NCBI GenBank assembly: GCA_036170735.1
Contig: JAVHPT010000078.1
Coordinates: forward strand, 1 to 58,396
DNA from: Patescibacteria group bacterium
Lineage (GTDB): Bacteria; Patescibacteriota; Gracilibacteria; BD1-5; UBA2023
DNA: 58,396 bases
Direction: 5' to 3'
This document shows positions 1 to 58,396 of this stretch, piece after piece. Each line of letters starts with the position of its first letter. The first letter of the stretch is position 1. A program made the position numbers and the translations under genes. Under the pieces are notes generated by a model. That model did not search any database, had not been told where the DNA came from, and saw only the letters and a list, made by a program, of their open reading frames with translations.

Positions 1-361
1 CCAAAAGTTTTTCATATTTCTCCATCGGTGTCAGGTATTTAATTCCTCCGTGTGGTCTCTTGCAGTTGTAAAAGGTAAGCCAGTCCATAAATCTCATATT
101 GAAATCCTTGTGCGAGGTAAAAGTATGCTTGTAGAAGAAGTTATCGTTTATGAGTCTCCAAAATCTTTCTCTCTTTCCATTGGTTTGTGGTCTTCGTACT
201 CTGGTGTATTTGTGGATGATATTCAGTTTTTGTAGCATTACCTCAAAACTATGGAGATGCCGTGATTCCTTGAGATGTGTCGTAAATTCAAGTCCATTGT
301 CTGAGAGAAGTTTCTTGATAGTAATGCCTCTGTTTAAAAACCATTTGTAGGTTCGTCTCAT
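1..361 (-). pseudogene. 5'-truncated DDE transposase/integrase fragment (rve core, IS481/IS3-like); 3' end runs off the window
   Basis: Minus-strand translation from ATG at 361 gives MRRTYKWFLNRGITIKKLLSDNGLEFTTH...RVRRPQTNGKRERFWRLINDNF...YNCKRPHGGIKYLTPMEKYEKLL. This is the C-terminal half of an rve catalytic core (D in SDNG, E in NGKRERF). An in-frame TAA at 383-385 precedes the ATG, so the HTH and first catalytic D are missing. Confidence 0.7.
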
Positions 362-379
362 AAATATAGAATGACTTCT

Positions 380-456
380 ATTTTACTCCAAATCCATTAT
401 TTTGGTGAAATGGTATCTAAAGTGTTGCGTTTTTAGAATGTAGGATACTTATATTA
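380..456 (+). repeat. Copy A of an ~80-bp inverted repeat pair (partner at 6453-6533)
   Basis: attttactccaaatcca..tttggtgaaatggtatctaaagtgttgcgt..tagaatgtaggata matches the reverse complement of 6453-6533. The core atggtatctaaagtgttgcgt is identical over 21/21 nt. The copy abuts the truncated transposase and lies just upstream of uvrC. Confidence 0.8.
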
Positions 457-505
457 TATAAGACGACCACTTGCTCTTTCATGCTTTTCTTATACAATTC
501 TCTTT

Positions 506-2476
506 GTGAAGAAGTGAATTACAGAACATCTTGAAAATATCCTCCAGAACCTCCCAAGAATTCCTTGAGTCTATCAGATGAAGGATAAGGATGGGAAGGT
601 TATCTATGTTGGGAAAGCGAAAGATCTAAAGAGTCGAGTAAAATCATACTTTCTCCGAACAGAGAATCTTTCAGTCGCCAAATATCAGATGGTAGGTAAG
701 ATTGCTGATATTGAGATTATAACGTGCCAGACTGAGGTAGAGGCACTTATGCTTGAGACTAATATTATCAAACATCTCTCACCGAAGTACAATATCCTCA
801 TGAAGGATGATAAGAATCTTGCCTATATCAAGATTACCGATTCCCCTATTCCTGAAGTTATCAAGACACGACAGAAGATCCCTGATAAGGGAGAATATTT
901 TGGTCCATATACTTCGGCTGTGGAGATTTCACTTCGTGAATTGAAGAGGCTCTTTCGTGTAAGAAATTGTCGGGTGAAGTTTGCCTCCAGAGAAAGGAAA
1001 GAAGATAAGAAATCTCCCAATAATCCAATAGCTCAACAACCAAACATTCAGATTATTGATAAAGCAGGAAGGACCATCCCTTGTATGGACTACTATATCT
1101 GAATTTGTCCATGACCATGTATCCTTGCTGAAGAAAAAATTATTCTCCACTCACAAAATATTGCTATGCTTCGAAATTTCCTCTTATGAGACACGAAAGA
1201 GATTTTTGAACATCTTGAGATAGACATGAAACAAAAGGCAAAAGAAATGAAGTTTGAAGAAGCTGCTCAGATAAAGGAAAAACTGCATGCTCTTCATATT
1301 CTCCATGAAAGACAAAATGTCCGTGATATAGTGGATGGTGATATTGATATATTTGTATTGTATGATAAGTATGAAAAGACATATATCTGATTTACACAGG
1401 TTCGATATGGTCAGATTATAGGGGTTTTCCGTTACGAAGTAAAAGTGGGAATAGATACGTATGATGATATACTCTGACAATTTCTCGTGAACCAATATTC
1501 TACAGAAGATATACCAAAAACACTTCTCTGTTCAAGAGAAGTTGAAGATGAAGCTCTTTTACTATTTCTTTCCGAAAAAGGTATTTCGCTCGAAGTTCCG
1601 AAGATTGGTCCGAAAAAGAATCTTGTTGATTTTACACTTCAGCAAGTTCGAGAGTATGCCTATAAGAAGGAGCTCTCAACTCTCGAAAATAAGACCTTGA
1701 ATCGTGAGCATATGATACATGTTCTTACTCGTCTTGGTTTTGATGTTCCAAAGAAGTGAGAAATCGTCTTTGAATGTTATGATATATCCCATACAGATTG
1801 ACATTTTACTTATGCTTCTCGGGTTGTGATTGTAAATGGAAAACCAGACCTGTCTCATTATAAGAAATATAAAGTCAAAACCCTTAAAGATGGGAAGATA
1901 GATGATTTTGCTTCTCACAAAGAGGTTATGAAGAGGCGTACTATCGAGGGAATGGAGCTCAATAATCTTCCAAACCTCATTATTATTGATGGGGGGAAAG
2001 GACAACTATCAAGTGCGATGGCAGGAATCAGAGAGGGAATGTTGGAATGGCAAATGAACGAGGCTTCCACCATTCCGGGGCAAATCCGGAATCCAGAGAA
2101 TAAAAAGTGAATTTCTGAAGAGGATCTTTACAAGATCGCCATCTGCTCTATTGCCAAACGAGAAGAAGAAATATTTTTGCCTAATCAAAAAGATCCGATT
2201 ATTCATGGAAAATGAACTCCTGAACTTATGGTTCTTCAGAGGGCTCGTGATGAAGCTCATAGGTTCTCAATAAATGCAAATAAAGCTGCCCGTATGAAAA
2301 GTATGAGAAAGAATATCCTCGAAGAACTTCCATGAATATGACCTGTGACAAGAAAGAAACTTCTCAACATCGCTGGTAGTATTGACATGGTAAAAAATAT
2401 TTCTCTTGAAGAAATAAAGAAAATCGTTACAAAGAGTCAGCTTCAGATTTTAATAGACCATTGAATTTACCAATAA
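506..2476 (+). CDS. uvrC: Excinuclease ABC subunit C
   Basis: One frame joins track ORFs 578-1102, 1487-1759 and 1826-2110 through TGA codons. Motifs: GIY-YIG N-terminus LPRIP-G-VYQMKDKDGKVIYVGKAKDLKSRV, CMDYYI-G-ICP-G-PC, ECYDISHTD-G, IIDGGKGQL, RDEAHRF, and C-terminal HhH LP-G-I-G-PVTRKKLL. Start is GTG at 506 (ATG at 578 is the alternative); stop is TAA 2474-2476. Confidence 0.95.
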
Positions 2477-3459
2477 TGTATATCCTTGCCTTTGAGACAT
2501 CCTGTGATGACACTTCTGTTGCAATTATGAAGGATAGTCAATGTATAGCTCTCTCAACACGGACACAGCTTGAACATGATATAACAGGTGGTGTTGTGCC
2601 AGAGGTAGCGGCTCGTAGCCATGCAAACGCTATATTTCCTTGTATTGATGATGTCCTTGTTGAAGCTCAGGTTTCACTTTGAGAGATTGACATGGTTGCT
2701 TGTACAGAGAAACCAGGACTCTTGCCGTCACTTCTTACTGGTATGACAGTTGCAAAGACTTTTGCACTTTCGCTTCATAAGCCACTTATCTGGATTGATC
2801 ATATCGAAGCTCATATGTTTGCGAATCTTCTGGATCGCGATTTATCTGAATTCACATTTCCTTCCGTTGTTCTGACAGTTTCTGGAGGTCATACTGAGGT
2901 ATATCTCTGGAAGTCTCTCTTTGAATTTGAACTTCTTGGACAAACTCGTGATGATGCGGCAGGTGAGGCTTATGACAAGGTTGCAAAGATGCTCTGACTC
3001 GGATTTCCATGAGGTGCCAAGATAGCGGAACTTGCCGAAACATTTCGAAAATCAGCTTCACAAAAAGGGATTGAACAATACTGAAAACTCTTCCCACGAT
3101 CTTTTCTTGAGGAAAATTTACTCGATTTTTCTTTTTCTGGTCTCAAATCTGCTGTAAAGCGATTTATCGACAGTGAGGTATGAAAGCAAAACCCAAAAGA
3201 GGTTATTGCATACGCCTTTGAGGAGGCCGTGATAGATGTTTTGGTAAGGAAACTTTTTCATGCAGCTGACACATATGGAGTTTCTCAAGTTTGTCTTTCT
3301 GGATGAGTGAGTGCGAATACCCATTTACGAGAAAGAGTTTCCCATAAATCAAAGGAAAGAGGTTTTACATTTTATGCTCCGATGAAAAATATATATTCTC
3401 AGGATAATGCTGCAATGGTAGGTATTCGAGCTTATTATGGAATATCAAATAGTAGATAG
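2476..3459 (+). CDS. tsaD: tRNA N6-adenosine threonylcarbamoyltransferase
   Basis: Motifs: [56 protein letters not shown]. The ATG overlaps the uvrC stop (TAATG); stop is TAG 3457-3459. Confidence 0.93.
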
Positions 3460-3546
3460 GAGTTGTCAATGGTTTTTTCCCTTTTGGATTGATTTTTGAG
3501 CCATTCCCTATAAGCTTACGAACAGTTTATTTTTTTATTTTTTTCT

Positions 3547-4518
3547 ATGGTTACGAAAAAGGCTGCAACAGTACGGACTCCAGAAGTTGGAGACGAGTCG
3601 AACTTCTCTTTTACCCATGTAATCCTTGTTATCCTCGTTCTTTTGAATGCTGCTGGACTCTATCTCCTCACGGGAAACTCTTTCTCACTCCCTGGAAGTA
3701 TCTCGATTGATCCAGTAGGCATCAAGAAAGCTATCCTTGAAGTTGAATATGATAAGGCTGGGGGAAAAGAAAATTATGATCTTCTTGCAAAGGCTCAACA
3801 GTTGAGTATGAATGATCCTCAGAATCCTTCGAATCTTGAAGCAATGAAGAAGTATATCGCTTCGTTCGGAACAGGGGGAACAAAGATCAATGCACCAACG
3901 ACTACTACGCCAACATCACCTACTGATAGTGGAGCTGGGACAGTTCTTGATGCAACGAAGATTTCTAAGGTTCTTTCTGATGCGGTAGTTGAAGGAAATA
4001 AGAATGCAGATATCCTCGTTGTTGAGTACTCTGACATGGAGTGTCCATTCTGTATCAAGCAATACCAAGATACTCAACTCTGGAAAAAGCTTCAGGCACA
4101 ATATGGTGATAAGGTAAAATTTGCCTTCAAGAATAATCGTTGAGTAAATCATCCAGGAACAGAGGTGAAGGCTCTCGGTGCTCTCTGTGCACAGAAACTT
4201 GGTGGCGATAAGGCGTACATTTCTTTCTATAACACTGTTATGAAGAATAGTACTCAAGAAGGTGGAGTTTACGCTGTAGCTCGTCTTCCTGATGCAGCAA
4301 AAGCTGCTTGACTTGATTCGAAGAAGTGGCAAGCTTGTATAGATAATAAAGATACTCTTGCACAATTTGCATCACAAACAGCAGAAGCAGAGGGATTTAA
4401 TCTCAAAGGAACACCAGGAACACTTATCCTTAATGTAAAAACTGGAAAGTATTCAACTGTTGAGGGAGCATATCCATATGAGACATTTACACAAAAATTC
4501 GATGAACTTATGAAGTAA
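3547..4518 (+). CDS. Membrane-anchored DsbA-like thioredoxin-fold oxidoreductase
   Basis: The protein has an N-terminal TM segment and a T/P-rich linker, then VVEYSDMECPFCIKQ (CPFC active site). Read-through of 2 TGA codons reaches ...GTPGTLILNVKTGK...ELMK; stop is TAA 4516-4518. Confidence 0.7.
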
Positions 4519-4535
4519 AAAGACTCAAACTTTAA

Positions 4536-4569
4536 GAAAAATCCTCCGAGAACATCGGAGGATTTTTTT
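4536..4569. terminator. Bidirectional rho-independent terminator between convergent genes
   Basis: aaaaa-atcctccga-gaaca-tcggaggat-ttttttt: a 9-bp stem with an A-run on one side and a T-run on the other. It sits between the dsbA-like stop and the methyltransferase stop. Confidence 0.8.
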
Positions 4570-5941
4570 ACTTTCTTTGCCAATCTTTCGGAAAGATATT
4601 TGAGATGATTCCATTCTTCCTTTGCTCAAGACTTATAGGAACTCCATTAAATTCAATAAGAACATACTCATCTTCTCAGTGACTTTCTATCGTATTACCA
4701 CGAAGATATAGATCGAGTCCTTGTTCATCATGGATTGTATGTCTTATGATATTACTCGTATCAAGAAACCTTCCTGACAAAGCATTTGGGACGAATCTTC
4801 CATTTTGGATATTACCAATATATTCTCCCCATCGCATAGGAAAAATTGATTCCCGGATACTTTCTCCGACTTTTACATTGCTTACGGCGAGGATTTTTCC
4901 TTCATGTTCGAGGAGGGTTATACCTTCTTGTGCTTTCCAATCTCAGAGTCTTCATCGGAAAATCCGAAGAGATGTATTTGATCTTTCCACGAAAGTTTTA
5001 TTGTTCCATCATCTCTTATTTTCACTATCTTCTTCTTTGAGAGAATCAGTTTTTTTGATTTTGGTGACAAAAAATCATCCAGTCTTGTCGATATGTGGCC
5101 AAAATTTTTTCTGGAACGTAATCTCAAACGTTCATGGATATTTTTCCTTCATTGCCTCAATAACTCATTCATTCTCAAGGAGATTCAGTGAACAGGTTGA
5201 ATATATCATCTCGCCTCAGATTTTCAGCGCATGAAGAGAGGCATCAAGGAGTCTTTCTTGAAGTCGACTAATCTGTTTTATATTTTTAATATGCCAATGT
5301 TTTACAGCGTCCGTACCCTTGTAGAGCGTTCATTCTCCACTACATGGAGCATCGAGAAGTATACGATCAAATGTTTCTGGAAATTTCTTCCAATATTGGC
5401 CAGGATATAAGGTAATCCCAACATTTGGTGCACCAATGCGCTCTAGATTATGAAGAAGTTGGGGAATTCTCTCTCGAGTAGGCTCATTTGCGATGATGAA
5501 TGAATTTGGAAAATACTCAGTAAGTTGTGTTGTCTTTCCTCATGGGCTTGCAGCAAGATCAAGAATGAGGAAATTATCTGAAACAATCGTTCTATTTGCT
5601 AAGATATCTACTGGATGAGCCGCGGCGAGTTCCTGGATATAGAAGTTCCCAATCAGGTGATCAAGAGAAAATCCAAGACGTCGCTCAAATGGGGCAAAGT
5701 CTTCCCTTCGGTCAATCGAGAAGACATTGAAGATATTGGTTGGATTCAAGATCCATCCATCATCATTAAGCCGTTCTTTCACTTCATCTACCTTATCGGG
5801 TTTGATACGAATGGTTCGAGGAATTGATTGTTCAATAGTTCTAAGGAATTCTTCCAGTTCTTCGGGTTTTTCCTGAAAGAATGTTTCTCGGAAATATGTT
5901 ACAAAGCGTTCATTAATCATATCTGAATGTAATTTTACCAA
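4568..5941 (-). CDS. RsmB/RsmF-family rRNA cytosine-C5 methyltransferase (NOL1/NOP2/Sun)
   Basis: I translated the full frame. Motifs: LDLAASP-G-GKTTQL (SAM site), ILLDAPCSGE-G-T, I-G-GEMIYSTCSL. The TTG start at 5941 overlaps the smpB stop (ATG alternative 7 codons in); stop is TAA 4568-4570. Confidence 0.8.
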
Positions 5942-6384
5942 ATTTTTCGAGTTTCTCTCTCAATATCCCGTTCTTTTAGGAGATTTTTCTTCTCCCATTT
6001 CTTTCGTCATTTTGCGAGAGCAACACGAACCTTGAAGAGATTTCACTTGCTATAGATCTCTATCGGAATGATCGTTGCTCCCATGTCTTTGACTTTCTGT
6101 GCGAGTTTGAGGATTTCCCTTTGTGATAAGAGGAGAAGGCGTTCGCGTTTTGGTTCGATTTTTGTCGCGGAATTATTTTTATACTCTGCTATATGACACC
6201 CGACGAGGATAGGTCGACCAGAATGAATGGTGATGTATGCTCATTTGAGATTGACTTGTCAGGCGCGAACACTTTTTACCTCTGGGCCGTAGAGTACAAT
6301 ACCAGCTTCAAATTCCTCTATAATCTCATAATCAAAGAGGGCTTTCCGATTCTCGGAAATAGTAGTATTTCACTTGCTTCACAT
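5935..6384 (-). CDS. smpB: SsrA-binding protein
   Basis: [51 protein letters not shown]...[13 protein letters not shown]...ALAK-G-RKKWEKK; 149 aa; stop is TAA 5935-5937. Confidence 0.93.
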
Positions 6385-6452
6385 GGGCGGGATTATATGA
6401 AATTATAGGAAAAAGTCTATTTTTTACAAGAAAGTAAGGAATATACTTGTCA

Positions 6453-6533
6453 ATATATATCTCATACATTCTAGCATCGGACGCAACACTTTAGATACCA
6501 TCTTACCAAACTGGATTGGATCTGGAGTAAAAT
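6453..6533 (-). repeat. Copy B of the ~80-bp inverted repeat pair (partner at 380-456)
   Basis: The reverse complement reads attttactccagatccaatccagtttggtaagatggtatctaaagtgttgcgtccgatgctagaatgtatgagatatat. It lies just upstream of smpB and points inward, as copy A does toward uvrC. Confidence 0.8.
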
Positions 6534-6733
6534 CAACAATTTTCCCCATCAGCTTGCTGCGGGGTTAGTTGAATTCATTATCAGTAAATTTTCATGAAAG
6601 ACGAGTATTAAGTATTTCAAGACAGCCAAAGGACCACTGAACATTAATCCAATTAATTCATCTCTCAAGAGTTCTTAGAACCTCTTTGAGTCGTGGGGTT
6701 AGTTATTAAGATTGTATTCATCTATAGGTGTAT

Positions 6734-7453
6734 CTATAGTATATATCAGAGTTTCTTTAGAGCGTTTCATTGGTTGATAAAATAAGGGCTTGTAGCAATT
6801 GTAATGTAATCTGCTCATGGAAGTAAATTTTGTATGAGTTGTATCTTCTTTTCTTCAGGAATGAAATCAAGTTCAGGAGCAAAGACATCAAGATCAAGAT
6901 TCAAGACACTACTTCATCTGGGTTTATAATTCATATATTCGTCAATCTGTGATTCATTTTCTATGCGAATCATCTTTCCAACCAATCCACTTTGGATTGC
7001 TGGTTGTATATAGTTTCCAACATTACAGGAGAGATTGGTAAAATCCCATGCATATTCCTCATCAGAAATCGCCTTATCAAGATTGAGAATATTCTTATTC
7101 TCCCAGAGATCGGAGTGTTCATCGATGTGGATGAGCTCGAATCATGGATGCAGAATTCATCTTCTCATCGCTTCAATCCAAAAATAGAGAGCGTGATTGT
7201 GATTATCGAAAATGATGATTGGTCTTGAATTTATCTGAACAAAATGCTTCAATCCAACACAAGATCTCAGCTTTCCATCTTCTATTTCTTCAAAGACAAC
7301 CTCATCGCCAATTTGTACGTCAGAAATATCTCCTCTGATAAGACTGGGAATAAAGAGAGTAGGCGGATATCAGTATTTTTCTTCTCGTTCTTTCCATGCA
7401 AAAGAGTTATTTCAAGAGCATCCTTGTAGTGTTCGTGGAATACTATAATCCAT
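6734..7453 (-). CDS. UPF0489-like protein (tentative)
   Basis: 239-aa read-through ORF, checked codon by codon. It contains IIIFDNHNHALYFW, LIHIDEHSDLW and NLDLDVF, which resemble UPF0489 family motifs. The ATG at 7453 overlaps the upstream kinase gene by 11 nt. Confidence 0.5.
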
Positions 7454-7985
7454 GAATATATGATATTACAATATCAAAAACTTCTTCGGGTGTTATTTTA
7501 CTCGTATCAACTACAAGATCGTAGAGGGACATATCATAGATGTGGAGACTGTAATACTTCATATATCGATCATTCTCACTTTGGCGTCGGATCTTGATAT
7601 TTTCTATGGCGTGCTCAATAGTCTCATGACTTTCGACACCTGTACGACTTTGATCCTCGAATATCCTCTTTGCTGCCTCTTCAGGATCAACCGTAAGAAA
7701 GATCTTGATTCCATGAGGAATAAAATGAAAAGCAAGCCGACCGTCAATGATAAAATTATTTTCGTTTTTTCAAAGCGCAACCTGCCTATCATCAAGGATT
7801 TTATCGATAATACCTCCATCACTTTCAGCTTCTCTTCAGAGATCAATTAGAGAGATTCATCGTTCCATAGCAAACTCTCGCATAAAATCTCCAGTTGAAT
7901 ATCTTTTATATTCGAGTGCATCTGCAAGGCGTTTTCAGAGTGTACTCTTTCCGGCACCGTGATGTCAACCAAGGGTAATAATCAT
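7443..7985 (-). CDS. Cytidylate kinase-like P-loop NMP kinase
   Basis: MIITLG-G-HHGAGKSTL-G-KRLADAL (Walker A); 180 aa; ...NFIIDGRLAFHFIPHGIKIFLTVDPEEAAKRI...; the frame was checked for TAA/TAG. Confidence 0.6.
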
Positions 7986-8020
7986 AGGGATAGTATAAAG
8001 AATTTCAGAAATCTTCAATA

Positions 8021-9934
8021 TTACTTATGTATATTCGAAGAATAAATCTCTTCTTCGGTGGGTGGCGTATAAAAGTCTTCAGCATAGTATACATGATCGA
8101 GGATTCGACTTTTTGGAGATGTGGTCTTTTTCGAGTATTGTATTTCCTTCTGGAAACACCTTAAGTCAAGACAGATGGGTATCTCTTGAACTCATTCTGG
8201 TTCTTTAGATTCGGTTTTATAAATCATGTGATGTTCTATCATATATTCTGCAATTCGGTGCCAGAGGGGTCATGCACCACTGACTCATGAGACATCTTCC
8301 ATGGGTGTAGCATCGTTGTTTCCTACCCAAACTCAGATGATAGCATTGGGATAGTAGGATATTGTCCAGTTATCTCGAAAGTCTGTACTTGTTCCTGTTT
8401 TTACTGGAAGGGGGATAGAAGTATTGAGAATACTCGAGATTCCAAAGGTTTTTGCTCTGTTTTGCGGATCTTTCAAAATCTCTCCTATAAGAAATACATC
8501 TTTATCTGTTGTTCAGAGAAGATGAGAAAAGGAATCAACAACATTCTCAAGTGTGAGCTCAACCGTTCCAATAGAGATACCATAGCCATAATATCAAGCA
8601 TCGTGATCGAGATCAAGACCATTTTGACGAAAAAAATCATAGATTTTCCCAATGCCGATTTTTTCAGATATTCGTACTGTTGCTGCATTGAGTGAATTCC
8701 CGAGAGCCTCTCTTAGACGAATTGGTCCATATGATTTTGGAACATAATTCTGAGGGACAAAAACCTTTTCATCATACCCGGTAGGGTATTGTTGCAGATC
8801 ATCCATAACTAGACTCTCAGGATCTGCTCATTCATGGAGAGCAAGGAGGTACACAAAAGGTTTCAATATAGATCACACGGAACGTCGTCGAGTTATCATG
8901 TCTACCGCATTAGTTGTTGTATCTCCTCCAGGGCGGCCAGAGACGTAAGCAAGAACCTTCTTCTCAGTTGGATTATATATATAGACAGCTCCATTGGTAA
9001 CATTTTTTTCTCAGAGGGGTTTCAATACCCCATCAAGTGTAGAGGATATGAATTGCATGAGCCTTCCATCAATAGAGAGATAGAGTGTTTGAGAGTTTGA
9101 TTCACAGAGATTGCTTGGGATCTTTATGGTAAATTTCTCAAGTTCTTGCCTGTTCCCAGCACAGTATTCTTGGATTCATTTTTCAATCCTTCCGGTCAAA
9201 AGAGGAAAATCATCATTATACGTAGTTCGGGAATGTTCTAGGATGGAGCTCTTTCATGTGGATATACCAAGACGTGTAGCAATGAGATTGCGATAGTTTA
9301 GCACGTCATCTATATTTCATTCATTTACATTTGGTGAGTGAATGCGGGTAACGATATCAAGGATCTCATCATTGGTAAGATCTCCATAGCTTCTTCCAGG
9401 AAAATATGATGCAAGAGCGCTTCAGAGCCCGTAGATCTTATTTCAGAAGTAGAGGGAATCGAGGTATTTATGGAGAACCTCATCTTTACTGAAAGAAGTT
9501 TCGATGAAAAGAGCTCCAATGGATTCCCTCATCTTTTGCACGATGGTCCTGTCGGATCATGCAAAATAAGCATTTTTGATATATTGTTCTGTCAATGTCG
9601 AACCTCCACGAACAACACTTCCAGCCTGGAGATCTTCCCAGACGCTTCCGAGTTTTGCTTGTATATTTACGCCACTATGTTTATAGAATCGAGCATCCTC
9701 AATAGTGAGGATATCTTGTATGAGAGGGATATCAAGACTTCCAGAATAGGGGATCATATATCATCATACTTTCCCTTTTTCTGTTATCTTTATTCCATTC
9801 CTATCAAAAAGAGTGAGGCTCCCATATTCCACAAATGGAGTATGAGTAACGGAAATAATAGTATCTCCTATGAAAAGTATAGAAGAAGCACACACGGCAA
9901 TACAGAATATGAAGAGAAACTTTCACATATCCAT
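8021..9934 (-). CDS. Class A penicillin-binding protein (transglycosylase + transpeptidase)
   Basis: The protein has an N-terminal TM segment. The GT51 motifs are EDARFYKHSGV and RGGSTLTEQYIKN. The transpeptidase motifs are RRRSV-G-SILKPFVY (SxxK), GNSLNAA (SxN) and VKTGTSTDFRDNW (KTG). 637 aa; the frame was checked. Confidence 0.9.
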
Positions 9935-10176
9935 GAGTATAGGAGAAAAGAAAAATTTGACAAAATGTTTTTCTCTATATAATGCACCCACTTCTATCGC
10001 AGACAGTAGGGAGGCCAATAGGTCATAATTCCTACCGAGATGGACAGATTCAGTTTAGAGTTCAAAGTTCAGAAATCCTCTGGAACCCCCAACTTTTAAC
10101 CGAAATTGTTCGTGCGATAAGCGCGATTTTTTTTCGCTTTTCGTCAGAAGTACCTACTTTTTAATCATTATTGTTT

Positions 10177-10908
10177 ATGGCTGTTTCTAAAGCTAAGAAA
10201 TCTGAACAAATTGCTGCTCTTGAGACACATATCAGGTGCGCAACAAGTGTTGGATTCACTTCTAATCAGAAGATAACTGCTCTTGAGGTTTCTGCTCTCA
10301 AGCGGGATCTTCGTGCACAGAATGCAATATTTCTCACTGTAAAGAAGACTCTTATTCGTATCGTATTCAAAAATATTCACAATATCGAACTCGATCTCGA
10401 AACCCTTCCTGGTCAAGTTGCTCTTGTTATCGCAAAGGGTGATGCTATCGCTCCACTCGGGGTAGCAAACAAGTATTCAAATGAATGGAAGAAAGAAGAG
10501 AAAATGGTATTTGTCGGTGGTTTTCTCGAAGGTCGTCTTATGGACAGTGTTGAGATAAAGAAGCTCTCAAGTCTCCCTTCTCGTGAAGTACTTCTTGCCA
10601 AACTCCTTGGTTCTATGATGTCTCCTCTTTCTGGTCTTGCTCGATTCTTCAATGCAGCAAAGAAAGACCTTGAAGGAAAAGGTCTTGCAAAAGTTGGAGA
10701 TCTTCCATCTGAAGCTCCAGCAAAGAAAGAAGAAACACCAAAAGCAGAGACTGTTGCAGCTCCAGAATCTTCAACCCCTGTAGTTGAAACCCTGGTAGAG
10801 GCTCCAGTTGCCGAAACTCCAGCAGAGACCACTCCAGAGGTTTCTGTAGAAGAAACTCCAGTTGCTACAAATGAAGAAGTAAAAACAGAAGAGGCTCCAG
10901 CAGCGTAA
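10177..10908 (+). CDS. rplJ: Ribosomal protein L10 with a long acidic/Pro-Thr-rich C-terminal extension
   Basis: MAVSKAKKSEQIAALETHI...ITALEVSALKRDLRAQNAIFLTVKKTL...; the tail is EAPAKKEETPKAETVAAPESSTPVVETLVEAPVAETPAETTPEVSVEETP...; there is no in-frame TGA. Confidence 0.9.
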   Translation: MAVSKAKKSEQIAALETHIRCATSVGFTSNQKITALEVSALKRDLRAQNAIFLTVKKTLIRIVFKNIHNIELDLETLPGQVALVIAKGDAIAPLGVANKYSNEWKKEEKMVFVGGFLEGRLMDSVEIKKLSSLPSREVLLAKLLGSMMSPLSGLARFFNAAKKDLEGKGLAKVGDLPSEAPAKKEETPKAETVAAPESSTPVVETLVEAPVAETPAETTPEVSVEETPVATNEEVKTEEAPAA

Positions 10909-10920
10909 TGGGTTCCTTTT

Positions 10921-11029
10921 ATCACTCCGTAGGAGTCCCTATCAAATTCATCTTAAGAGATTTTGATAGTTTCCTTCTCATAAGTGCAGGCAAAAGCGAT
11001 TCCTCCGCTTTGCTCGGAATGACAAAAAT
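10921..11029 (-). repeat. Mosaic intergenic repeat, locus E (reverse orientation)
   Basis: tcactccgtaggagtccct...cttaagagattttg...aaaagcgattcct...ggaatgacaaaaa is about 80% identical by eye to 12021-12139. The ends are the reverse complement of the tttttgtcattcc / tcctacgga modules seen at the other loci. Confidence 0.8.
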
Positions 11030-11187
11030 AAAACTGATTCTCGTTTCACATCCTATTCGCCACGGCGGATAGGTGCGAGGTGAAAATCTCGAAGGAGCAT
11101 ATTCGTCGTTTCGTTTCTTTGTTTTTCGATGAAACGAATAAACGATAGAACGAATATACATTATTTATTTTCTTATTTTTTTCTATT

Positions 11188-11565
11188 ATGACTGATCTTA
11201 CAAAAAATGCAGAAAAGATTCTCGAGCTCGTAGAAGGTCTTACGATCGTTGAGCTTGCTGATCTCGTCTCTGCTATGGAGGAGAAATTCGGAGTTTCTGC
11301 TGCTGCTCCAGTTGCAGTAGCTGCTGCTGGTGCTGCTGGTGCTGCTGAGGAGGAGAAATCTTCATTTGATGTTGTTATGACATCTGCAGGTGGACAAAAG
11401 ATCGCCGTTATCAAGGTTATTCGTGAGATCACTGGTCTTGGACTCGGCGAGGCAAAGGCTCTTGCTGACAATGGTGGTGATATCAAGAAGGGAGTGAAGA
11501 AAGATGAGGCTGAGAAAATCAAGACTCAACTTTCTGATGCTGGTGCTACCGTTGAAATCAAGTAA
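11188..11565 (+). CDS. rplL: Ribosomal protein L7/L12
   Basis: [41 protein letters not shown]...[24 protein letters not shown]...ATVEIK. Confidence 0.97.
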
Positions 11566-11582
11566 TTGAATCTCAATACAAG

Positions 11583-11613
11583 AAAAAATCCAATCATTTG
11601 ATTGGATTTTTTT
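11583..11613. terminator. Bidirectional terminator after rplL and the convergent DUF177 gene
   Basis: aaaaaatccaatc-attt-gattggattttttt. Confidence 0.8.
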
Positions 11614-11980
11614 AGAGTTCATGACAAGCCATGATAATCTCCTCTCGGATGACGGGAGCAAGGTTGATCGACATATTTTTTCTATCGATCAACTGTATAT
11701 CATCAGCATCCTCAAGAGGATCTATATGGGTTTTCCATGTACGATCAAACCGAGGAATATTGATATCATGATTTTTCCCTTCATAGCGAACTCGTGTTTT
11801 TAGTTCCTCAAAGACAACATCTACCCTGTCATCAAGTCCAATAATCTTTATCGTGAATTCGAGTAAGGTCAGGAAATCTATATCTTCAAAATAGCCATCA
11901 AAAACTTCTCCAGAAAAGGAAAAGTTTTTCGAATCTCAAGAGTAAGTTGCAAGAATATCGGCAACAGGGAGAGTAAACAT
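11612..11980 (-). CDS. YceD/DUF177-family protein
   Basis: 122 aa. The C-terminal region ...DADDIQLIDRKNMSINLAPVIREEIIMACHEL is typical of DUF177. There is one in-frame TGA; stop is TAA 11612-11614. Confidence 0.6.
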
Positions 11981-12020
11981 GAACAAACTAAGATATAACA
12001 ACTAAAAACTAAAAGTTTTG

Positions 12021-12139
12021 TCACTCCGTAGGAGTCCCTTTTTAATCTCACCTTAAGAGATTTTGGTAATTCCTTTCACGATAAGTGAAGAAAAAGCGAT
12101 TCCTTTGCTCCATTCCATTTCGCGACGGAATGACAAAAA
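12021..12139 (-). repeat. Mosaic intergenic repeat, locus F (reverse orientation)
   Basis: tcactccgtaggagtccct...ccttaagagattttggtaattcc...aaaagcgattcctttgctccattccatttcgcgacggaatgacaaaaa contains the hairpin cattcc..ggaatg. Confidence 0.8.
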
Positions 12140-12144
12140 GCAGA

Positions 12145-12690
12145 TTATTTGTCCATACTTTTCATCGCATCGAGAATAGAAGTATTTCCTATCTTCTCAA
12201 AAAGTACGCGTGCCTCATCTTCGGCACCACTTGCCATGAGTGCAATACCAAGGTCATTGATGATCGTTGTATCGTCTGGAGCAAGGGTATATGCTCGTTT
12301 TAGTAGGATGATACCTCGCGGGATCTGTCACTTCATCACATAGGCCCATCCAAGATTTCGGATGATCTCTGCATTATTTGGGATAAGAGTGTTTGCCTTT
12401 CCGAGGATATCTATCGCATTATCAAAATCACCTTTTGCAACGGCAATAAAACCCTCGAGATATATCCCGGTTCCAGAGTCTGGATGAAGGGCACGAGCAT
12501 ATGATATGACTTCTTCGGCCTTTTCGAGATTTTGCTCAAAAAGATAGATATCCGCGAGCTCTTCATAGAGACGATAATCGTCCGTATGCTTGGTGAGTGC
12601 ACTGAGAGCAGTTTCTTTTGCTTCATGATAGCGACTCTCGTGCTTAAGCGACTCGATGGTTTCGATGATGGTTTCGATTGGGAATTTCAT
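12145..12690 (-). CDS. TPR-repeat protein
   Basis: It has tandem TPR-like helices (YHEAKETALSAL, YRLYEELADIYLFEQNLEKAEEVISYARAL, GIYLEGFIAVAKGDFDNAIDILGKA). It reads through one TGA to ...DAMKSMDK; stop is TAA 12145-12147. I prefer the ATG at 12690. Confidence 0.7.
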
Positions 12691-12857
12691 ATCTATGAAG
12701 TATAGAGAATTTGAACTGAAAATCAAAGGGAAAGATAAATTGAAAGTACCCTATTGATGACATGGTGCACAGAGAGTTGATTCTTCATGATTATAGGATA
12801 TTCTTCACAAGAATATTTCTTAAGATGATTTTATCAATATATATAAAAAAAATATGA

Positions 12858-13946
12858 CTACTCGTGAGATCTTCTTAGACTCTTTCCTGTTTCCTCTGCA
12901 ATGGATTTTCCTTCTTCCTTGAGTGCGAGTTGCCCACAGGCAGCATCGATATCATCACCCATCGTATGACGGATAGTTGATGGGATTCCTGCCTGTTCAA
13001 GCGTGTTCTGAAACTTCTTCATCATAATCTTGCTCGTTGGTTTATAGCCATCACTGCTCGTGCCTTCTCAGGCATTATATGGAATGAAGTTTACGTGAGC
13101 AAGTTTTCATTTCAGGAGTTTTGCCAGTTCATGAGCGTATTCAACTCGGTCTGTGACCCCGTTGATCATGATATATTCATAGAAAATCCGTTTATTGGTC
13201 TTCTCAACGTATCTATCAAGCGCGGCCATAAGTGCATCAAGAGGATAAGTTTGTTCGACAGGCATAATCTCTCGTCTCGATTCATCCGTTGGAGCATGGA
13301 GAGAGATAGCAAGTGAAACCTGAGGAAAATCATCTCCAAATCGATCAATTCCTGGAACAATTCCACAGGTTGAGACAGTTATTCTCCGATTGGAGAGATC
13401 GAGTTTTTTCTGGGAACAGGCGATTTCTATCGATCGTTTCACATTTTCATAGTTGAGAAATGGTTCACCCATACCCATATAGACAACATTTCTGAGTTTC
13501 TTTTCCTCTTTTGCAAGCGTATGAATTGCCCACATGATCTGGTCGATGATCTCATAGAATTCGAGATTCCGGATGAGTCAAAGTTTTCCTGTAGCACAAA
13601 AAGAGCAAGCCATCGGACAACCAGCTTGGGAACTCACACAGAGTGTATTCCTTCCCGAGAGATGTCGCATGATAACCGCCTCAATCATCTTTCCATCATG
13701 AGTTTTGAAGAGACACTTTGTCGTCTGTCCATCTTCTCCTGTTGTTCCAGAGTGAACAGATAGGGAAGTATAAAAACAATGCTCTTTGAGGAGCTCTCGG
13801 ATCTCTTTCGGGAGCGTCTCAATACTATCAAAATCAGTTATAAGATTTTTATAGATGGCATTTTCTACTTGAGTATAACGGAACTTTTTATATCCATTTT
13901 GCTCGAGAAGTTCTATGATTTGCTTTTCGTCGTGGATGGAGAACAT
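12858..13946 (-). CDS. rlmN: 23S rRNA/tRNA A2503 methyltransferase (radical SAM)
   Basis: Motifs: [22 protein letters not shown] (CxxxCxxC), YMGMGEPFLNY, TVSTCG, and C-terminal DIDAACGQL. 362 aa; stop is TAG 12858-12860. Confidence 0.93.
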
Positions 13947-14273
13947 AGAGAGAATAAAAATTATACGGTTTATGGAGTGTGCCTTTTTGCCTTATTGTTG
14001 ATAACGAGGCGGATTTGTATTGCTTTATCTTTGGGAATATTTCTGGTTTCTTGTGAGAGACTTGAGTCACAAGAGCAATGGCCCATCACAGAATCTTTGT
14101 TACTAATGATCCAATTATCTCAGGAATGAGTGAGTCAGAGAGTTCTCAAAAAACGGGAGTTCCGAAGATTTTAGATGATAGTGGATGTTTACTCATTCGA
14201 TGAGTCTGTTTATCTCAGAATGAATTCACTTGATAACTTGTACTTTCTCAACAGCACATCCTCACTTGATGAG

Positions 14274-14301
14274 AAAAAACGAGACATGTTGAATGTCTCG
14301 T
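14274..14301 (-). terminator. Rho-independent terminator after the greA-DUF212 unit
   Basis: The minus strand reads acgagacat-tcaac-atgtctcgt-tttttt, about 50 nt after the DUF212 stop. Confidence 0.75.
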
Positions 14302-14351
14302 GTATACTACCAATCGTGAAGAGCCTGAGAATCAAATGTAATCATAGAACT

Positions 14352-14780
14352 TTATATCCCAAGCAAGATGGCAGCAGTAGAGAATCCAATAATCCCACCA
14401 ACAAGAGCTTCTATAGGTGTATGCCCCATTGATTCATTGAATGCTTCTCCTTCTACTGGATTGAGCTTATTGAGTGCTCGGGCATGAAGTCATGATTGGT
14501 ACCGCACATTCATAGCGTCGTAGATGATGACAATCGAAAACACGAGACAGATAGTAAACTCATCACTCCAAACAGTATACTTGATACCCATAGCCGTTGC
14601 AAGTGCAACAACGAAGGTTGAATGAGCTGATGGCATCCCACCACTTCCGAGCATGCTCGCAAGAGTAAATCTTCCTTTTGCCGCATGTACAATACCTTTT
14701 ATGATGATGGCAAAAATCAGTGCCGATGAAGGTACGCCGATTGTATACTCCCTAAAGAATGCATGAAGAGACTCAAACAT
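14352..14780 (-). CDS. Divergent PAP2/DUF212-family membrane protein
   Basis: GSGGMPSAHSTFVVALATAMG...IIYDAMNVRYQS-G-LHARALN...GHTPIEALVGGIIG; 142 aa; stop is TAA 14352-14354. Confidence 0.65.
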
Positions 14781-14786
14781 GGTGAA

Positions 14787-15275
14787 TTATTTTACGTCGA
14801 TAATAGTGTATTCCTTCTTGCCAGATGGAGCAGTCATCATTGCTGTATCTCCAGGATTCTTTCCAATGAGAGCTTTTCCGAGAGGGGACTCATTACTGAT
14901 TTTATTATCAAGGATGTTCGCCTCCTGCGAACCAACGATAATATAGGTGAGTTTCTCTTTTGTTCCAACTTCGGCGATAGTTACTGTTGATCCAACATTC
15001 AATCCAGTGTTCTTTCTTTTTCCACTTTTCTCATCTTCAATAAGAGTATAATTCCCTGGCTTGAGTAGGTCTTCAAGTTCAGCAATACGAAGCTCAACTT
15101 GAGCCTGTTCATCTCGAGCCTCTTGGTATTCTGCATTTTCAGAAAGATCCCCATAGGAAATAGCTTCCTTGAGCTTACTTGCGATATCAACACGTTTTTC
15201 TTCTCTGAGGAAACGAAGTTCTTCTTGAAGTTCAGAGAGTCATGCTTGAGTTAGGAGTACTTTTTTATCAGACAT
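14787..15275 (-). CDS. greA: Transcription elongation factor GreA
   Basis: [68 protein letters not shown]...ISNESPLGKALIGKNPGD; 162 aa. Confidence 0.93.
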
Positions 15276-15316
15276 AATAAATAAAGATTAGATGAGTAAG
15301 GAATTAGAGATAAGGA

Positions 15317-16003
15317 TTATTTCTTCAACAGAAGAGCTTGGAATGCTTTGAATTTTGTCTTTGGTAGCTGGATTGCTATCGCTTGCGACTCTATCTCCAT
15401 CACGATACGAACGAGCGTATCAGGCTTTGGAGGGTTGAGATAGAACGAGCGAAAAGGGAAAATCTTTGTTTCATTGATGGAGTACACATCTTTACCGAGA
15501 GCCTTACTATTGGCAAGAAATACATTGTATGACATCGAACTCACAATGAGTGTGGCTCACATCTTTGGATCTGTGTATGTCGAATAGGTAGTCCCCACAT
15601 CGAATATATGAAGATCAAAAATACCATTGTTGTCCGTGAGAGTAAACTCCATCGTCGGCATCACTTTTGCGAGGAACTTCCCTGAGATAGGAAGTGTTGT
15701 GGTTGTTTGTGAACTATTTGCTGTTTGTTCACCACTCAGTGTCGGGGAAGTAGTTACTCGACCGGTCGTTACACTCCTTCATTGACTCAGTGCTTCTATC
15801 TGTTTTGAGAGATCATCGATCTTTGCGTCAGTTTTGATCTGGTACTTCAGAGTTTCGATAGCTACAGAAGTATCGGTTTCTGGAGCAGTGGAAGTGGTTG
15901 CCTTACTTATTCAAAAAAGTCCCTGCTTTCCACTCATCGAGTAAATAATACTTCCGATAAAGGCAAGTGCTGCAAGCGCGAGAGTAATGAGAGCTATGCG
16001 CAT
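15317..16003 (-). CDS. Hypothetical secreted/membrane-anchored protein
   Basis: It has the N-terminal hydrophobic segment MRIALITLALAALAFIGSIIY and a T/S-rich linker. 228 aa with 3 in-frame TGA. I recognised no motif. Confidence 0.6.
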
Positions 16004-16044
16004 AGGTTATAAAATGAACATCTCAGAAATAGAAAATCCAGAAT

Positions 16045-16596
16045 TTATTTCTTTCTTCCAACACTCGCAAATTCGATCTCAACTGGTGTATCACGACCAA
16101 GGAGATTGATCATGAGTTTTACCATTCATTTTTGGATATTTACTTCCACAATCTTTCCTTCACTTCCTTCAAATGGACCACTGTTCACGGTTGCATAATC
16201 TCCAACTTGCATATCAGTTTTGTATTCTTCGCTCTTTTCTGTGAGTATTCCCTTGAGTTTCTCGAGTTCTTCGCCACTTACAGGAACAGGAACTGTTCCA
16301 GCACCGAGGAATCCTGTAACGTTTGGAGTATTGCGAACGATATACCAACTCTCATTGGTAACGATCATACGAACGAGGATATATCCTGGGAAGATATTTT
16401 TTTTTCTCTTTACTTTTACTCCTTTAGCTCGTACAGAGATACTATCATGAGTTGGAACAAAGACGTCGAGAATGTGGTTTTCGAGTCAAAACGCTTCACG
16501 ACGTTGCATGAGTGATTCTCGGACATTTTGTTCCGTTCCAGAGATAACACGGATAACATACCATTCTCATTCTGTTTTTGTAGAAAAATCAAACAT
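16045..16596 (-). CDS. nusG: Transcription termination/antitermination factor NusG
   Basis: NGN domain E-G-EWYVIRVISGTEQNV...FPGYILVRM; KOW domain VGDYATVNSGPFEGSEGKIVEV; 183 aa. Confidence 0.93.
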
Positions 16597-16650
16597 GATT
16601 CGAAAAGAGAGATTAGGGATTAGGATTCTATTGGGGGGGGGGTGAACTAC

Positions 16651-17031
16651 TTACTTTGCGACTCCAGTTCCGATAGTTACAGTGTTTGAACTTCCTGTAG
16701 CGATGATTATATTTGCAGCTGATTTGGTTGATCCAGAAGAGACAGATCCAGAAGTAGACTTCTTTTTCTTATCAATGGCATTAAGGAGTCCACTGAGGTC
16801 TTCTTGAGTTGCAGCATTTTCACCACTTACTGTTGTTGGTATGGCTTCATGAGGAAACTGATCACGGATAAAGGAGAGGCTCGCATAGATCCCGTATCCC
16901 AAGATAGCGAGAAATAATGCAATGACGATGATAACTCCAACAGTATATACCATGTATTTTTTGGTTTCGTTCGGAGTTGGCCACACTACATGCTCGAGTT
17001 CTGTAAGGGCTGTCTGGATAAATTTAAACAT
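16651..17031 (-). CDS. secE: Preprotein translocase subunit SecE with a C-terminal extension
   Basis: MFKFIQTALTELEHVVWPTPNETKKYMVYTVGVIIVIALFLAILGY is a SecE-like TM segment in the canonical position upstream of nusG. An extra ~65-aa S/T/G-rich tail follows. Confidence 0.8.
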   Translation of the reverse strand: MFKFIQTALTELEHVVWPTPNETKKYMVYTVGVIIVIALFLAILGYGIYASLSFIRDQFPHEAIPTTVSGENAATQEDLSGLLNAIDKKKKSTSGSVSSGSTKSAANIIIATGSSNTVTIGTGVAK

Positions 17032-17105
17032 ACGAAATAGTTAGGAAGTTCTAAAGTCTCAAATCTTTGAAACAAAAGTTTTGACACATTGCTTTTACGT
17101 GGGGA

Positions 17106-17133
17106 ATTATATAGAAAAGTGTTCTCGAGTCAA
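17106..17133 (-). promoter_or_regulatory. Sigma70-type promoter for secE-nusG
   Basis: The minus strand reads TTGACT-16 nt-TATAAT, about 75 nt upstream of the secE ATG. Confidence 0.6.
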
Positions 17134-17136
17134 AGC

Positions 17137-17162
17137 ATTTTAAAATCCGCTCGGGAGCGGAT
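17137..17162 (-). terminator. Terminator after the NlpC/P60-like gene
   Basis: The minus strand reads atccgct-cccg-agcggat-tttaaaa, about 55 nt after the stop at 17219. Confidence 0.6.
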
Positions 17163-17218
17163 ATGTTGTCAGGGATTATAGTGATAATTTGAGGAAGTCA
17201 AGCTTCTTGTTCTAGATT

Positions 17219-17725
17219 CTAGAAAATCTCTGTGACTCGCTGAATTGCTTTTCCTCGAGGATCAGTAAGTCTGGAAAGTGTTTTGCAGGTAGCGATACCC
17301 CCTTTTCAGATATAGGTATCTATATTTTCCACTTTTCATCCACTTCATGATGAATGAAAAAAAGAATCCTCATCCACCAAGATACCAACATGAGCAATCA
17401 TATATGCTCGATGCGCTACGGACTTTCTGTAAAAGAATATAAGATCCCCCATCTCTCCTTGTTCAAGTGGAATAAGCTGAGCGTCAATGGCTGGATTATC
17501 AAGAATCTTTCGGCACATATCTCACACATAATAATGATGAGGTAGCCATCATGTTGACTTTCCTAAGATATACCGAACGGCACTTACACAATGAGTAACT
17601 CATGGAGCATCAGAGTCTTTGGCGGAGATGATATACTTTGTATCTTTCAATTCATCAATACTTTTTACAAACTCTTCTTCACAAAAAGATGGGTACCGAA
17701 TACGGAGAAGTCAGAAGGTTTCCAT
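17219..17725 (-). CDS. NlpC/P60-like (papain-fold) cell-wall hydrolase, tentative
   Basis: 168 aa. Candidate catalytic Cys is in P-G-VTHCVSAVRYIL and His in AHRAYMIAHVGILVDEDSFFHSS. There are 8 in-frame TGA. Confidence 0.55.
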
Positions 17726-17745
17726 AGGAGAAAATATTACACAAT

Positions 17746-17886
17746 AAAAAAACACCCGAAAAACGGGTGCTTGAAATATTCAAAAACAACCCGTTATACG
17801 AGCATAAATCGGATGAAACTTGACCAAGTGATGAGGTGATTTGAGATTAGCATGGAGGGATTATAAGGAAAAGTTGAAAATTGCAA
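17746..17886 (-). promoter_or_regulatory. Candidate promoter, 19-codon leader ORF and terminator/antiterminator upstream of the NlpC/P60-like gene
   Basis: The minus strand reads TTGCAA-15 nt-TATAAT-ccctcc-ATG CTA ATC ... GTA TAA (leader ORF 17794-17853). AACGGGT (17789-17795, overlapping the TAA) can pair with ACCCGTT (17762-17768). That segment overlaps the terminator stem CACCCG/CGGGUG plus its U7 run (17746-17770), which ends 20 nt before the gene ATG. Confidence 0.45.
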
Positions 17887-17945
17887 TAGGTTTGTAGTGG
17901 CGCCAGTGAGAATGAGGGAGGGGTTTAGTATTGGACATAAGTTTG

Positions 17946-18668
17946 TTAAATTAAGCAATACTTCTGGTGTAGTCTTTGTAGTTGTTTATAAAAAGAATTT
18001 TTTAGTTTTTCATAGATATCTTCAGAGAGTTGTGATTTGATAAAGATCGCTCGAAATAATTTCATTCATTCTTCTGAATGGTACTGACTATAAAGAATGT
18101 ATACCAACTTAGAAAATTCTGTTCTTACATCCTTTCTTAATAATTCATAGTTTTCATATGGGGGATTTTCTTCATGCTCAAAGAACTTATCTAAGCGTTT
18201 TGTATCCAATAAGAAATCGTAAAAATAGAATTTATCACCGTCGGTATTTTTTGCTGCATTTTGTGCCATCTCCGCATGATCCCCATCTCAAAAAGCAAGA
18301 AGAAGGAATTCTCAGGCTAAATATTGTCCCTGAGAATACGTTTCTTGAATTTTATCTGGATCAAATTCTACAGAAAAATATTCTTCTCTCGTTTCCATTC
18401 TCCTATTTCGATATTTTTTTCCTGACTTCTTGAAATCTCAGAGCCAAGCGCGTCCTCTGACGATGTTGGTGGTAGGAATAATTCCACGAAAGAATAAGGA
18501 TATGAACATATCTGCCGGTCACTTACCTCCCTGAAGGTGTACTAATCTTCAAATTTTATCAGGGTCAAAGAAAACCGAATTATTCTTTCAAGCTGCTCAG
18601 AGAATATCTGCCACCGTTTTACCGGTAGAAGTCAAAATAAGTCAGTCGAGAGAATCTACTCGGTTCAT
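17946..18668 (-). CDS. Hypothetical protein (240 aa) with an internal FDPDKI duplication
   Basis: Extending track ORF 18066-18269 through 9 TGA codons gives one ORF with no TAA/TAG (checked). The sequence is MNRVDSLD-G-LILTSTGKTVADIL...SVFFDPDKI-G-RLV...FSVEFDPDKIQETY.... Confidence 0.6.
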
Positions 18669-18741
18669 TCCAGTCGGATCACTTTCTCTAAATGCTTATT
18701 CAGCTTTCTTCATAAACTATCGGGATAATTGTTCCTATAAA

Positions 18742-20547
18742 TTATTTCACCAGTATTGCCTTGATTCTCCTCACTCCTGCAGAGCTCGATTCTTCTTTTA
18801 TGATCTTGAACCTTCCCATTTCCTTCGAGTTTTCAACATGAGGACCACCACAGAGTTCCCGAGAATACAAGACTCAATCCCCCCCAACCATAGAGTAAAC
18901 TTTCACTATGTCTGGATACTTTTCCCAGAAGGTTCACACAACTCATGAGTTCTTCGCCTCATTTTTATCCATGTTTGTTAGAGTGACCACAAGCCCGGAA
19001 TTAATCGCTTCATTCACATAGTTCTCAACTGCCCGAATCTGTTCAGGAGTCATCTTCTCGGGATGGGTAAAGTCGAAGCGAAGACGTTCTGCGGTGATAT
19101 TGGATCCTGCTTGATGAACGTGATCACCGAGAACTTTCCTGAGTCCAGCGAGCATGAGGTGGCAAGCAGAGTGGAGTGCAGTTGTATCACCTGAATCATC
19201 TGCAAGTCCTCACTTGAACTTCCCAGCAGAAGCAGTGCGAGAGAGGTCTTGATGTTTCTGGAAGGCATCATCGAATCCCACCACATCAACTGTAAGTCCT
19301 TGTTCTTCTGCAAGTTCAAGCGTCATCTCGAGTGGGAACCCATAGGTATCAAAAAGGGTAAACGCTTTTCCTCCAGAAATCTGAGTTATTTTCTGTCCAC
19401 TTCGTTCGAAAGCGATTTTGAACCCATTTATGATCTTCTCAAATTCTTTTACACCATCTTTGAGGGTCTTTCCAAATCTTTCTTCTTCGCTTGAGAGTTC
19501 CATCCTGATTTTCTCCGCATTATTTTTTACACTGTTGTAAATCCCTGAAAATTGCTCGATGTAGATGTTGGCAATCTCTGTCGTAAATGGTTGTTCGTAC
19601 CCCATCTTGTATGCCTCACGGATAGCACGGCGGATAAGACGACGGAGGATATATCCCTGATCGACATTCTTCGGAACTACTCCATCAGCGATCATATGAG
19701 TTGCCGCACGAAGGTGATCTGCGATGATGCGGGCTCCGCGTTCATTGTAGTTGGCTTCTCCAACTATCTCATGGATTCGAACAAGTACAGGAGCAAATAG
19801 ATCTGTCTCATACACACTCTTCATGTGATTGAGAGTCACCGTACATCGCTCGAGTCAGAGTCCAGTATCGACACACTGTGCAGGGAGATTGACGAGAGTA
19901 TTCGCATCGACACGATTGTACTGCATGAAGACATTATTCCAGATCTCCATCCACATCTTTGAATCTGTTTTTTTATTGGATCCGCGAGGAGGTTTTCCTT
20001 CGCCCATCCAGTAAAATATCTCTGTATCAGGTCAGCAAGGGCCAGTTGGTCCTGCTGCCCACCAATTATCTTCAGCAGGAAGGTAAGCGATATGATCTTT
20101 GGGCATGCCAACCGACTTCCAGATACCTGCAGATTCATCGTCGCGAGGAGCATTGGCATCTCACTCAAATACCGTCACAGAGATCATCTCTGGATCGAGA
20201 GCTAGCCATTCTTTTGAAGTGAGAAATTCCCAACTCATGGCAATTGATTCGTCCTTGAAGTAGTCGCCGAGCGACCAGTTCCCGAGCATCTCGAAAAAGG
20301 TACAATGCGTATCATCACCAATATCATCGATATCACCAGTTCGTACACACTTCTGAACGTCGGCAAGACGAGTTCCAAGTGGGTGTTTTTCTCCGAGGAG
20401 ATAGGGAACGAGCGGTTGCATTCCGGCCGTATTAAGAAGTACGGACGGATCATTTTCTGGCACGAGCGGTGCAGAAGGGATGATGGCGTGATTTTTACTC
20501 TTGAAGAATTCGAGGTATTTCTGGCGGATTTCGCTGGCGAGGATCAT
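18742..20547 (-). CDS. alaS: Alanine--tRNA ligase, short form ending after the editing domain
   Basis: [46 protein letters not shown]...[16 protein letters not shown]...[10 protein letters not shown]...[38 protein letters not shown]; 601 aa; the frame was checked. Confidence 0.95.
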
Positions 20548-20622
20548 AGCGTGTAGTATTATAGAATTTGCCAAGTATATAAAAAATCCCCCCTTTCGCA
20601 AGGAAGAATTTCGGAATTGTGC

Positions 20623-21822
20623 TTATAATATGCCCCTTTTTCGTTCTCTCTGATCAAGAAAAAGAAGTACGAGAGCAAGAACTATAAATATTCCGAGGAC
20701 TATGCCAAGCATCTCACGGGGAGAGGTTGTTACAAAAGGGAAGATGAGTCACCTCTCAGATAAGAATCCTTGCAGATATGGAGTGGATATATTCATACCG
20801 AGAGCGGTTATGATCCACCCGAGAATCGTTCCGATAACCATAAGAAGAATCGGTTCTCAGAGCGTAAGAAGACGAGATCTCAATGTAAATATACCAAAAG
20901 TTCCAATCATACGATAGATGGATCGTGATTCACGAAATATCCCACCCAGGAGAAAGAGGATTATCACAGAGATGATTCCTCATACTATCGTGAATATTAC
21001 CAGGAATGAAAGTTTCAGTGTATCCAGTTCTTCTTGAAGTTCATTGATTTTATCGCTATCAAAACTCAAGGTAAGATTATGATATTTTTCCTTAAGAATC
21101 TCTTTTTCTCACGGATTTTGCATATATGCAGTAATCTTGTATGGATTCCCGAGTGATTGTCAGATCTCATCTAATCGACTTTTTAGAGTATCCTCTCGTA
21201 GTACAAGTCAGAATCATGGATAGTCAGGGTGTATCGAAGCGATTCGTGCATTTATTGGAGTGGCAGGATTTGTTGTTACATTGAAGAGTTTTGATTCCCC
21301 AACAGTGACGACAACTGGCTGTCCGATAAGGAACTTTTCACTTATCTCAGGGAATTCTACAGCACTTCCAGCGAATTGAGCGTTGTAGTAGTCGAGCATA
21401 TTTCTGGATATCCCTATTTCATTTTCCCCTAGAGTTCCTCAGGAAAGAGCAAATACTGGTATATCAGTCTCAAGGCCAAAAGAAAACAAGGAAAACTTTG
21501 CGAGAACAGGATATTTGATAAGAGTAAATATCTCAATATTCTTGAGACTTGTATCTCATAACAAAGTATCAAGGTCACTTTTTCATATTCCTCATGCATC
21601 TTCGGAGAAGAGAGTAAGGAGATTACTATCCGCGGTTATCTCTACTCTGGTAGGGTCGACGATGGAAGAGAAACTATAATAGGTAACGGCGGAGCTGATA
21701 TTTTTATATACGAAGGAAAGTCCCACAGATAATACTATTAGGAGTATGATCGTGAATATAAAACCGAGGCTTTTACCGATGTGTGTTCTCGCATTAGCGA
21801 AGAGAAATGTGATGATCTTCAT
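20623..21822 (-). CDS. ABC transporter permease, FtsX/MacB-like
   Basis: It has an N-terminal TM segment (KSLGFIFTIILLIVLSVGLSFV), a large central extracytoplasmic region and C-terminal TM helices. 399 aa; the frame was checked. It overlaps the ATPase gene by 29 nt. Confidence 0.7.
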
Positions 21823-22486
21823 GAAAATCAAGGAAAGTGTCAAAGAACTTTGGATCGAATTCACCGTGACTGGAGATAATCATCGTGGCGTTATTTTTCT
21901 CTTGGTATTGTGTGATAAAATCTATGAGCTTCTTCTGAAGTACCGTGTCAAGATGGGATCAGGGTTCATCGAGAAGGAGTATATTTGGTTTGTGGATAAA
22001 TGCACGAATAAGATTGATCCGTTCGCGTTGTCCAGCTGACAATTCTCAGACAGGAGTATATTCATATTGTTTCATCTCAAAATACGTAAGAAGCTCACCA
22101 TACCAGTCCATATCTATTCAGAGAGAAAGTGTTTCTGGAAATATGAGGATATTATCTCGTACATGCATACTCTCGAAGAAATCTGCATCAACAAAGGCAT
22201 AGCCAAATATATAAAATCTCTCTTTTTGAAGCTGGGTATTTGAGAGTTCTCCAACTTGGATTTTTCATGAAGTTGGCCGTAAGATACCTCACACAAGTTT
22301 CAGAAGAGTTGTTTTTCCACTTCCAGATGGTCATGATATGAGGATCTTTTTTCACGGTGATAATTCAAAGGAAAGAGGAAGAATAACCACTTTTTTCTTT
22401 CCATAGCTATAGTTCACATCTGAAGCAGATATGTGTAACGTGCTATTTTCGCTGGTTGGTGATAATGAGATTATTTTCCTGATCAT
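21794..22486 (-). CDS. ABC transporter ATP-binding protein
   Basis: Walker A is IS-G-PSGSGKTTLLKLV, the ABC signature is LSAGQRERINL, and Walker B is LLLDEP-G-SHLD. 230 aa. Confidence 0.92.
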
Positions 22487-25400
22487 GCGAGTGTTGAATT
22501 AGCTCAAGGTAATGTATCTATTGTGGGTTCTATATTTTCTCCTTGCAGAACCGTAGGTGATGAAATAGGTGATATGGGAAGAGGAGGGATTATTTCAGCA
22601 TCTTGAACATCCATTGTTTGTGGGTCAGATATACCTGGGATATTGGTAGAATCGTTATTTGTTGCTGTTCCAGGAGAAACTTCTGTATTTATGTTTTGGG
22701 ATATAGTTCATCGCTTCACCAGCAGCGTAATACCAACTATGATTATAAGAGTTATCATCCCAAGAGCAATATAGATATATATTTCATTGGACGCTGCACT
22801 CTTCGCAGAGCCCACGTTTCGAAAAATCCGTAACTTAAATCCAATCTCATTATCGCCGAGGCTCAGTCCAAATGTCGTATTCCGGAGAAGTGACTCATCT
22901 CCATCAAAGGCTGCATCAAGCTGAACAAGGACATTAAGAGAAATTATATCTTCAATATTTGCTAATCATAAGAATTGTTCAAGCGGAATCCCACTTCAGC
23001 TCATGATTTCTTTTGGAAAATCTCATGCTGTTTTTATATCTTTCCACATATGAAGAGTCGTTCCAGAGAGGCTTGTAAGTTTTCCTTCATCAATACGAAC
23101 CGTGAGCTTTCCAGCATCTCCATGAAATGAAAGAGATCAGATATCATATGTAAATGGTTCTGTCACCTTTCATAGTCTGTGATTTCGATCTTGAGATATG
23201 TAATATACGCCAAATAATGAGTTACCAGAAGTGTCGGTTTTGTTGAGGTACCTTGCATATCTCGAGACGGAAGTGGTATTCTTCTCAAAGAGTCATTTGA
23301 GTTGTTTACTCATCTCTACTCAATCCAGCATGGTAGCGAAGAAAGTGCCTTTTTCAAAAGAGTCCGTTGGAGCTAGCTGCTTCTTCTTAGTGTCTCATGT
23401 AGTAGCAGCATCGATCACATGCCTGATGGTGGATCGATTGATCCCTAGGATAAAGAAGTCATCGATAAATGCGTATGCGAAGCCAATCTTCCCAATATAA
23501 GGAATCGGAAGATCTTCGGCATAGTAGATCTTCTTTCAGTTATAATCTTCGATGAGTGGTTTTGCAAGGAATCATTTTATGAGATTAGCTTCACTTGATC
23601 ATCGAAAATTCTCAAGAATCTTATTGCGGAGTATATCTATGAGTTCTTTTCACTTTTCCTCACTCGTTACTTGTACTGAGATATACGTATTGATCTTCTC
23701 AACATTCCAACCATCAAATATATCAGGATCAATTCCTCCGAGAGTCCATGCAAACTCTCAACCGAGATAATCAAGTATATTCTTCCCGCCAAGTACCTCT
23801 TTGCTAAATTCATCAAATCATACTCAGAGCTCTTTGTTCGCCTGGATTTTTTCTTGAAGTTTTTTGAGGTCAAATCAAAAGACGAACGAGAGAATTCCGG
23901 TCTGGATATGTGGATTGGTAATGAATGAAAGAGAGTCTTTCGTGGCTCAGTCTAGTATTTTTTGTATCTCTTGAATATCTTTATCTTCAGTTGCGGGGAT
24001 CGGAGTCATGAAAAAATCTATTTCCATGCCATCTCAATATCGATTGAGGACAATTCCCATTGGGTCAAGAGAGGCTCGCCAGATGTCTCGGTATTTCAGA
24101 ACGTTATACTTGTAATCTTCTATCTCAGCCCGAGATATCTGAGAGAGATCGTATTGAACCTCAGGAATAGTTTTTACTCATTTGAGAGAACCAATACTTT
24201 TATTTACCACTAGGCCATCGTTCTGGATACTAAACTGAGACATTACACTTCCAGTGAGCGTTGAGAACCCCAATTGGTCGATTTCATCGAGTGATTTTGG
24301 GCTTTTCCCAAAGGCATCACTATAGGCCCAAGTAAGTTCCTGGAGAGACCAGAGATTCTTATAGTCGCGATACTTCCTATAGTGGGTCAGGTAGGTCTCA
24401 AATGTGAGCATCTTCTCGAAAAATGTATCACCAACAAACATAAACGCATCTTGTATTTGCTTGGATTTCTTCCACCAAACGTAGTGAAAATCCGGAGCAT
24501 TCTTCATGCTTTTCTCAATGGCGAGATTTGTTAATCACTCAAGAGACTTCTTCGAATTGGCGATAAAGATATATCCATCTTTTGATCCAACTACCCGAGC
24601 TTTTGCTGTTGGAGAAAGGGCGTCCTTATCAGCCTCTGATAAGATAACGACCATATCTGGAGCTGTTGCATCAAGATTGTTGACGACAATTACCATCTCA
24701 TGTTTCAGATTTTTTTGCAACTGTTCAAAATCTTTGAGTTCAAAAAATGTCAGCAGGAAAGTTTTTATACTCTCTGAAACGTCGATTCCTGAGATGCGAT
24801 TGCTCGTATTGGACTTTTGATTCAGTATATCGATAAGATTCACGGGATTCTTCACATAGAGCATCATACTATCTGCAGGTACATGCGCAAAGATCGCTGG
24901 AATCTCTGGAATAGTAGCACCAGACAAGAGCGCAGTATAGTCTTTCTTTTCTGATGTATTTCCTGGTACAGTATTTTCTCCAATGTGGCCAATATACTGG
25001 ATTTCATAGTCAGGAGTTGCTCCACTTCCAGTATTTTTGTAGGTAAAATTTTTCTTGAATAATTCTAGAGTTCATTTCACTGGCAAGTAACTATTATTGA
25101 GCTGATTAATAGAGTCAGGATATTTTTCATAATCTGAAAAGTATACTCATAGAGCAATTGTAATATCTCTTACATTTGTGAGTGCCGCAGCACATTCCGA
25201 ACGATCAGAATAATTGGAACTTGATTGACAAGGAAGTTTTCAGCTCGAATTACTTGAACTAAATACAGGAATCGTTAGATCTATTTGCTGTTTCTTCTCG
25301 AGCTCAGCCTTTGCTTCAGCAAGAGTGTAGGTATTTTTCTTATAGTTGAGAGTATAGGTTCCACTGCTTTCATCTTGGTATGCTCTCAGAGAATTCATGA

Positions 25401-26481
25401 CATTATCTACGGCACTCACAATAGGCATACTCAATATGTTCTTGCTGGTGCCGATAGCATATAGAGCTTTATCAACTTCCTTACGAGAAGGAACCGATCA
25501 AAGATCAGTAATGGTAGTAATGTCCAAAAGGATATTTTGTATTCAAAACCTCACTCTATCGAGCTTATTTATGTCAACGATTCCATCAGGAAAATATCTT
25601 TTTATTTCGTCTGCGGTTGCACCAGAGATATCCCATGAGAGAGAATCTTTGTAATATTTATTTACAAATTTTCTATCTATTTTAATAGAATATGAGAGCA
25701 AAGCATTCATTGCTTGAATATCAAGGGCAGGCTTTCCTCAAGTAATTACATACTCAAACTCATCTTTCAGACTTTCGATCTTTACGGATCCTCTATTGAG
25801 ATAAATGGTTTCTTGATAGAGTTCTTCAGGTGTAGGAAGGTACCTATTTGATATCTCTCAGCTCCAAGGACAAAGAGTAGATGAATCATTTCCACTGTTC
25901 TCCTTCTGACACTTTTGCCGTTTCAGATCTTTTATCTTTTGTTCGATAGCAGTGATCATATCATTCGAGTTTGTATTTTCCACAAAATTAACTCCGAAAC
26001 TTGCATCGAGAAGCTGTCCTCAGATTGATGAGCCGAATCAGAGCGTTTTCCAATCAGATATAGACGGTCATTTTGGCACTCTATCAAGAATACTTTTTAT
26101 GTTTTGAGACTTTTGAACATCGTTAACATACATGTTAAAATTAGACCCCATTGGAAGGAGTTGATCATAAAAAGATTCATTTCCGGTATAGGTTTTCAGT
26201 ACAATAAACATGATTGCCTTCTCGATCACACTTGTATAGCGATAATTTGGACAGAGAGTGCCATTTGCAATACAATTATACCCATATCTTTCCATACTTT
26301 TAGGAGAAAAATTCGTATCTATCAGAGTTTTTAATTTTGCAAAATCATCTCATGTAGGGTAGGTGATTTGAGGGATGGAATCCGTGGATGAGGATGATGG
26401 TAAAGGAGAAAGAGCAGATACAGGAAGAATTACCGTTCCAATAAGTGAAACGAGAATAAAAAAAGAAAAGAATTTTTTCAT
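22471..26481 (-). CDS. Giant (1336-aa) secreted, C-terminally membrane-anchored protein of unknown function
   Basis: A single frame joins track ORFs 26068-26295, 25240-25434, 24535-24927 and 24178-24507. I checked every line from 22441 to 26481 and found only TGA interruptions. The signal peptide is MKKFFSFFILVSLIGTVILPVSA. The C-terminal TM segment is IYIYIALGMITLIIIVGITLLV, followed by a P/S/T-rich tail. The stop (TAA 22471-22473) lies inside the ABC ATPase start. Confidence 0.8.
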
Positions 26482-26497
26482 AAAAGAAAATAAAGAA

Positions 26498-27445
26498 TTA
26501 TTTGATTGGCTTACGAATAAGTGTAGAGAAATCTATTATACCAGTTGTAGAACGAGCTAACTCATCCACACGATAATATGCTCTCGCTTCAGGAAGGGAT
26601 AGTTTGGTATCTATGAGACTAGCATGGTAAGCGATCTCATCAGAGTGAGCAGGGAGGAGGGCATAGATGCTCCATGGAATCTTATCTTCTCGAAGAGCAT
26701 TCGTATGCATGAGGATGCTTGTTGTACAGTTGTTCCAGAGGGTATTATAGAACTCTGGTTCTCTATTCAGTTTATCTGTTCGTATGAGCATAGAGCGAAA
26801 GAGAGTTTGTATATTCTCTTTTGATGTCTTTACAGGATACATATAGACCTCATTTTTTCGGTAGTTGGTTCGGAGCTTGATCACATCCTCCTCATCAGCA
26901 ACCACATACATGAGCTCAAACTGGTTGAGAACTCCAAGAACTGCGTCAAATGATTCTCCACGTTCCTTTCGTACCTCAGCCGAGATAACCACATGTTGTC
27001 CTCCAGAAAATGAGAATGAGAGCATAGTATGTGCTGGCCCATCAAGATTCGAAAATGGAATGATCATATAGTGAACGGACTCTATTTTATTGAGATCATA
27101 ATCAGCATTATAATATCCAGGAGTAAAGTCTGTATCACTTGACCAACGATGATTCCGCACGTTTTGGATATGTACCGTATTTCCTGACCAAGATATCTCT
27201 GGAAGGATTGATTCTGCTGGTAACCAGTCTCGATATAAGGATGGTTTTTGTGAGAGCCACCATGCGAGTCCAACAGTGAGAATGAGGAGAAAGATCACGA
27301 GAAAAAGTCGCTCGAACCAGTACCAACATACAGCAATGATTTTCCATATTATATGTAGCGTGCATTTCAGGAATTTCCAGAAACCTGGTTTTTCCTCAGG
27401 AACAAATTCTTTTTTAGAAGAGCGGATGATACGACGAGTAGGCAT
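26498..27445 (-). CDS. DUF4105 (Lnb N-terminal periplasmic domain)-like membrane protein
   Basis: Intact 315-aa track ORF with an N-terminal TM segment. The motifs ...DWLPAESILPEI...VHYMIIPFSN...AEVRKE...NYRKNEVYMYPV...FYNTLWNNCTTSI resemble DUF4105. There is no in-frame TGA. Confidence 0.65.
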   Translation of the reverse strand: MPTRRIIRSSKKEFVPEEKPGFWKFLKCTLHIIWKIIAVCWYWFERLFLVIFLLILTVGLAWWLSQKPSLYRDWLPAESILPEISWSGNTVHIQNVRNHRWSSDTDFTPGYYNADYDLNKIESVHYMIIPFSNLDGPAHTMLSFSFSGGQHVVISAEVRKERGESFDAVLGVLNQFELMYVVADEEDVIKLRTNYRKNEVYMYPVKTSKENIQTLFRSMLIRTDKLNREPEFYNTLWNNCTTSILMHTNALREDKIPWSIYALLPAHSDEIAYHASLIDTKLSLPEARAYYRVDELARSTTGIIDFSTLIRKPIK

Positions 27446-27456
27446 AACGAGATATA

Positions 27457-29466
27457 TTATTTTGAAGTATTTTCTGTTTTAAACCAATTACTTGCATGAA
27501 AGAAATAAGAGAAAATCATGAGTGCTCCACCAACTACCATAAGGACGACAATTTTATTGTTTGTCGACATTGTCCCCATATCGTAGAAGATTATCTTTCA
27601 TACGGTTAGGCCAAGGAGAAGAAGTCAAAGAAGTTTTTCTGATCGATATATGGATCAGCGAAGTACTCCTACGGATATCATCCAAACAGCGAGTACTATC
27701 CACCAAAATGTTATAGCAATCGCACGTGGTCAACCAGTTGAGCCTGTGCTTATTCCAAGATCATTCATTCCAACAATGAGGAACGCATTTACAAGGAGTA
27801 AAAGAGTGGTATATCCAAATATTACCAATAAAAATGATGGTCGGCTTATCTTAGTTCCAGCTTGAACAAGTCTACTGAGTCGTAATCAGAGGAATAGGGT
27901 AACAAGAACAAATACACCACTGACAACTTCCGAAGACTTCAGTATTGTTCCGAGAGTGAGTCCGTCAGCAGTATGAGGAGTGAGAAGATTGAGGAAGAAA
28001 AAGAACGGACCAATAAAACCAAATGTCATAAGTATCACGGATATTCTGAGCAAATGTCATTGGGATTCCATAGGAGATTTTGTTACAGTTGCATAGACCA
28101 TAACAAAGAAAGCTGGAAGTATAAAGAACGCAAACGAGAAAGAGAGTTCTTGTAAAACATTGATAAGAAATGTCATGAGAATGATTATCAGCGCAACTGA
28201 TGAGTACATTTTCATTATTGGCGTAGTTGAGTTCTTCTCTGCTTTTGTTGGTAGTTTCCATGTCATAGGATACGCAAGGAGCGCAGGAAGAAGAGCGATA
28301 GTCGTCCAAAATGTCTGAGCACTCATCCCAACAGGATCACTATACATATGATAGAGCGCGAGAATCCCACCGATTCAGGTGAATAGCCAATAGGTCATAA
28401 GTCTCTCTCCTTTTGTAGGATCAACCATGAAGATAAGCGCAAAAATCAGACCAGCGTATGATATTATAGAGCTCGAAAAGAAATTGAGTTCAGGGAAATA
28501 TACAAAGAATCAGGCAATAAGGGAAACTATTCCTCAAACATAGAGAGCAACATGTTGGTACCTGGTCGTCATATTTCGGAGAACATACCAACCTACAAAA
28601 TAAGCCACAGCAATAATTCCGTATAACCCAGCAAGAGTTGTCGTTCCGATTCCTTCTTTCCCAAGAAGAGAAATATTAAACATGAACCAAAGGAGAGGCG
28701 CTATGTATCAAGCGGTCAGATATCCTTCAAACTTGGATTCAAATTTTTGAGATGAAAAGATAATCGCAAATATAGAGAATATTACGAGTCCAGTAAAAAG
28801 CACCGCAGAAAAACCAGTACTTGAGAGAAACTCAGATGCAACGGCGTGTTTGTAGGATAGTGTATATAGACTCGTTGTTCCAACAAGAAGTCCAACCATA
28901 TTTAGGGGAATGAGGTCATAGATGGCAATCTCTCTTCAGAGAAGAAATATAGCAACATTTGCCACAAAGAAATAGAGGAGATATGTATTAAACGAAAGTG
29001 AGCTCGTTCCCCATTCTCCACCAATAACGAAAGGGGTAATATATGCACCAATAAGTACGAGAGCAAGGATCACCTTTGATTTTCGAAAAGATGCAAAATA
29101 TGCAGCAGCAATAGTAAATATAGATGCTACAACAATAGAAGCATTTTCTGGTATAGTGGCAGATCAGAGGTCAGTTGTTCGTGATCAGTAGATAAGCGTA
29201 CCATAGAGGAGGAGGATGCCTCACCCAATCACTACGTCCGCAAAATATGAAAGTCTTTCAGAAAAAGAGAGACCACCACCAATAATAACAACAGAGAGAA
29301 AAAATCCAAGACCGAGTCGAATCGGTTGTGCAAGGTCAACCCAGATACTGTTATAGAGGAGATATCCAAGACCAATTACAAAAAAGAGGACTCAAACTAC
29401 AGGGATAAATTTTTCAATAACTTTATCGATGGTGAGCCCTCATTCTACCTTGTCAGAAAGAGACAT
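27457..29466 (-). CDS. DUF2339-like polytopic membrane protein
   Basis: 669 aa and about 20 hydrophobic segments. The C-terminus is RSEKLL-G-LLLLGLTV-G-KIIFYDMGTMSTNNKIVVLMVVGGALM. Every line from 27421 to 29466 was checked for TAA/TAG. Confidence 0.65.
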
Positions 29467-29546
29467 AAGCGAAATATTATGAATAAAACAAGCTAAAGTT
29501 AACTTTAAATCATGAAAAAGCAAAGTTTCATACATTGACAATTAAT

Positions 29547-30149
29547 CTACTTCTTCCTTATACATACGAAATACTCCTCGAAGCTCCTATCTCGGCATGC
29601 CTTTGGCTTAAACCTGGAGAGTTTCGCATAACGTTCCTTTACAGGAACAATAAGATCATTAATGTCTTCTCAGATAAAGACCTTGAGTATGAGATTTCAT
29701 CATTTTTTAAGGAAAACTTCTGCTACATTGAGGATAGCAAGATTGAGTTCTATCGATCGATATTGGTCTACTCATGTTATGCCTGTCGTATTCGGGGCAA
29801 TATCTGAAGTTATGAGATCAAATTGTCAGATATTGAGTCCATCGAGAAAGGTTCTTATTTTTTCAAATTCAAACACACTTTCCTTGAGGAGATGGATGTT
29901 AGGGTATCCAAAGTTTGGATCAATTTTCTGAATATCAATACCGACAACTTTTCATTCCCGTCCGATGATTTTCGCAATCACCTGGAGGAAGCTCCCAGGA
30001 GCGGAAGCTACATCAAGAACATTCATCTTTGGCTGTATGAGATTGTATTTCTCTTGTATCTCAAGGAGCTTGAATGCACTTCGTGCACGATAGCCGAGTT
30101 TCTTTGCTTTTTCAAAGTAAGTATCTTGCACTGTAAAGGTTTTAGGCAT
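29547..30149 (-). CDS. rlmE: 23S rRNA U2552 2'-O-methyltransferase (FtsJ)
   Basis: YRARSAFKLLEIQEKYNLIQPKMNVLDVASAPGSFLQV...-G-KVVGIDIQ...ITSDIAPNTTGI...ILKVF; 200 aa. Confidence 0.88.
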
Positions 30150-30322
30150 AGTTAAGTAGATGGGTAAAAGGCAGTTCGATCTGGAGTTTTAAGTCTTTGA
30201 TAAAATTTTGACAAACAAATGAATCCGAATAAGATGCTCAGTCGGTGTGACTGACACCTTATTTCTTTCATGTAAAAAATCAAGCGATTCATATGGAAAA
30301 TCAAGCGAAAAAGTGAACATAT

Positions 30323-30895
30323 ATGGTTATCGACCTCGAGATGACGGGACTTAACCCTTTTCAACATGGAGTCATAGAAGTATGAGCGATTGTTCTCAAT
30401 GATACATTCGATGTTATTGGGGAATTTTTCATGGATCTCTGTCCACCAGATAATATCATCATTGACCCAAAATCTCTTGAATATAACTGATTTACGCTTG
30501 ATCGCATTGCTGTAGGAAGGTCATACGAGGAGTTTTGTGATTACTGGGATGCATTTTATGAGACATATTTTTCAGTGGACAACAAGCCAATCATCATCTG
30601 ACAATATATCACGGCGGATATTGCTTTTCTTGCAAGTGTTTTTGCAAATGCTCGTCGAAATAAGCTCTATGAAAAACTCGGAAATGATATCATCGATACC
30701 AAGTCGATTGCTAACCAAGCCAATGCCATTGCCAGGTATAATAAGATTCCTCTTCCATTCAAGAGTACGAGTCTCTCGAAACCTGGTGGGCTTGCAACAG
30801 TTCTTCATCTTGAGGAATACATAGCCCATACAGCAAAAGGAGACATCATGGCAACGCGTGAAGCACTGCTAAAATTCTTAAAGTTTAAAAGATAA
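30323..30895 (+). CDS. DEDDh 3'-5' exonuclease (DnaQ-like)
   Basis: MVIDLEMTGLNPFQHGVIEV-G-AIVL (Exo I), ...IIDTKSIA..., and HTAKGDIMATREALL (Exo III, H-x4-D). 190 aa. Confidence 0.8.
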
Positions 30896-30930
30896 AATCC
30901 CCTTTGAAAAAGAGGAGATTTTTTATATAC
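30896..30930 (+). terminator. Imperfect hairpin plus T-run after the exonuclease gene
   Basis: aaatcccc-tttgaaaaa-gaggagattttttat. Confidence 0.5.
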
Positions 30931-30956
30931 TGCTCGGGTTCTTGTTTCTTTGTTCC

Positions 30957-31168
30957 TGTCATTCCTGACTTGTTCAGGAATCCAATGTTTCCATCGCTCC
31001 CGTCATTCTAAGTATAGTGAAGAATCCAGGATTTTCCACACAGAGCGTACTTTTTGTACAAAAAGTACCAAAAACCCTTCTGGGTCTTCTCTACTTCATT
31101 TTGGTATCTGTTCTATAACTAGATTTCTTAAATCACAAAAACTCACTCCTCCCAGTCGCTCAAACAGT
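30957..31168 (+). repeat. Mosaic intergenic repeat, locus A
   Basis: Modules: tgtcattcctgacttgttcaggaatcca (7-bp hairpin); ccgtcattctaagtatagtgaagaatccaggatttt; ccacacagagcGTACTTTTTGTACAAAAAGTACcaaaaac (22-nt perfect palindrome); cgctcaaacag. Confidence 0.85.
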
Positions 31169-31330
31169 TTGTGATTTTATAAGGAAATCTTTGTTATACA
31201 GATACAAGAAATTTGCAAACGAAGAAAAAGAAAAATATCGGACAGATTTGAGAAAACTCACCAAAGAAATAAGCAAAGATGAATCCACAAAAGAATCTAG
31301 TACCTTATACCTCATAATTTATACCTTCGC

Positions 31331-33115
31331 ATGTCTTACCCAACTAACTGGAATCTCTCTCGATATTTTTATACTGGACTTGATGATACAGAACTCGTTT
31401 CTGCTATTGCAGAGATCCTTCCTCGAACAGAAGCCTTCGCCGCAAAATATGAGAAATCTTTTGCGACACTTACCCATCCAGAACAGATTCTTGAGTTCTA
31501 CACCGACTATACCAAGCTCTCCTACGAGATAGCAACACCAAGCTACTATCTCTTTTATCGTTCTTCGCTAGATACGCAAGACCTCGAGATCCTCAAGAAA
31601 ATGGGAGAGGTGGATTATATCTATACTGAGGCCTCCAATAGGCTCCTCTTTGTTGCTCAAGGATGGAAGGAAATCGGGTACGACCGTATCATGGAATGGT
31701 CTCGTGATCCAAAGCTTGCAAAGTATAAAAATGATCTTGTATCTACAGCTGATGGAATCAAGTATATTCTTAGTGAAAAAGAAGAATATGTTCTCAATCT
31801 AAAGTCTCGTCCTCTTAGTCTCGCGAATGGACTTCATAATGAACTTACTGGTTCCTATGAGTTTGTGATGAATATAGATAATGAAGAGAAGAAATTGACG
31901 GAAGAGGAAGTGAGGAGCTACCGACAGCATACCGACAGGGGTATACGAGAAGAAGCATACCGATCACTTCGAAGAATATACAATACCAGGCAAAATCAGA
32001 TCATACTTGGGAATATCTACACAAGTATCATAAAAGATTGGAGTTCAGAGATTCGTATGCGCAATTATGGAGAAAATGTTATGGCTCAACGTAATATCTC
32101 GGAAGAGATGGATGATGAAGTGGTAAATATGCTCTTATCTGAAGTTGAGAAGGCATATCCATTCTATGCAAGATTTTTGAAGGCAAAAGCAAAGATGCTT
32201 GGCTTTGAGAGCGATTTCTCTGTCTGGGATATTGGTGCACCACTTGGGAATGTAGAAAAGAATTTCTCTTTCGAAGAAGCATATGATCTCCATCTTACGG
32301 TGATGAAGGATTTTGATAATGATTTCTATGATTATTCAAAACGCATGATCGAAGAAGAACGAATCGATGTCTTCCCTCGGGCAGGCAAGCGCGGATGAGC
32401 CTTTGCGAGTTATCGGAAATGAGATGAGAGTTTTGTTCTCTTGAACTTCACTGGTAAACTTCGAGATGTCTCAACAATCTCTCATGAAATCGGACATGCT
32501 ATTCATGGTTACCTCTCTCAAGTTCAAGAAGCTCCAGTCTACGATTCACCCCTTTCTATGGCAGAGACTGCGAGCATCTTCTCTGAGATGCTCCTCGGTG
32601 AGAAAGTGAAGTCACTTATCTCAAAAGAGGAATACAGAGAATATCTTAACGAAAGGCTTGGAGATATATTCTCGACTATCTTTCGCCAAGTTCAGTATGT
32701 AATATTTGAAAAAGAGATTCATACACAGATCCATAGCGGAAATGAACTCACATACAAAGAACTGAATAAACTCTGGAGAAAATCCCAAGAATCACTCTAT
32801 AGCGGAAGTGTTCGTCATGATGTAGCAGCGGAGGATGAGAGTGGTTGGTCGATGATCCCACATATTTTCCATACGCCGTTTTATTGCTATGCGTACGCTT
32901 TTGGAAATCTCCTGACATTCGCCCTCTACAACAAGGTCCATACAGAGAAAATTCTATTGGTAGAGGACTACAAGGATATTCTTCGTGCTTGAGGAAGTGA
33001 ACGTCCTCGTGATCTCCTTGCTCGCTATGGTATCGATATTGCCTCACCAGACTTCTATCAGTCAGGACTCAGAGAAGTGGAGAGGATGGTGGAGGAATTT
33101 GAAGGATTGGTTTAA
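31331..33115 (+). CDS. pepF: Oligoendopeptidase F (M3B family)
   Basis: Track ORFs 31331-32398 and 32441-32992 join through TGA. The zinc motif is TISHEIGHAIHGY and a downstream E lies in SMAETASIFSE. 594 aa; stop is TAA 33113-33115. Confidence 0.9.
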
Positions 33116-33132
33116 TTTTCTAATCTCTTTCC

Positions 33133-33888
33133 ATGTACTCTCTTATTATATTTGATCTCGATGACACCCTTGCTGAGAGCAAGTCCCAGATTAAGCCAGA
33201 TATGGCAGATAACCTATCTCGACTTCTTGAAAAAACAAAGGTGGCTATTATCTCAGGATGAAAATATGAGCAATTCATAAAACAAGTTATATCACAATTA
33301 CCATCTCATGCACATAAAGAGAATCTTTATCTATTCCCAACTTGTTGAGCATCATATTACCATTTCCAAAATAATAAATGGAAAAACGTATACGAGGAAC
33401 GTCTTAAGTTAGAGTGAGTGAAGAAGATATTTCAGGCTTTGAAAGATGCACAAAAAGCTGCAGGTGTGATTACAGAGTGACCATTTTATGGAGAACAAAT
33501 TGAGGATCGTGGGACACAGGTTTCCTGGTCAGCACTCGGGCAACAGTGTCCACCACCAATCAAGGCAACTTGGGATCCAGACCAGAAGAAGCGTCTCTCT
33601 ATGCTCCTATACCTTCAGAAAACACTTCCAGAATTTGAAGCGCGTGTAGGTGGTGCTACGACGATAGATGTTACCCGCAAAGGAATTGATAAAAAGTATG
33701 GTATTTACCAGATGGAAAAATACCTCCATGTTCCACTCGATCAGATGCTCTTTATCGGAGATGCGATATTTCCAGGGGGAAATGACTATGCTGCGGTGGA
33801 AGCGGGAATTGATTACTGCAAAACGACTGATCCAAAGATGACTTTTGATCTCATCAATGATCTTATCGAAAATAACGAAGTAAAATAA
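33133..33888 (+). CDS. HAD-superfamily (IIB-like) hydrolase
   Basis: MYSLIIFDLDDTLAES (DxDxT), AIISG-G-K, TRKGIDKKYG, and FIGDAIFPGGNDYAAV (motif IV). 251 aa. Confidence 0.75.
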
Positions 33889-33936
33889 ACTTCACTTTCT
33901 CCGTAAAATATGCTACAATAGTGGTATATTTTTATT

Positions 33937-34707
33937 ATGCAGACAAAAGACGATCTCATCCGTGAAAATACAGAACTCCGCGGCCGACTCGAACTCGCGG
34001 AAAGGTGGATGCAGCGTGAAGTGCAAGATGCAATGCAATCCATAGATAAGCAGTGAGTGAAATCACGGGCGAGGAAGCACTTTGCCAATCTTCTTGAAGA
34101 AGAAGGAATTGACATCATCGCACGCCGGATACATGAAACATTCGGTTTTAGCCTCGAATGTGCACCAGAGTTCACTCTTGAGCGTCTTATCGATAGTGAG
34201 ATCTACTGGTATACCCTCCAGAAATACCCAACCATGGATGGGCTTCCCGTGATTCTTGCCTATCAGAAAATCCTTGATGCTTGGATAAAAGAGAAGTTGA
34301 TCAAGGGTTTTCGCCGAAGTAATACCAACATACAGATTCAAAAACTCGCATCATGAGATACCCTTGAGAAGGATATTCAAAACATTCTTACCAAAAACTA
34401 CACACTCTCCATTGGTCGTTTGTATCAGATCCTTTCATGTATTCGTGATAAAAGAACTCTTGCTCCTCTGGTTTCCGGGCTTGTTCATTTTTGGAAAGAG
34501 AAAATTCCAGAAATTCTGCAGGTTCTTATTTCTGATGAATTCTTTCTTCCGTTTTCTGAGCTCATGGAACGTGAGATATTCACAAAGAAACGTCACGAAA
34601 AGAAAGTGACGTTTAGTGATGTAAAGAAGGTGAGAGAGGTAATGGTTCAGGCTTTCGGCAGCAGAGAATGATTATTTAGTGTTATCTTTAACATAAATAA
34701 ATATTAA
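33937..34707 (+). CDS. Hypothetical protein (256 aa), N-terminal coiled coil
   Basis: Joins track ORFs 34057-34356 and 34420-34671 through TGA. It starts MQTKDDLIRENTELRGRLELAERWMQREVQ. Under table 25 it runs 12 codons past the TGA at 34669 to TAA 34705-34707. Confidence 0.6.
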
Positions 34708-34766
34708 TGTCAAAGCATTTTTATAAATAATAATATTTTTCATGATTTTTCCCCTATAATCAGTTC

Positions 34767-35246
34767 ATGATTTTCCTCGGCATTGACCCATGAACCGCAA
34801 CTACTGGATTTGCTTTTCTTGAAAAAGAGGGAAACAGTCTTCGAGTTCTCGAATATGGAGTCATCACCACGCCTGCTGGTATTGCTTTTCCTGATAGACT
34901 TCTGCTTATTGCGAAGGATCTGCGAGAACTCCTTGATACCTACAATCCAACCGTTGCGGGGATTGAGCGCCTTTTTTTCCTCCGAAATGTCACCAATGGT
35001 ATTGATGTTGCTCAGGCGAGAGGTGTTGTTCTCTATACACTCGTTGAGCGATGAATCCAGATTATAGAATTTACACCACTTCAAGTAAAGCAGGGAATCA
35101 CTGGAAATGGGAATGCAAAAAAGCCACAAGTTCAGAAAGCTCTTCAGATGGTTTTTCATCTCCAGGATATTCCGAAGCCAGATGATGCTGCAGATGCACT
35201 CGCCATTGCATATCTCACTAGTTTGAAGGTAAAACAAAGTGTATAG
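34767..35246 (+). CDS. ruvC: Holliday junction resolvase RuvC
   Basis: [19 protein letters not shown]...VAGIERLFF...[20 protein letters not shown]...[12 protein letters not shown]; 159 aa. A TATAAT hexamer lies 6 nt upstream of the ATG. Confidence 0.93.
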
Positions 35247-35271
35247 GTGTAGTGCGACAAAGGAATTTTAG

Positions 35272-35596
35272 TTTTTTGTCATTCTCGGTACGAGAATCTG
35301 CTCCGTCATTCTGAGAAACGAAGATTCCAGCATTTTCCACACAGAGCGTACTTTTTGTACAAAAAGTACCAAAAACTCTTCCAATCTTCTCTGCTTCATT
35401 TCTCTGCTTACTTCTCATAACTGAAAAGTAACAAAAGCTTCTTCTTTTTGTTTGTTCCTTTTGCATTCCGTTTCCGATTCATTTTTGGAAATCCGAAAAA
35501 CTCGTCCTACGGACTCAAACAGTTCCGAATTTCTGCAAAAACTTCATCGACAGAAAAAGCAAAACTCACAAAAAAAGAAGCAAAACCAGGAACAAT
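35272..35596 (+). repeat. Mosaic intergenic repeat, locus B (longest copy)
   Basis: ttttttgtcattctcggtacgagaatc (hairpin); ccgtcattctgagaaacgaagattccagcatttt. The same ~70-nt palindrome module as locus A follows. The gaaaagtaacaaaagcttcttcttttt...gtttccga and cttcatcgacagaaaaagcaaaactcacaaaaa modules are shared with locus C. tcctacggactcaaacag is shared with loci A, D and F. Confidence 0.85.
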
Positions 35597-35710
35597 AAAA
35601 ATGAAAAACCATTCTATGTACTATGCACTTTGATTATGTACTAATTCCAAAATTCCCTTGCTTTTGGCTTTACATTCTATACAATTCTTTTTAATTAACT
35701 GCTTCCGCTA

Positions 35711-36484
35711 ATGTCCTTCATTACTGCCCTTGCAGCAACATTTCAGGTAACAGAGTTTGACGTACTCTTCTTTATGGGGATTTTTATTATCTCCGCCGTC
35801 TTTTATAACTCTCTTACGCTTCATAATATCTTTGAAGCAGCATTTTGAGCGATCGTTGGTTTGGGTATATATGTTCTTCTTTCTGTACTCTTACTTGGGA
35901 ATGCTTCTTTCGGAAGTGAGCCCTGAGTATTTCCTGCACAATTCGCCGTTATTATTGTGAGTATTGTTATCTATTTTATCTTTCTTCTTGCGATACTCTT
36001 TCCGATGCATGGATGACTGATTATCTCCGAACCAACTCATCCAGTACTCTATATGCTTCAGTATTTTTGAGTATCGATGTTTCTTCTCTATAGTCTGTTT
36101 GCTGCTATTATCTATATGGCAGAACAGGTGTATATTTTCAAGATTGCAACTATCTTTGTTTGGCTTCATGGATGGACGTATTATACTGAAGTTATCCAGC
36201 ATTCTGCGATCTATTCATATGTTGTTACCAACCAAAATATCATTATCCCGCTCGGAGTACTTCTGATGATCTACAAGTTGCTTCTTTCCAATATCATTAA
36301 TGCAGCACTCCTTTCGATCTGGTACAATCTTTCCCATATTGGCTTCTATCGTCCAAAGGATGATTCCCATTATCGTGTAGAGTTTCATGAGGTTGCTGGG
36401 CATGCGGGTGCAGGACATGATGATGGACACGGAGGGGGTGATGCCGCAGGACATGATGATGGACATGGATGATGATACCACTAA
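35711..36484 (+). CDS. Polytopic membrane protein with a His/Asp/Gly-rich C-terminal tail
   Basis: 257 aa and about 7 hydrophobic segments. The tail is HEVAGHAGAGHDDGHGGGDAAGHDDGHG-G-G-YH. Two adjacent TGA codons precede TAC CAC TAA (stop 36482-36484). Confidence 0.65.
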
Positions 36485-36602
36485 GTGAATAACAGGATCT
36501 TATGAAATCAGAGATATTTCATAGAGAAACAGAAGAAAGTATTCTCTATAAAACACATCAGCACAAGATTATTCTCATTCTGGAAATAATGTTTATTTAA
36601 GT

Positions 36603-37637
36603 ATGATTTTCTTAAAGATACGAATTCTCGTGCTCTTCACCTTTTTTCTTTTATTTTTGGTTTCCTGTTCGTCTGAATATAGTGATCACTACTTCTCTGA
36701 ACACGTTCAGATCCAGAGCGAATCTTGAAGCCGAAAGGATTTATCCTATGATCCATCATTTTCTTCTTGAGAGTTACTAGTATTACCAGATACAAAAGTT
36801 CGAGACCAGCTCATTGGTTTTATCGATTCTGCACAGAAACAAGTTTGGATCGAGATATATACCTGGACGGATACAAACTTGCTTGAATCCGTAATAAAAG
36901 CAAAAAAGAGAAATGTCGATATAAGAGTAATTTTGGAGGGAAATGTCTATGGTATACCAACTATCAATAAAAAGATATTTACAGCCCTCCAAAATGAGGA
37001 TATTCCCGTTGTCTATGCCGATAACTATCGGTATACCTTCACTCATGCGAAGTTCTTTCTTATTGATGGACGGTATTTTATTAGCACCGGAAATTGGACG
37101 GCCTCATTTTTCACCAAAAATAGAGACGCTATATTTACCGATACAAATAAGAAAATTCGAGCATTTCTTGAGCAACTTTTTCTTGCCGATTTTGAACACA
37201 GAGCATTTCTTGACACAAGCAGTATCCCGAATGGCCTCATTATATCTTCGATGAACGCTCGTGAGCAGATAGAGACAATTATCCGAAGTACAAAAAAAGA
37301 TGTAATTTTCTATATTCAGACATTACATGATAGCAAACTCATGAATACTATAGAGAAACTTCACTCAAATGGAATAAGCGTAAAAGTGTGTGTGGCTGAT
37401 AATGAAGAAAATAGGAAGACTTCTTTGGGTCTACCATATCCCATTACGCTCGCCAGAAAGCCATATCTTCATGGGAAATTTGTGCTTATAGATGGCCAGA
37501 ATGTATTTATTGGAAGCCAGAACTTTACGGCAAATGCTATTGATAATAACCGTGAAGTTGGGATTTTTCTCGAGAAGAATCTAAAGGTCTATACTACAAT
37601 ATTTACACTTTTCCAGAAAGACTGTATTTTTCAGTAA
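36603..37637 (+). CDS. Phospholipase D-family (two HKD motifs) lipoprotein
   Basis: The upstream extension of track ORF 36879-37637 through 2 TGA gives MIFLKIRILVLFTFFLLFLVSCSS (lipobox LVSC). The HKD motifs are FTHAKFFLIDGRYFISTGN and LHGKFVLIDGQNVFIGSQN. 344 aa. Confidence 0.85.
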
Positions 37638-37697
37638 AATCTTTGCATTTTTTTGCTTATTATAGTAGGATTCAGGTATATCTAATCCTCTTCGAAC

Positions 37698-39593
37698 ATG
37701 CTTCACTTTGTAAAAAATATCTTCTTTGCAATTATTGCGATTGGGATCGCATCTTTCATGGTATTATTATCAATAGCATTTGGGGAAACCCAAAGTGTTG
37801 ATATGCACTGATATACTCAAGGCCATGAAATCAAGCTTTACGTTATTGGTGAGTGAAAAAACGCTGATAATGTGCAAACTCTCATTTATACGGGCATCTC
37901 GCTTGGGGAAACACCCAATTTTGATAAAAGTTCGGCTCTGTATATAGATTTTTGACGACTTGCTTCTGCATTTCTCCTTCCAGATGATACTACCAAAAAT
38001 CTAAATGCTCTTACTTTATCAGGAAATGAAGTAACACTTGTTGGAACTAATCCTATGATCATTTCCTTGTATGATCCCTTTTCTACGTATACCATTCATT
38101 CTGCAAGTTGAGATTATTCAGTAGAACAAGTTACCAATGGGAGTTTTTATATAGGAAATGAGGCAAATAACACTATTTCAGTGTATTCTATTGATGCCGT
38201 CATACGACTCAATTTTCTCTACGGAGGAGAACATATGGCAGATATTGTACTCTTCCCTTGAATGTATGTTCGATTTGATCCAACATCCAATCGTATATTT
38301 AAATGAGTTACTGATCCGTTTCGAGTCGCTCAGGTAGTAGAATCAAATTATACAACTGACACTTCGGGTACTACAGGAATAGAATTTGTAAATCCTCGAA
38401 TGGAAAACTCTGAAAATCTCGACACATTTTTCATGTATCGTCTTCCTCCAAATACTCGTCTTCTTTTCAGTATGCTCCATATGATGTTTCATGACAAAGT
38501 TGCACAGATAGATATCATGAAATCATATGCTACGGATCTTGCCGCTTCCTCTGATTCTATATCCAATCCTTGGCTCTTTAATCCGAGTAAAATAAATCAC
38601 TTTCTCTTGCTTGAACTCAAGTGAACTCTGTCTCAGTGACTCCAATCACAGACAAACTTTGATGCATTCACACTGAAAATCCAAGATATTAGAGAGAGGG
38701 CAAAAACTCTCGCAATAGGAAATAGCGTGAATCAGACATTTGAACAATTCCTTACTGATGGTCGTTTTGCACTCTTCTGAAGTATGATAAGTGCTAATTA
38801 TGAGCAAATATACCAAGAAGTTGCTACTATCGTTGGTATTGCACCATCAACAGGGAAAGCAAAGCTTTTCCAGAAACTCGCAGATATATACTCTCACAAT
38901 CTTGTTACACAAAAGAAGGATCTCACCTTTTCAAAGATTGATACTTATTCTCCAACTGCAAATGAGCTCAAAACAACACTAAGCTCGACAGATATTAACC
39001 ATAAGGATTACTTTGATATTGCTTTCTATGCTTTTAGTATTCTTGAAAAGGCGAAGAACGGACAGTTTTTTGAAAGTGATGCAATAACAGCACATGCAAC
39101 ATACCAGCTTCTTTCAACGCTTTTTGTTTCAACAAGTAAATATGCCTCATCGGTTGAGGATGCTGAGCAACGAGTAAAGAATTATCGAAGTATTGCTCTT
39201 CATTTTTATGATCCTATACTTCGAGTATTTACGCGTTCACTCTATTATTACTTCACCAGTGTTGATAGCGGACATATATTTCTGAGCGAGAAATCACTTA
39301 CGCCTGAGTGAAAGATAAAAATAAGCCGTGATCTTATTCGTGATATAAGAAGTACGGATAGCACAATTCGTAGTATAGTTGTTGAGCTTGAGGGATCTTA
39401 TGCTGGAGAGACGGATCTTAGTACTATTATGAGCATAAAACAATCCATGCTTAGAATTCATGCATTTGCGTCAATTCTTCAGGATGATATTTATACCTCA
39501 TATGTACTTAATCCATATGTAGCTATCAATGACGGGGATGTGGATCTTCCCCAGGTTTCTGATAATAATACCACAGTTCTTACGGCACAATAG
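37698..39593 (+). CDS. Hypothetical membrane-anchored protein (631 aa)
   Basis: One frame joins 38400-38624 and 38784-39311 through TGA codons. The N-terminal TM segment is IFFAIIAIGIASFMVLLSIAF. I recognised no motif. Stop is TAG 39591-39593. Confidence 0.65.
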
Positions 39594-39599
39594 CAAGAC

Positions 39600-40250
39600 C
39601 TATTGGAGATACTCTTCTTTCCATTCTTGGATTTTCTTTCCATTCCCTCCAAGGAGTATACTTGGAACCTGTAATCCTTCAAAGATCTCTGGACGAGAAT
39701 ATTGAGGGTATTCTTTTTTTCTCCTGAGGCCTTTACTAAAGGATTCTTCCTGAAGCGACCCCTCGCTCAATACTCATGGAATAAGTCGAACGATACTATC
39801 GACAACCACAAGTGCAGCCAATTCACCACTCGATAGTACATAGTCCCCTATAGAAACCTCCTGTATGGGAAAAAGCTGGAATATACGTTCATCTACTCAT
39901 TCATAGTGTCAGCAGATAATACAATATTGTTTCTGTTCTTCTTGGAGTTTTTCACTGAACTCTTGGGTAAGAGTTACTCACCTTGGAGACATGAGAAGGA
40001 TGGTCATCTCTCCATACTCTTTCTGTATCTTTCGAAGTGCAAGTGCAAGAGGTTCAATGGTGATAACGGTTCCAGATCAACCACCATATGGACGATCATC
40101 TACACGCCTGGTATTACGTACCGTCCAGTCCGTGAGATTGTGTAATATATAACGAAAGAGCCCCTTTTCTTGGGCTCTTTTCATGATACTTGAGTCGAGA
40201 TATGTCCTCATGCTCTCAGGAAAAAGAGAGACAATATGAACGGTAAACAT
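39600..40250 (-). CDS. trmD: tRNA (guanine37-N1)-methyltransferase
   Basis: [14 protein letters not shown]...[20 protein letters not shown]...IIC-G-HYE-G-VDERI...[29 protein letters not shown]; 216 aa. Confidence 0.94.
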
Positions 40251-40256
40251 AGAGAA

Positions 40257-41195
40257 TTATTGAATATCAATGATTTCTACATCGAAGAAGAGGGTCTTTC
40301 CCATCAGAGGGTGACTCTCAGCAACAGTAACCATATCACCTTTTACATCTTGAATAGTAATCTTTCCCTGAGGAGTGTCAATAGACTCTCAGGTAGCAAA
40401 TTTCTTATTATAGAATGGACTTTGTTTATTGGTTATTTCGAGGGTGATACCAGTTCCAGCTATGCTAACAATTTTGAATGTTGCTGCTCCATCTGCTGAT
40501 TCAGCAGTTGTTCCAACTACAAGTTTTTCTTTGTAGAAAGGATTATCAGTATTTTGGATATCAAGGGTAATAGTCTTGTCATCTACTTTTGTAACCTTTG
40601 CTGTTGCATTGTTTGCGCCAGTAAAGACTTGTCCAACCTTTGCATTTTGCATCTCATCTTTGAGTTGAGCCTTCTCGATAGTCTGAGTAACAACATCACC
40701 AAAGACCTTTTTATCTTGAGTCATAGTGAATACTGGGGCTATCTGGTATTTTGGTATTTCACGAAGAGTTGGACCTGTTCCATATCCGAGTTCAGGAGGA
40801 ACTTCGATAACCTTCTTTTCACCCTTTTTCATACCAAGGAGTCCCTTCTCAAATCCTGAAATAACACCATGAGTTCCAATCATAACCTGGAATGCCTGGT
40901 ACTGGGCTCCAGTCTTGTAGAGATTATTTGCCTTTGCTACATCTTCAAGGGTTGTTTCGAGGACTTTTCCATCTGCAGCCCCATCACGGAGAGTGTAGTT
41001 AAGAGTTACAAGAGTGCCACTTGCTATTACGTTTGGGGTTACCTTGGCAACAGTGTCAGATAAGTTCGCTGTTCCTGATGAAGCTATGGGAGTGCCAGAA
41101 TTGGTACTAGTAGAGGTGTTGGTATCTGGAGATACGCCAAAACTACACGCAGAAAGTGTTACGAGTAATACTGAAGCAATGAGAAATATACGCAT
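40257..41195 (-). CDS. FKBP-type peptidyl-prolyl isomerase lipoprotein
   Basis: The signal plus lipobox is MRIFLIASVLLVTLSAC. The FKBP core is FQVMIGTHGVISGFEKGLLGMKKGEKKVIEVPPELGYG. The C-terminus after a TGA is ...SHPLMGKTLFFDVEIIDIQ. 312 aa. Confidence 0.85.
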
Positions 41196-41241
41196 AAGAT
41201 TAAGAAATTATGATTACAACGTGACCATTGTATGGAATATT

Positions 41242-42222
41242 TTATTTTTTCAATCCCATGAGGGCTAGCTCTATTGCAAAAATACGTCATAATTCACCAT
41301 CCTGAAGTCATTTCCCGCTCTTGTAAGCCTTATTTATATCTAATATTTCTTGGAAGAATTTCCTAATCTTTTCGAAAGAGACCCGTGAAGATATAGATTT
41401 TCTCAGGACAAATGGGTGCACTTTGATAATATTCCCAATTTCATTTGCCGTTTTTCACTCAGAAAAGAGGAACTTGATATATATGTGGCTTCGAAGAAGG
41501 CCAATAAGAGAAGGAAGGAGTTCTGCAGATTTCATGGTTTCAGTCATACGTCGTAGGAGAAGGATACTTGCCTTTGCTTTTTCAGCAAGGATCATATCCA
41601 CAAGATCAAAAATCTTTCCTCATCATTCTGTGTGAATAAGAGAATCGATCTCTGATTGATTCCTTGTATCTCAAGAAACACCCAAAAGTGAGAACATCTC
41701 AAGCGATCCTGCGATAGAGTGTCCAATCGTTGGATTCCTATCTGTAACCTCTCGGTTTCATTCATCATTTTGGTAGGTTTCCACGATACTTCGGATGTCT
41801 CTGGTTTCAAGGAGAGAAAACCGTTTTCCCCATGCAGCAATATTCCATACAGTATCAATAAGTCTGACATCGGCATTAGCTTTGAGCCAGGCTATCATCC
41901 CTTCTTCCTTTGCAGAGATGCTATGAAAGATACAAAAATGATCTTCTGGAATGTTTTCACGAATTTGTTCCAATATTTCTTCGAATCCACCGCTTTTTGC
42001 CTTTTTCTCAACTCATCCAGAAAAAAGAAAGAGACGTTTATCTGTAAAAAGTCCACTAGTTGCGAGATTGTCTCGGATGACAGGAAAGCTTGTCCGATCT
42101 TCAAGGCGTATATGGTCGATATTGATATCTCCATATTTCCCTTGAAAAACAGCAATCCATCTTTGAACTTCCTGCTCTACGCCGTAACTATCATTTCCTG
42201 TGATGTAGATAATATTTTTCAT
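41242..42222 (-). CDS. holA: DNA polymerase III delta subunit (tentative)
   Basis: MKNIIYITGNDSYGVEQEVQRWI...ATSGLFTDKRLFLFSG is a delta-like N-terminus. 326 aa; the frame was checked from 41221 to 42222. Confidence 0.65.
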
Positions 42223-42252
42223 GAAGGGTTAGTTTAGGTTTTGGGAAGGTTT

Positions 42253-42394
42253 CCGTCATTCTGACGAAGGAAAAATCCAGGATTTCTTTACTTTTGTAAC
42301 CAAAAGTAACAAAAGTTTCGGGTGGGAAGTCAAACTCGCTCAGGTATTCGCTTCGCGCTTCGATTTATTTGCTCTCATTCCCGCTCAAACAGTG
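42253..42394 (+). repeat. Mosaic intergenic repeat, locus D
   Basis: ccgtcattctgacgaaggaaaaatccaggatttc; cttttgtaaccaaaagtaacaaaagtttc; cccgctcaaacagtgtg. A C-rich run ccccccgaacccccc follows. Confidence 0.75.
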
Positions 42395-42454
42395 TGTCTT
42401 CCCCCCGAACCCCCCATTTCACTAATTTCTTCTTTAAATAAAGAAGGGCGTGTG

Positions 42455-42877
42455 CTACCTATTTACCTTCAACAGATCTCGAATTTCTGTCAGCAGCTCG
42501 ATATCGGCTGGTCCAGTAGATTTTGGAGCTTCTGCGGCTTTCTTTCTTATAGCTTTATTCATGGCCTTTATAACCAGGAATATACAAAATGCCACGATAA
42601 CAAAGTTGAGTGTAACGGTGATGAAGTTTCCCCATGCGAGTACTGCTCCAGCTTTTTTCGCATCTATGAGAGTTCCACTAATATCAGGATTTCAAAAAGT
42701 GTAATAGAGATTAGAGAAATCTATATCTCACGTTATCTTTCCGATAATAGGCATAACGATATCTTCAACAAGTGAAGTGATGATCTTCCCAAAAGCTGCT
42801 CCGATGATCACACCAACCGCAAGATCAACAGCATTTCCCTTCATCGCAAAGTCACGAAACTCCTTCAATATCTGCAT
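42455..42877 (-). CDS. mscL: Large-conductance mechanosensitive channel
   Basis: [46 protein letters not shown]...[23 protein letters not shown]; 140 aa. Confidence 0.93.
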
Positions 42878-42983
42878 AAGAAAACTTGTGAAGAAATAAA
42901 ACGTGTTTATTGTATAGGCTTTTTCGGAGATTTCTACTTTACTTTACTTGTTTTTTCCAGATATTGTGTTCATATATCAAAAT

Positions 42984-43577
42984 ATGAAAAAATCATTTCT
43001 CATAGGTATCATTGTAATTGTATCGCTGTGTGTCGGGATACTGTGATATACTATTTTCCATTTTCACTATGAGATGAGTCGTGTGATCGAGATTCGTGGA
43101 ACAGATCCACAGACGTGACAGGTCGTATCACGCGGAATGGGCTATCTCGTCGATGCTACAACGGTTATCACGAGTGCTCACGTTGTTCCAGATGATAGGA
43201 GTATCTACAAGTGATTGCAATCAGGAAGGGAAGTATTACTCACGGTATGAACTAGGTTCTCTGGTCGAGATATCGCTCTTCTTACGCTCCAAAAGTCTGA
43301 GTGAGAAAAAGAACTTCAATCCATACTTCCATATTCAGATATCCGCGATGGAGATGCTGTCATCATCCTTGTTTCCCGTTCTGGTGCTATCGTCCGTCTT
43401 GATGGAAAAGTGAAAAATCCAGAGGCTCAAGTGCTTGCCTATGACCAAAATGGTGAAGTAAAAGTGTTCTCTGGAATTGTCCTCACAGATACTCCGTTCC
43501 TCCCATGAGATAGTGGCGCTCCCATATTCACTGAGTGAGGAAAGCTCATCGATGTGGTGCACGTATCGGAGAAGTAG
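42984..43577 (+). CDS. Small membrane-anchored trypsin-like (S1) serine protease
   Basis: It has an N-terminal TM segment and the catalytic triad contexts TSAHVV, RDIALL and LP-G-DSGAPIF. 197 aa; stop is TAG 43575-43577. Confidence 0.85.
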
Positions 43578-43619
43578 AGGATGATAAAGAAAAAACCTAA
43601 CTCATGAAGTTAGGTTTTA
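43514..43619 (+). repeat. Direct repeat copy 1 (3' end of the protease CDS plus its terminator)
   Basis: tggcgctcccatattcactgagtgaggaaa... The first 30 nt are identical to 44141-44170 and the rest is diverged but alignable through the terminator hairpin. Confidence 0.85.
43589..43619. terminator. Bidirectional terminator (protease gene / ParE-like gene)
   Basis: aaaaaacctaact-catga-agttaggtttt. Confidence 0.75.
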
Positions 43620-43937
43620 GCGTATTTCAAGCTTGGTGATAAAACGGTCATCACCCAAATCTTCCCATGAGAGAAAGAGGTACTTTGATCTCCATGGAAG
43701 AATGATAGTGTTTTTTGAGATTCTTCCGAGCACTTCATCTTCATCAAGACGTTGCTCTATGAGGGAACGAATCTCTTGTTTCCGGTTCTTTGCCTCTTGT
43801 GTATAGGAGTTTTTGATTTGTTCCTCGGACCATATTCCTGTATCGCTGTAGAGTTCATGATAATACTCACGATATCGGATCATATACTTTTCGAGTACAT
43901 CTATAACTCATTCCGTATAGTAGATATTTTTACGCAT
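43617..43937 (-). CDS. Putative RelE/ParE-like toxin (tentative)
   Basis: 106 aa: MRKNIYYTE-G-VIDVLEKYMIRYREYY...ILPWRSKYLFLSWEDLGDDRFITKLEIR. Size, position and C-terminal beta-strand pattern are ParE-like. The start overlaps the upstream ORF stop (ATGCGTAA). Confidence 0.4.
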
Positions 43938-44079
43938 AGATTTCTTCTTTCCTTGATGTTCTAATATCCCTCGTCAATATCTGACCTTCTCGCTCTATGA
44001 CTGCATCAAGATAGGCATCGAGTTGTTCACCAGATAATACAGGTTTTCACCTGTAGATTTTTGGTTTTTTTTGAATCAT
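43930..44079 (-). CDS. Putative antitoxin partner (49 aa, tentative)
   Basis: MIQKKPKIYR-G-KPVLSGEQLDAYLDAVIEREGQILTRDIRTSRKEEIYA. It is translationally coupled to the 106-aa ORF. Confidence 0.35.
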
Positions 44080-44140
44080 AGGAAGTATATTATTATGCCT
44101 TGATTATATTCAGATGGTATGAAAGTCAAAATATATTTCG

Positions 44141-44247
44141 TGGCGCTCCCATATTCACTGAGTGAGGAAATCCCACCTGAGTGGTACATGTGTCGGGGAA
44201 GTAGAGGATAATAAAAGAAAAAACCTAACGGTTAGTTAGGTTTTTTC
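44141..44247 (+). repeat. Direct repeat copy 2 (displaced alternative 3' end of the protease gene plus terminator)
   Basis: It still reads in frame GAPIFTE-G-GNPT-G-VVHVSGK*, versus GAPIFTE-G-GKLIDVVHVSEK* in copy 1. The hairpin aacctaac-ggtta-gttaggtttttt follows and also serves the convergent 767-aa gene. Confidence 0.85.
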
Positions 44248-44254
44248 TTTAGAA

Positions 44255-46558
44255 CTATTTTTCTTCTTTTCTCTTTTCTTCAATCTTCTTTAGTATTTCT
44301 TCAATCTTCTTTTCATCAGCAACTCATTTTAACTGAGCTTTAATTACATCATCAGGAACCTTAGTGAGCTTATCGAGATTCTTCTCTATTGCTGATACGA
44401 GCTTCTCCTTTGAATCTTCCTCAATTTTTAATATTGGGCTATCTAGTTTATAAGTAGTTTTTCCTAACTTTTCTTCAGTCACAATATTAAATGTATTATT
44501 TGTTGTTCCAGCTGTTCCAGTGGTAGACGAAGGTGATGATGCCTCTTTAGATTTTAAGAATTTTTCAGCCTTGTCTTTGTCAGTCATCATAGAATCTTTA
44601 CTTAACCATCTTGCCGCAAGAATTGTCTTGTCGTCTTCAGACAGATTCTCATCTTTTAACTTAGCTATATTAGCTTCTGTTAGGCTTCTATCTTGTAGAT
44701 AATTAGGTTTAGTTTTTTGCATTATACTAATAGTATCATCTATAAACTTTTTTCATTCCGTTCAGTGAACATCAAGTCACTTTGCTCGTGATGCATTAAG
44801 TGTGTCAATAGTTGTTCATAAGGTGCTACTATCAACTCAATTTTGGATTGCTTGGCTGAGTTTGACACGTTCAGCTTCGCCATAGACAACATTTGTTCCA
44901 AACATCTTACCTAATTTTCCTTCTATTTCTCAAAGTCGCTCACCTTCCTTCTTATTTAGTATGTTTTGTGGCATTTCTGCAACTCTTGACATTGAATTAG
45001 CACTCATTCCAATACCTGGAAGTGGCATATATTTTGGAAGGGACATACCGAGTTCTCCGATCTTCTTTCCCATCTGTTCGAATGGATCAATTGCAGCTTT
45101 TACTGCTTTGCTCACATTCTTCGCGGCCATGAAGGATGCCCAGACGAAGACGAGAGCAATGATATCTAGGATAATCGTACCGAACATACCACCAGCCGTA
45201 CTAAAGATACTTTGAGCCCCGGCAACCATATCACCATCCGCTTTTCAAGTAACTCACTTATACGTATAGGTCACTCATCAGAATTTTATCTCTGTCTCGG
45301 ATGTTTTAGTTTCTTTATTTAATTTTGATGTAATAGTGCTATCCGGATTTCATAATATGGACATAGTACATCCCTTACTTTGATCCTCCAGACAATTTCC
45401 TTTCGTTGGATCTATACTAGGTGTCTTTATCGTCGCGATGATAACGAGTCAGAACGATAATACAAGACCGACAACAGCAGGAACAAAGGCAAGTCCGATA
45501 AACTCCTTGAGACTGAAGTCATCCATCTTTTCCCCGAGAAGATCCTTGCCTACCACAAAATGCAGAGTAAAGAGCGGGGAAAATATCGCATACATCCAGA
45601 GCTTGATAGCTCGCATGGCAAGCATGAAAATAAGAGCTAGGACAAGGATCCCAAAAACGAGAAACATGAGTATGGCCATGATTCACTGGTTGATGAGTCA
45701 TCACACTGTAGAGATAACATTCATCTTTGTTGAGAGATCCTTCACTTCCTGGAACTTAAATATCCCATACGCATATATCATGAGAGGCCCCCATTGTCCA
45801 CCAGCTTTGGAAAGAAATGCTCACGGACTTGTACATACTCATTCTTGGTGAGGTCATACAAAATCTGCACCGCACTCCTTAGTTGATTCAGTTTTTCACG
45901 TTCATGAACTATTATCGTAAACAATTTTAGTAGGTATGATTTGAGAGTTCCACCATCCATTGTCAGCTGCAATGGTTTCCATAGGAATAGATATAACAGA
46001 AGCGGTTACCACGCTTGCAAGAGAGATAGTCCACTGGACGAACCACCAGGTAAATGGCACCATGATAATTCCAAGAGCAAGTTTCGGAAGCATCACCTTG
46101 TAGCCGAACTTCTCTTGATTGAACATCGTGGCGAGCGCGATAATGATGAGGAGTACCGCATAGACAAAGTAGAGGATATTGGATACCGTTACCCAGAGAC
46201 TATGCATAATTGTACGGAGGCCGAAGAGATCACCACTGGTCCAGTCTGGAGACATGAGCCAACCAGCGAGCATAATTGCCGGAGATGCAATAAATGTGAC
46301 AATACCAAGGATAATATTTAATCCAGCAACGAGATTATTCATCATCTTCTTTACGTCTGTATCGGTAGCTGGGTCTGTTTTTGGTGCTGCTGCGGGAGTC
46401 ACTGCAGATCCAGGTGCAGGCGTTGCTACGTCACCCGCCATGGCGGTATTTACTTGTACAAATTGAATATTTCCAACATTCCCTCTTTCTATACTCACAA
46501 AAAATCCCCCAATTGCAATCAGGGTTATGAGTGAAGATGTGAGGATTTTCCGTATCAT
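44255..46558 (-). CDS. Large (767-aa) polytopic membrane protein, possibly TrbL/VirB6-like
   Basis: One frame joins track ORFs 45902-46576, 45449-45679, 44930-45229 and 44324-44722. Every line from 44221 to 45960 was checked and shows only TGA interruptions. It has a signal/TM N-terminus, a P/A/T linker, at least 6 TM helices with Trp-rich loops (VPFTWWFVQWTISL), and a charged coiled-coil C-terminal third. Confidence 0.6.
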
Positions 46559-46594
46559 GTTGATATTACACCACAATGTGTATTTTTTTGCAAA

Positions 46595-47440
46595 TTATTG
46601 GAGTGTTTTGCTCGCATTGTATTGTGTCTCAGTTTGTATGAGGTTCAGTTGCTTGAGTATATCAGATCCAGAATTGGGAATAGTGATGACAGAACGTTTG
46701 ATAAGAGCTTCACGATTGGTAACGAGTGTATCGAGCATCTTCCTGTTCTCTGCCTGAAGAGTATTGTAGATTTGATGGAAGTTCTCTAGATATACGAGAT
46801 ATACACGAGCTCGGATATCAGCTTGCTTGGCTTGTGTATAGCTCGTGATAGTAGCATCAACGCTCGTATAATCAAGTCCGTCATAGGAGGCCTGCATACC
46901 TGCCTTTGCAGCCGTAGTATCGGTCGCGCTTTTTGCGATGATGGCGTTGAGGTCTGTTATCTGCTCATCAAGGAGGGCAAGTCGATCATTGGTACTGTTC
47001 CCATAATCTTTGAGAAGTGCGATATATTCGTCGAGAGTGATAGTCCGATCAGTGGCACCGTCAAGCATCTTGATAATATCTGTTTTGAGAATATTATTAT
47101 ACGTACTGATGGCAAGCATGTTCCCACCGATGAGACGTTTCTGTCCGTCCCCTGGATTGGAGAGTACTTCCGCTATAGATATGATATCATTTGAGAGATT
47201 GATTGGAGTATTGGCGCTTTGTTTAACCTTTTGTCCTATATTGAGACTCATTGCCGTTGCAATATTTCCGAGATATGTCACGTTCGATTGTGCAAAACGA
47301 GCATCATTGGAACTTGCATTGGTAGACAATCCAAGCATCGGTGCTATATACCCCCATGAGAGATGGAGAGCGAGCGTGAAGAAAAGAGTCAGGATGAGTG
47401 TATTTTTTATGAAGTCCTTGATTTCGTGTCTGAAAAACAT
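46595..47440 (-). CDS. Hypothetical membrane-anchored coiled-coil protein (281 aa)
   Basis: Intact track ORF with the N-terminal TM segment NTLILTLFFTLALHLSWGYIA followed by heptad-like T/A/D/L-rich sequence. There is no in-frame TGA. Confidence 0.65.
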   Translation of the reverse strand: MFFRHEIKDFIKNTLILTLFFTLALHLSWGYIAPMLGLSTNASSNDARFAQSNVTYLGNIATAMSLNIGQKVKQSANTPINLSNDIISIAEVLSNPGDGQKRLIGGNMLAISTYNNILKTDIIKMLDGATDRTITLDEYIALLKDYGNSTNDRLALLDEQITDLNAIIAKSATDTTAAKAGMQASYDGLDYTSVDATITSYTQAKQADIRARVYLVYLENFHQIYNTLQAENRKMLDTLVTNREALIKRSVITIPNSGSDILKQLNLIQTETQYNASKTLQ

Positions 47441-47563
47441 AAACTAAGCGAGTGTTATTAGCCGTAAATTAGAAGGTTCCCTTTTGAGTTATCAAACTCT
47501 GGAAGCTCTTCATTCTACTTTCCCTCTAATTCTATCCATTACTTTTCTTTTTGGCAAATAAAA

Positions 47564-49843
47564 ATGCGCTTTTCTCGAATTTTTCTCATCATTTGCCTCA
47601 TTCTCCTCGTTTCAACTATTGGATTTAAACCAAAGTATGATCTTTCCGTTGAGCGGACGGGTGTTTCATCGTGAATAGGAGTATACGAGGGTGGCATGTA
47701 TATGGTAACCTATACTCAGAAAGTATGAGGTCCAAAAAATACCTGGTATCTTGGAGTTGATAAAAGTGTCTGACTTTCTGATATCTGAGATCTGTGTGTT
47801 GATTGGAAGATAGGAAATGAAGAAAAATCTAGCACCGAATGTCTTGATATTGATGCCGAAAATAGTGCAAATAATGAGGATAGTGCGGACAGTGTATTCA
47901 CTTTTCCAATTCTTTCACAAAATATTTCAAGTGGCATCCACTTTACTGTCCGTTCAACCAAGCCTTTTCAAGATAGAGATATAACACTATACTCTATGAA
48001 TACTCAAGCTCAATGATATGATCTTGCGTTCGAGCTTCCGAAACTCACGGCTGATACGACCGTTGTTTCTCGTGCCGATTGGTGAGCTGATGAGACGATG
48101 CGGTATGCTGACAGTTCCTATTGGAAAGAGAAGTATCCTGATTATCTCAAGTATGTTCAGAGGCCAAAGACGCAATCAGAGCTTGATGCAATATATCTTG
48201 ATAGGGCTCGTGTAGATTTCCTGAAGAAATATTTTCCAGATACAACTAAAACGATGAGTCTTTCTCGGTATAACAATGGACATCTCCTCGTATGGCCAAC
48301 CCAGAAGGTAAAAAAAGTAAATAGAATCGTTTTGCACCATACTGCGGAAGATATGAATTCAGCAGCGAGCGATGAAGAGGTACTTCGTGCTATGTATGCG
48401 TATCATACACTCTCACGTCAGTGGGGAGATATAGGATACAACTATATTGTCTGACAGCGAGGAAAGATATATGAGTGACGTGCAGGAGGAGACTACGTCG
48501 TTGCTTCTCATACACAGTACAATAATATGGGAACTGTTGGGATTGCAACCATGGGAAATTTCCAGAACATGACACTTAATCGAGATCAACAAGCCGGACT
48601 CGAAGAGGCAATTACGATGGTTGCAAAAAAGTATGGTATAACTCTCTCTGCTCAGGTTCCGTGAGTGCATGTATGTAATACGGCGACATGTTCACCCCTT
48701 CAGCTCTTTACGGGCTCATCACTCCTTGGGCATAGAGATATTGGCGTAACGGCATGTCCAGGTGACAACCTCTACAAGTTGATCCTTCCTCTTATCGAGA
48801 AACTTAATGTACCATATATTTCAGTTTTGAATACAACTTTTGGGACAATCGATCCACCACCAAAAGAAGAGAAGATGAATATGGCTCCCATGACAACCAT
48901 CATTTCTTCTCCACCATCATGACAAGATATTCACTTGCTGGTAGCTTCCTTCAAAAGAGTTCAATATGTTGGGAAGAAACTAAAGGTAAAACTTTCTTAT
49001 CCAGATGAGAAGAATATCGCTCTCTCACCCCTCGATCCTAGTGTTCGAAATATTTCATTATGATCAAAGAAGCTAAAGTCTAGAACATGAGAAAAGATAG
49101 AAGTATGAATAGTATGAAATAACCAACTTGAAGTAAAAATAGGAGCGAATAAATATATATGAAAATATCTAAAGGTCGCAAGTACTGTTGTTCAGATTGA
49201 TTCTTGGACGAGGATTCCTGCATGGGACTCAGGGAAGAATCATAATGATAATCTCTTCAGAGATACAGTAACAGTGAAAAATGATAACGGAAAACTCCTT
49301 ATTATCAATGAGCTTCCTCTTGAGTGGTATCTCAAGTGACTTGGTGAAGTCTCCAATGGAGATATGCCAGAAAAGATAAAAACAATTATTGTTGCAGCAC
49401 GTTCATATGCAAAATACTATATGAGTCCACAAAATCGAAAGTACAAAACTTCTCTTTATGATGCCTCGGATGATCCAGATTCGTTCCAGAAGTATCTCTG
49501 ATATAGTTATGAAAGCCGATCTCTCAATGTTGCTCATCAAGTAGATGCGACAAAGTGACTTGTGATAACATACAATAAGAAGCCAATCAAGCCTTGGTAT
49601 TTCTCCTCTTCTAGCTGAAAGACATTATCCTATCTTGAATATTGTAGAAGTTCGTGAAAATCAGATTGTTCAGATATTCCATATCTACAATCAGTAGATG
49701 ATCCTGGTGCATATGGGCATACACAATCAGGTCATGGAGTTGGGATTTCTTGAGTCTGAGCAACATATTGGGCCGGACAATGATGGGATTATACGAAGAT
49801 TATTGCTTATTATCTTCCAGGGACGAAGGTGGAGAGGAAATAA
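47564..49843 (+). CDS. Fusion of N-acetylmuramoyl-L-alanine amidase (amidase_2/PGRP) and a SpoIID/LytB-like domain
   Basis: The signal is MRFSRIFLIICLILLVSTIG. The amidase_2 region is RIVLHHTAED...YAYHTLSRQWGDIGYNYIV-G-QRGKIYE-G-RAGG...GHRDIGVTACPG. The SpoIID region is IIVAARSYAKYY...DDPDSFQKYL-G-Y...KPWYFSSSS-G-KT...GHGVGIS-G-V-G-A. 759 aa; the frame was checked. Confidence 0.85.
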
Positions 49844-49852
49844 GTGTATTTC

Positions 49853-50114
49853 TGTCATTCCTGACTTATTCAGGAATCCAGTGCTTCCGTTATTCTGAGT
49901 GTAGCGAAGAACCCAGGATTTCTTCCACGTAATTCCCTTTATCTTTTATAAGTGAAAAGTAACAAAAGCTTCTTCTTTTTGGTTTGCTCGTTTTGTATTC
50001 TGTTTCCGACTCGTTTTCTAAAATTGCAAGACTAAGAAACGACTCGCAATTTTCATGAGAACTTCGTCGACAGAAAAAGCAAAACTTACAAAAAGAAAGA
50101 AGCAAAACAGAAAC
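49853..50114 (+). repeat. Mosaic intergenic repeat, locus C
   Basis: tgtcattcctgacttattcaggaatcca (hairpin, as in locus A); ccgttattctgagtgtagcgaagaacccaggatttc. The gaaaagtaacaaaagcttcttcttttt...gtttccga and cttcgtcgacagaaaaagcaaaacttacaaaaa modules match locus B. Confidence 0.85.
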
Positions 50115-50130
50115 AAGAAATTATCTTTCG

Positions 50131-52245
<2,115 letters not shown>

Positions 52246-52395
52246 GGAGGAAAGTATAGGGAAAAATAAGAGAAAAGCAAAGCCGTATGGATAGAATTTT
52301 CTTTTGCTTTTTCCCATTTTTCACTATAATCCGCCCACGTTATTTGGACGGATTTTTCTTTCCAGATTTTATAGTTTTAATTATCTATCTACATT

Positions 52396-53724
52396 ATGCA
52401 ATATACTGTTACACGTAAGAATTCATATACACTCGTTGTAAATATCAAGGAGTCTGGTGTTGAGCTTGAGAAGGCTCGAAAGCATATTATTGAAGAGATT
52501 CGAACGAAAGGAAAGGTGAAGGGTTTCAAGCAAGGGTCTCAGATTCCTGATGCTATTATTGTCCGTGAATTTGGAGAAGCTATGATCGAACAACAAGCAC
52601 TTGATTTCCTTCTTGAAAAGATGTATCCAAAAGTTCTCAAGAAGGAAAATATTACTCCTGTTGCTCCAGGAAATATTACCGAGGTAAAGAGTACTAATCC
52701 TGTTGAGCTTACGCTTGAGATTGAAGTTTTTCCTGAGATTGAGATCGATGAAAAAAAGCTTGGTAAGATTCGTGTAAAACGGACAGCTGTTACGGCTGAA
52801 GAGAAAGAGGTTGATACTGAACTTGATGCTATTAAGTCAAAATTTACCCATTTTCACAATGCCGGAGAACATACGGAAGATGGAGCTGATACTTCAAATG
52901 AAAAGATTGATAAAGGTGATCGTGTAACGATTACAGCTCAAGGATATGATAAAAAGGGTGGTGAAGCTATCAAGGAAACTCATGTTCCAAGTTATCCTCT
53001 TGTTATCGGTTCCAATTCATTTATCCCGGGATTTGAAGAAGAGCTTATTGGAGCAAAGGCTGGAGATGAGGTTGCTTTTGATGTTACGTTTCCAAAGGAT
53101 TATCATGCCGATGAATTTAAGTCACGTAAAGTTCACTTTGTTGCAAATGTTGAAAAAATCGAAAAGCCACATACTCCCGAATTTACTCCCGAATTTATCG
53201 AAAAGCTTCGTGGTGTAAAAACAGATCTTGTTGGCCTTCGAGAAATTCTGCAGAATGAGATCCTTGCACGCAAAGAACAAGAGGTCCGCAATAAAGATGA
53301 GAATATTCTTATGCAGCAAATACTCGAAGTGAGTAGTTTCGAAATTGGGCCAGCTCTTCTTCATGCTGAAACAGAGCAGATTTTCCGTGAGCAGAGCGCT
53401 AATCTTGAAGAGCAAGGTCTCAATATGAAGATGTATCTTGAACATGCAAAAAAAAGTGAAGAAGGATATAAGGAAGAGATAGTAAAACCTGAAGCAGAAC
53501 GTCGTATCAAAGCAGAACTTCTTCTTCGAAAGATTCGCGAAATTCGTGGAATCGAAGCAACAGAAGATGAAGTAAAAGCAGAAGTTGAGAGGGTGATTGC
53601 ACAATATGGCAGTTCTGACGTAGTTGAGCGTCTTAGGGCCAAACTCATTTCAGGGGATGCATACTATGAGGAAATCAAGTCTCGTGTTACTTATCGCAAG
53701 GTAGTTGACGGATTTTGGGAATAG
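52396..53724 (+). CDS. tig: Trigger factor
   Basis: Intact 442-aa ORF. It has an N-terminal ribosome-binding region (GFKQGSQIP), a PPIase-like middle region (FIPGFEEELIGAKAGDE) and a helical C-domain. There is no in-frame TGA. Confidence 0.93.
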   Translation: MQYTVTRKNSYTLVVNIKESGVELEKARKHIIEEIRTKGKVKGFKQGSQIPDAIIVREFGEAMIEQQALDFLLEKMYPKVLKKENITPVAPGNITEVKSTNPVELTLEIEVFPEIEIDEKKLGKIRVKRTAVTAEEKEVDTELDAIKSKFTHFHNAGEHTEDGADTSNEKIDKGDRVTITAQGYDKKGGEAIKETHVPSYPLVIGSNSFIPGFEEELIGAKAGDEVAFDVTFPKDYHADEFKSRKVHFVANVEKIEKPHTPEFTPEFIEKLRGVKTDLVGLREILQNEILARKEQEVRNKDENILMQQILEVSSFEIGPALLHAETEQIFREQSANLEEQGLNMKMYLEHAKKSEEGYKEEIVKPEAERRIKAELLLRKIREIRGIEATEDEVKAEVERVIAQYGSSDVVERLRAKLISGDAYYEEIKSRVTYRKVVDGFWE

Positions 53725-53929
53725 AGGAAATTTCCGAAAAACGGCGAATCTCTTTGTCAGAAAAATTTATTTCTTGGTCATTTACAAATATAGTAAATTC
53801 CCTTCGAAAAAATTTTTCTTCCTCGAGCTTCTTGTTTTTGGAAAATCCCCTAAAGTTTATTAGTTTTTCTTTTTGAAAATACCTCTGAAAAATATATACT
53901 TCGGAGGTATTTTTTTATCCAATTTTTTT

Positions 53930-54610
53930 ATGCACTCGTACGAAATTGAAATCAAGGTTCTTCTCGGAGATAAGCCATCTCGTGATAATTTCATGAATGC
54001 GGTGAATATCAACTTTCCTGCCACGAAGCATTCGTATTCTGAATCACAGAAGAACCACTACTTTGAAGGAGGAACTCTCGAAAAACTCGCAGAGGTTTTT
54101 ACTTCCAATGTTTCCAGCGAAGAAATCAAGAGACTTCATGATATTCGAGAGAATACGAAGAACTTCTCTGTTCGTACACGAGGAACAAAAACAGAGACAA
54201 TCCTTGTAGTAAAAGCAACAGTCAATGATGAGTCAAGCGCAAATGGAACGGCTCGTATTGAATGGGAAGTTAATCTCGCTCCGATGATGCTCGAAGAGAT
54301 AGATGAATTGGTTTTAGAAGCAGGATTCAATTACCAGGCAAAGTGGTCACGGGATCGAGAAGAGTATCAACTGGATCATGATACAGCAGTTTGTATAGAT
54401 AAAAATGCCGGATATGGATATCTCGCAGAGTTCGAGCGAGTTATTACAGACGCTTCTCAGATTGGATCAACTCGTTCCGAACTCCTCAGTATCATCGAGT
54501 CACTTGGTTACACTGAACTCGATCAGGCCCGTTTGGCCCGGATGTTTGACTTCTATAACAAGAATTGGAAAGACTACTATGGGACAGAGAAGGTCTTTAC
54601 TATAGTGTAA
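53930..54610 (+). CDS. CYTH-domain protein (class IV adenylate cyclase / triphosphatase-like)
   Basis: MHSYEIEIKVLL (ExExK), ...SVRTRG..., ILVVKA, RIEWEV, GYGYLAEFE. 226 aa. I prefer the ATG at 53930 to the track start at 53873. Confidence 0.75.
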   Translation: MHSYEIEIKVLLGDKPSRDNFMNAVNINFPATKHSYSESQKNHYFEGGTLEKLAEVFTSNVSSEEIKRLHDIRENTKNFSVRTRGTKTETILVVKATVNDESSANGTARIEWEVNLAPMMLEEIDELVLEAGFNYQAKWSRDREEYQLDHDTAVCIDKNAGYGYLAEFERVITDASQIGSTRSELLSIIESLGYTELDQARLARMFDFYNKNWKDYYGTEKVFTIV

Positions 54611-55372
54611 ATGTCAGAAGAACTCAAAATACTCATCAATTTCATTATCTGACTTTTCTCAGCTTATTTTGGTAGCTTTGCTTCTGGAGGAGTTTCGGTT
54701 CTCGGTATCGGATTTCTTACGATGCTTGGGATTCCTCCGCAGATGGCAACGATTACCTTCAAGCTCGGGAAGATTGGAGATGTTCTCGGTGGAGTATTTC
54801 TCTTTTATAAACACGGACATATCAATACACGATATTTTCTCTGGGGAGGGATCGCTTCCGTTATCGGGAGCTTTGGCTGAACCTATCTGATTTTCTCTAT
54901 TCCTGACCAAGTCATCTACTTTGTTTCCGCGATTACGATGATTGTACTCGCAATCGTTTCTTGGTATAAAAAATCAGGAATACAGCCACAAGAAAAGATA
55001 TCAAAAAAACGAGAATACCTCTACTATCTTTGCCTATTTTGTCTCACGTTTGTCGGGAATCTTTTTATTGCTGGTTCAGGAGTCTGGTACTATTTTGTCA
55101 ATACATTCGTGATCAGACTATCTTCGCTTGAGGCAAAGTGACAGGCAACCGCTATGAGTGTCTTTTGGTTCATCGGGACGTTTCTTGCCATACTTGTTCA
55201 GTGACAATATGTATTCTCTTGGGCAGTAGCACTTGGGTTGGGTATGCTGATTGGAGGATATTTCGGTACAAAACATATCATAAAAATTGGAAATCAAGCA
55301 CTTCGGAATATACTACTGGGCACAATAGTTGTATTTGCTCTTTATTTCCTTTATCTTGCATTCCATGTCTAA
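54611..55372 (+). CDS. TauE/SafE (DUF81) family anion exporter
   Basis: 253 aa, polytopic: FGSFASGGVSVLGIGFL...GSF-G-GTYL...LGMLIGGYFGTKH. The stop overlaps the thyA start. Confidence 0.75.
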
Positions 55373-56330
55373 ACATCCAGAATATCAATACCTCGATCTT
55401 GCGGAGCGTATTCTCACCGAATGAGTCAAAAATGTTGACCGTGCCAATGGAGATGTATCGTACAGTCTCTTCGGGGCACAGTGTCGATACGATCTCTCAA
55501 AGAGTTTTCCACTCCTCACGACGAAAAAAGTTTACTGGAAAGGAGTCGTAACTGAACTCATCTGGTTCCTTACTGGACAATCCAATATCCGCTTCTTGGT
55601 CGAAAATAATGTCCATATCTGGGATGATTATCCATACTATGTGTACAACGGAAAAGTAAAAAAGGGTGAACTCCCAGCTATGACCAAGGAAGAATTTATA
55701 GCGAAAATCCTCGAAGATGCAGATTTTGCAGAAAAGTATGGCAATCTCAAAAATATCTATGGTGAGGCATGGAGGCATTGGCCAACCAAGGATCCAGAGC
55801 GAACGGTTGATCAGATAAAATTCGTCCTTCGTGAGCTCACTGAGGATCCAGACGCACGCAACGCGATCGTGACAGCATGGAATCCGGAGTTTATGTATAC
55901 CATGGCAAAACCTGAAGAAGCAAATAAGTTCCCCATCTGTCATGCGATGTTCCAGTTCTCTATCAAGGATGGAAAACTCTCTTGTCAACTCTATCAGCGC
56001 TCGGCAGACCTCTTTCTCGGGGTGCCGTTCAATATTGCTTCGTATGCACTCCTCACTCATATCCTCGCCAAGCTCCTCGGAGTTGGAGTAGGGGATTTTG
56101 TCCACACATTCGGTGATGTGCATATCTACGAGACCCATGTTGAGCAGATGCGCGAGCAACTTGCCCGTGATCCAAAAGAATTCCCAACTCTCACTATCAG
56201 TGATTCTCTCGTGGATATTGACCATGTTACTCATGATATGATCATCCTCGAGAACTACGATCCACATCCGCCTATCAAGGCAGCGATGGCGGTAGTTGGA
56301 GGAATGGTGGGAAGAGATGAGGAGAATTAA
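55365..56330 (+). CDS. thyA: Thymidylate synthase (long form with insertion)
   Basis: MSKHPEYQYLDLAERILTE-G-VKNVDRANGDVSYSLFG...FPLLTTKKVYWKGVVTELIWFL...AWNP...PICHAMFQF...QRSADLFLGVPFNIASYALLTHI...GDVHIY; 321 aa. Confidence 0.96.
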
Positions 56331-56339
56331 TATACAGAA

Positions 56340-57209
56340 ATGATCCTCCTCTACGCCTTTTTCGTTCTCACATTTCTCAATGCTTTCAAGGATATCGCTA
56401 TCAAGAAGTGACTTCAGAACCTGAGTCCAGGTGCAATGACAGGGATTACGTCCCTCACCTTGATTTTTGTTAGTATTCCATTTATCCTTCGTGAAGGTAT
56501 TCCTGATCATATTGACTCTTCATTTGTTTGGGTAGTTCTGGGTGGTGGGGTTTTTTACTATTTCGGAAAGTTTTTTAACTTCACCGCTCTTTCCCTCGGG
56601 GATATCTCCTATATTGCTCCGATGAAGGGGCTCGTGAGTATTGCGGTTATCTTTTCGAGTCTCTTGCTTCTTGGAGAGTGAGTATCGCTTGGTGGATGAT
56701 TCGGGATTTTTCTCATCTTCGCGGGAACCTATTTCCTCGCTCTCGAAAAAACTCACACGCATGTACTGGCTCCGATTCAGGCACTTTGGACCAATGCTGG
56801 CTCCAAGATGTATCTCGTTTCTGTCCTTATGTATGGATTTACTGTGACTTTTGATCGTATGGGAGTACATGCGAGCTCCATCTGGATTTGGACGTTTCTC
56901 ATGAATTTTATCATGTTTATTATGAGCTCTCGTGATGTATACAGTGAGAGGAAAACTATCCGACAAGATATGAGAAAATATTGGAAAGTTCTCTTTTTAA
57001 TTCTCTCTCTGCACGTATTGGTCTACGTATCACAGATGTGGATTGTATCACAGGTGATTGCTCCATACACGAGCGGGTTTAAGGCAGCCTCGGCGCTCTT
57101 TGCGGTGATACTTGGTGGTTGGTTTTTCATGGAAAAAGATTTATTCAAGCGTTTTGTTGCCGCAGCTATTATCTTCGTATGAGTGCTCTGTATAGGATTC
57201 TTGGGATAA
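56340..57209 (+). CDS. EamA/DMT-family transporter
   Basis: 289 aa and about 10 TM segments. Joins track ORFs 56436-56681 and 56808-57182 through TGA; stop is TAA 57207-57209. Confidence 0.75.
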
Positions 57210-57248
57210 AAAATTGCTTCTTTAAATGAGATTCATATACTTTCATGT

Positions 57249-57722
57249 ATGCAAATCATCGCCATTCTTGCTATGGATGAATCTCTTCTTATCGGGAAGA
57301 GTAATGGACTCCCATGGCACATACCCGAAGACATGAAGCGTTTCCGTGAGTTCACCACGGGTGGTATTGTCGTGATGGGGAGGAATACGTATTTTTCTCT
57401 TCCAGAGAAGGTTCGTCCGCTCCCGAACCGTCGTAATATCGTGATCACTCGGACTCCAATTCTAGGCATTGAATGCTACTCAAGTATTGAGGATTTTATA
57501 GAATCTATGAAGAATGAGAAAGTATGAAAAGTATACCTCATCGGTTGAGCATCTCTCTATAATCAATTCTACGAGAAGTGACTGGTTGATGAAGTTGAGC
57601 TTACACTTCTTTCCTGAGCGCATGAATGAGATATATTCGTGAACGAGTGGAGAGATGATTTCGTAGAGATTAAGAGTGAAGACTTTGAGCAAGGGAAGTT
57701 TATTACCTTAGAGAGAAAATAA
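57249..57722 (+). CDS. folA: Dihydrofolate reductase
   Basis: MQIIAILAMDESLLIGKSNGLPWHIPEDMKRFREFTTGGIVVMGRNTY...RRNIVITR...-G-KVYLIG-G-ASLY...E-G-DIF; 157 aa. Confidence 0.92.
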
Positions 57723-58345
57723 TGTATATCGTTCTCGAGGGCATCGTTGGTTCAGGAAAATCCACTCAAGTAAAGAAATTGGTGAATTTTCTTCGTTCTG
57801 AGTATCCCGAGAGAGGGGTCATCAGTGTGAGAGAGCCTGGCTGAACTCCTATTGCTGAGGATATCCGTCACCTAGCCCAAAGGAAAGAGTGGGAAAATGA
57901 ACAGATGCATCCACTCACAAATACCTATCTCTATGCGGCTGCACGAGCGCAGACACTTCAGATGATTGTGAAACCGGTTCTTGATAGAGGAGATATTGTT
58001 GTCTCGGATCGCTCGTTTCTCTCCTCCTGTGCTATCCAGTGAGAAGCTCAGTGACTCGGTATCAATATGATTCTCTGGGTAAACAAGAGTGCTGTAGGGA
58101 AACTGCTCCCAGATATCATCCTGTATCTCGATATCGACATCGACACTGCCTTGTCTCGCACCTTTGATTCGTCTTGAGATAAGTTCGAGAAAGAATGAAG
58201 AGATTTTTATGAGGCAATTGTACGTGGGTATGAAAAGTGCGAAAAGTGGAACAAGATAAAAGATCGATTCTTTCGTATTGATGCAAATGGAAGTGAGGAG
58301 GAGGTGTTTGAGAGAATACTTCATCAGTTAAAAGTCAATAATTAA
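57722..58345 (+). CDS. tmk: Thymidylate kinase
   Basis: MYIVLEGIVGSGKSTQVKKL (P-loop), REPG-G-TPIAEDIR, VVSDRSFLSS, LYLDIDIDTAL. The ATG overlaps the folA stop (TAATG). 207 aa. Confidence 0.93.
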
Positions 58346-58359
58346 AAGTGAAAATACAT

Positions 58360-58396
58360 ATGGAACAACTTATCTTATCACTTCATGAACATGCTG
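58360..58396 (+). CDS. 5' end of an unidentified CDS running off the window
   Basis: ATG at 58360 gives MEQLILSLHEHA..., 15 nt after tmk. Only 12 codons are visible. Confidence 0.3.
   Translation, partial: MEQLILSLHEHA

Follow-up and report, generated by a model that had tools for sequence, protein, structure and literature searches.

The question raised by this locus is how the codon TGA is read. We analyzed a window of 58,396 nucleotides (positions 1 to 58396), which corresponded to contig JAVHPN010000036.1 of NCBI assembly GCA_036170615.1, at approximately record positions 4602 to 62997 in reversed orientation. The initial annotation held that the whole window was recoded, with TGA read as glycine, that TAA and TAG terminated every gene model, and that genes split at TGA under the standard code rejoined in frame.

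Gene models were built with TAA and TAG as the sole stops. This yielded 52 models with a coding density of 89.3%, and the 17,363 codons in these models included 309 in-frame TGA codons (1.78%) in sense positions but no in-frame TAA or TAG. Judging from how often TAA and TAG occurred out of frame in these genes, about 457 such codons were expected, so the log10 probability of observing none was about -201. In contrast, TGA was found in frame at roughly its chance frequency. The models terminated with TAA (39) or TAG (13), as originally claimed, and TGA was the terminal codon of 0 of the 52. The TGA codons were uniformly located along genes (KS p = 0.88), and those located 3 to 4 codons ahead of the true stop preceded conserved residues or tails.

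When table 11 was applied to the same frames, we obtained 361 fragments with a median length of 28 codons. That these pieces belong together was borne out by Pfam: single domain matches crossed several TGA codons (e.g., TsaD, profile positions 7-262 of 264; SmpB, 1-139 of 143), and the table-11 fragments of TsaD and TrmD matched consecutive, collinear stretches of one profile. The same TGA positions were found again in independent assemblies and in relatives, and in the relatives they alternated with GGN. Counting TGA raised the glycine content from 5.45% (GGN alone) to 7.23%, and TGA accounted for 309 of the 1,256 glycine codons, or about one quarter.

The further claim that essentially every conserved gene was split at TGA was somewhat too broad; 43 of the 52 genes carried TGA and 9 had none. 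Among the TGA-free genes (coordinates are followed by the strand) were rplJ (L10; 10177-10908, +), rplL (L7/L12; 11188-11565, +), secE (16651-17031, -), tig (trigger factor; 52396-53724, +), and genes for an Lnb_N-domain protein (26498-27445, -), a 281-aa hypothetical protein (46595-47440, -), and a CYTH-domain protein (53930-54610, +). As a separate observation, TGA was about six times rarer in genes chosen as highly expressed; this set consisted of the L10, L7/L12, SecE, and trigger factor genes plus nusG (16045-16596, -; 3 TGA), greA (14787-15275, -; 1 TGA), and the gene for an FKBP-type peptidyl-prolyl isomerase (40257-41195, -; 1 TGA).

The remaining genes ranged from housekeeping functions to proteins that had no Pfam match. 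Those on the plus strand encoded a thioredoxin/DsbA-like protein (3547-4518; 2 TGA), an RNase T-type exonuclease (30293-30895; 4 TGA), an M3 oligoendopeptidase (31331-33115; 3 TGA), a HAD/PMM-type hydrolase (33133-33888; 4 TGA), a hypothetical protein (33937-34707; 3 TGA), a membrane protein with a His/Gly/Asp-rich tail (35711-36484; 6 TGA), a phospholipase D-family protein (36603-37637 in the longer public model; 2 TGA counted in the shorter model, 36657-37637), a 631-aa protein with no Pfam match (37698-39593; 10 TGA), an Amidase_2/SpoIID-domain protein (47564-49843; 23 TGA), a TauE/SafE permease (54611-55372; 4 TGA), an EamA transporter (56340-57209; 4 TGA), FolA (DHFR; 57249-57722; 5 TGA), and Tmk (thymidylate kinase; 57722-58345; 5 TGA).

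Those on the minus strand encoded a UPF0489-domain protein (6734-7453; 8 TGA, one of which lay 4 codons before the stop and was followed by a conserved tail), a cytidylate-kinase-like P-loop protein (7443-8018; 5 TGA), a TPR protein (12145-12690; 1 TGA), the radical SAM protein RlmN (12858-13946; 3 TGA), a DUF212/divergent PAP2 protein (14352-14780; 1 TGA), an NlpC/P60-domain protein that was missing from the public gene calls of the contig (17219-17725; 7 TGA), a short, 601-aa form of AlaS (18742-20547; 7 TGA), a 1336-aa protein with no Pfam match (22471-26481; 34 TGA), a DUF2339 membrane protein (27457-29535 in the longer public model; 16 TGA counted in the shorter model, 27457-29466), an FtsJ/RlmE methyltransferase (29547-30149; 6 TGA), HolA (DNA polymerase III delta; 41242-42222; 8 TGA), MscL (42455-42877; 2 TGA), a 767-aa multi-pass membrane protein with no Pfam match (44255-46558; 21 TGA), and hypothetical proteins at 11612-11980 (1 TGA), 15317-16003 (3 TGA), 17946-18668 (9 TGA; the public call was shorter, at 150 aa), and 43617-43937 (1 TGA). 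A membrane protein (20623-21822, -; 11 TGA) adjoined an ABC ATPase; because it had no Pfam match, a permease role would be a guess from position only.

To which amino acid did TGA correspond? We aligned the window proteins with solved-structure homologues from standard-code organisms, which gave 59 alignable TGA sites. Glycine was opposite TGA at 36 of these sites (binomial P = 8e-26 against a glycine background of 7.5%), and tryptophan was opposite TGA at none of the 59. Each of the motifs quoted in the initial annotation (x denotes TGA) was present in the sequence. In the case of the RsmB/F-type rRNA methyltransferase (4568-5920, -, with the public start, 450 aa, and extending to 6010 in a longer model; 10 to 11 TGA), the TGA codons in AASPxGKT and CSGEx were both Gly in homologues. 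All five TGA codons of trmD (39600-40250, -), which include the one in YGGxSG, were opposite Gly in solved TrmD, as was the lone TGA of thyA (LTEx; 55365-56330, +) in solved ThyA. The TGA in GIDPxT of ruvC (IDPxT motif; 34767-35246, +; 2 TGA) was opposite Gly in three of three solved RuvC proteins of the alignments shown, and two solved LigA proteins each had Gly opposite six of the nine TGA codons of ligA (NAD-dependent DNA ligase; 50131-52245, -). LPxIxP was found in UvrC, and PxDSGAP was found in a Trypsin_2 serine protease, a family match (42984-43577, +; 6 TGA counted in the shorter model, 43083-43577).

Most of the quoted examples bore out the claim that TGA sat exactly at invariant glycines, but not all sites did. 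In the ABC transporter ATPase (21794-22486, -; 7 TGA), the x of the Walker A motif ISxPSGSGKT was opposite Gly, but that of Walker B (DEPxS) was opposite Thr or Phe in homologues. In SmpB (5935-6384, -; 6 TGA), the TGA codons in VRAxQ and AKxRKK were opposite Gly, and two further sites were opposite Asp or Asn. In the class A penicillin-binding protein (transglycosylase plus transpeptidase; 8021-9991, -; 18 TGA), the x of RSVxSILKPF was opposite the Gly of PGSSFKPF, and the 11 aligned TGA codons comprised 4 Gly and 7 non-Gly sites. Overall, 23 of the 59 alignable sites (about 40%) lay in columns that vary or are not Gly, opposite Arg, Thr, Asp, Glu, Ala, Leu, and other residues, which made inference from any single site unsafe. 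Such partners were not surprising because they are expected for any glycine codon at variable sites; the GGN columns of UvrC also had a mean of only 64% Gly.

Similar results were obtained from column statistics. In tsaD (2476-3459, +; 327 aa, 6 TGA), columns were scored against 57 standard-code bacterial genomes, and none of the 57 tsaD genes contained an in-frame TGA. At window TGA positions 174, 179, and 277, the column was Gly in 50, 57, and 57 of the 57 genomes, respectively (88 to 100%). The log-odds were +81 for Gly and -247 for Trp, and every residue other than Gly was negative. Across 24 related TsaD genes, 46 of 62 TGA codons were in Gly-consensus columns. The columns of uvrC (506-2476, +; 656 aa, 14 TGA) were scored against 129 diverse cluster representatives; the mean Gly fraction was 0.49 in TGA columns, 0.64 in GGN columns, and 0.024 for all other codons, and the log-odds were +12.3 for Gly and -47.5 for Trp. 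At UvrC sites 21, 228, 432, 610, and 612, the columns were 93 to 100% Gly.

Codon exchange was examined in 24 related loci (22 labelled Gracilibacteria) by pairing window codons with those of the orthologues. Among 480 orthologous pairs that involved a window TGA, the partner was GGN in 248, TGA in 74, and TGG in 0. TGG paired with Trp, Phe, or Tyr codons and never with TGA or GGN. Thus, three independent kinds of alignment evidence supported the reading of TGA as glycine.

Under table 4, which is used by Mycoplasmatales and several insect endosymbionts, TGA would be tryptophan. This reading shares with ours the fact that TGA is clearly a sense codon, and a large public protein catalogue holds TsaD, TrmD, and Tmk in the Trp version but does not hold the Gly version. 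However, the alignment statistics given above (0 of 59 structure sites, the strongly negative Trp log-odds, and 0 of 480 pairs with TGG) refuted it, and it would raise the Trp content from 0.95% to an abnormal 2.73%; we regard it as very improbable. The 361 table-11 fragments are what one would see if TGA had kept its role as a stop and the interrupted genes were pseudogenes, sequencing errors, or mis-assembly, but this explanation was already refuted and is extremely unlikely: the fragments rejoined on single Pfam profiles, TAA and TAG were wholly missing in frame while TGA was at chance frequency, independent assemblies and relatives had the same positions in alternation with GGN, and the affected genes, among them alaS, ligA, trmD, and tsaD, have essential housekeeping roles. 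UGA also serves as the selenocysteine codon in many bacteria, or could be read through at special programmed sites. Here, 309 sites in 43 genes far exceeded any selenoproteome, the aligned residues were Gly and never Cys, and Rfam detected no SECIS or other RNA family in the window, which left this already refuted idea with virtually no probability.

An ambiguous UGA, mostly glycine but with context-dependent termination or misreading (e.g., as Trp by a near-cognate tRNA), seemed unlikely. The cost of such events would explain avoidance in highly expressed genes, and TGA made up 4% of Gly codons in that set compared to 27% elsewhere (Fisher P = 1.5e-9), but membership of the set was decided by function once the per-gene counts were known, and ordinary codon-usage selection for abundant tRNAs explains the depletion equally well. 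In addition, T was under-represented before TGA (17%, compared with 29% before other T-first codons), proteomics of a BD1-5 relative detected rare peptides with a residue other than Gly at UGA (PMC4032931), and for this lineage an ambiguity of U34 wobble between UGA and UGG has been pointed out (PMC8629427). On the other hand, no window gene ended at TGA, conserved residues followed the TGA codons nearest to true stops, and TGA positions were uniform along genes.

Glycine at TGA is the hallmark of table 25, the SR1/Gracilibacteria code of Absconditabacteria (SR1) and Gracilibacteria (BD1-5/GN02; GTDB class JAEDAM01), which is in use in Gracilibacteria and Absconditabacteria (PMC8629427). The window resembled this code (PMC8629427; PMC4032931; preprint 10.64898/2026.05.24.727570) in its frequent in-frame UGA aligned with Gly, UAA and UAG stops, UGG as Trp, low-to-moderate GC content (39.6%), and nearest relatives, and it did not differ in any tested feature. 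An additional change of CGA and CGG to Trp, which is predicted for Absconditabacteria and some Gracilibacteria, was not seen; both codons still encoded Arg. Table 4 (Mycoplasmatales, Entomoplasmatales, and several insect endosymbionts) has in common a sense UGA, UAA and UAG stops, and a reduced genome, but its UGA is Trp. Selenocysteine recoding also decodes an in-frame UGA without termination, but it is site-specific, needs a SECIS, and aligns with Cys, whereas the reassignment here was genome-wide and aligned with Gly.

The prediction that standard-code annotation would be badly fragmented was correct for table 11. The public gene calls for the matching contig, however, already read through TGA, and the large public protein catalogue, which translated that contig under table 4, stores the window genes with TGA as Trp.

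The nearest species representatives (TsaD identity of 70 to 46%) were all labelled Candidatus Gracilibacteria (Ca. Altimarinota), as were the best named UvrC matches, in agreement with the lineage that was first proposed. The window is almost certainly part of the chromosome of an uncultured member of the Gracilibacteria (Ca. Altimarinota) in which table 25 is used. Read-through of in-frame TGA, its glycine identity, its free exchange with GGN among relatives, and termination at TAA or TAG were observed. This code has been known since 2013, so the first reading was right and the finding is not new; in a BD1-5 bacterium, proteomics yielded 97 peptides unique to UGA-Gly versus 3 unique to UGA-Trp (PMC4032931). 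No tRNA genes were detected in the window or its 12 kb flanks, and none were usefully placed in the 24 related loci, so a tRNA with a UCA anticodon was not seen in the regions searched. In this reading, UGA is an ordinary sense codon that specifies about a quarter of glycine positions, UAA and UAG are the sole stops, and UGG stays Trp. Based on the literature on the lineage, a dedicated tRNA-Gly (anticodon UCA, with the usual glycine identity elements) would decode UGA, and the organism would have lost release factor 2, the factor that otherwise terminates at UGA.

The GC content of the 58,396-bp window was 39.6%, and the longest stop-to-stop frame was 447 codons when TAA, TAG, and TGA were all treated as stops. 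Frames reached 1,353 codons once the stops were limited to TAA and TAG. With these two stops, a non-overlapping choice of frames scored by codon usage yielded 51 gene models, and smpB was added by hand to give a set of 52 models that tiled 89.3% of the window. The start positions of the models were approximate; in the case of rsmF, the public start (5920) produced no overlap with smpB and included one TGA fewer. The public gene calls that we used for comparison were those of NCBI assembly GCA_036170615.1, contig JAVHPN010000036.1 (107,346 bp), in which the window corresponded to approximately positions 4,602 to 62,997 in reverse orientation. The lengths of our models matched these calls almost exactly (e.g., 704, 759, 1,336, and 601 aa). 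Near-identical contigs of 9 to 13 kb were found in the Logan assembly series SRR254905xx.

Among the 17,363 codons of the 52 genes, 309 (1.78%) were in-frame TGA codons, which were evenly distributed along gene length (KS p = 0.88). No in-frame TAA or TAG was present in the same 17,363 codons; at the frequency with which the two triplets occur out of frame in these genes, about 457 were expected (log10 P of observing none, approximately -201). As the initial annotation had proposed, TAA and TAG ended every gene model (39 and 13 genes, respectively); UAA and UAG were the only stop codons. The accompanying statement that essentially every conserved gene is split at TGA held for the 43 of 52 genes that carried TGA, but not for the remaining nine, which included those for L10, L7/L12, SecE, trigger factor, a CYTH protein, an Lnb_N protein, and a 281-aa hypothetical protein.

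When the same frames were read with the standard code (table 11), they were split into 361 pieces with a median length of 28 codons. The pieces of TsaD matched positions 6-47, 50-148, and 228-263 of the Pfam profile, and those of TrmD matched positions 1-35, 94-132, and 135-186; in both proteins, the fragments were collinear on one domain with TGA at the joins, in agreement with the earlier claim that the pieces rejoin in frame. In the unsplit models, a single Pfam domain spanned several TGA codons in TsaD (profile positions 7-262 of 264) and SmpB (1-139 of 143), and the domains of UvrC, RsmB/F, and the transglycosylase also each crossed several. TGA codons located 3 to 4 codons upstream of a stop were followed by conserved residues, as in UvrC, where DHxI (x denotes TGA) corresponded to DHGI in four relatives.

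To avoid circularity, the window proteins were translated with TGA as X, and the residue was then read off standard-code homologues. In alignments to solved structures, TGA faced Gly and another residue, respectively, at 3 and 1 sites in TsaD, 2 and 2 in SmpB, 5 and 1 in UvrC, 5 and 0 in TrmD, 6 and 3 in LigA, 5 and 5 in RsmF, 3 and 4 in the ABC ATPase, 2 and 0 in RuvC, 1 and 0 in ThyA, and 4 and 7 in PBP1. Over all ten proteins, Gly was opposite TGA at 36 of 59 sites and another residue at 23 (P = 8e-26 for a background Gly frequency of 7.5%). The idea that TGA sits exactly at invariant Gly positions was overstated, as about 40% of the alignable TGA codons fell in variable or non-Gly columns. 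All of the motifs quoted in support of that idea were found in the sequence, and the protease motif P-x-DSGAP was confirmed at this level only. One of the examples, the Walker B motif DEP-x-S, failed, because the homologues have Thr or Phe at the TGA position.

A scan of GTDB species representatives for TsaD provided 23 loci of Patescibacteria, Gracilibacteria among them, as well as 57 loci of standard-code bacteria. In-frame TGA codons were absent from all 57 standard-code genes and numbered up to 11 in the relatives. Three of the TGA codons in the window gene, at residues 174, 179, and 277, fell in columns where 50, 57, and all 57 of the standard-code sequences, respectively, had Gly, and the relatives had GGN or TGA in these columns; the remaining three TGA codons were in variable columns. 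When the window and the 23 relatives were pooled, 46 of 62 TsaD TGA codons were in Gly-consensus columns, and a Codetta-like log-odds score was +81 for Gly and negative for every other residue. UvrC was analyzed with 129 diverse representatives of 50%-identity clusters, which were 32 to 40% identical to the query (P0008, a G-coded UvrC of related Gracilibacteria), and the window UvrC was then aligned to the matches. The mean Gly content per column was 49% at TGA codons and 64% at GGN codons, compared with 2.4% at all other codons, and five TGA columns were 93 to 100% Gly among the 129 representatives. Gly again had the only positive log-odds score (+12.3).

The window genes were also compared, as 109 gene pairs, with orthologous frames from 24 related loci. 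Of the 480 orthologous codon pairs that involved a window TGA, 248 had GGN and 74 had TGA on the other side, and the same exchange pattern had been seen earlier when three genes were compared with a single relative at 75% identity. Gly content was 5.45% with GGN alone and 7.23% with TGA included, and the composition was consistent with the alignment evidence for Gly. UGA was decoded as Gly throughout. The table 25 assignment made in the initial annotation was upheld by the structure alignments, the TsaD and UvrC scores, and codon exchange with GGN.

Table 4, in which UGA encodes Trp, also leaves the frames open and would bring the Trp content to 2.73%. This code was rejected because Trp was opposite TGA at none of the 59 sites in the ten proteins aligned to solved structures, the log-odds scores for Trp were -247 (TsaD) and -47.5 (UvrC), and no window TGA was opposite TGG in the 480 codon pairs from the 24 related loci. 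We also considered whether TGG might be read as Gly. Residue W106 of TsaD (LIWIDH; gene at 2476-3459) is encoded by TGG and is in a column that was 98% Gly in the 57 standard-code sequences. In the relatives, however, this column contained TGG, TAT, TAC, CCN, and GCN codons and never GGN or TGA; we therefore rejected a Gly reading of TGG and attributed W106 to a lineage-specific substitution of Gly by aromatic residues or Pro. The lineage has Trp, Tyr, Pro, Ala, or Ser in this column, which is near a conserved His motif. Opposite the TGG codons of the window, the orthologues had Trp (70%) as well as Phe and Tyr, and neither TGA nor GGN occurred there; UGG still encodes tryptophan.

Absconditabacteria and some Gracilibacteria are predicted to show a further reassignment, in which CGA and CGG encode Trp (PMC8629427). 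CGA and CGG made up 1.0% and 0.29% of the codons in window genes, and their orthologue partners were Arg or Lys (Arg in 65% and 58% of cases, respectively, with a small CGG sample). The UvrC columns at CGA were 54% Arg and 0.1% Trp. This reassignment was rejected, as both codons act as Arg in the window genes and in the UvrC and TsaD columns, with the small CGG sample noted; in this respect the window differs from the predicted Absconditabacteria-type code. It resembles table 25 in its read-through UGA, Gly opposite UGA, UAA and UAG stops, and UGG as Trp.

The nearest TsaD loci among GTDB species representatives, about 20 in number (70 to 46% identity), were from Candidatus Gracilibacteria/Ca. 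Altimarinota (taxid 363464), and the named UvrC matches were likewise from Candidatus Gracilibacteria/Altimarinota. These similarities support the Gracilibacteria-type lineage suggested earlier, and they indicate that the organism belongs to the Gracilibacteria or Absconditabacteria, the groups specified for table 25. Reading of UGA as Gly in Gracilibacteria/SR1 was described in 2013, with proteomic validation following in 2014, and the code has since been listed as NCBI table 25. In a BD1-5 bacterium, proteomics yielded 97 unique peptides for the Gly translation versus 3 for the Trp translation (PMC4032931), and UGA as Gly is established for the Gracilibacteria lineage (PMC8629427; preprint 10.64898/2026.05.24.727570). 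The TGA-as-Gly finding is correct and well supported, although both the code and the lineage that uses it were already known.

Based on the literature, UGA would be decoded by a tRNA-Gly(UCA), and RF2 would have been lost; the UCA tRNA of table 25 would carry the Gly identity elements G1:C72, C2:G71, G3:C70, and U73. A tRNA search of the window and 12 kb of flanking sequence detected no tRNA of any kind, and no Rfam family was detected in the same region at gathering thresholds. No tRNA(UCA) was detected in the 24 related loci (one close relative and 23 others), which had only four tRNAs (three Met and one Gln), and no prfB was detected within the approximately 70 kb of contig examined.

It is very improbable, in our judgment, that UGA decoding departs from a dedicated tRNA-Gly(UCA) and RF2 loss and is costly or partly ambiguous because decoding is slow, some termination persists, or Trp is misincorporated. 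If it were, selection would remove UGA from highly expressed genes and disfavor certain neighboring bases. TGA accounted for 5 of 117 Gly codons (4%) in likely highly expressed genes versus 304 of 1,139 (27%) elsewhere (Fisher P = 1.5e-9), with the highly expressed set (L10, L7/L12, SecE, NusG, GreA, trigger factor, and FKBP) selected on gene function once the counts were already known. TGA was strongly avoided in the genes at 10177-11565, 14787-15275, 16045-17031, 40257-41195, and 52396-53724. The base immediately 5' of TGA was T in 17% of cases, a lower share than at other T-first codons (29%; P = 5e-7) or at GGA (46%), and A was enriched at this position (40%) in the 52 genes. The reading that we retain is that UGA is an ordinary Gly codon.

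Several other genes in the window were noted. Large proteins of 1,336, 631, 767, and 281 aa (22471-26481, 37698-39593, and 44255-47440) had no Pfam match, and two of the large proteins of this type were TGA rich (34 and 21 TGA codons). The alanyl-tRNA synthetase (18742-20547, minus strand) was only 601 aa, and the domains detected were limited to the catalytic tRNA-synt_2c domain and the second additional domain, tRNA_SAD. A membrane protein (35711-36484, plus strand) had a C-terminal His/Gly/Asp-rich tail (...HEVAGHAGAGHDDGHGGGDAAGHDDGHGxxYH) with two adjacent TGA codons 3 to 4 codons upstream of the stop. A compact thymidylate cluster (55365-58345) contained thyA, an EamA transporter gene, folA, and tmk; genes for a NUDIX hydrolase and a 5'-3' exonuclease came next, just outside the window (locus L001, 14431-16174).

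The prediction that a standard-code annotation of this contig would be fragmented was accurate for table 11, but the public calls were unfragmented and stored TGA as Trp. Specifically, a public catalogue of 15 billion proteins read through TGA with Trp (table 4) across the whole contig. It contained exact Trp versions of TsaD (2476-3459), TrmD (39600-40250), and Tmk (57722-58345), and no Gly versions of these three proteins were found in it. An NlpC/P60-domain gene (17219-17725, minus strand; 7 TGA in 168 codons; Pfam score of 28.9 bits with a cut-off of 23) was missing among the contig's public gene calls. For related UvrC proteins, NCBI/nr entries contained 0 to 0.2% Trp and about 6% Gly, and Logan and JGI entries contained 0.9 to 3.5% Trp and 2.9 to 5.5% Gly. 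The table 4 fallback restored gene length but wrote Trp at about 300 Gly positions in the window, and the catalogue contained the same kind of error for many relatives whose sequences came from Logan, ENA, and JGI. The value of the TGA-as-Gly finding lies in annotation practice rather than in concept. Catalytic Gly motifs, including P-loops, GDSG, and SAM-binding loops, were among the affected sites, and homology searches, alignments, and structure predictions across the lineage would suffer as a result.

Follow-up and report, generated by a model that had tools for sequence, protein, structure and literature searches.

A conserved giant protein–ABC–FtsX-like gene trio in Gracilibacteria and its possible role in membrane-lipid salvage

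Patescibacteria (CPR bacteria) lack fatty-acid and phospholipid synthesis, and no route by which they take up lipids is known (PMC11665869). In one of them, an uncultivated, host-dependent Gracilibacterium, five adjacent genes encode a very large exported protein, an ABC ATPase, a divergent permease, and two membrane proteins of lipid-related families. The question that this locus raises is what the giant protein and its ABC neighbors do at the cell surface. The original prediction, made from the DNA sequence, offered surface assembly, attachment, or lipid handling; lipid handling has since gained support from gene context, and the other two have gained none.

Gene models and organization of the locus

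The organism uses genetic code 25, in which TGA encodes glycine. Translation with table 11 yields only fragments in this region, but with TGA read as sense, the ORF space triples in the window (the whole 58,396-nt stretch of DNA analyzed), and five minus-strand genes emerge (Table 1). The glycine assignment is supported by code-25 orthologs: the giant gene has 34 TGA sites, and of the 102 ortholog cells aligned to them, 53 hold Gly and none holds Trp. A deposited record, GCA_036170615.1 (JAVHPN010000036.1), carries identical gene calls of 692, 315, 1336, 230, and 399 amino acids. For the first gene, the deposited start at 29535 gives 692 residues and a start at 29466 gives 669; because the orthologs measure 664–670 residues, we favor the latter.

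From the first gene to the last, the spacing consists of gaps of 11 and 16 nt followed by overlaps of 16 and 29 nt, exactly as predicted, and the families and topologies originally read for the five products hold up. Translational coupling, as suggested, is plausible, although so compact a genome makes it unremarkable: the window is 91% coding, 15 of its 35 same-strand junctions are of 20 nt or less, and the five genes are part of a longer minus-strand run (15317..30149). Because tight packing is commonplace here, we argue for a unit from synteny and from a terminator-like hairpin past the last gene rather than from spacing. The hairpin and its T-run are probably the 3′ end of the transcription unit, as judged by a scan that is a pattern match only and that finds 11 such sites in the region versus 5.9 ± 2.5 in shuffles.

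Table 1. Positions of the five genes and of features within and beside them, counted along the window
Feature	Residues	Position	Strand	Basis
DUF2339/Arc3A-family polytopic membrane protein		27457..29466 (deposited start 29535)	-	Pfam, hydropathy
Lnb_N/DUF4105 acyltransferase-like protein (permuted NlpC/P60, membrane-anchored)	315 aa	26498..27445	-	Pfam
Lnb_N protein, single clear TM	47-65	27251..27307	-	Hydropathy
Lnb_N protein, Lnb_N domain	111-258	26672..27115	-	Pfam
Lnb_N protein, catalytic-triad residue	His139	27029..27031	-	Ortholog alignment
Lnb_N protein, catalytic-triad residue	Glu157	26975..26977	-	Ortholog alignment
Lnb_N protein, catalytic-triad residue	Cys240	26726..26728	-	Ortholog alignment
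Giant ectoprotein	1336 aa	22471..26481	-	TGA-sense ORF
Giant, signal peptide	1-23	26413..26481	-	N-terminal signal-like helix
Giant, conserved Cys-containing N-module	39-245	25747..26367	-	Conservation map
Giant, variable region	246-375		-	Conservation map; hypervariable
Giant, Cys-Cys pilin-like segment	about 415-505	24967..25239	-	Weak PDB profile match
Giant, conserved C-module	512-1225	22807..24948	-	Conservation map
Giant, DUF3352-related homology	about 514-1033	23383..24942	-	hhalign to distant relatives
Giant, C-terminal TM (one helix)	1234-1255	22717..22782	-	Hydropathy
Giant, Pro/Ser-rich cytoplasmic tail		22474..22716	-	
ABC ATPase	230 aa	21794..22486	-	Pfam ABC_tran
ABC ATPase, Walker A GPSGSGKT		22310..22333	-	Motif search
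ABC ATPase, signature LSAGQ		22028..22042	-	Motif search
ABC ATPase, Walker B ILLLDE		21965..21982	-	Motif search
Divergent FtsX-type permease	399 aa	20623..21822	-	Topology, near-cutoff FtsX-domain matches
Permease, TM1	20-38	21709..21765	-	Hydropathy
Permease, extracytoplasmic domain (~235 aa)	39-272	21007..21708	-	Hydropathy
Permease, TM2-TM4/FtsX-like domain	273-389	20656..21006	-	Hydropathy, ortholog matches
Terminator-like hairpin, then TTTTTT		20587..20607	-	16 nt past permease stop; consensus scan

The giant protein and the ABC pair

In the ectodomain of the giant protein, no domain was originally recognized, and searches against Pfam, NCBIfam, and the PDB return no match to the protein. 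Confidence in the AF2 models is low to moderate (pLDDT 65 and 58), and Foldseek finds nothing for them at E < 0.18; no lipid-binding fold is recognizable. The 14 full-length homologs are all from Gracilibacteria. An exhaustive HMM search yields 270 representatives, with proteins of ~1000 residues at E = 1e-13 to 1e-24, and hhalign places the C-module of the giant with these distant relatives at 100% (E = 5e-42, 497 columns). Eleven of 42 such relatives match PF11832 (DUF3352; best E = 3.8e-7). By this profile homology, which covers the first ~500 residues of the C-module, the conserved C-terminal part of the giant is a member of a wider DUF3352-related superfamily, and the giant and its relatives all appear to be exported envelope proteins. 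The Gracilibacteria giants differ from that family in lacking a PF11832 match (none at E ≤ 0.1 in the giant itself), in their extra N-terminal modules and C-terminal anchor, and in being the only ones coupled to ABC and FtsX-like genes. In the literature searched, we found no paper mentioning DUF3352.

The distant relatives from standard-code lineages lack ABC/FtsX neighbors. Several adjoin SecD/SecF, lying directly upstream in L029, L031, and L035; three of 42 are fused to PilN, and some to SLH or DsbA-like domains. These neighbors and fusions point toward general roles in the envelope or in export, not in lipid metabolism. Within the giant itself, the segment at about 415–505 has a weak, non-significant match to Geobacter PilA in a PDB profile search (E = 0.6). 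AF2 models it as a long helix and two strands (pLDDT 72–85) for which Foldseek returns no match, and it contains no N_methyl motif.

The ATPase is a clear ABC_tran protein (E = 4.7e-26). It was rejected as an equivalog of FtsE (TIGR02673, 90.2 bits versus a cutoff of 264.85) and of LolD (TIGR02211, 88.7 bits versus 307.75). The permease of the window matches nothing in Pfam; in its family, seven of 12 members match PF02687 (FtsX). Six orthologs score 18.7–25.1 bits, below the cutoff of 25.5 (E = 1.9e-5 to 1.8e-3), with profile positions 3–115 of 120 falling at residues 275–387, that is, on TM2–TM4 (residues 274–292, 325–343, and 371–389 by hydropathy). The arrangement of one TM helix, a large outside domain, and three further helices is kept in 12 family members. 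FtsX is the top match in a PDB profile search, weakly and in two colinear stretches (E = 0.3); hhalign is weak against Escherichia coli FtsX (E = 0.005, probability 7%) and not significant against LolC. No MacB_PCD match (the MacB-type periplasmic core, Porter/Sabre) was found in the 12 family members at E ≤ 10.

The best reading of these two sequences is a type VII ABC system resembling MacB, LolCDE, and FtsEX. They share with those systems a separate ATPase, the 1 + 3 TM permease with a putative FtsX-like domain over TM2–TM4, and a candidate extracytoplasmic partner encoded alongside. They differ in that the permease orthologs lie just under the FtsX cutoff and the outside domain fits no MacB_PCD model, in that the ATPase is no FtsE, LolD, or MacB equivalog, and in that the partner is a 1336-residue, C-terminally anchored, DUF3352-related protein, not an MFP, EnvC/PcsB, or LolA. 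The MacB/FtsX-type pair originally proposed is supported by topology and near-threshold domain matches, although not by a clear family match.

Conserved gene order and the lipid-gene neighborhood

We compared gene order across 17 distinct Gracilibacteria loci, which come from one phylum and are phylogenetically non-independent. The giant, ABC, and FtsX-like genes are contiguous in that order in the window and, as far as downstream DNA is available, in all of L001–L018, at identities as low as 38%; L019 is the sole exception. L019, the most divergent relative (33% identical), lacks the contiguous trio, and its giant relative adjoins a TraG/VirB4-like ATPase and a prepilin-type protein. The DUF2339 and Lnb_N genes lie upstream of the giant in most loci but are missing from L001/L016, L007, L009, L018, and L019; other acyl-lipid genes replace them in L001/L016, L007, and L009, and the neighbors in L018 and L019 are unrelated. 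The invariant core is therefore the trio, with the DUF2339–Lnb_N pair optional and replaceable. The expectation of a conserved five-gene order holds for the trio, and there is no fixed five-gene machine. The original prediction had been staked on the giant's synteny and on its novelty, and it stands on both because the homologs are syntenic with ABC and FtsX-like genes in all loci but L019, and with DUF2339/DUF4105 genes in most, and because no characterized family was matched. In one locus, all ten genes are co-directional.

The first member of the upstream pair matches PF10101 (DUF2339) over residues 24–656 (E = 9.6e-22, 77.9 bits versus a cutoff of 33.6). It is massively polytopic, with about 19–20 hydrophobic segments, and its orthologs lie directly upstream of Lnb_N in nine distinct loci, a pairing for which we found no description in the literature searched. 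It resembles Arc3A of Pseudomonas aeruginosa (PA5114), which prevents build-up of lysophospholipid (PMC8926400), in its above-cutoff DUF2339 match and its very many TM helices; it differs in having ~20 helices, versus 35, and in lacking the Arc3B partner (PF13163), its neighbors being Lnb_N and FtsJ. Arc3B is reported only in Gram-negative phyla (PMC8926400), and the lack of it therefore does not argue against membership of the Arc3A/DUF2339 family.

The second member matches PF13387 (Lnb_N; E = 7.9e-36, 123.7 bits versus a cutoff of 22.2), and its His-139, Glu-157, and Cys-240 are near-invariant across 11 orthologs, at most one deviating sequence being tolerated. The His–Cys spacing of 101 compares with 99 in Lnb of Bacteroides, and the third residue, at +18, is Glu, as in TseH, rather than the Asn of Lnb (PMC11573676). 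Lnb itself is larger (398 versus 315 residues), spans the membrane five times rather than the once seen here by hydropathy, and belongs to a Bacteroidota diderm. DUF4105/Lnb and YiiX are both lipid-directed permuted NlpC/P60 enzymes (PMC11573676, PMC12994826), and the Gracilibacteria protein is most likely a phospholipid- or lysophospholipid-dependent acyltransferase or hydrolase on the outer face of the membrane.

The genes that replace or extend this pair are, time and again, of lipid type: an Aas-like lysophospholipid acyltransferase/acyl-ACP synthetase, a YiiX-like C92 protein, ACPS, an α/β-hydrolase, a patatin phospholipase, and an MFS transporter. The Aas-like gene directly follows the FtsX-like gene in L006, L007, L014, L015, and L017; aas genes likewise adjoin arc3 genes in many bacteria (PMC8926400). 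In NCBIfam, it scores best against acyl-ACP-phospholipid O-acyltransferase (E = 3e-118), and across about 500 residues its product shares 29–32% identity with E. coli Aas. A C92–ACPS–MFS block is found ahead of the trio in L001 and L009 and after it in L014 and L015, the hydrolase gene is present in L004, L010, L012, L014, and L015, and the patatin gene is directly upstream in L007. The fusion of a PlsC-type acyltransferase to an acyl-ACP synthetase and the accompanying MFS gene, found in several species, recall the E. coli Aas–LplT operon, which serves to recycle lysophospholipids. Unlike that operon, however, the MFS protein has no detectable LplT likeness, and the Aas-like proteins are about 200 residues longer and contain an internal carrier-protein-like DSLD motif. 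In the 58 kb of the window, no homologs of Aas, C92, ACPS, hydrolase, or MFS were found, and the lipid genes there are DUF2339 and Lnb_N only.

What the trio may do

We propose that the locus joins two extracytoplasmic membrane modules. One would comprise the Arc3A-family protein and a single-pass, outward-facing Lnb/DUF4105-type enzyme with an intact His–Glu–Cys triad. The other, the conserved core, would comprise the lineage-specific exported giant held by its C-terminal TM helix, the ABC ATPase, and the four-TM FtsX-type permease. Cytoplasmic ATP hydrolysis would drive motion of the outside domain of the permease, with the giant as the partner that this work is exerted on or passed through. 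In type VII ABC systems such as LolCDE, acylated cargo is pulled out of the outer leaflet; the trio may similarly move or extract acyl chains or (lyso)lipids on the cell surface and so serve membrane-lipid salvage or remodeling. This job seems the most likely because the trio sits among acyl-lipid genes in species after species. The argument is one of gene context, guilt by association, and since the housekeeping gene AlaRS is linked downstream as faithfully as some of the lipid genes, conserved order alone can mislead. The sequences establish the gene models, families, topology, synteny, and lipid-gene surroundings, whereas we infer that giant and permease are physically coupled, what the substrate is, and which way it is transported. 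To the reading as a whole, in which a mechanotransducer of the type VII ABC kind has a giant protein as a new partner and is tied in function to the salvage or remodeling of membrane lipids, we assign a probability of about 0.5.

Alternatively, two unrelated units could lie side by side: a DUF2339–Lnb_N pair for lipid or lipoprotein modification, and a giant–ABC–FtsX-like system for host attachment or surface display, whose motor would alter the conformation of a giant adhesin or help to deploy it. The lipid neighbors would then reflect inherited order in a compact genome. This idea accommodates the persistence of the trio without the pair in L001/L016, L007, L009, and L018, the equally faithful linkage of AlaRS, and the dense coding with tiny gaps throughout the window. 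Hypervariable regions and inserts such as those at residues 246–375 and in the pilin-like segment are common in surface-recognition proteins, and Gracilibacteria are thought to attach to hosts (PMC11452946). Nevertheless, we consider it unlikely, if worth serious attention: frozen order alone is hard to credit when the pair is replaced next to the trio by other acyl-lipid genes in three arrangements, and Pfam and NCBIfam searches detect no adhesin repeat or lectin domain in the Gracilibacteria giants. It is also conceivable that the giant, as a DUF3352-related protein, is an envelope scaffold working with Sec, type IV pilus, or type IV secretion parts, with the ABC pair a lineage-specific add-on. 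The PilN fusions, the SecD/SecF neighbors, the surroundings of the L019 relative, and the pilin-like segment all point this way; yet pilus or Sec genes adjoin the trio in none of the 16 Gracilibacteria loci that bear it, the pilin similarity is not statistically significant, and the fusions are a small minority, which leaves the idea improbable.

Little credence attaches, too, to a lipoprotein pathway in which the Lnb-like enzyme would N-acylate lipoproteins as in Bacteroides and the ABC–FtsX-like pair, acting like LolCDE, would pass acylated proteins to the giant for surface display. LolCDE is indeed a type VII ABC system, of two FtsX-type permeases and LolD. The ATPase here, however, is far below the LolD cutoff, the permease shows no significant similarity to LolC, and the giant has no lipobox. 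CPR bacteria are usually considered to have no outer membrane to which lipoproteins could be sorted. The accompanying Aas, patatin, and α/β-hydrolase genes indicate phospholipids instead. The enzyme does belong to the family of the Bacteroides N-acyltransferase and conserves its own catalytic residues, but with one TM helix rather than five (PMC11573676). A regulator of cell-wall remodeling or division of the FtsEX type, with the giant as its switched extracytoplasmic partner in the manner of EnvC, PcsB, CwlO, or RipC, is very improbable. FtsEX systems do act by activating an outside partner, and the best matches of the permease, weak as they are, are to FtsX itself. But the ATPase scores well under the FtsE cutoff, and an outside domain of ~235 residues is of MacB/LolC size, not FtsX size. 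In addition, Pfam and NCBIfam reveal no hydrolase, LytM, CHAP, or coiled-coil activator domain in the giant, and no division or wall genes are among the locus neighbors.

The lipid-handling mechanotransducer that we prefer can be extended to a whole pathway, a doubtful but explicit proposal in which the giant and its type VII ABC motor would be the surface end of a previously unrecognized Gracilibacteria route of membrane-lipid acquisition and remodeling. The starting material, either (lyso)phospholipids or acyl chains, would come from host cells or detritus and be captured or extracted at the surface. Outside the cell, trans-acylation would be the task of the Lnb-like and YiiX-like enzymes, with the Arc3A-like protein serving as a buffer for the captured lipids. 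Inside, they would be re-acylated by the Aas-like enzyme, which contains a carrier domain and would be primed by the neighboring ACPS.

The locus is a conserved, well-delimited set of genes, as many as ten and all co-directional in one species, with which lipid acquisition by CPR bacteria can be tested. If the extended pathway holds, it would be the first specific candidate for the means by which a CPR lineage obtains its lipids. The locus would also supply the first genomic partners for the little-understood DUF3352 and Arc3A/DUF2339 families and would add a new kind of extracytoplasmic partner for mechanotransducers of the MacB/LolCDE/FtsEX type. Even if the lipid reading is wrong, there would still be a giant surface protein that is specific to the phylum and almost invariably coupled to an ABC motor, a finding relevant to the interaction between episymbiont and host.

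A conserved trio and its gene models

The window was compared with 16 other distinct Gracilibacteria loci (L001–L019, duplicates removed). The gene for the giant ectoprotein is followed contiguously by the ABC ATPase gene and the FtsX-like gene in all loci with downstream DNA, down to 38% identity, with L019 as the sole exception. These three genes, which encode the membrane-anchored giant ectoprotein, the ABC ATPase, and the FtsX-type permease, form a conserved trio. The giant-like protein of L019 is also the most divergent one, at 33% identity. It has no ABC/FtsX neighbors, adjoins a TraG/VirB4-like ATPase, and follows a 925-aa prepilin-type (N_methyl) protein. The latter is rich in Reg_prop β-propeller repeats. 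Genes for DUF2339 and Lnb_N proteins lie directly upstream of the trio in the window and in L002/3, L004/13, L005, L008, L010, L011, L012, and L015, the last with a 1110-aa DUF2339 protein (Pfam E = 1.7e-13). In L006 and L014, Lnb_N is located at the edge of the contig. No such pair occurs upstream of the trio in L001/16, L007, L009, and L018. Within the five-gene order originally predicted, the trio is the conserved core and the upstream pair is optional.

These gene models depend on the genetic code. The standard bacterial code (table 11) was rejected, as ORF calling under it yields only short fragments in the five-gene region. When TGA is read as sense, the ORF space in the window increases 3-fold and the 1336-codon ORF appears. 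At the 34 TGA codons of this ORF, orthologues deposited under code 25 show glycine in 53 of 102 cells and tryptophan in none, which supports UGA as a glycine codon (code 25). UGA is a sense codon throughout the window, which contains no tRNA gene that could confirm the code directly. Nearly every gene across the window (1..58396) is broken up under table 11, so that table-11 tools mishandle it, and the same genes are present in public protein sets in both W- and G-translated versions.

The five minus-strand genes of the original prediction were recovered as TGA-as-sense ORFs with exactly its coordinates, gaps (11 and 16 nt), and overlaps (16 and 29 nt), and deposited gene calls (GCA_036170615.1, contig JAVHPN010000036.1) give the same five lengths. 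For g1, the DUF2339 gene, orthologue lengths of 664–670 aa favor the earlier choice of 29466 as the start. We reject the spacing as evidence for an operon because tight packing is common across the genome: coding density in the window is 91%, 15 of 35 same-strand junctions are 20 nt or shorter, and the five genes sit within a longer minus-strand run (15317 to 30149). The g5 stop is followed, after 16 nt, by a terminator-like hairpin and a T6 run. The FtsJ/RlmE gene ends 11–80 nt upstream of g1, and a promoter scan was uninformative (31 matches versus 30 expected). Beyond FtsJ/RlmE, a divergent intergenic region of ~140 nt contains a perfect palindrome, TCAGTC-ACACC-GACTGA, which could be an operator for divergent promoters; a 225-aa ORF overlapping this region looks spurious.

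Coordinates of features in the window and in comparison loci
Locus	Feature	Coordinates	Strand	Remark
Window	g1, DUF2339	27457..29466 (or ..29535)	-	TGA-as-sense ORF
Window	g2, Lnb_N	26498..27445	-	TGA-as-sense ORF
Window	g3, giant protein	22471..26481	-	TGA-as-sense ORF
Window	g4, ABC ATPase	21794..22486	-	TGA-as-sense ORF
Window	g5, FtsX-like permease	20623..21822	-	TGA-as-sense ORF
Window	AlaRS	18742..20547		After FtsX-like gene
Window	FtsJ/RlmE	29547..30149	-	Left flank of the palindrome's intergenic region
Window	Palindrome	30238..30254
Window	225-aa ORF	30152..30829	-
Window	RNase_T-like gene	30293..30895	+	Right flank of the palindrome's intergenic region; assigned via L002 synteny
L001 (= L016)	Set upstream of C92-ACPS-MFS	1257..5840
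L004/L013	Giant proteins P0009, P0011	10001..14029
L006	Aas-like gene	6895..9648
L014	Aas-like gene	6871..9567
L015	Aas-like gene	14053..16833
L017	Aas-like gene	3492..6287
L019	Giant-like protein and neighbors	1109..10042
L029	~1000–1260-aa DUF3352-related protein	11376..13700		Immediately upstream of SecD and SecF
L031	~1000–1260-aa DUF3352-related protein	9006..10475		Immediately upstream of SecD and SecF
L035	~1000–1260-aa DUF3352-related protein	2718..5177		Immediately upstream of SecD and SecF

The giant protein and its distant relatives

The giant protein has a Sec-type signal peptide lacking a lipobox, ~1210 outside residues, one TM helix (1234–1255), and a Pro/Ser-rich tail. A word-indexed search found 14 full-length homologues (44–97% identity), all from Gracilibacteria/“Altimarinota,” and one further distant protein that shares the architecture. 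Conservation is strong in an N-module (~39–245), which contains three invariant cysteines, and in a large C-module (~512–1225), which are separated by a variable stretch (246–375) and a Cys-Cys segment (~415–505). That segment has a pilin-like, helix-plus-sheet character, with a non-significant match to Geobacter PilA (E = 0.6) in a PDB profile search with the N-module. In the orthologues P0009 and P0011, a second Cys-Cys pilin-like segment lies inside the variable region, and this module is therefore duplicable. The giant protein of the window has exactly six cysteines. Five of them (Cys-70, Cys-77, Cys-191, Cys-418, and Cys-430) are invariant in alignments of the family, and Cys-204 is absent from the invariant list in the full 15-sequence alignment; the protein may contain up to three structural disulfides.

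The original view that no domain can be recognized in this protein was borne out. It matched no Pfam or NCBIfam model, and a PDB sequence-profile search with the C-module found nothing. AF2 models were built on the two halves of P0004, a code-25 orthologue with a C-module 61% identical, with the window protein (P0001, carrying W at TGA) kept in the alignment; they had low to moderate confidence (pLDDT 65 and pTM 0.44; pLDDT 58 and pTM 0.31), and Foldseek found nothing significant in the PDB for either half (best, TP0453 and TiME, E = 0.18, TM-scores 0.1–0.3). We therefore draw no fold assignment.

A C-module HMM, searched exhaustively, returned 270 representatives, many of them proteins of ~900–1260 aa that match its first ~530 positions. 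Profile-profile comparison of the C-module with 42 of these distant relatives gave 100% probability (E = 5e-42, 497 columns), and 11 of the 42 match DUF3352 (best E = 3.8e-7); other domains among them are SLH (three), PilN (three), and DsbA-like (one, P0114). This profile homology and these DUF3352 matches place the C-module in a superfamily of exported envelope proteins that is related to DUF3352. The literature searched contained no mention of DUF3352. Coupling to ABC/FtsX genes was rejected as a general trait of the superfamily, as it occurs in none of 18 standard-code loci, where several of the distant proteins are encoded directly upstream of SecD/SecF. In one such locus (L020), a PEBP gene lies downstream of the DUF3352-related protein.

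The ABC pair and the upstream membrane proteins

The ATPase (g4) has canonical motifs and scores far under the cutoffs of both the FtsE and LolD equivalogs. The permease has one TM helix, a ~235-aa outside domain, and three C-terminal TM helices. The window protein has no Pfam match, and seven of 12 family members match PF02687; in six orthologues, the alignment spans nearly the full FtsX domain and coincides exactly with TM2–TM4, at 18.7–25.1 bits versus a cutoff of 25.5. FtsX tops the PDB list for the family profile weakly (E = 0.3), and hhalign comparisons with LolC and FtsX of E. coli, each as a single sequence, were also weak. On the basis of its topology and near-threshold domain matches, we call g5 a probable divergent FtsX-type permease. 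The proposed MacB/FtsX-type pair is thus supported by topology and near-threshold FtsX matches, and not by the Pfam result for the window permease or the equivalog scores of its ATPase.

Both upstream proteins are, by Pfam criteria, assigned to known families. The first, with ~19–20 hydrophobic segments, matches DUF2339 (PF10101; 77.9 bits versus a cutoff of 33.6). This family includes Arc3A (PA5114), the main resistance determinant of Pseudomonas against the phospholipase toxin Tle3. Arc3A keeps lysophospholipids from accumulating, by a mechanism still unknown (PMC8926400). Unlike characterized Arc3A, g1 lacks an Arc3B and has fewer TM helices. In g2, an Lnb_N (formerly DUF4105) domain lies C-terminal to one TM helix (123.7 bits versus 22.2); proteins of this family form an acyltransferase clade of the permuted NlpC/P60 type (PMC12994826). 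Among 11 orthologues, His-139, Glu-157, and Cys-240 are near-invariant. His and Cys are spaced 101 apart, versus 99 in Bacteroides Lnb, with the acidic residue at +18, as in TseH (PMC11573676). In contrast to these similarities, g2 is smaller than Lnb (315 aa with one TM versus 398 aa with five).

A possible role in surface lipid handling

What replaces or extends the DUF2339–Lnb_N pair is, in most loci, predicted to be lipid-directed. C92 (YiiX/YaeF-type permuted NlpC/P60), ACPS, and MFS genes lie directly upstream in L001/16 and L009, and a C92-like gene is accompanied by a patatin phospholipase in L007; the upstream genes of L018 encode CysRS and an unassigned membrane protein. Downstream, the gene immediately after the FtsX-like one encodes an Aas-like fusion of PlsC acyltransferase and acyl-ACP synthetase in L006, L007, L014, L015, and L017, and an α/β-hydrolase (Hydrolase_4/Abhydrolase_1 type) is found downstream in L004, L010, and L012 and inside the block in L014 and L015. 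In L015, ten co-directional genes read DUF2339-Lnb_N-giant-ABC-FtsX-Aas-C92-ACPS-hydrolase-MFS. The Aas-like proteins are longer than E. coli Aas (~900 versus 719 aa), four of five contain an internal L-H-A-D-S-L-D motif that looks like a site for phosphopantetheine attachment, and one gene away lies the gene for an ACPS (phosphopantetheinyl transferase); they may be self-contained acyltransferase-carrier-synthetases. The set farther upstream in L001/L016, an AMP-binding enzyme, an epimerase/NAD_binding_4 (fatty-acyl reductase-like) protein, and a 740-aa FAD_binding_4/ALO protein, calls to mind the synthesis of fatty alcohols or ether lipids. The MFS protein was rejected as an orthologue of E. 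coli LplT, having no NCBIfam match and no BLAST/HMM similarity to it.

In type VII ABC systems (MacB, LolCDE, and FtsEX), cytoplasmic ATP hydrolysis moves outside domains, which act on periplasmic partners or outer-leaflet cargo. On the simplest reading, g4 and g5 would act in this way, with the giant protein as their putative extracytoplasmic partner. The resemblance would be one of mode of action, as by sequence the locus falls outside these families or at their edge, and the partner protein is unprecedented. The original interpretation is partly supported: among the roles suggested, surface assembly, attachment, or lipid handling, gene context best supports the last. The recurrent lipid neighborhood and the activities known for members of the Arc3A, Lnb/YiiX, and Aas families suggest that the locus may handle (lyso)lipids at the cell surface. 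Against this reading, only two of the lipid genes are within the window, the giant protein has no recognizable lipid-binding fold, its distant relatives are tied to Sec or pilus components, and the accompanying MFS protein is not LplT-like. Moreover, the gene for AlaRS, a housekeeping enzyme, comes next after the FtsX-like gene in the window, L001, L002, L005, and L009 and is one gene further on in L010 and L011, a linkage equal to that of some lipid genes, which urges caution about guilt by association.

The family assignments of the locus are solid; the lipid role, which rests on gene context within one phylum, is a testable hypothesis. In the Gracilibacteria/CPR literature searched, we found no description of the trio, the DUF2339–Lnb_N pairing, or the extended lipid block, nor of CPR lysophospholipid acyltransferases. 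CPR bacteria do not make their own lipids, and a route of uptake has yet to be identified (PMC11665869); the function proposed here would bear on how they acquire lipids.
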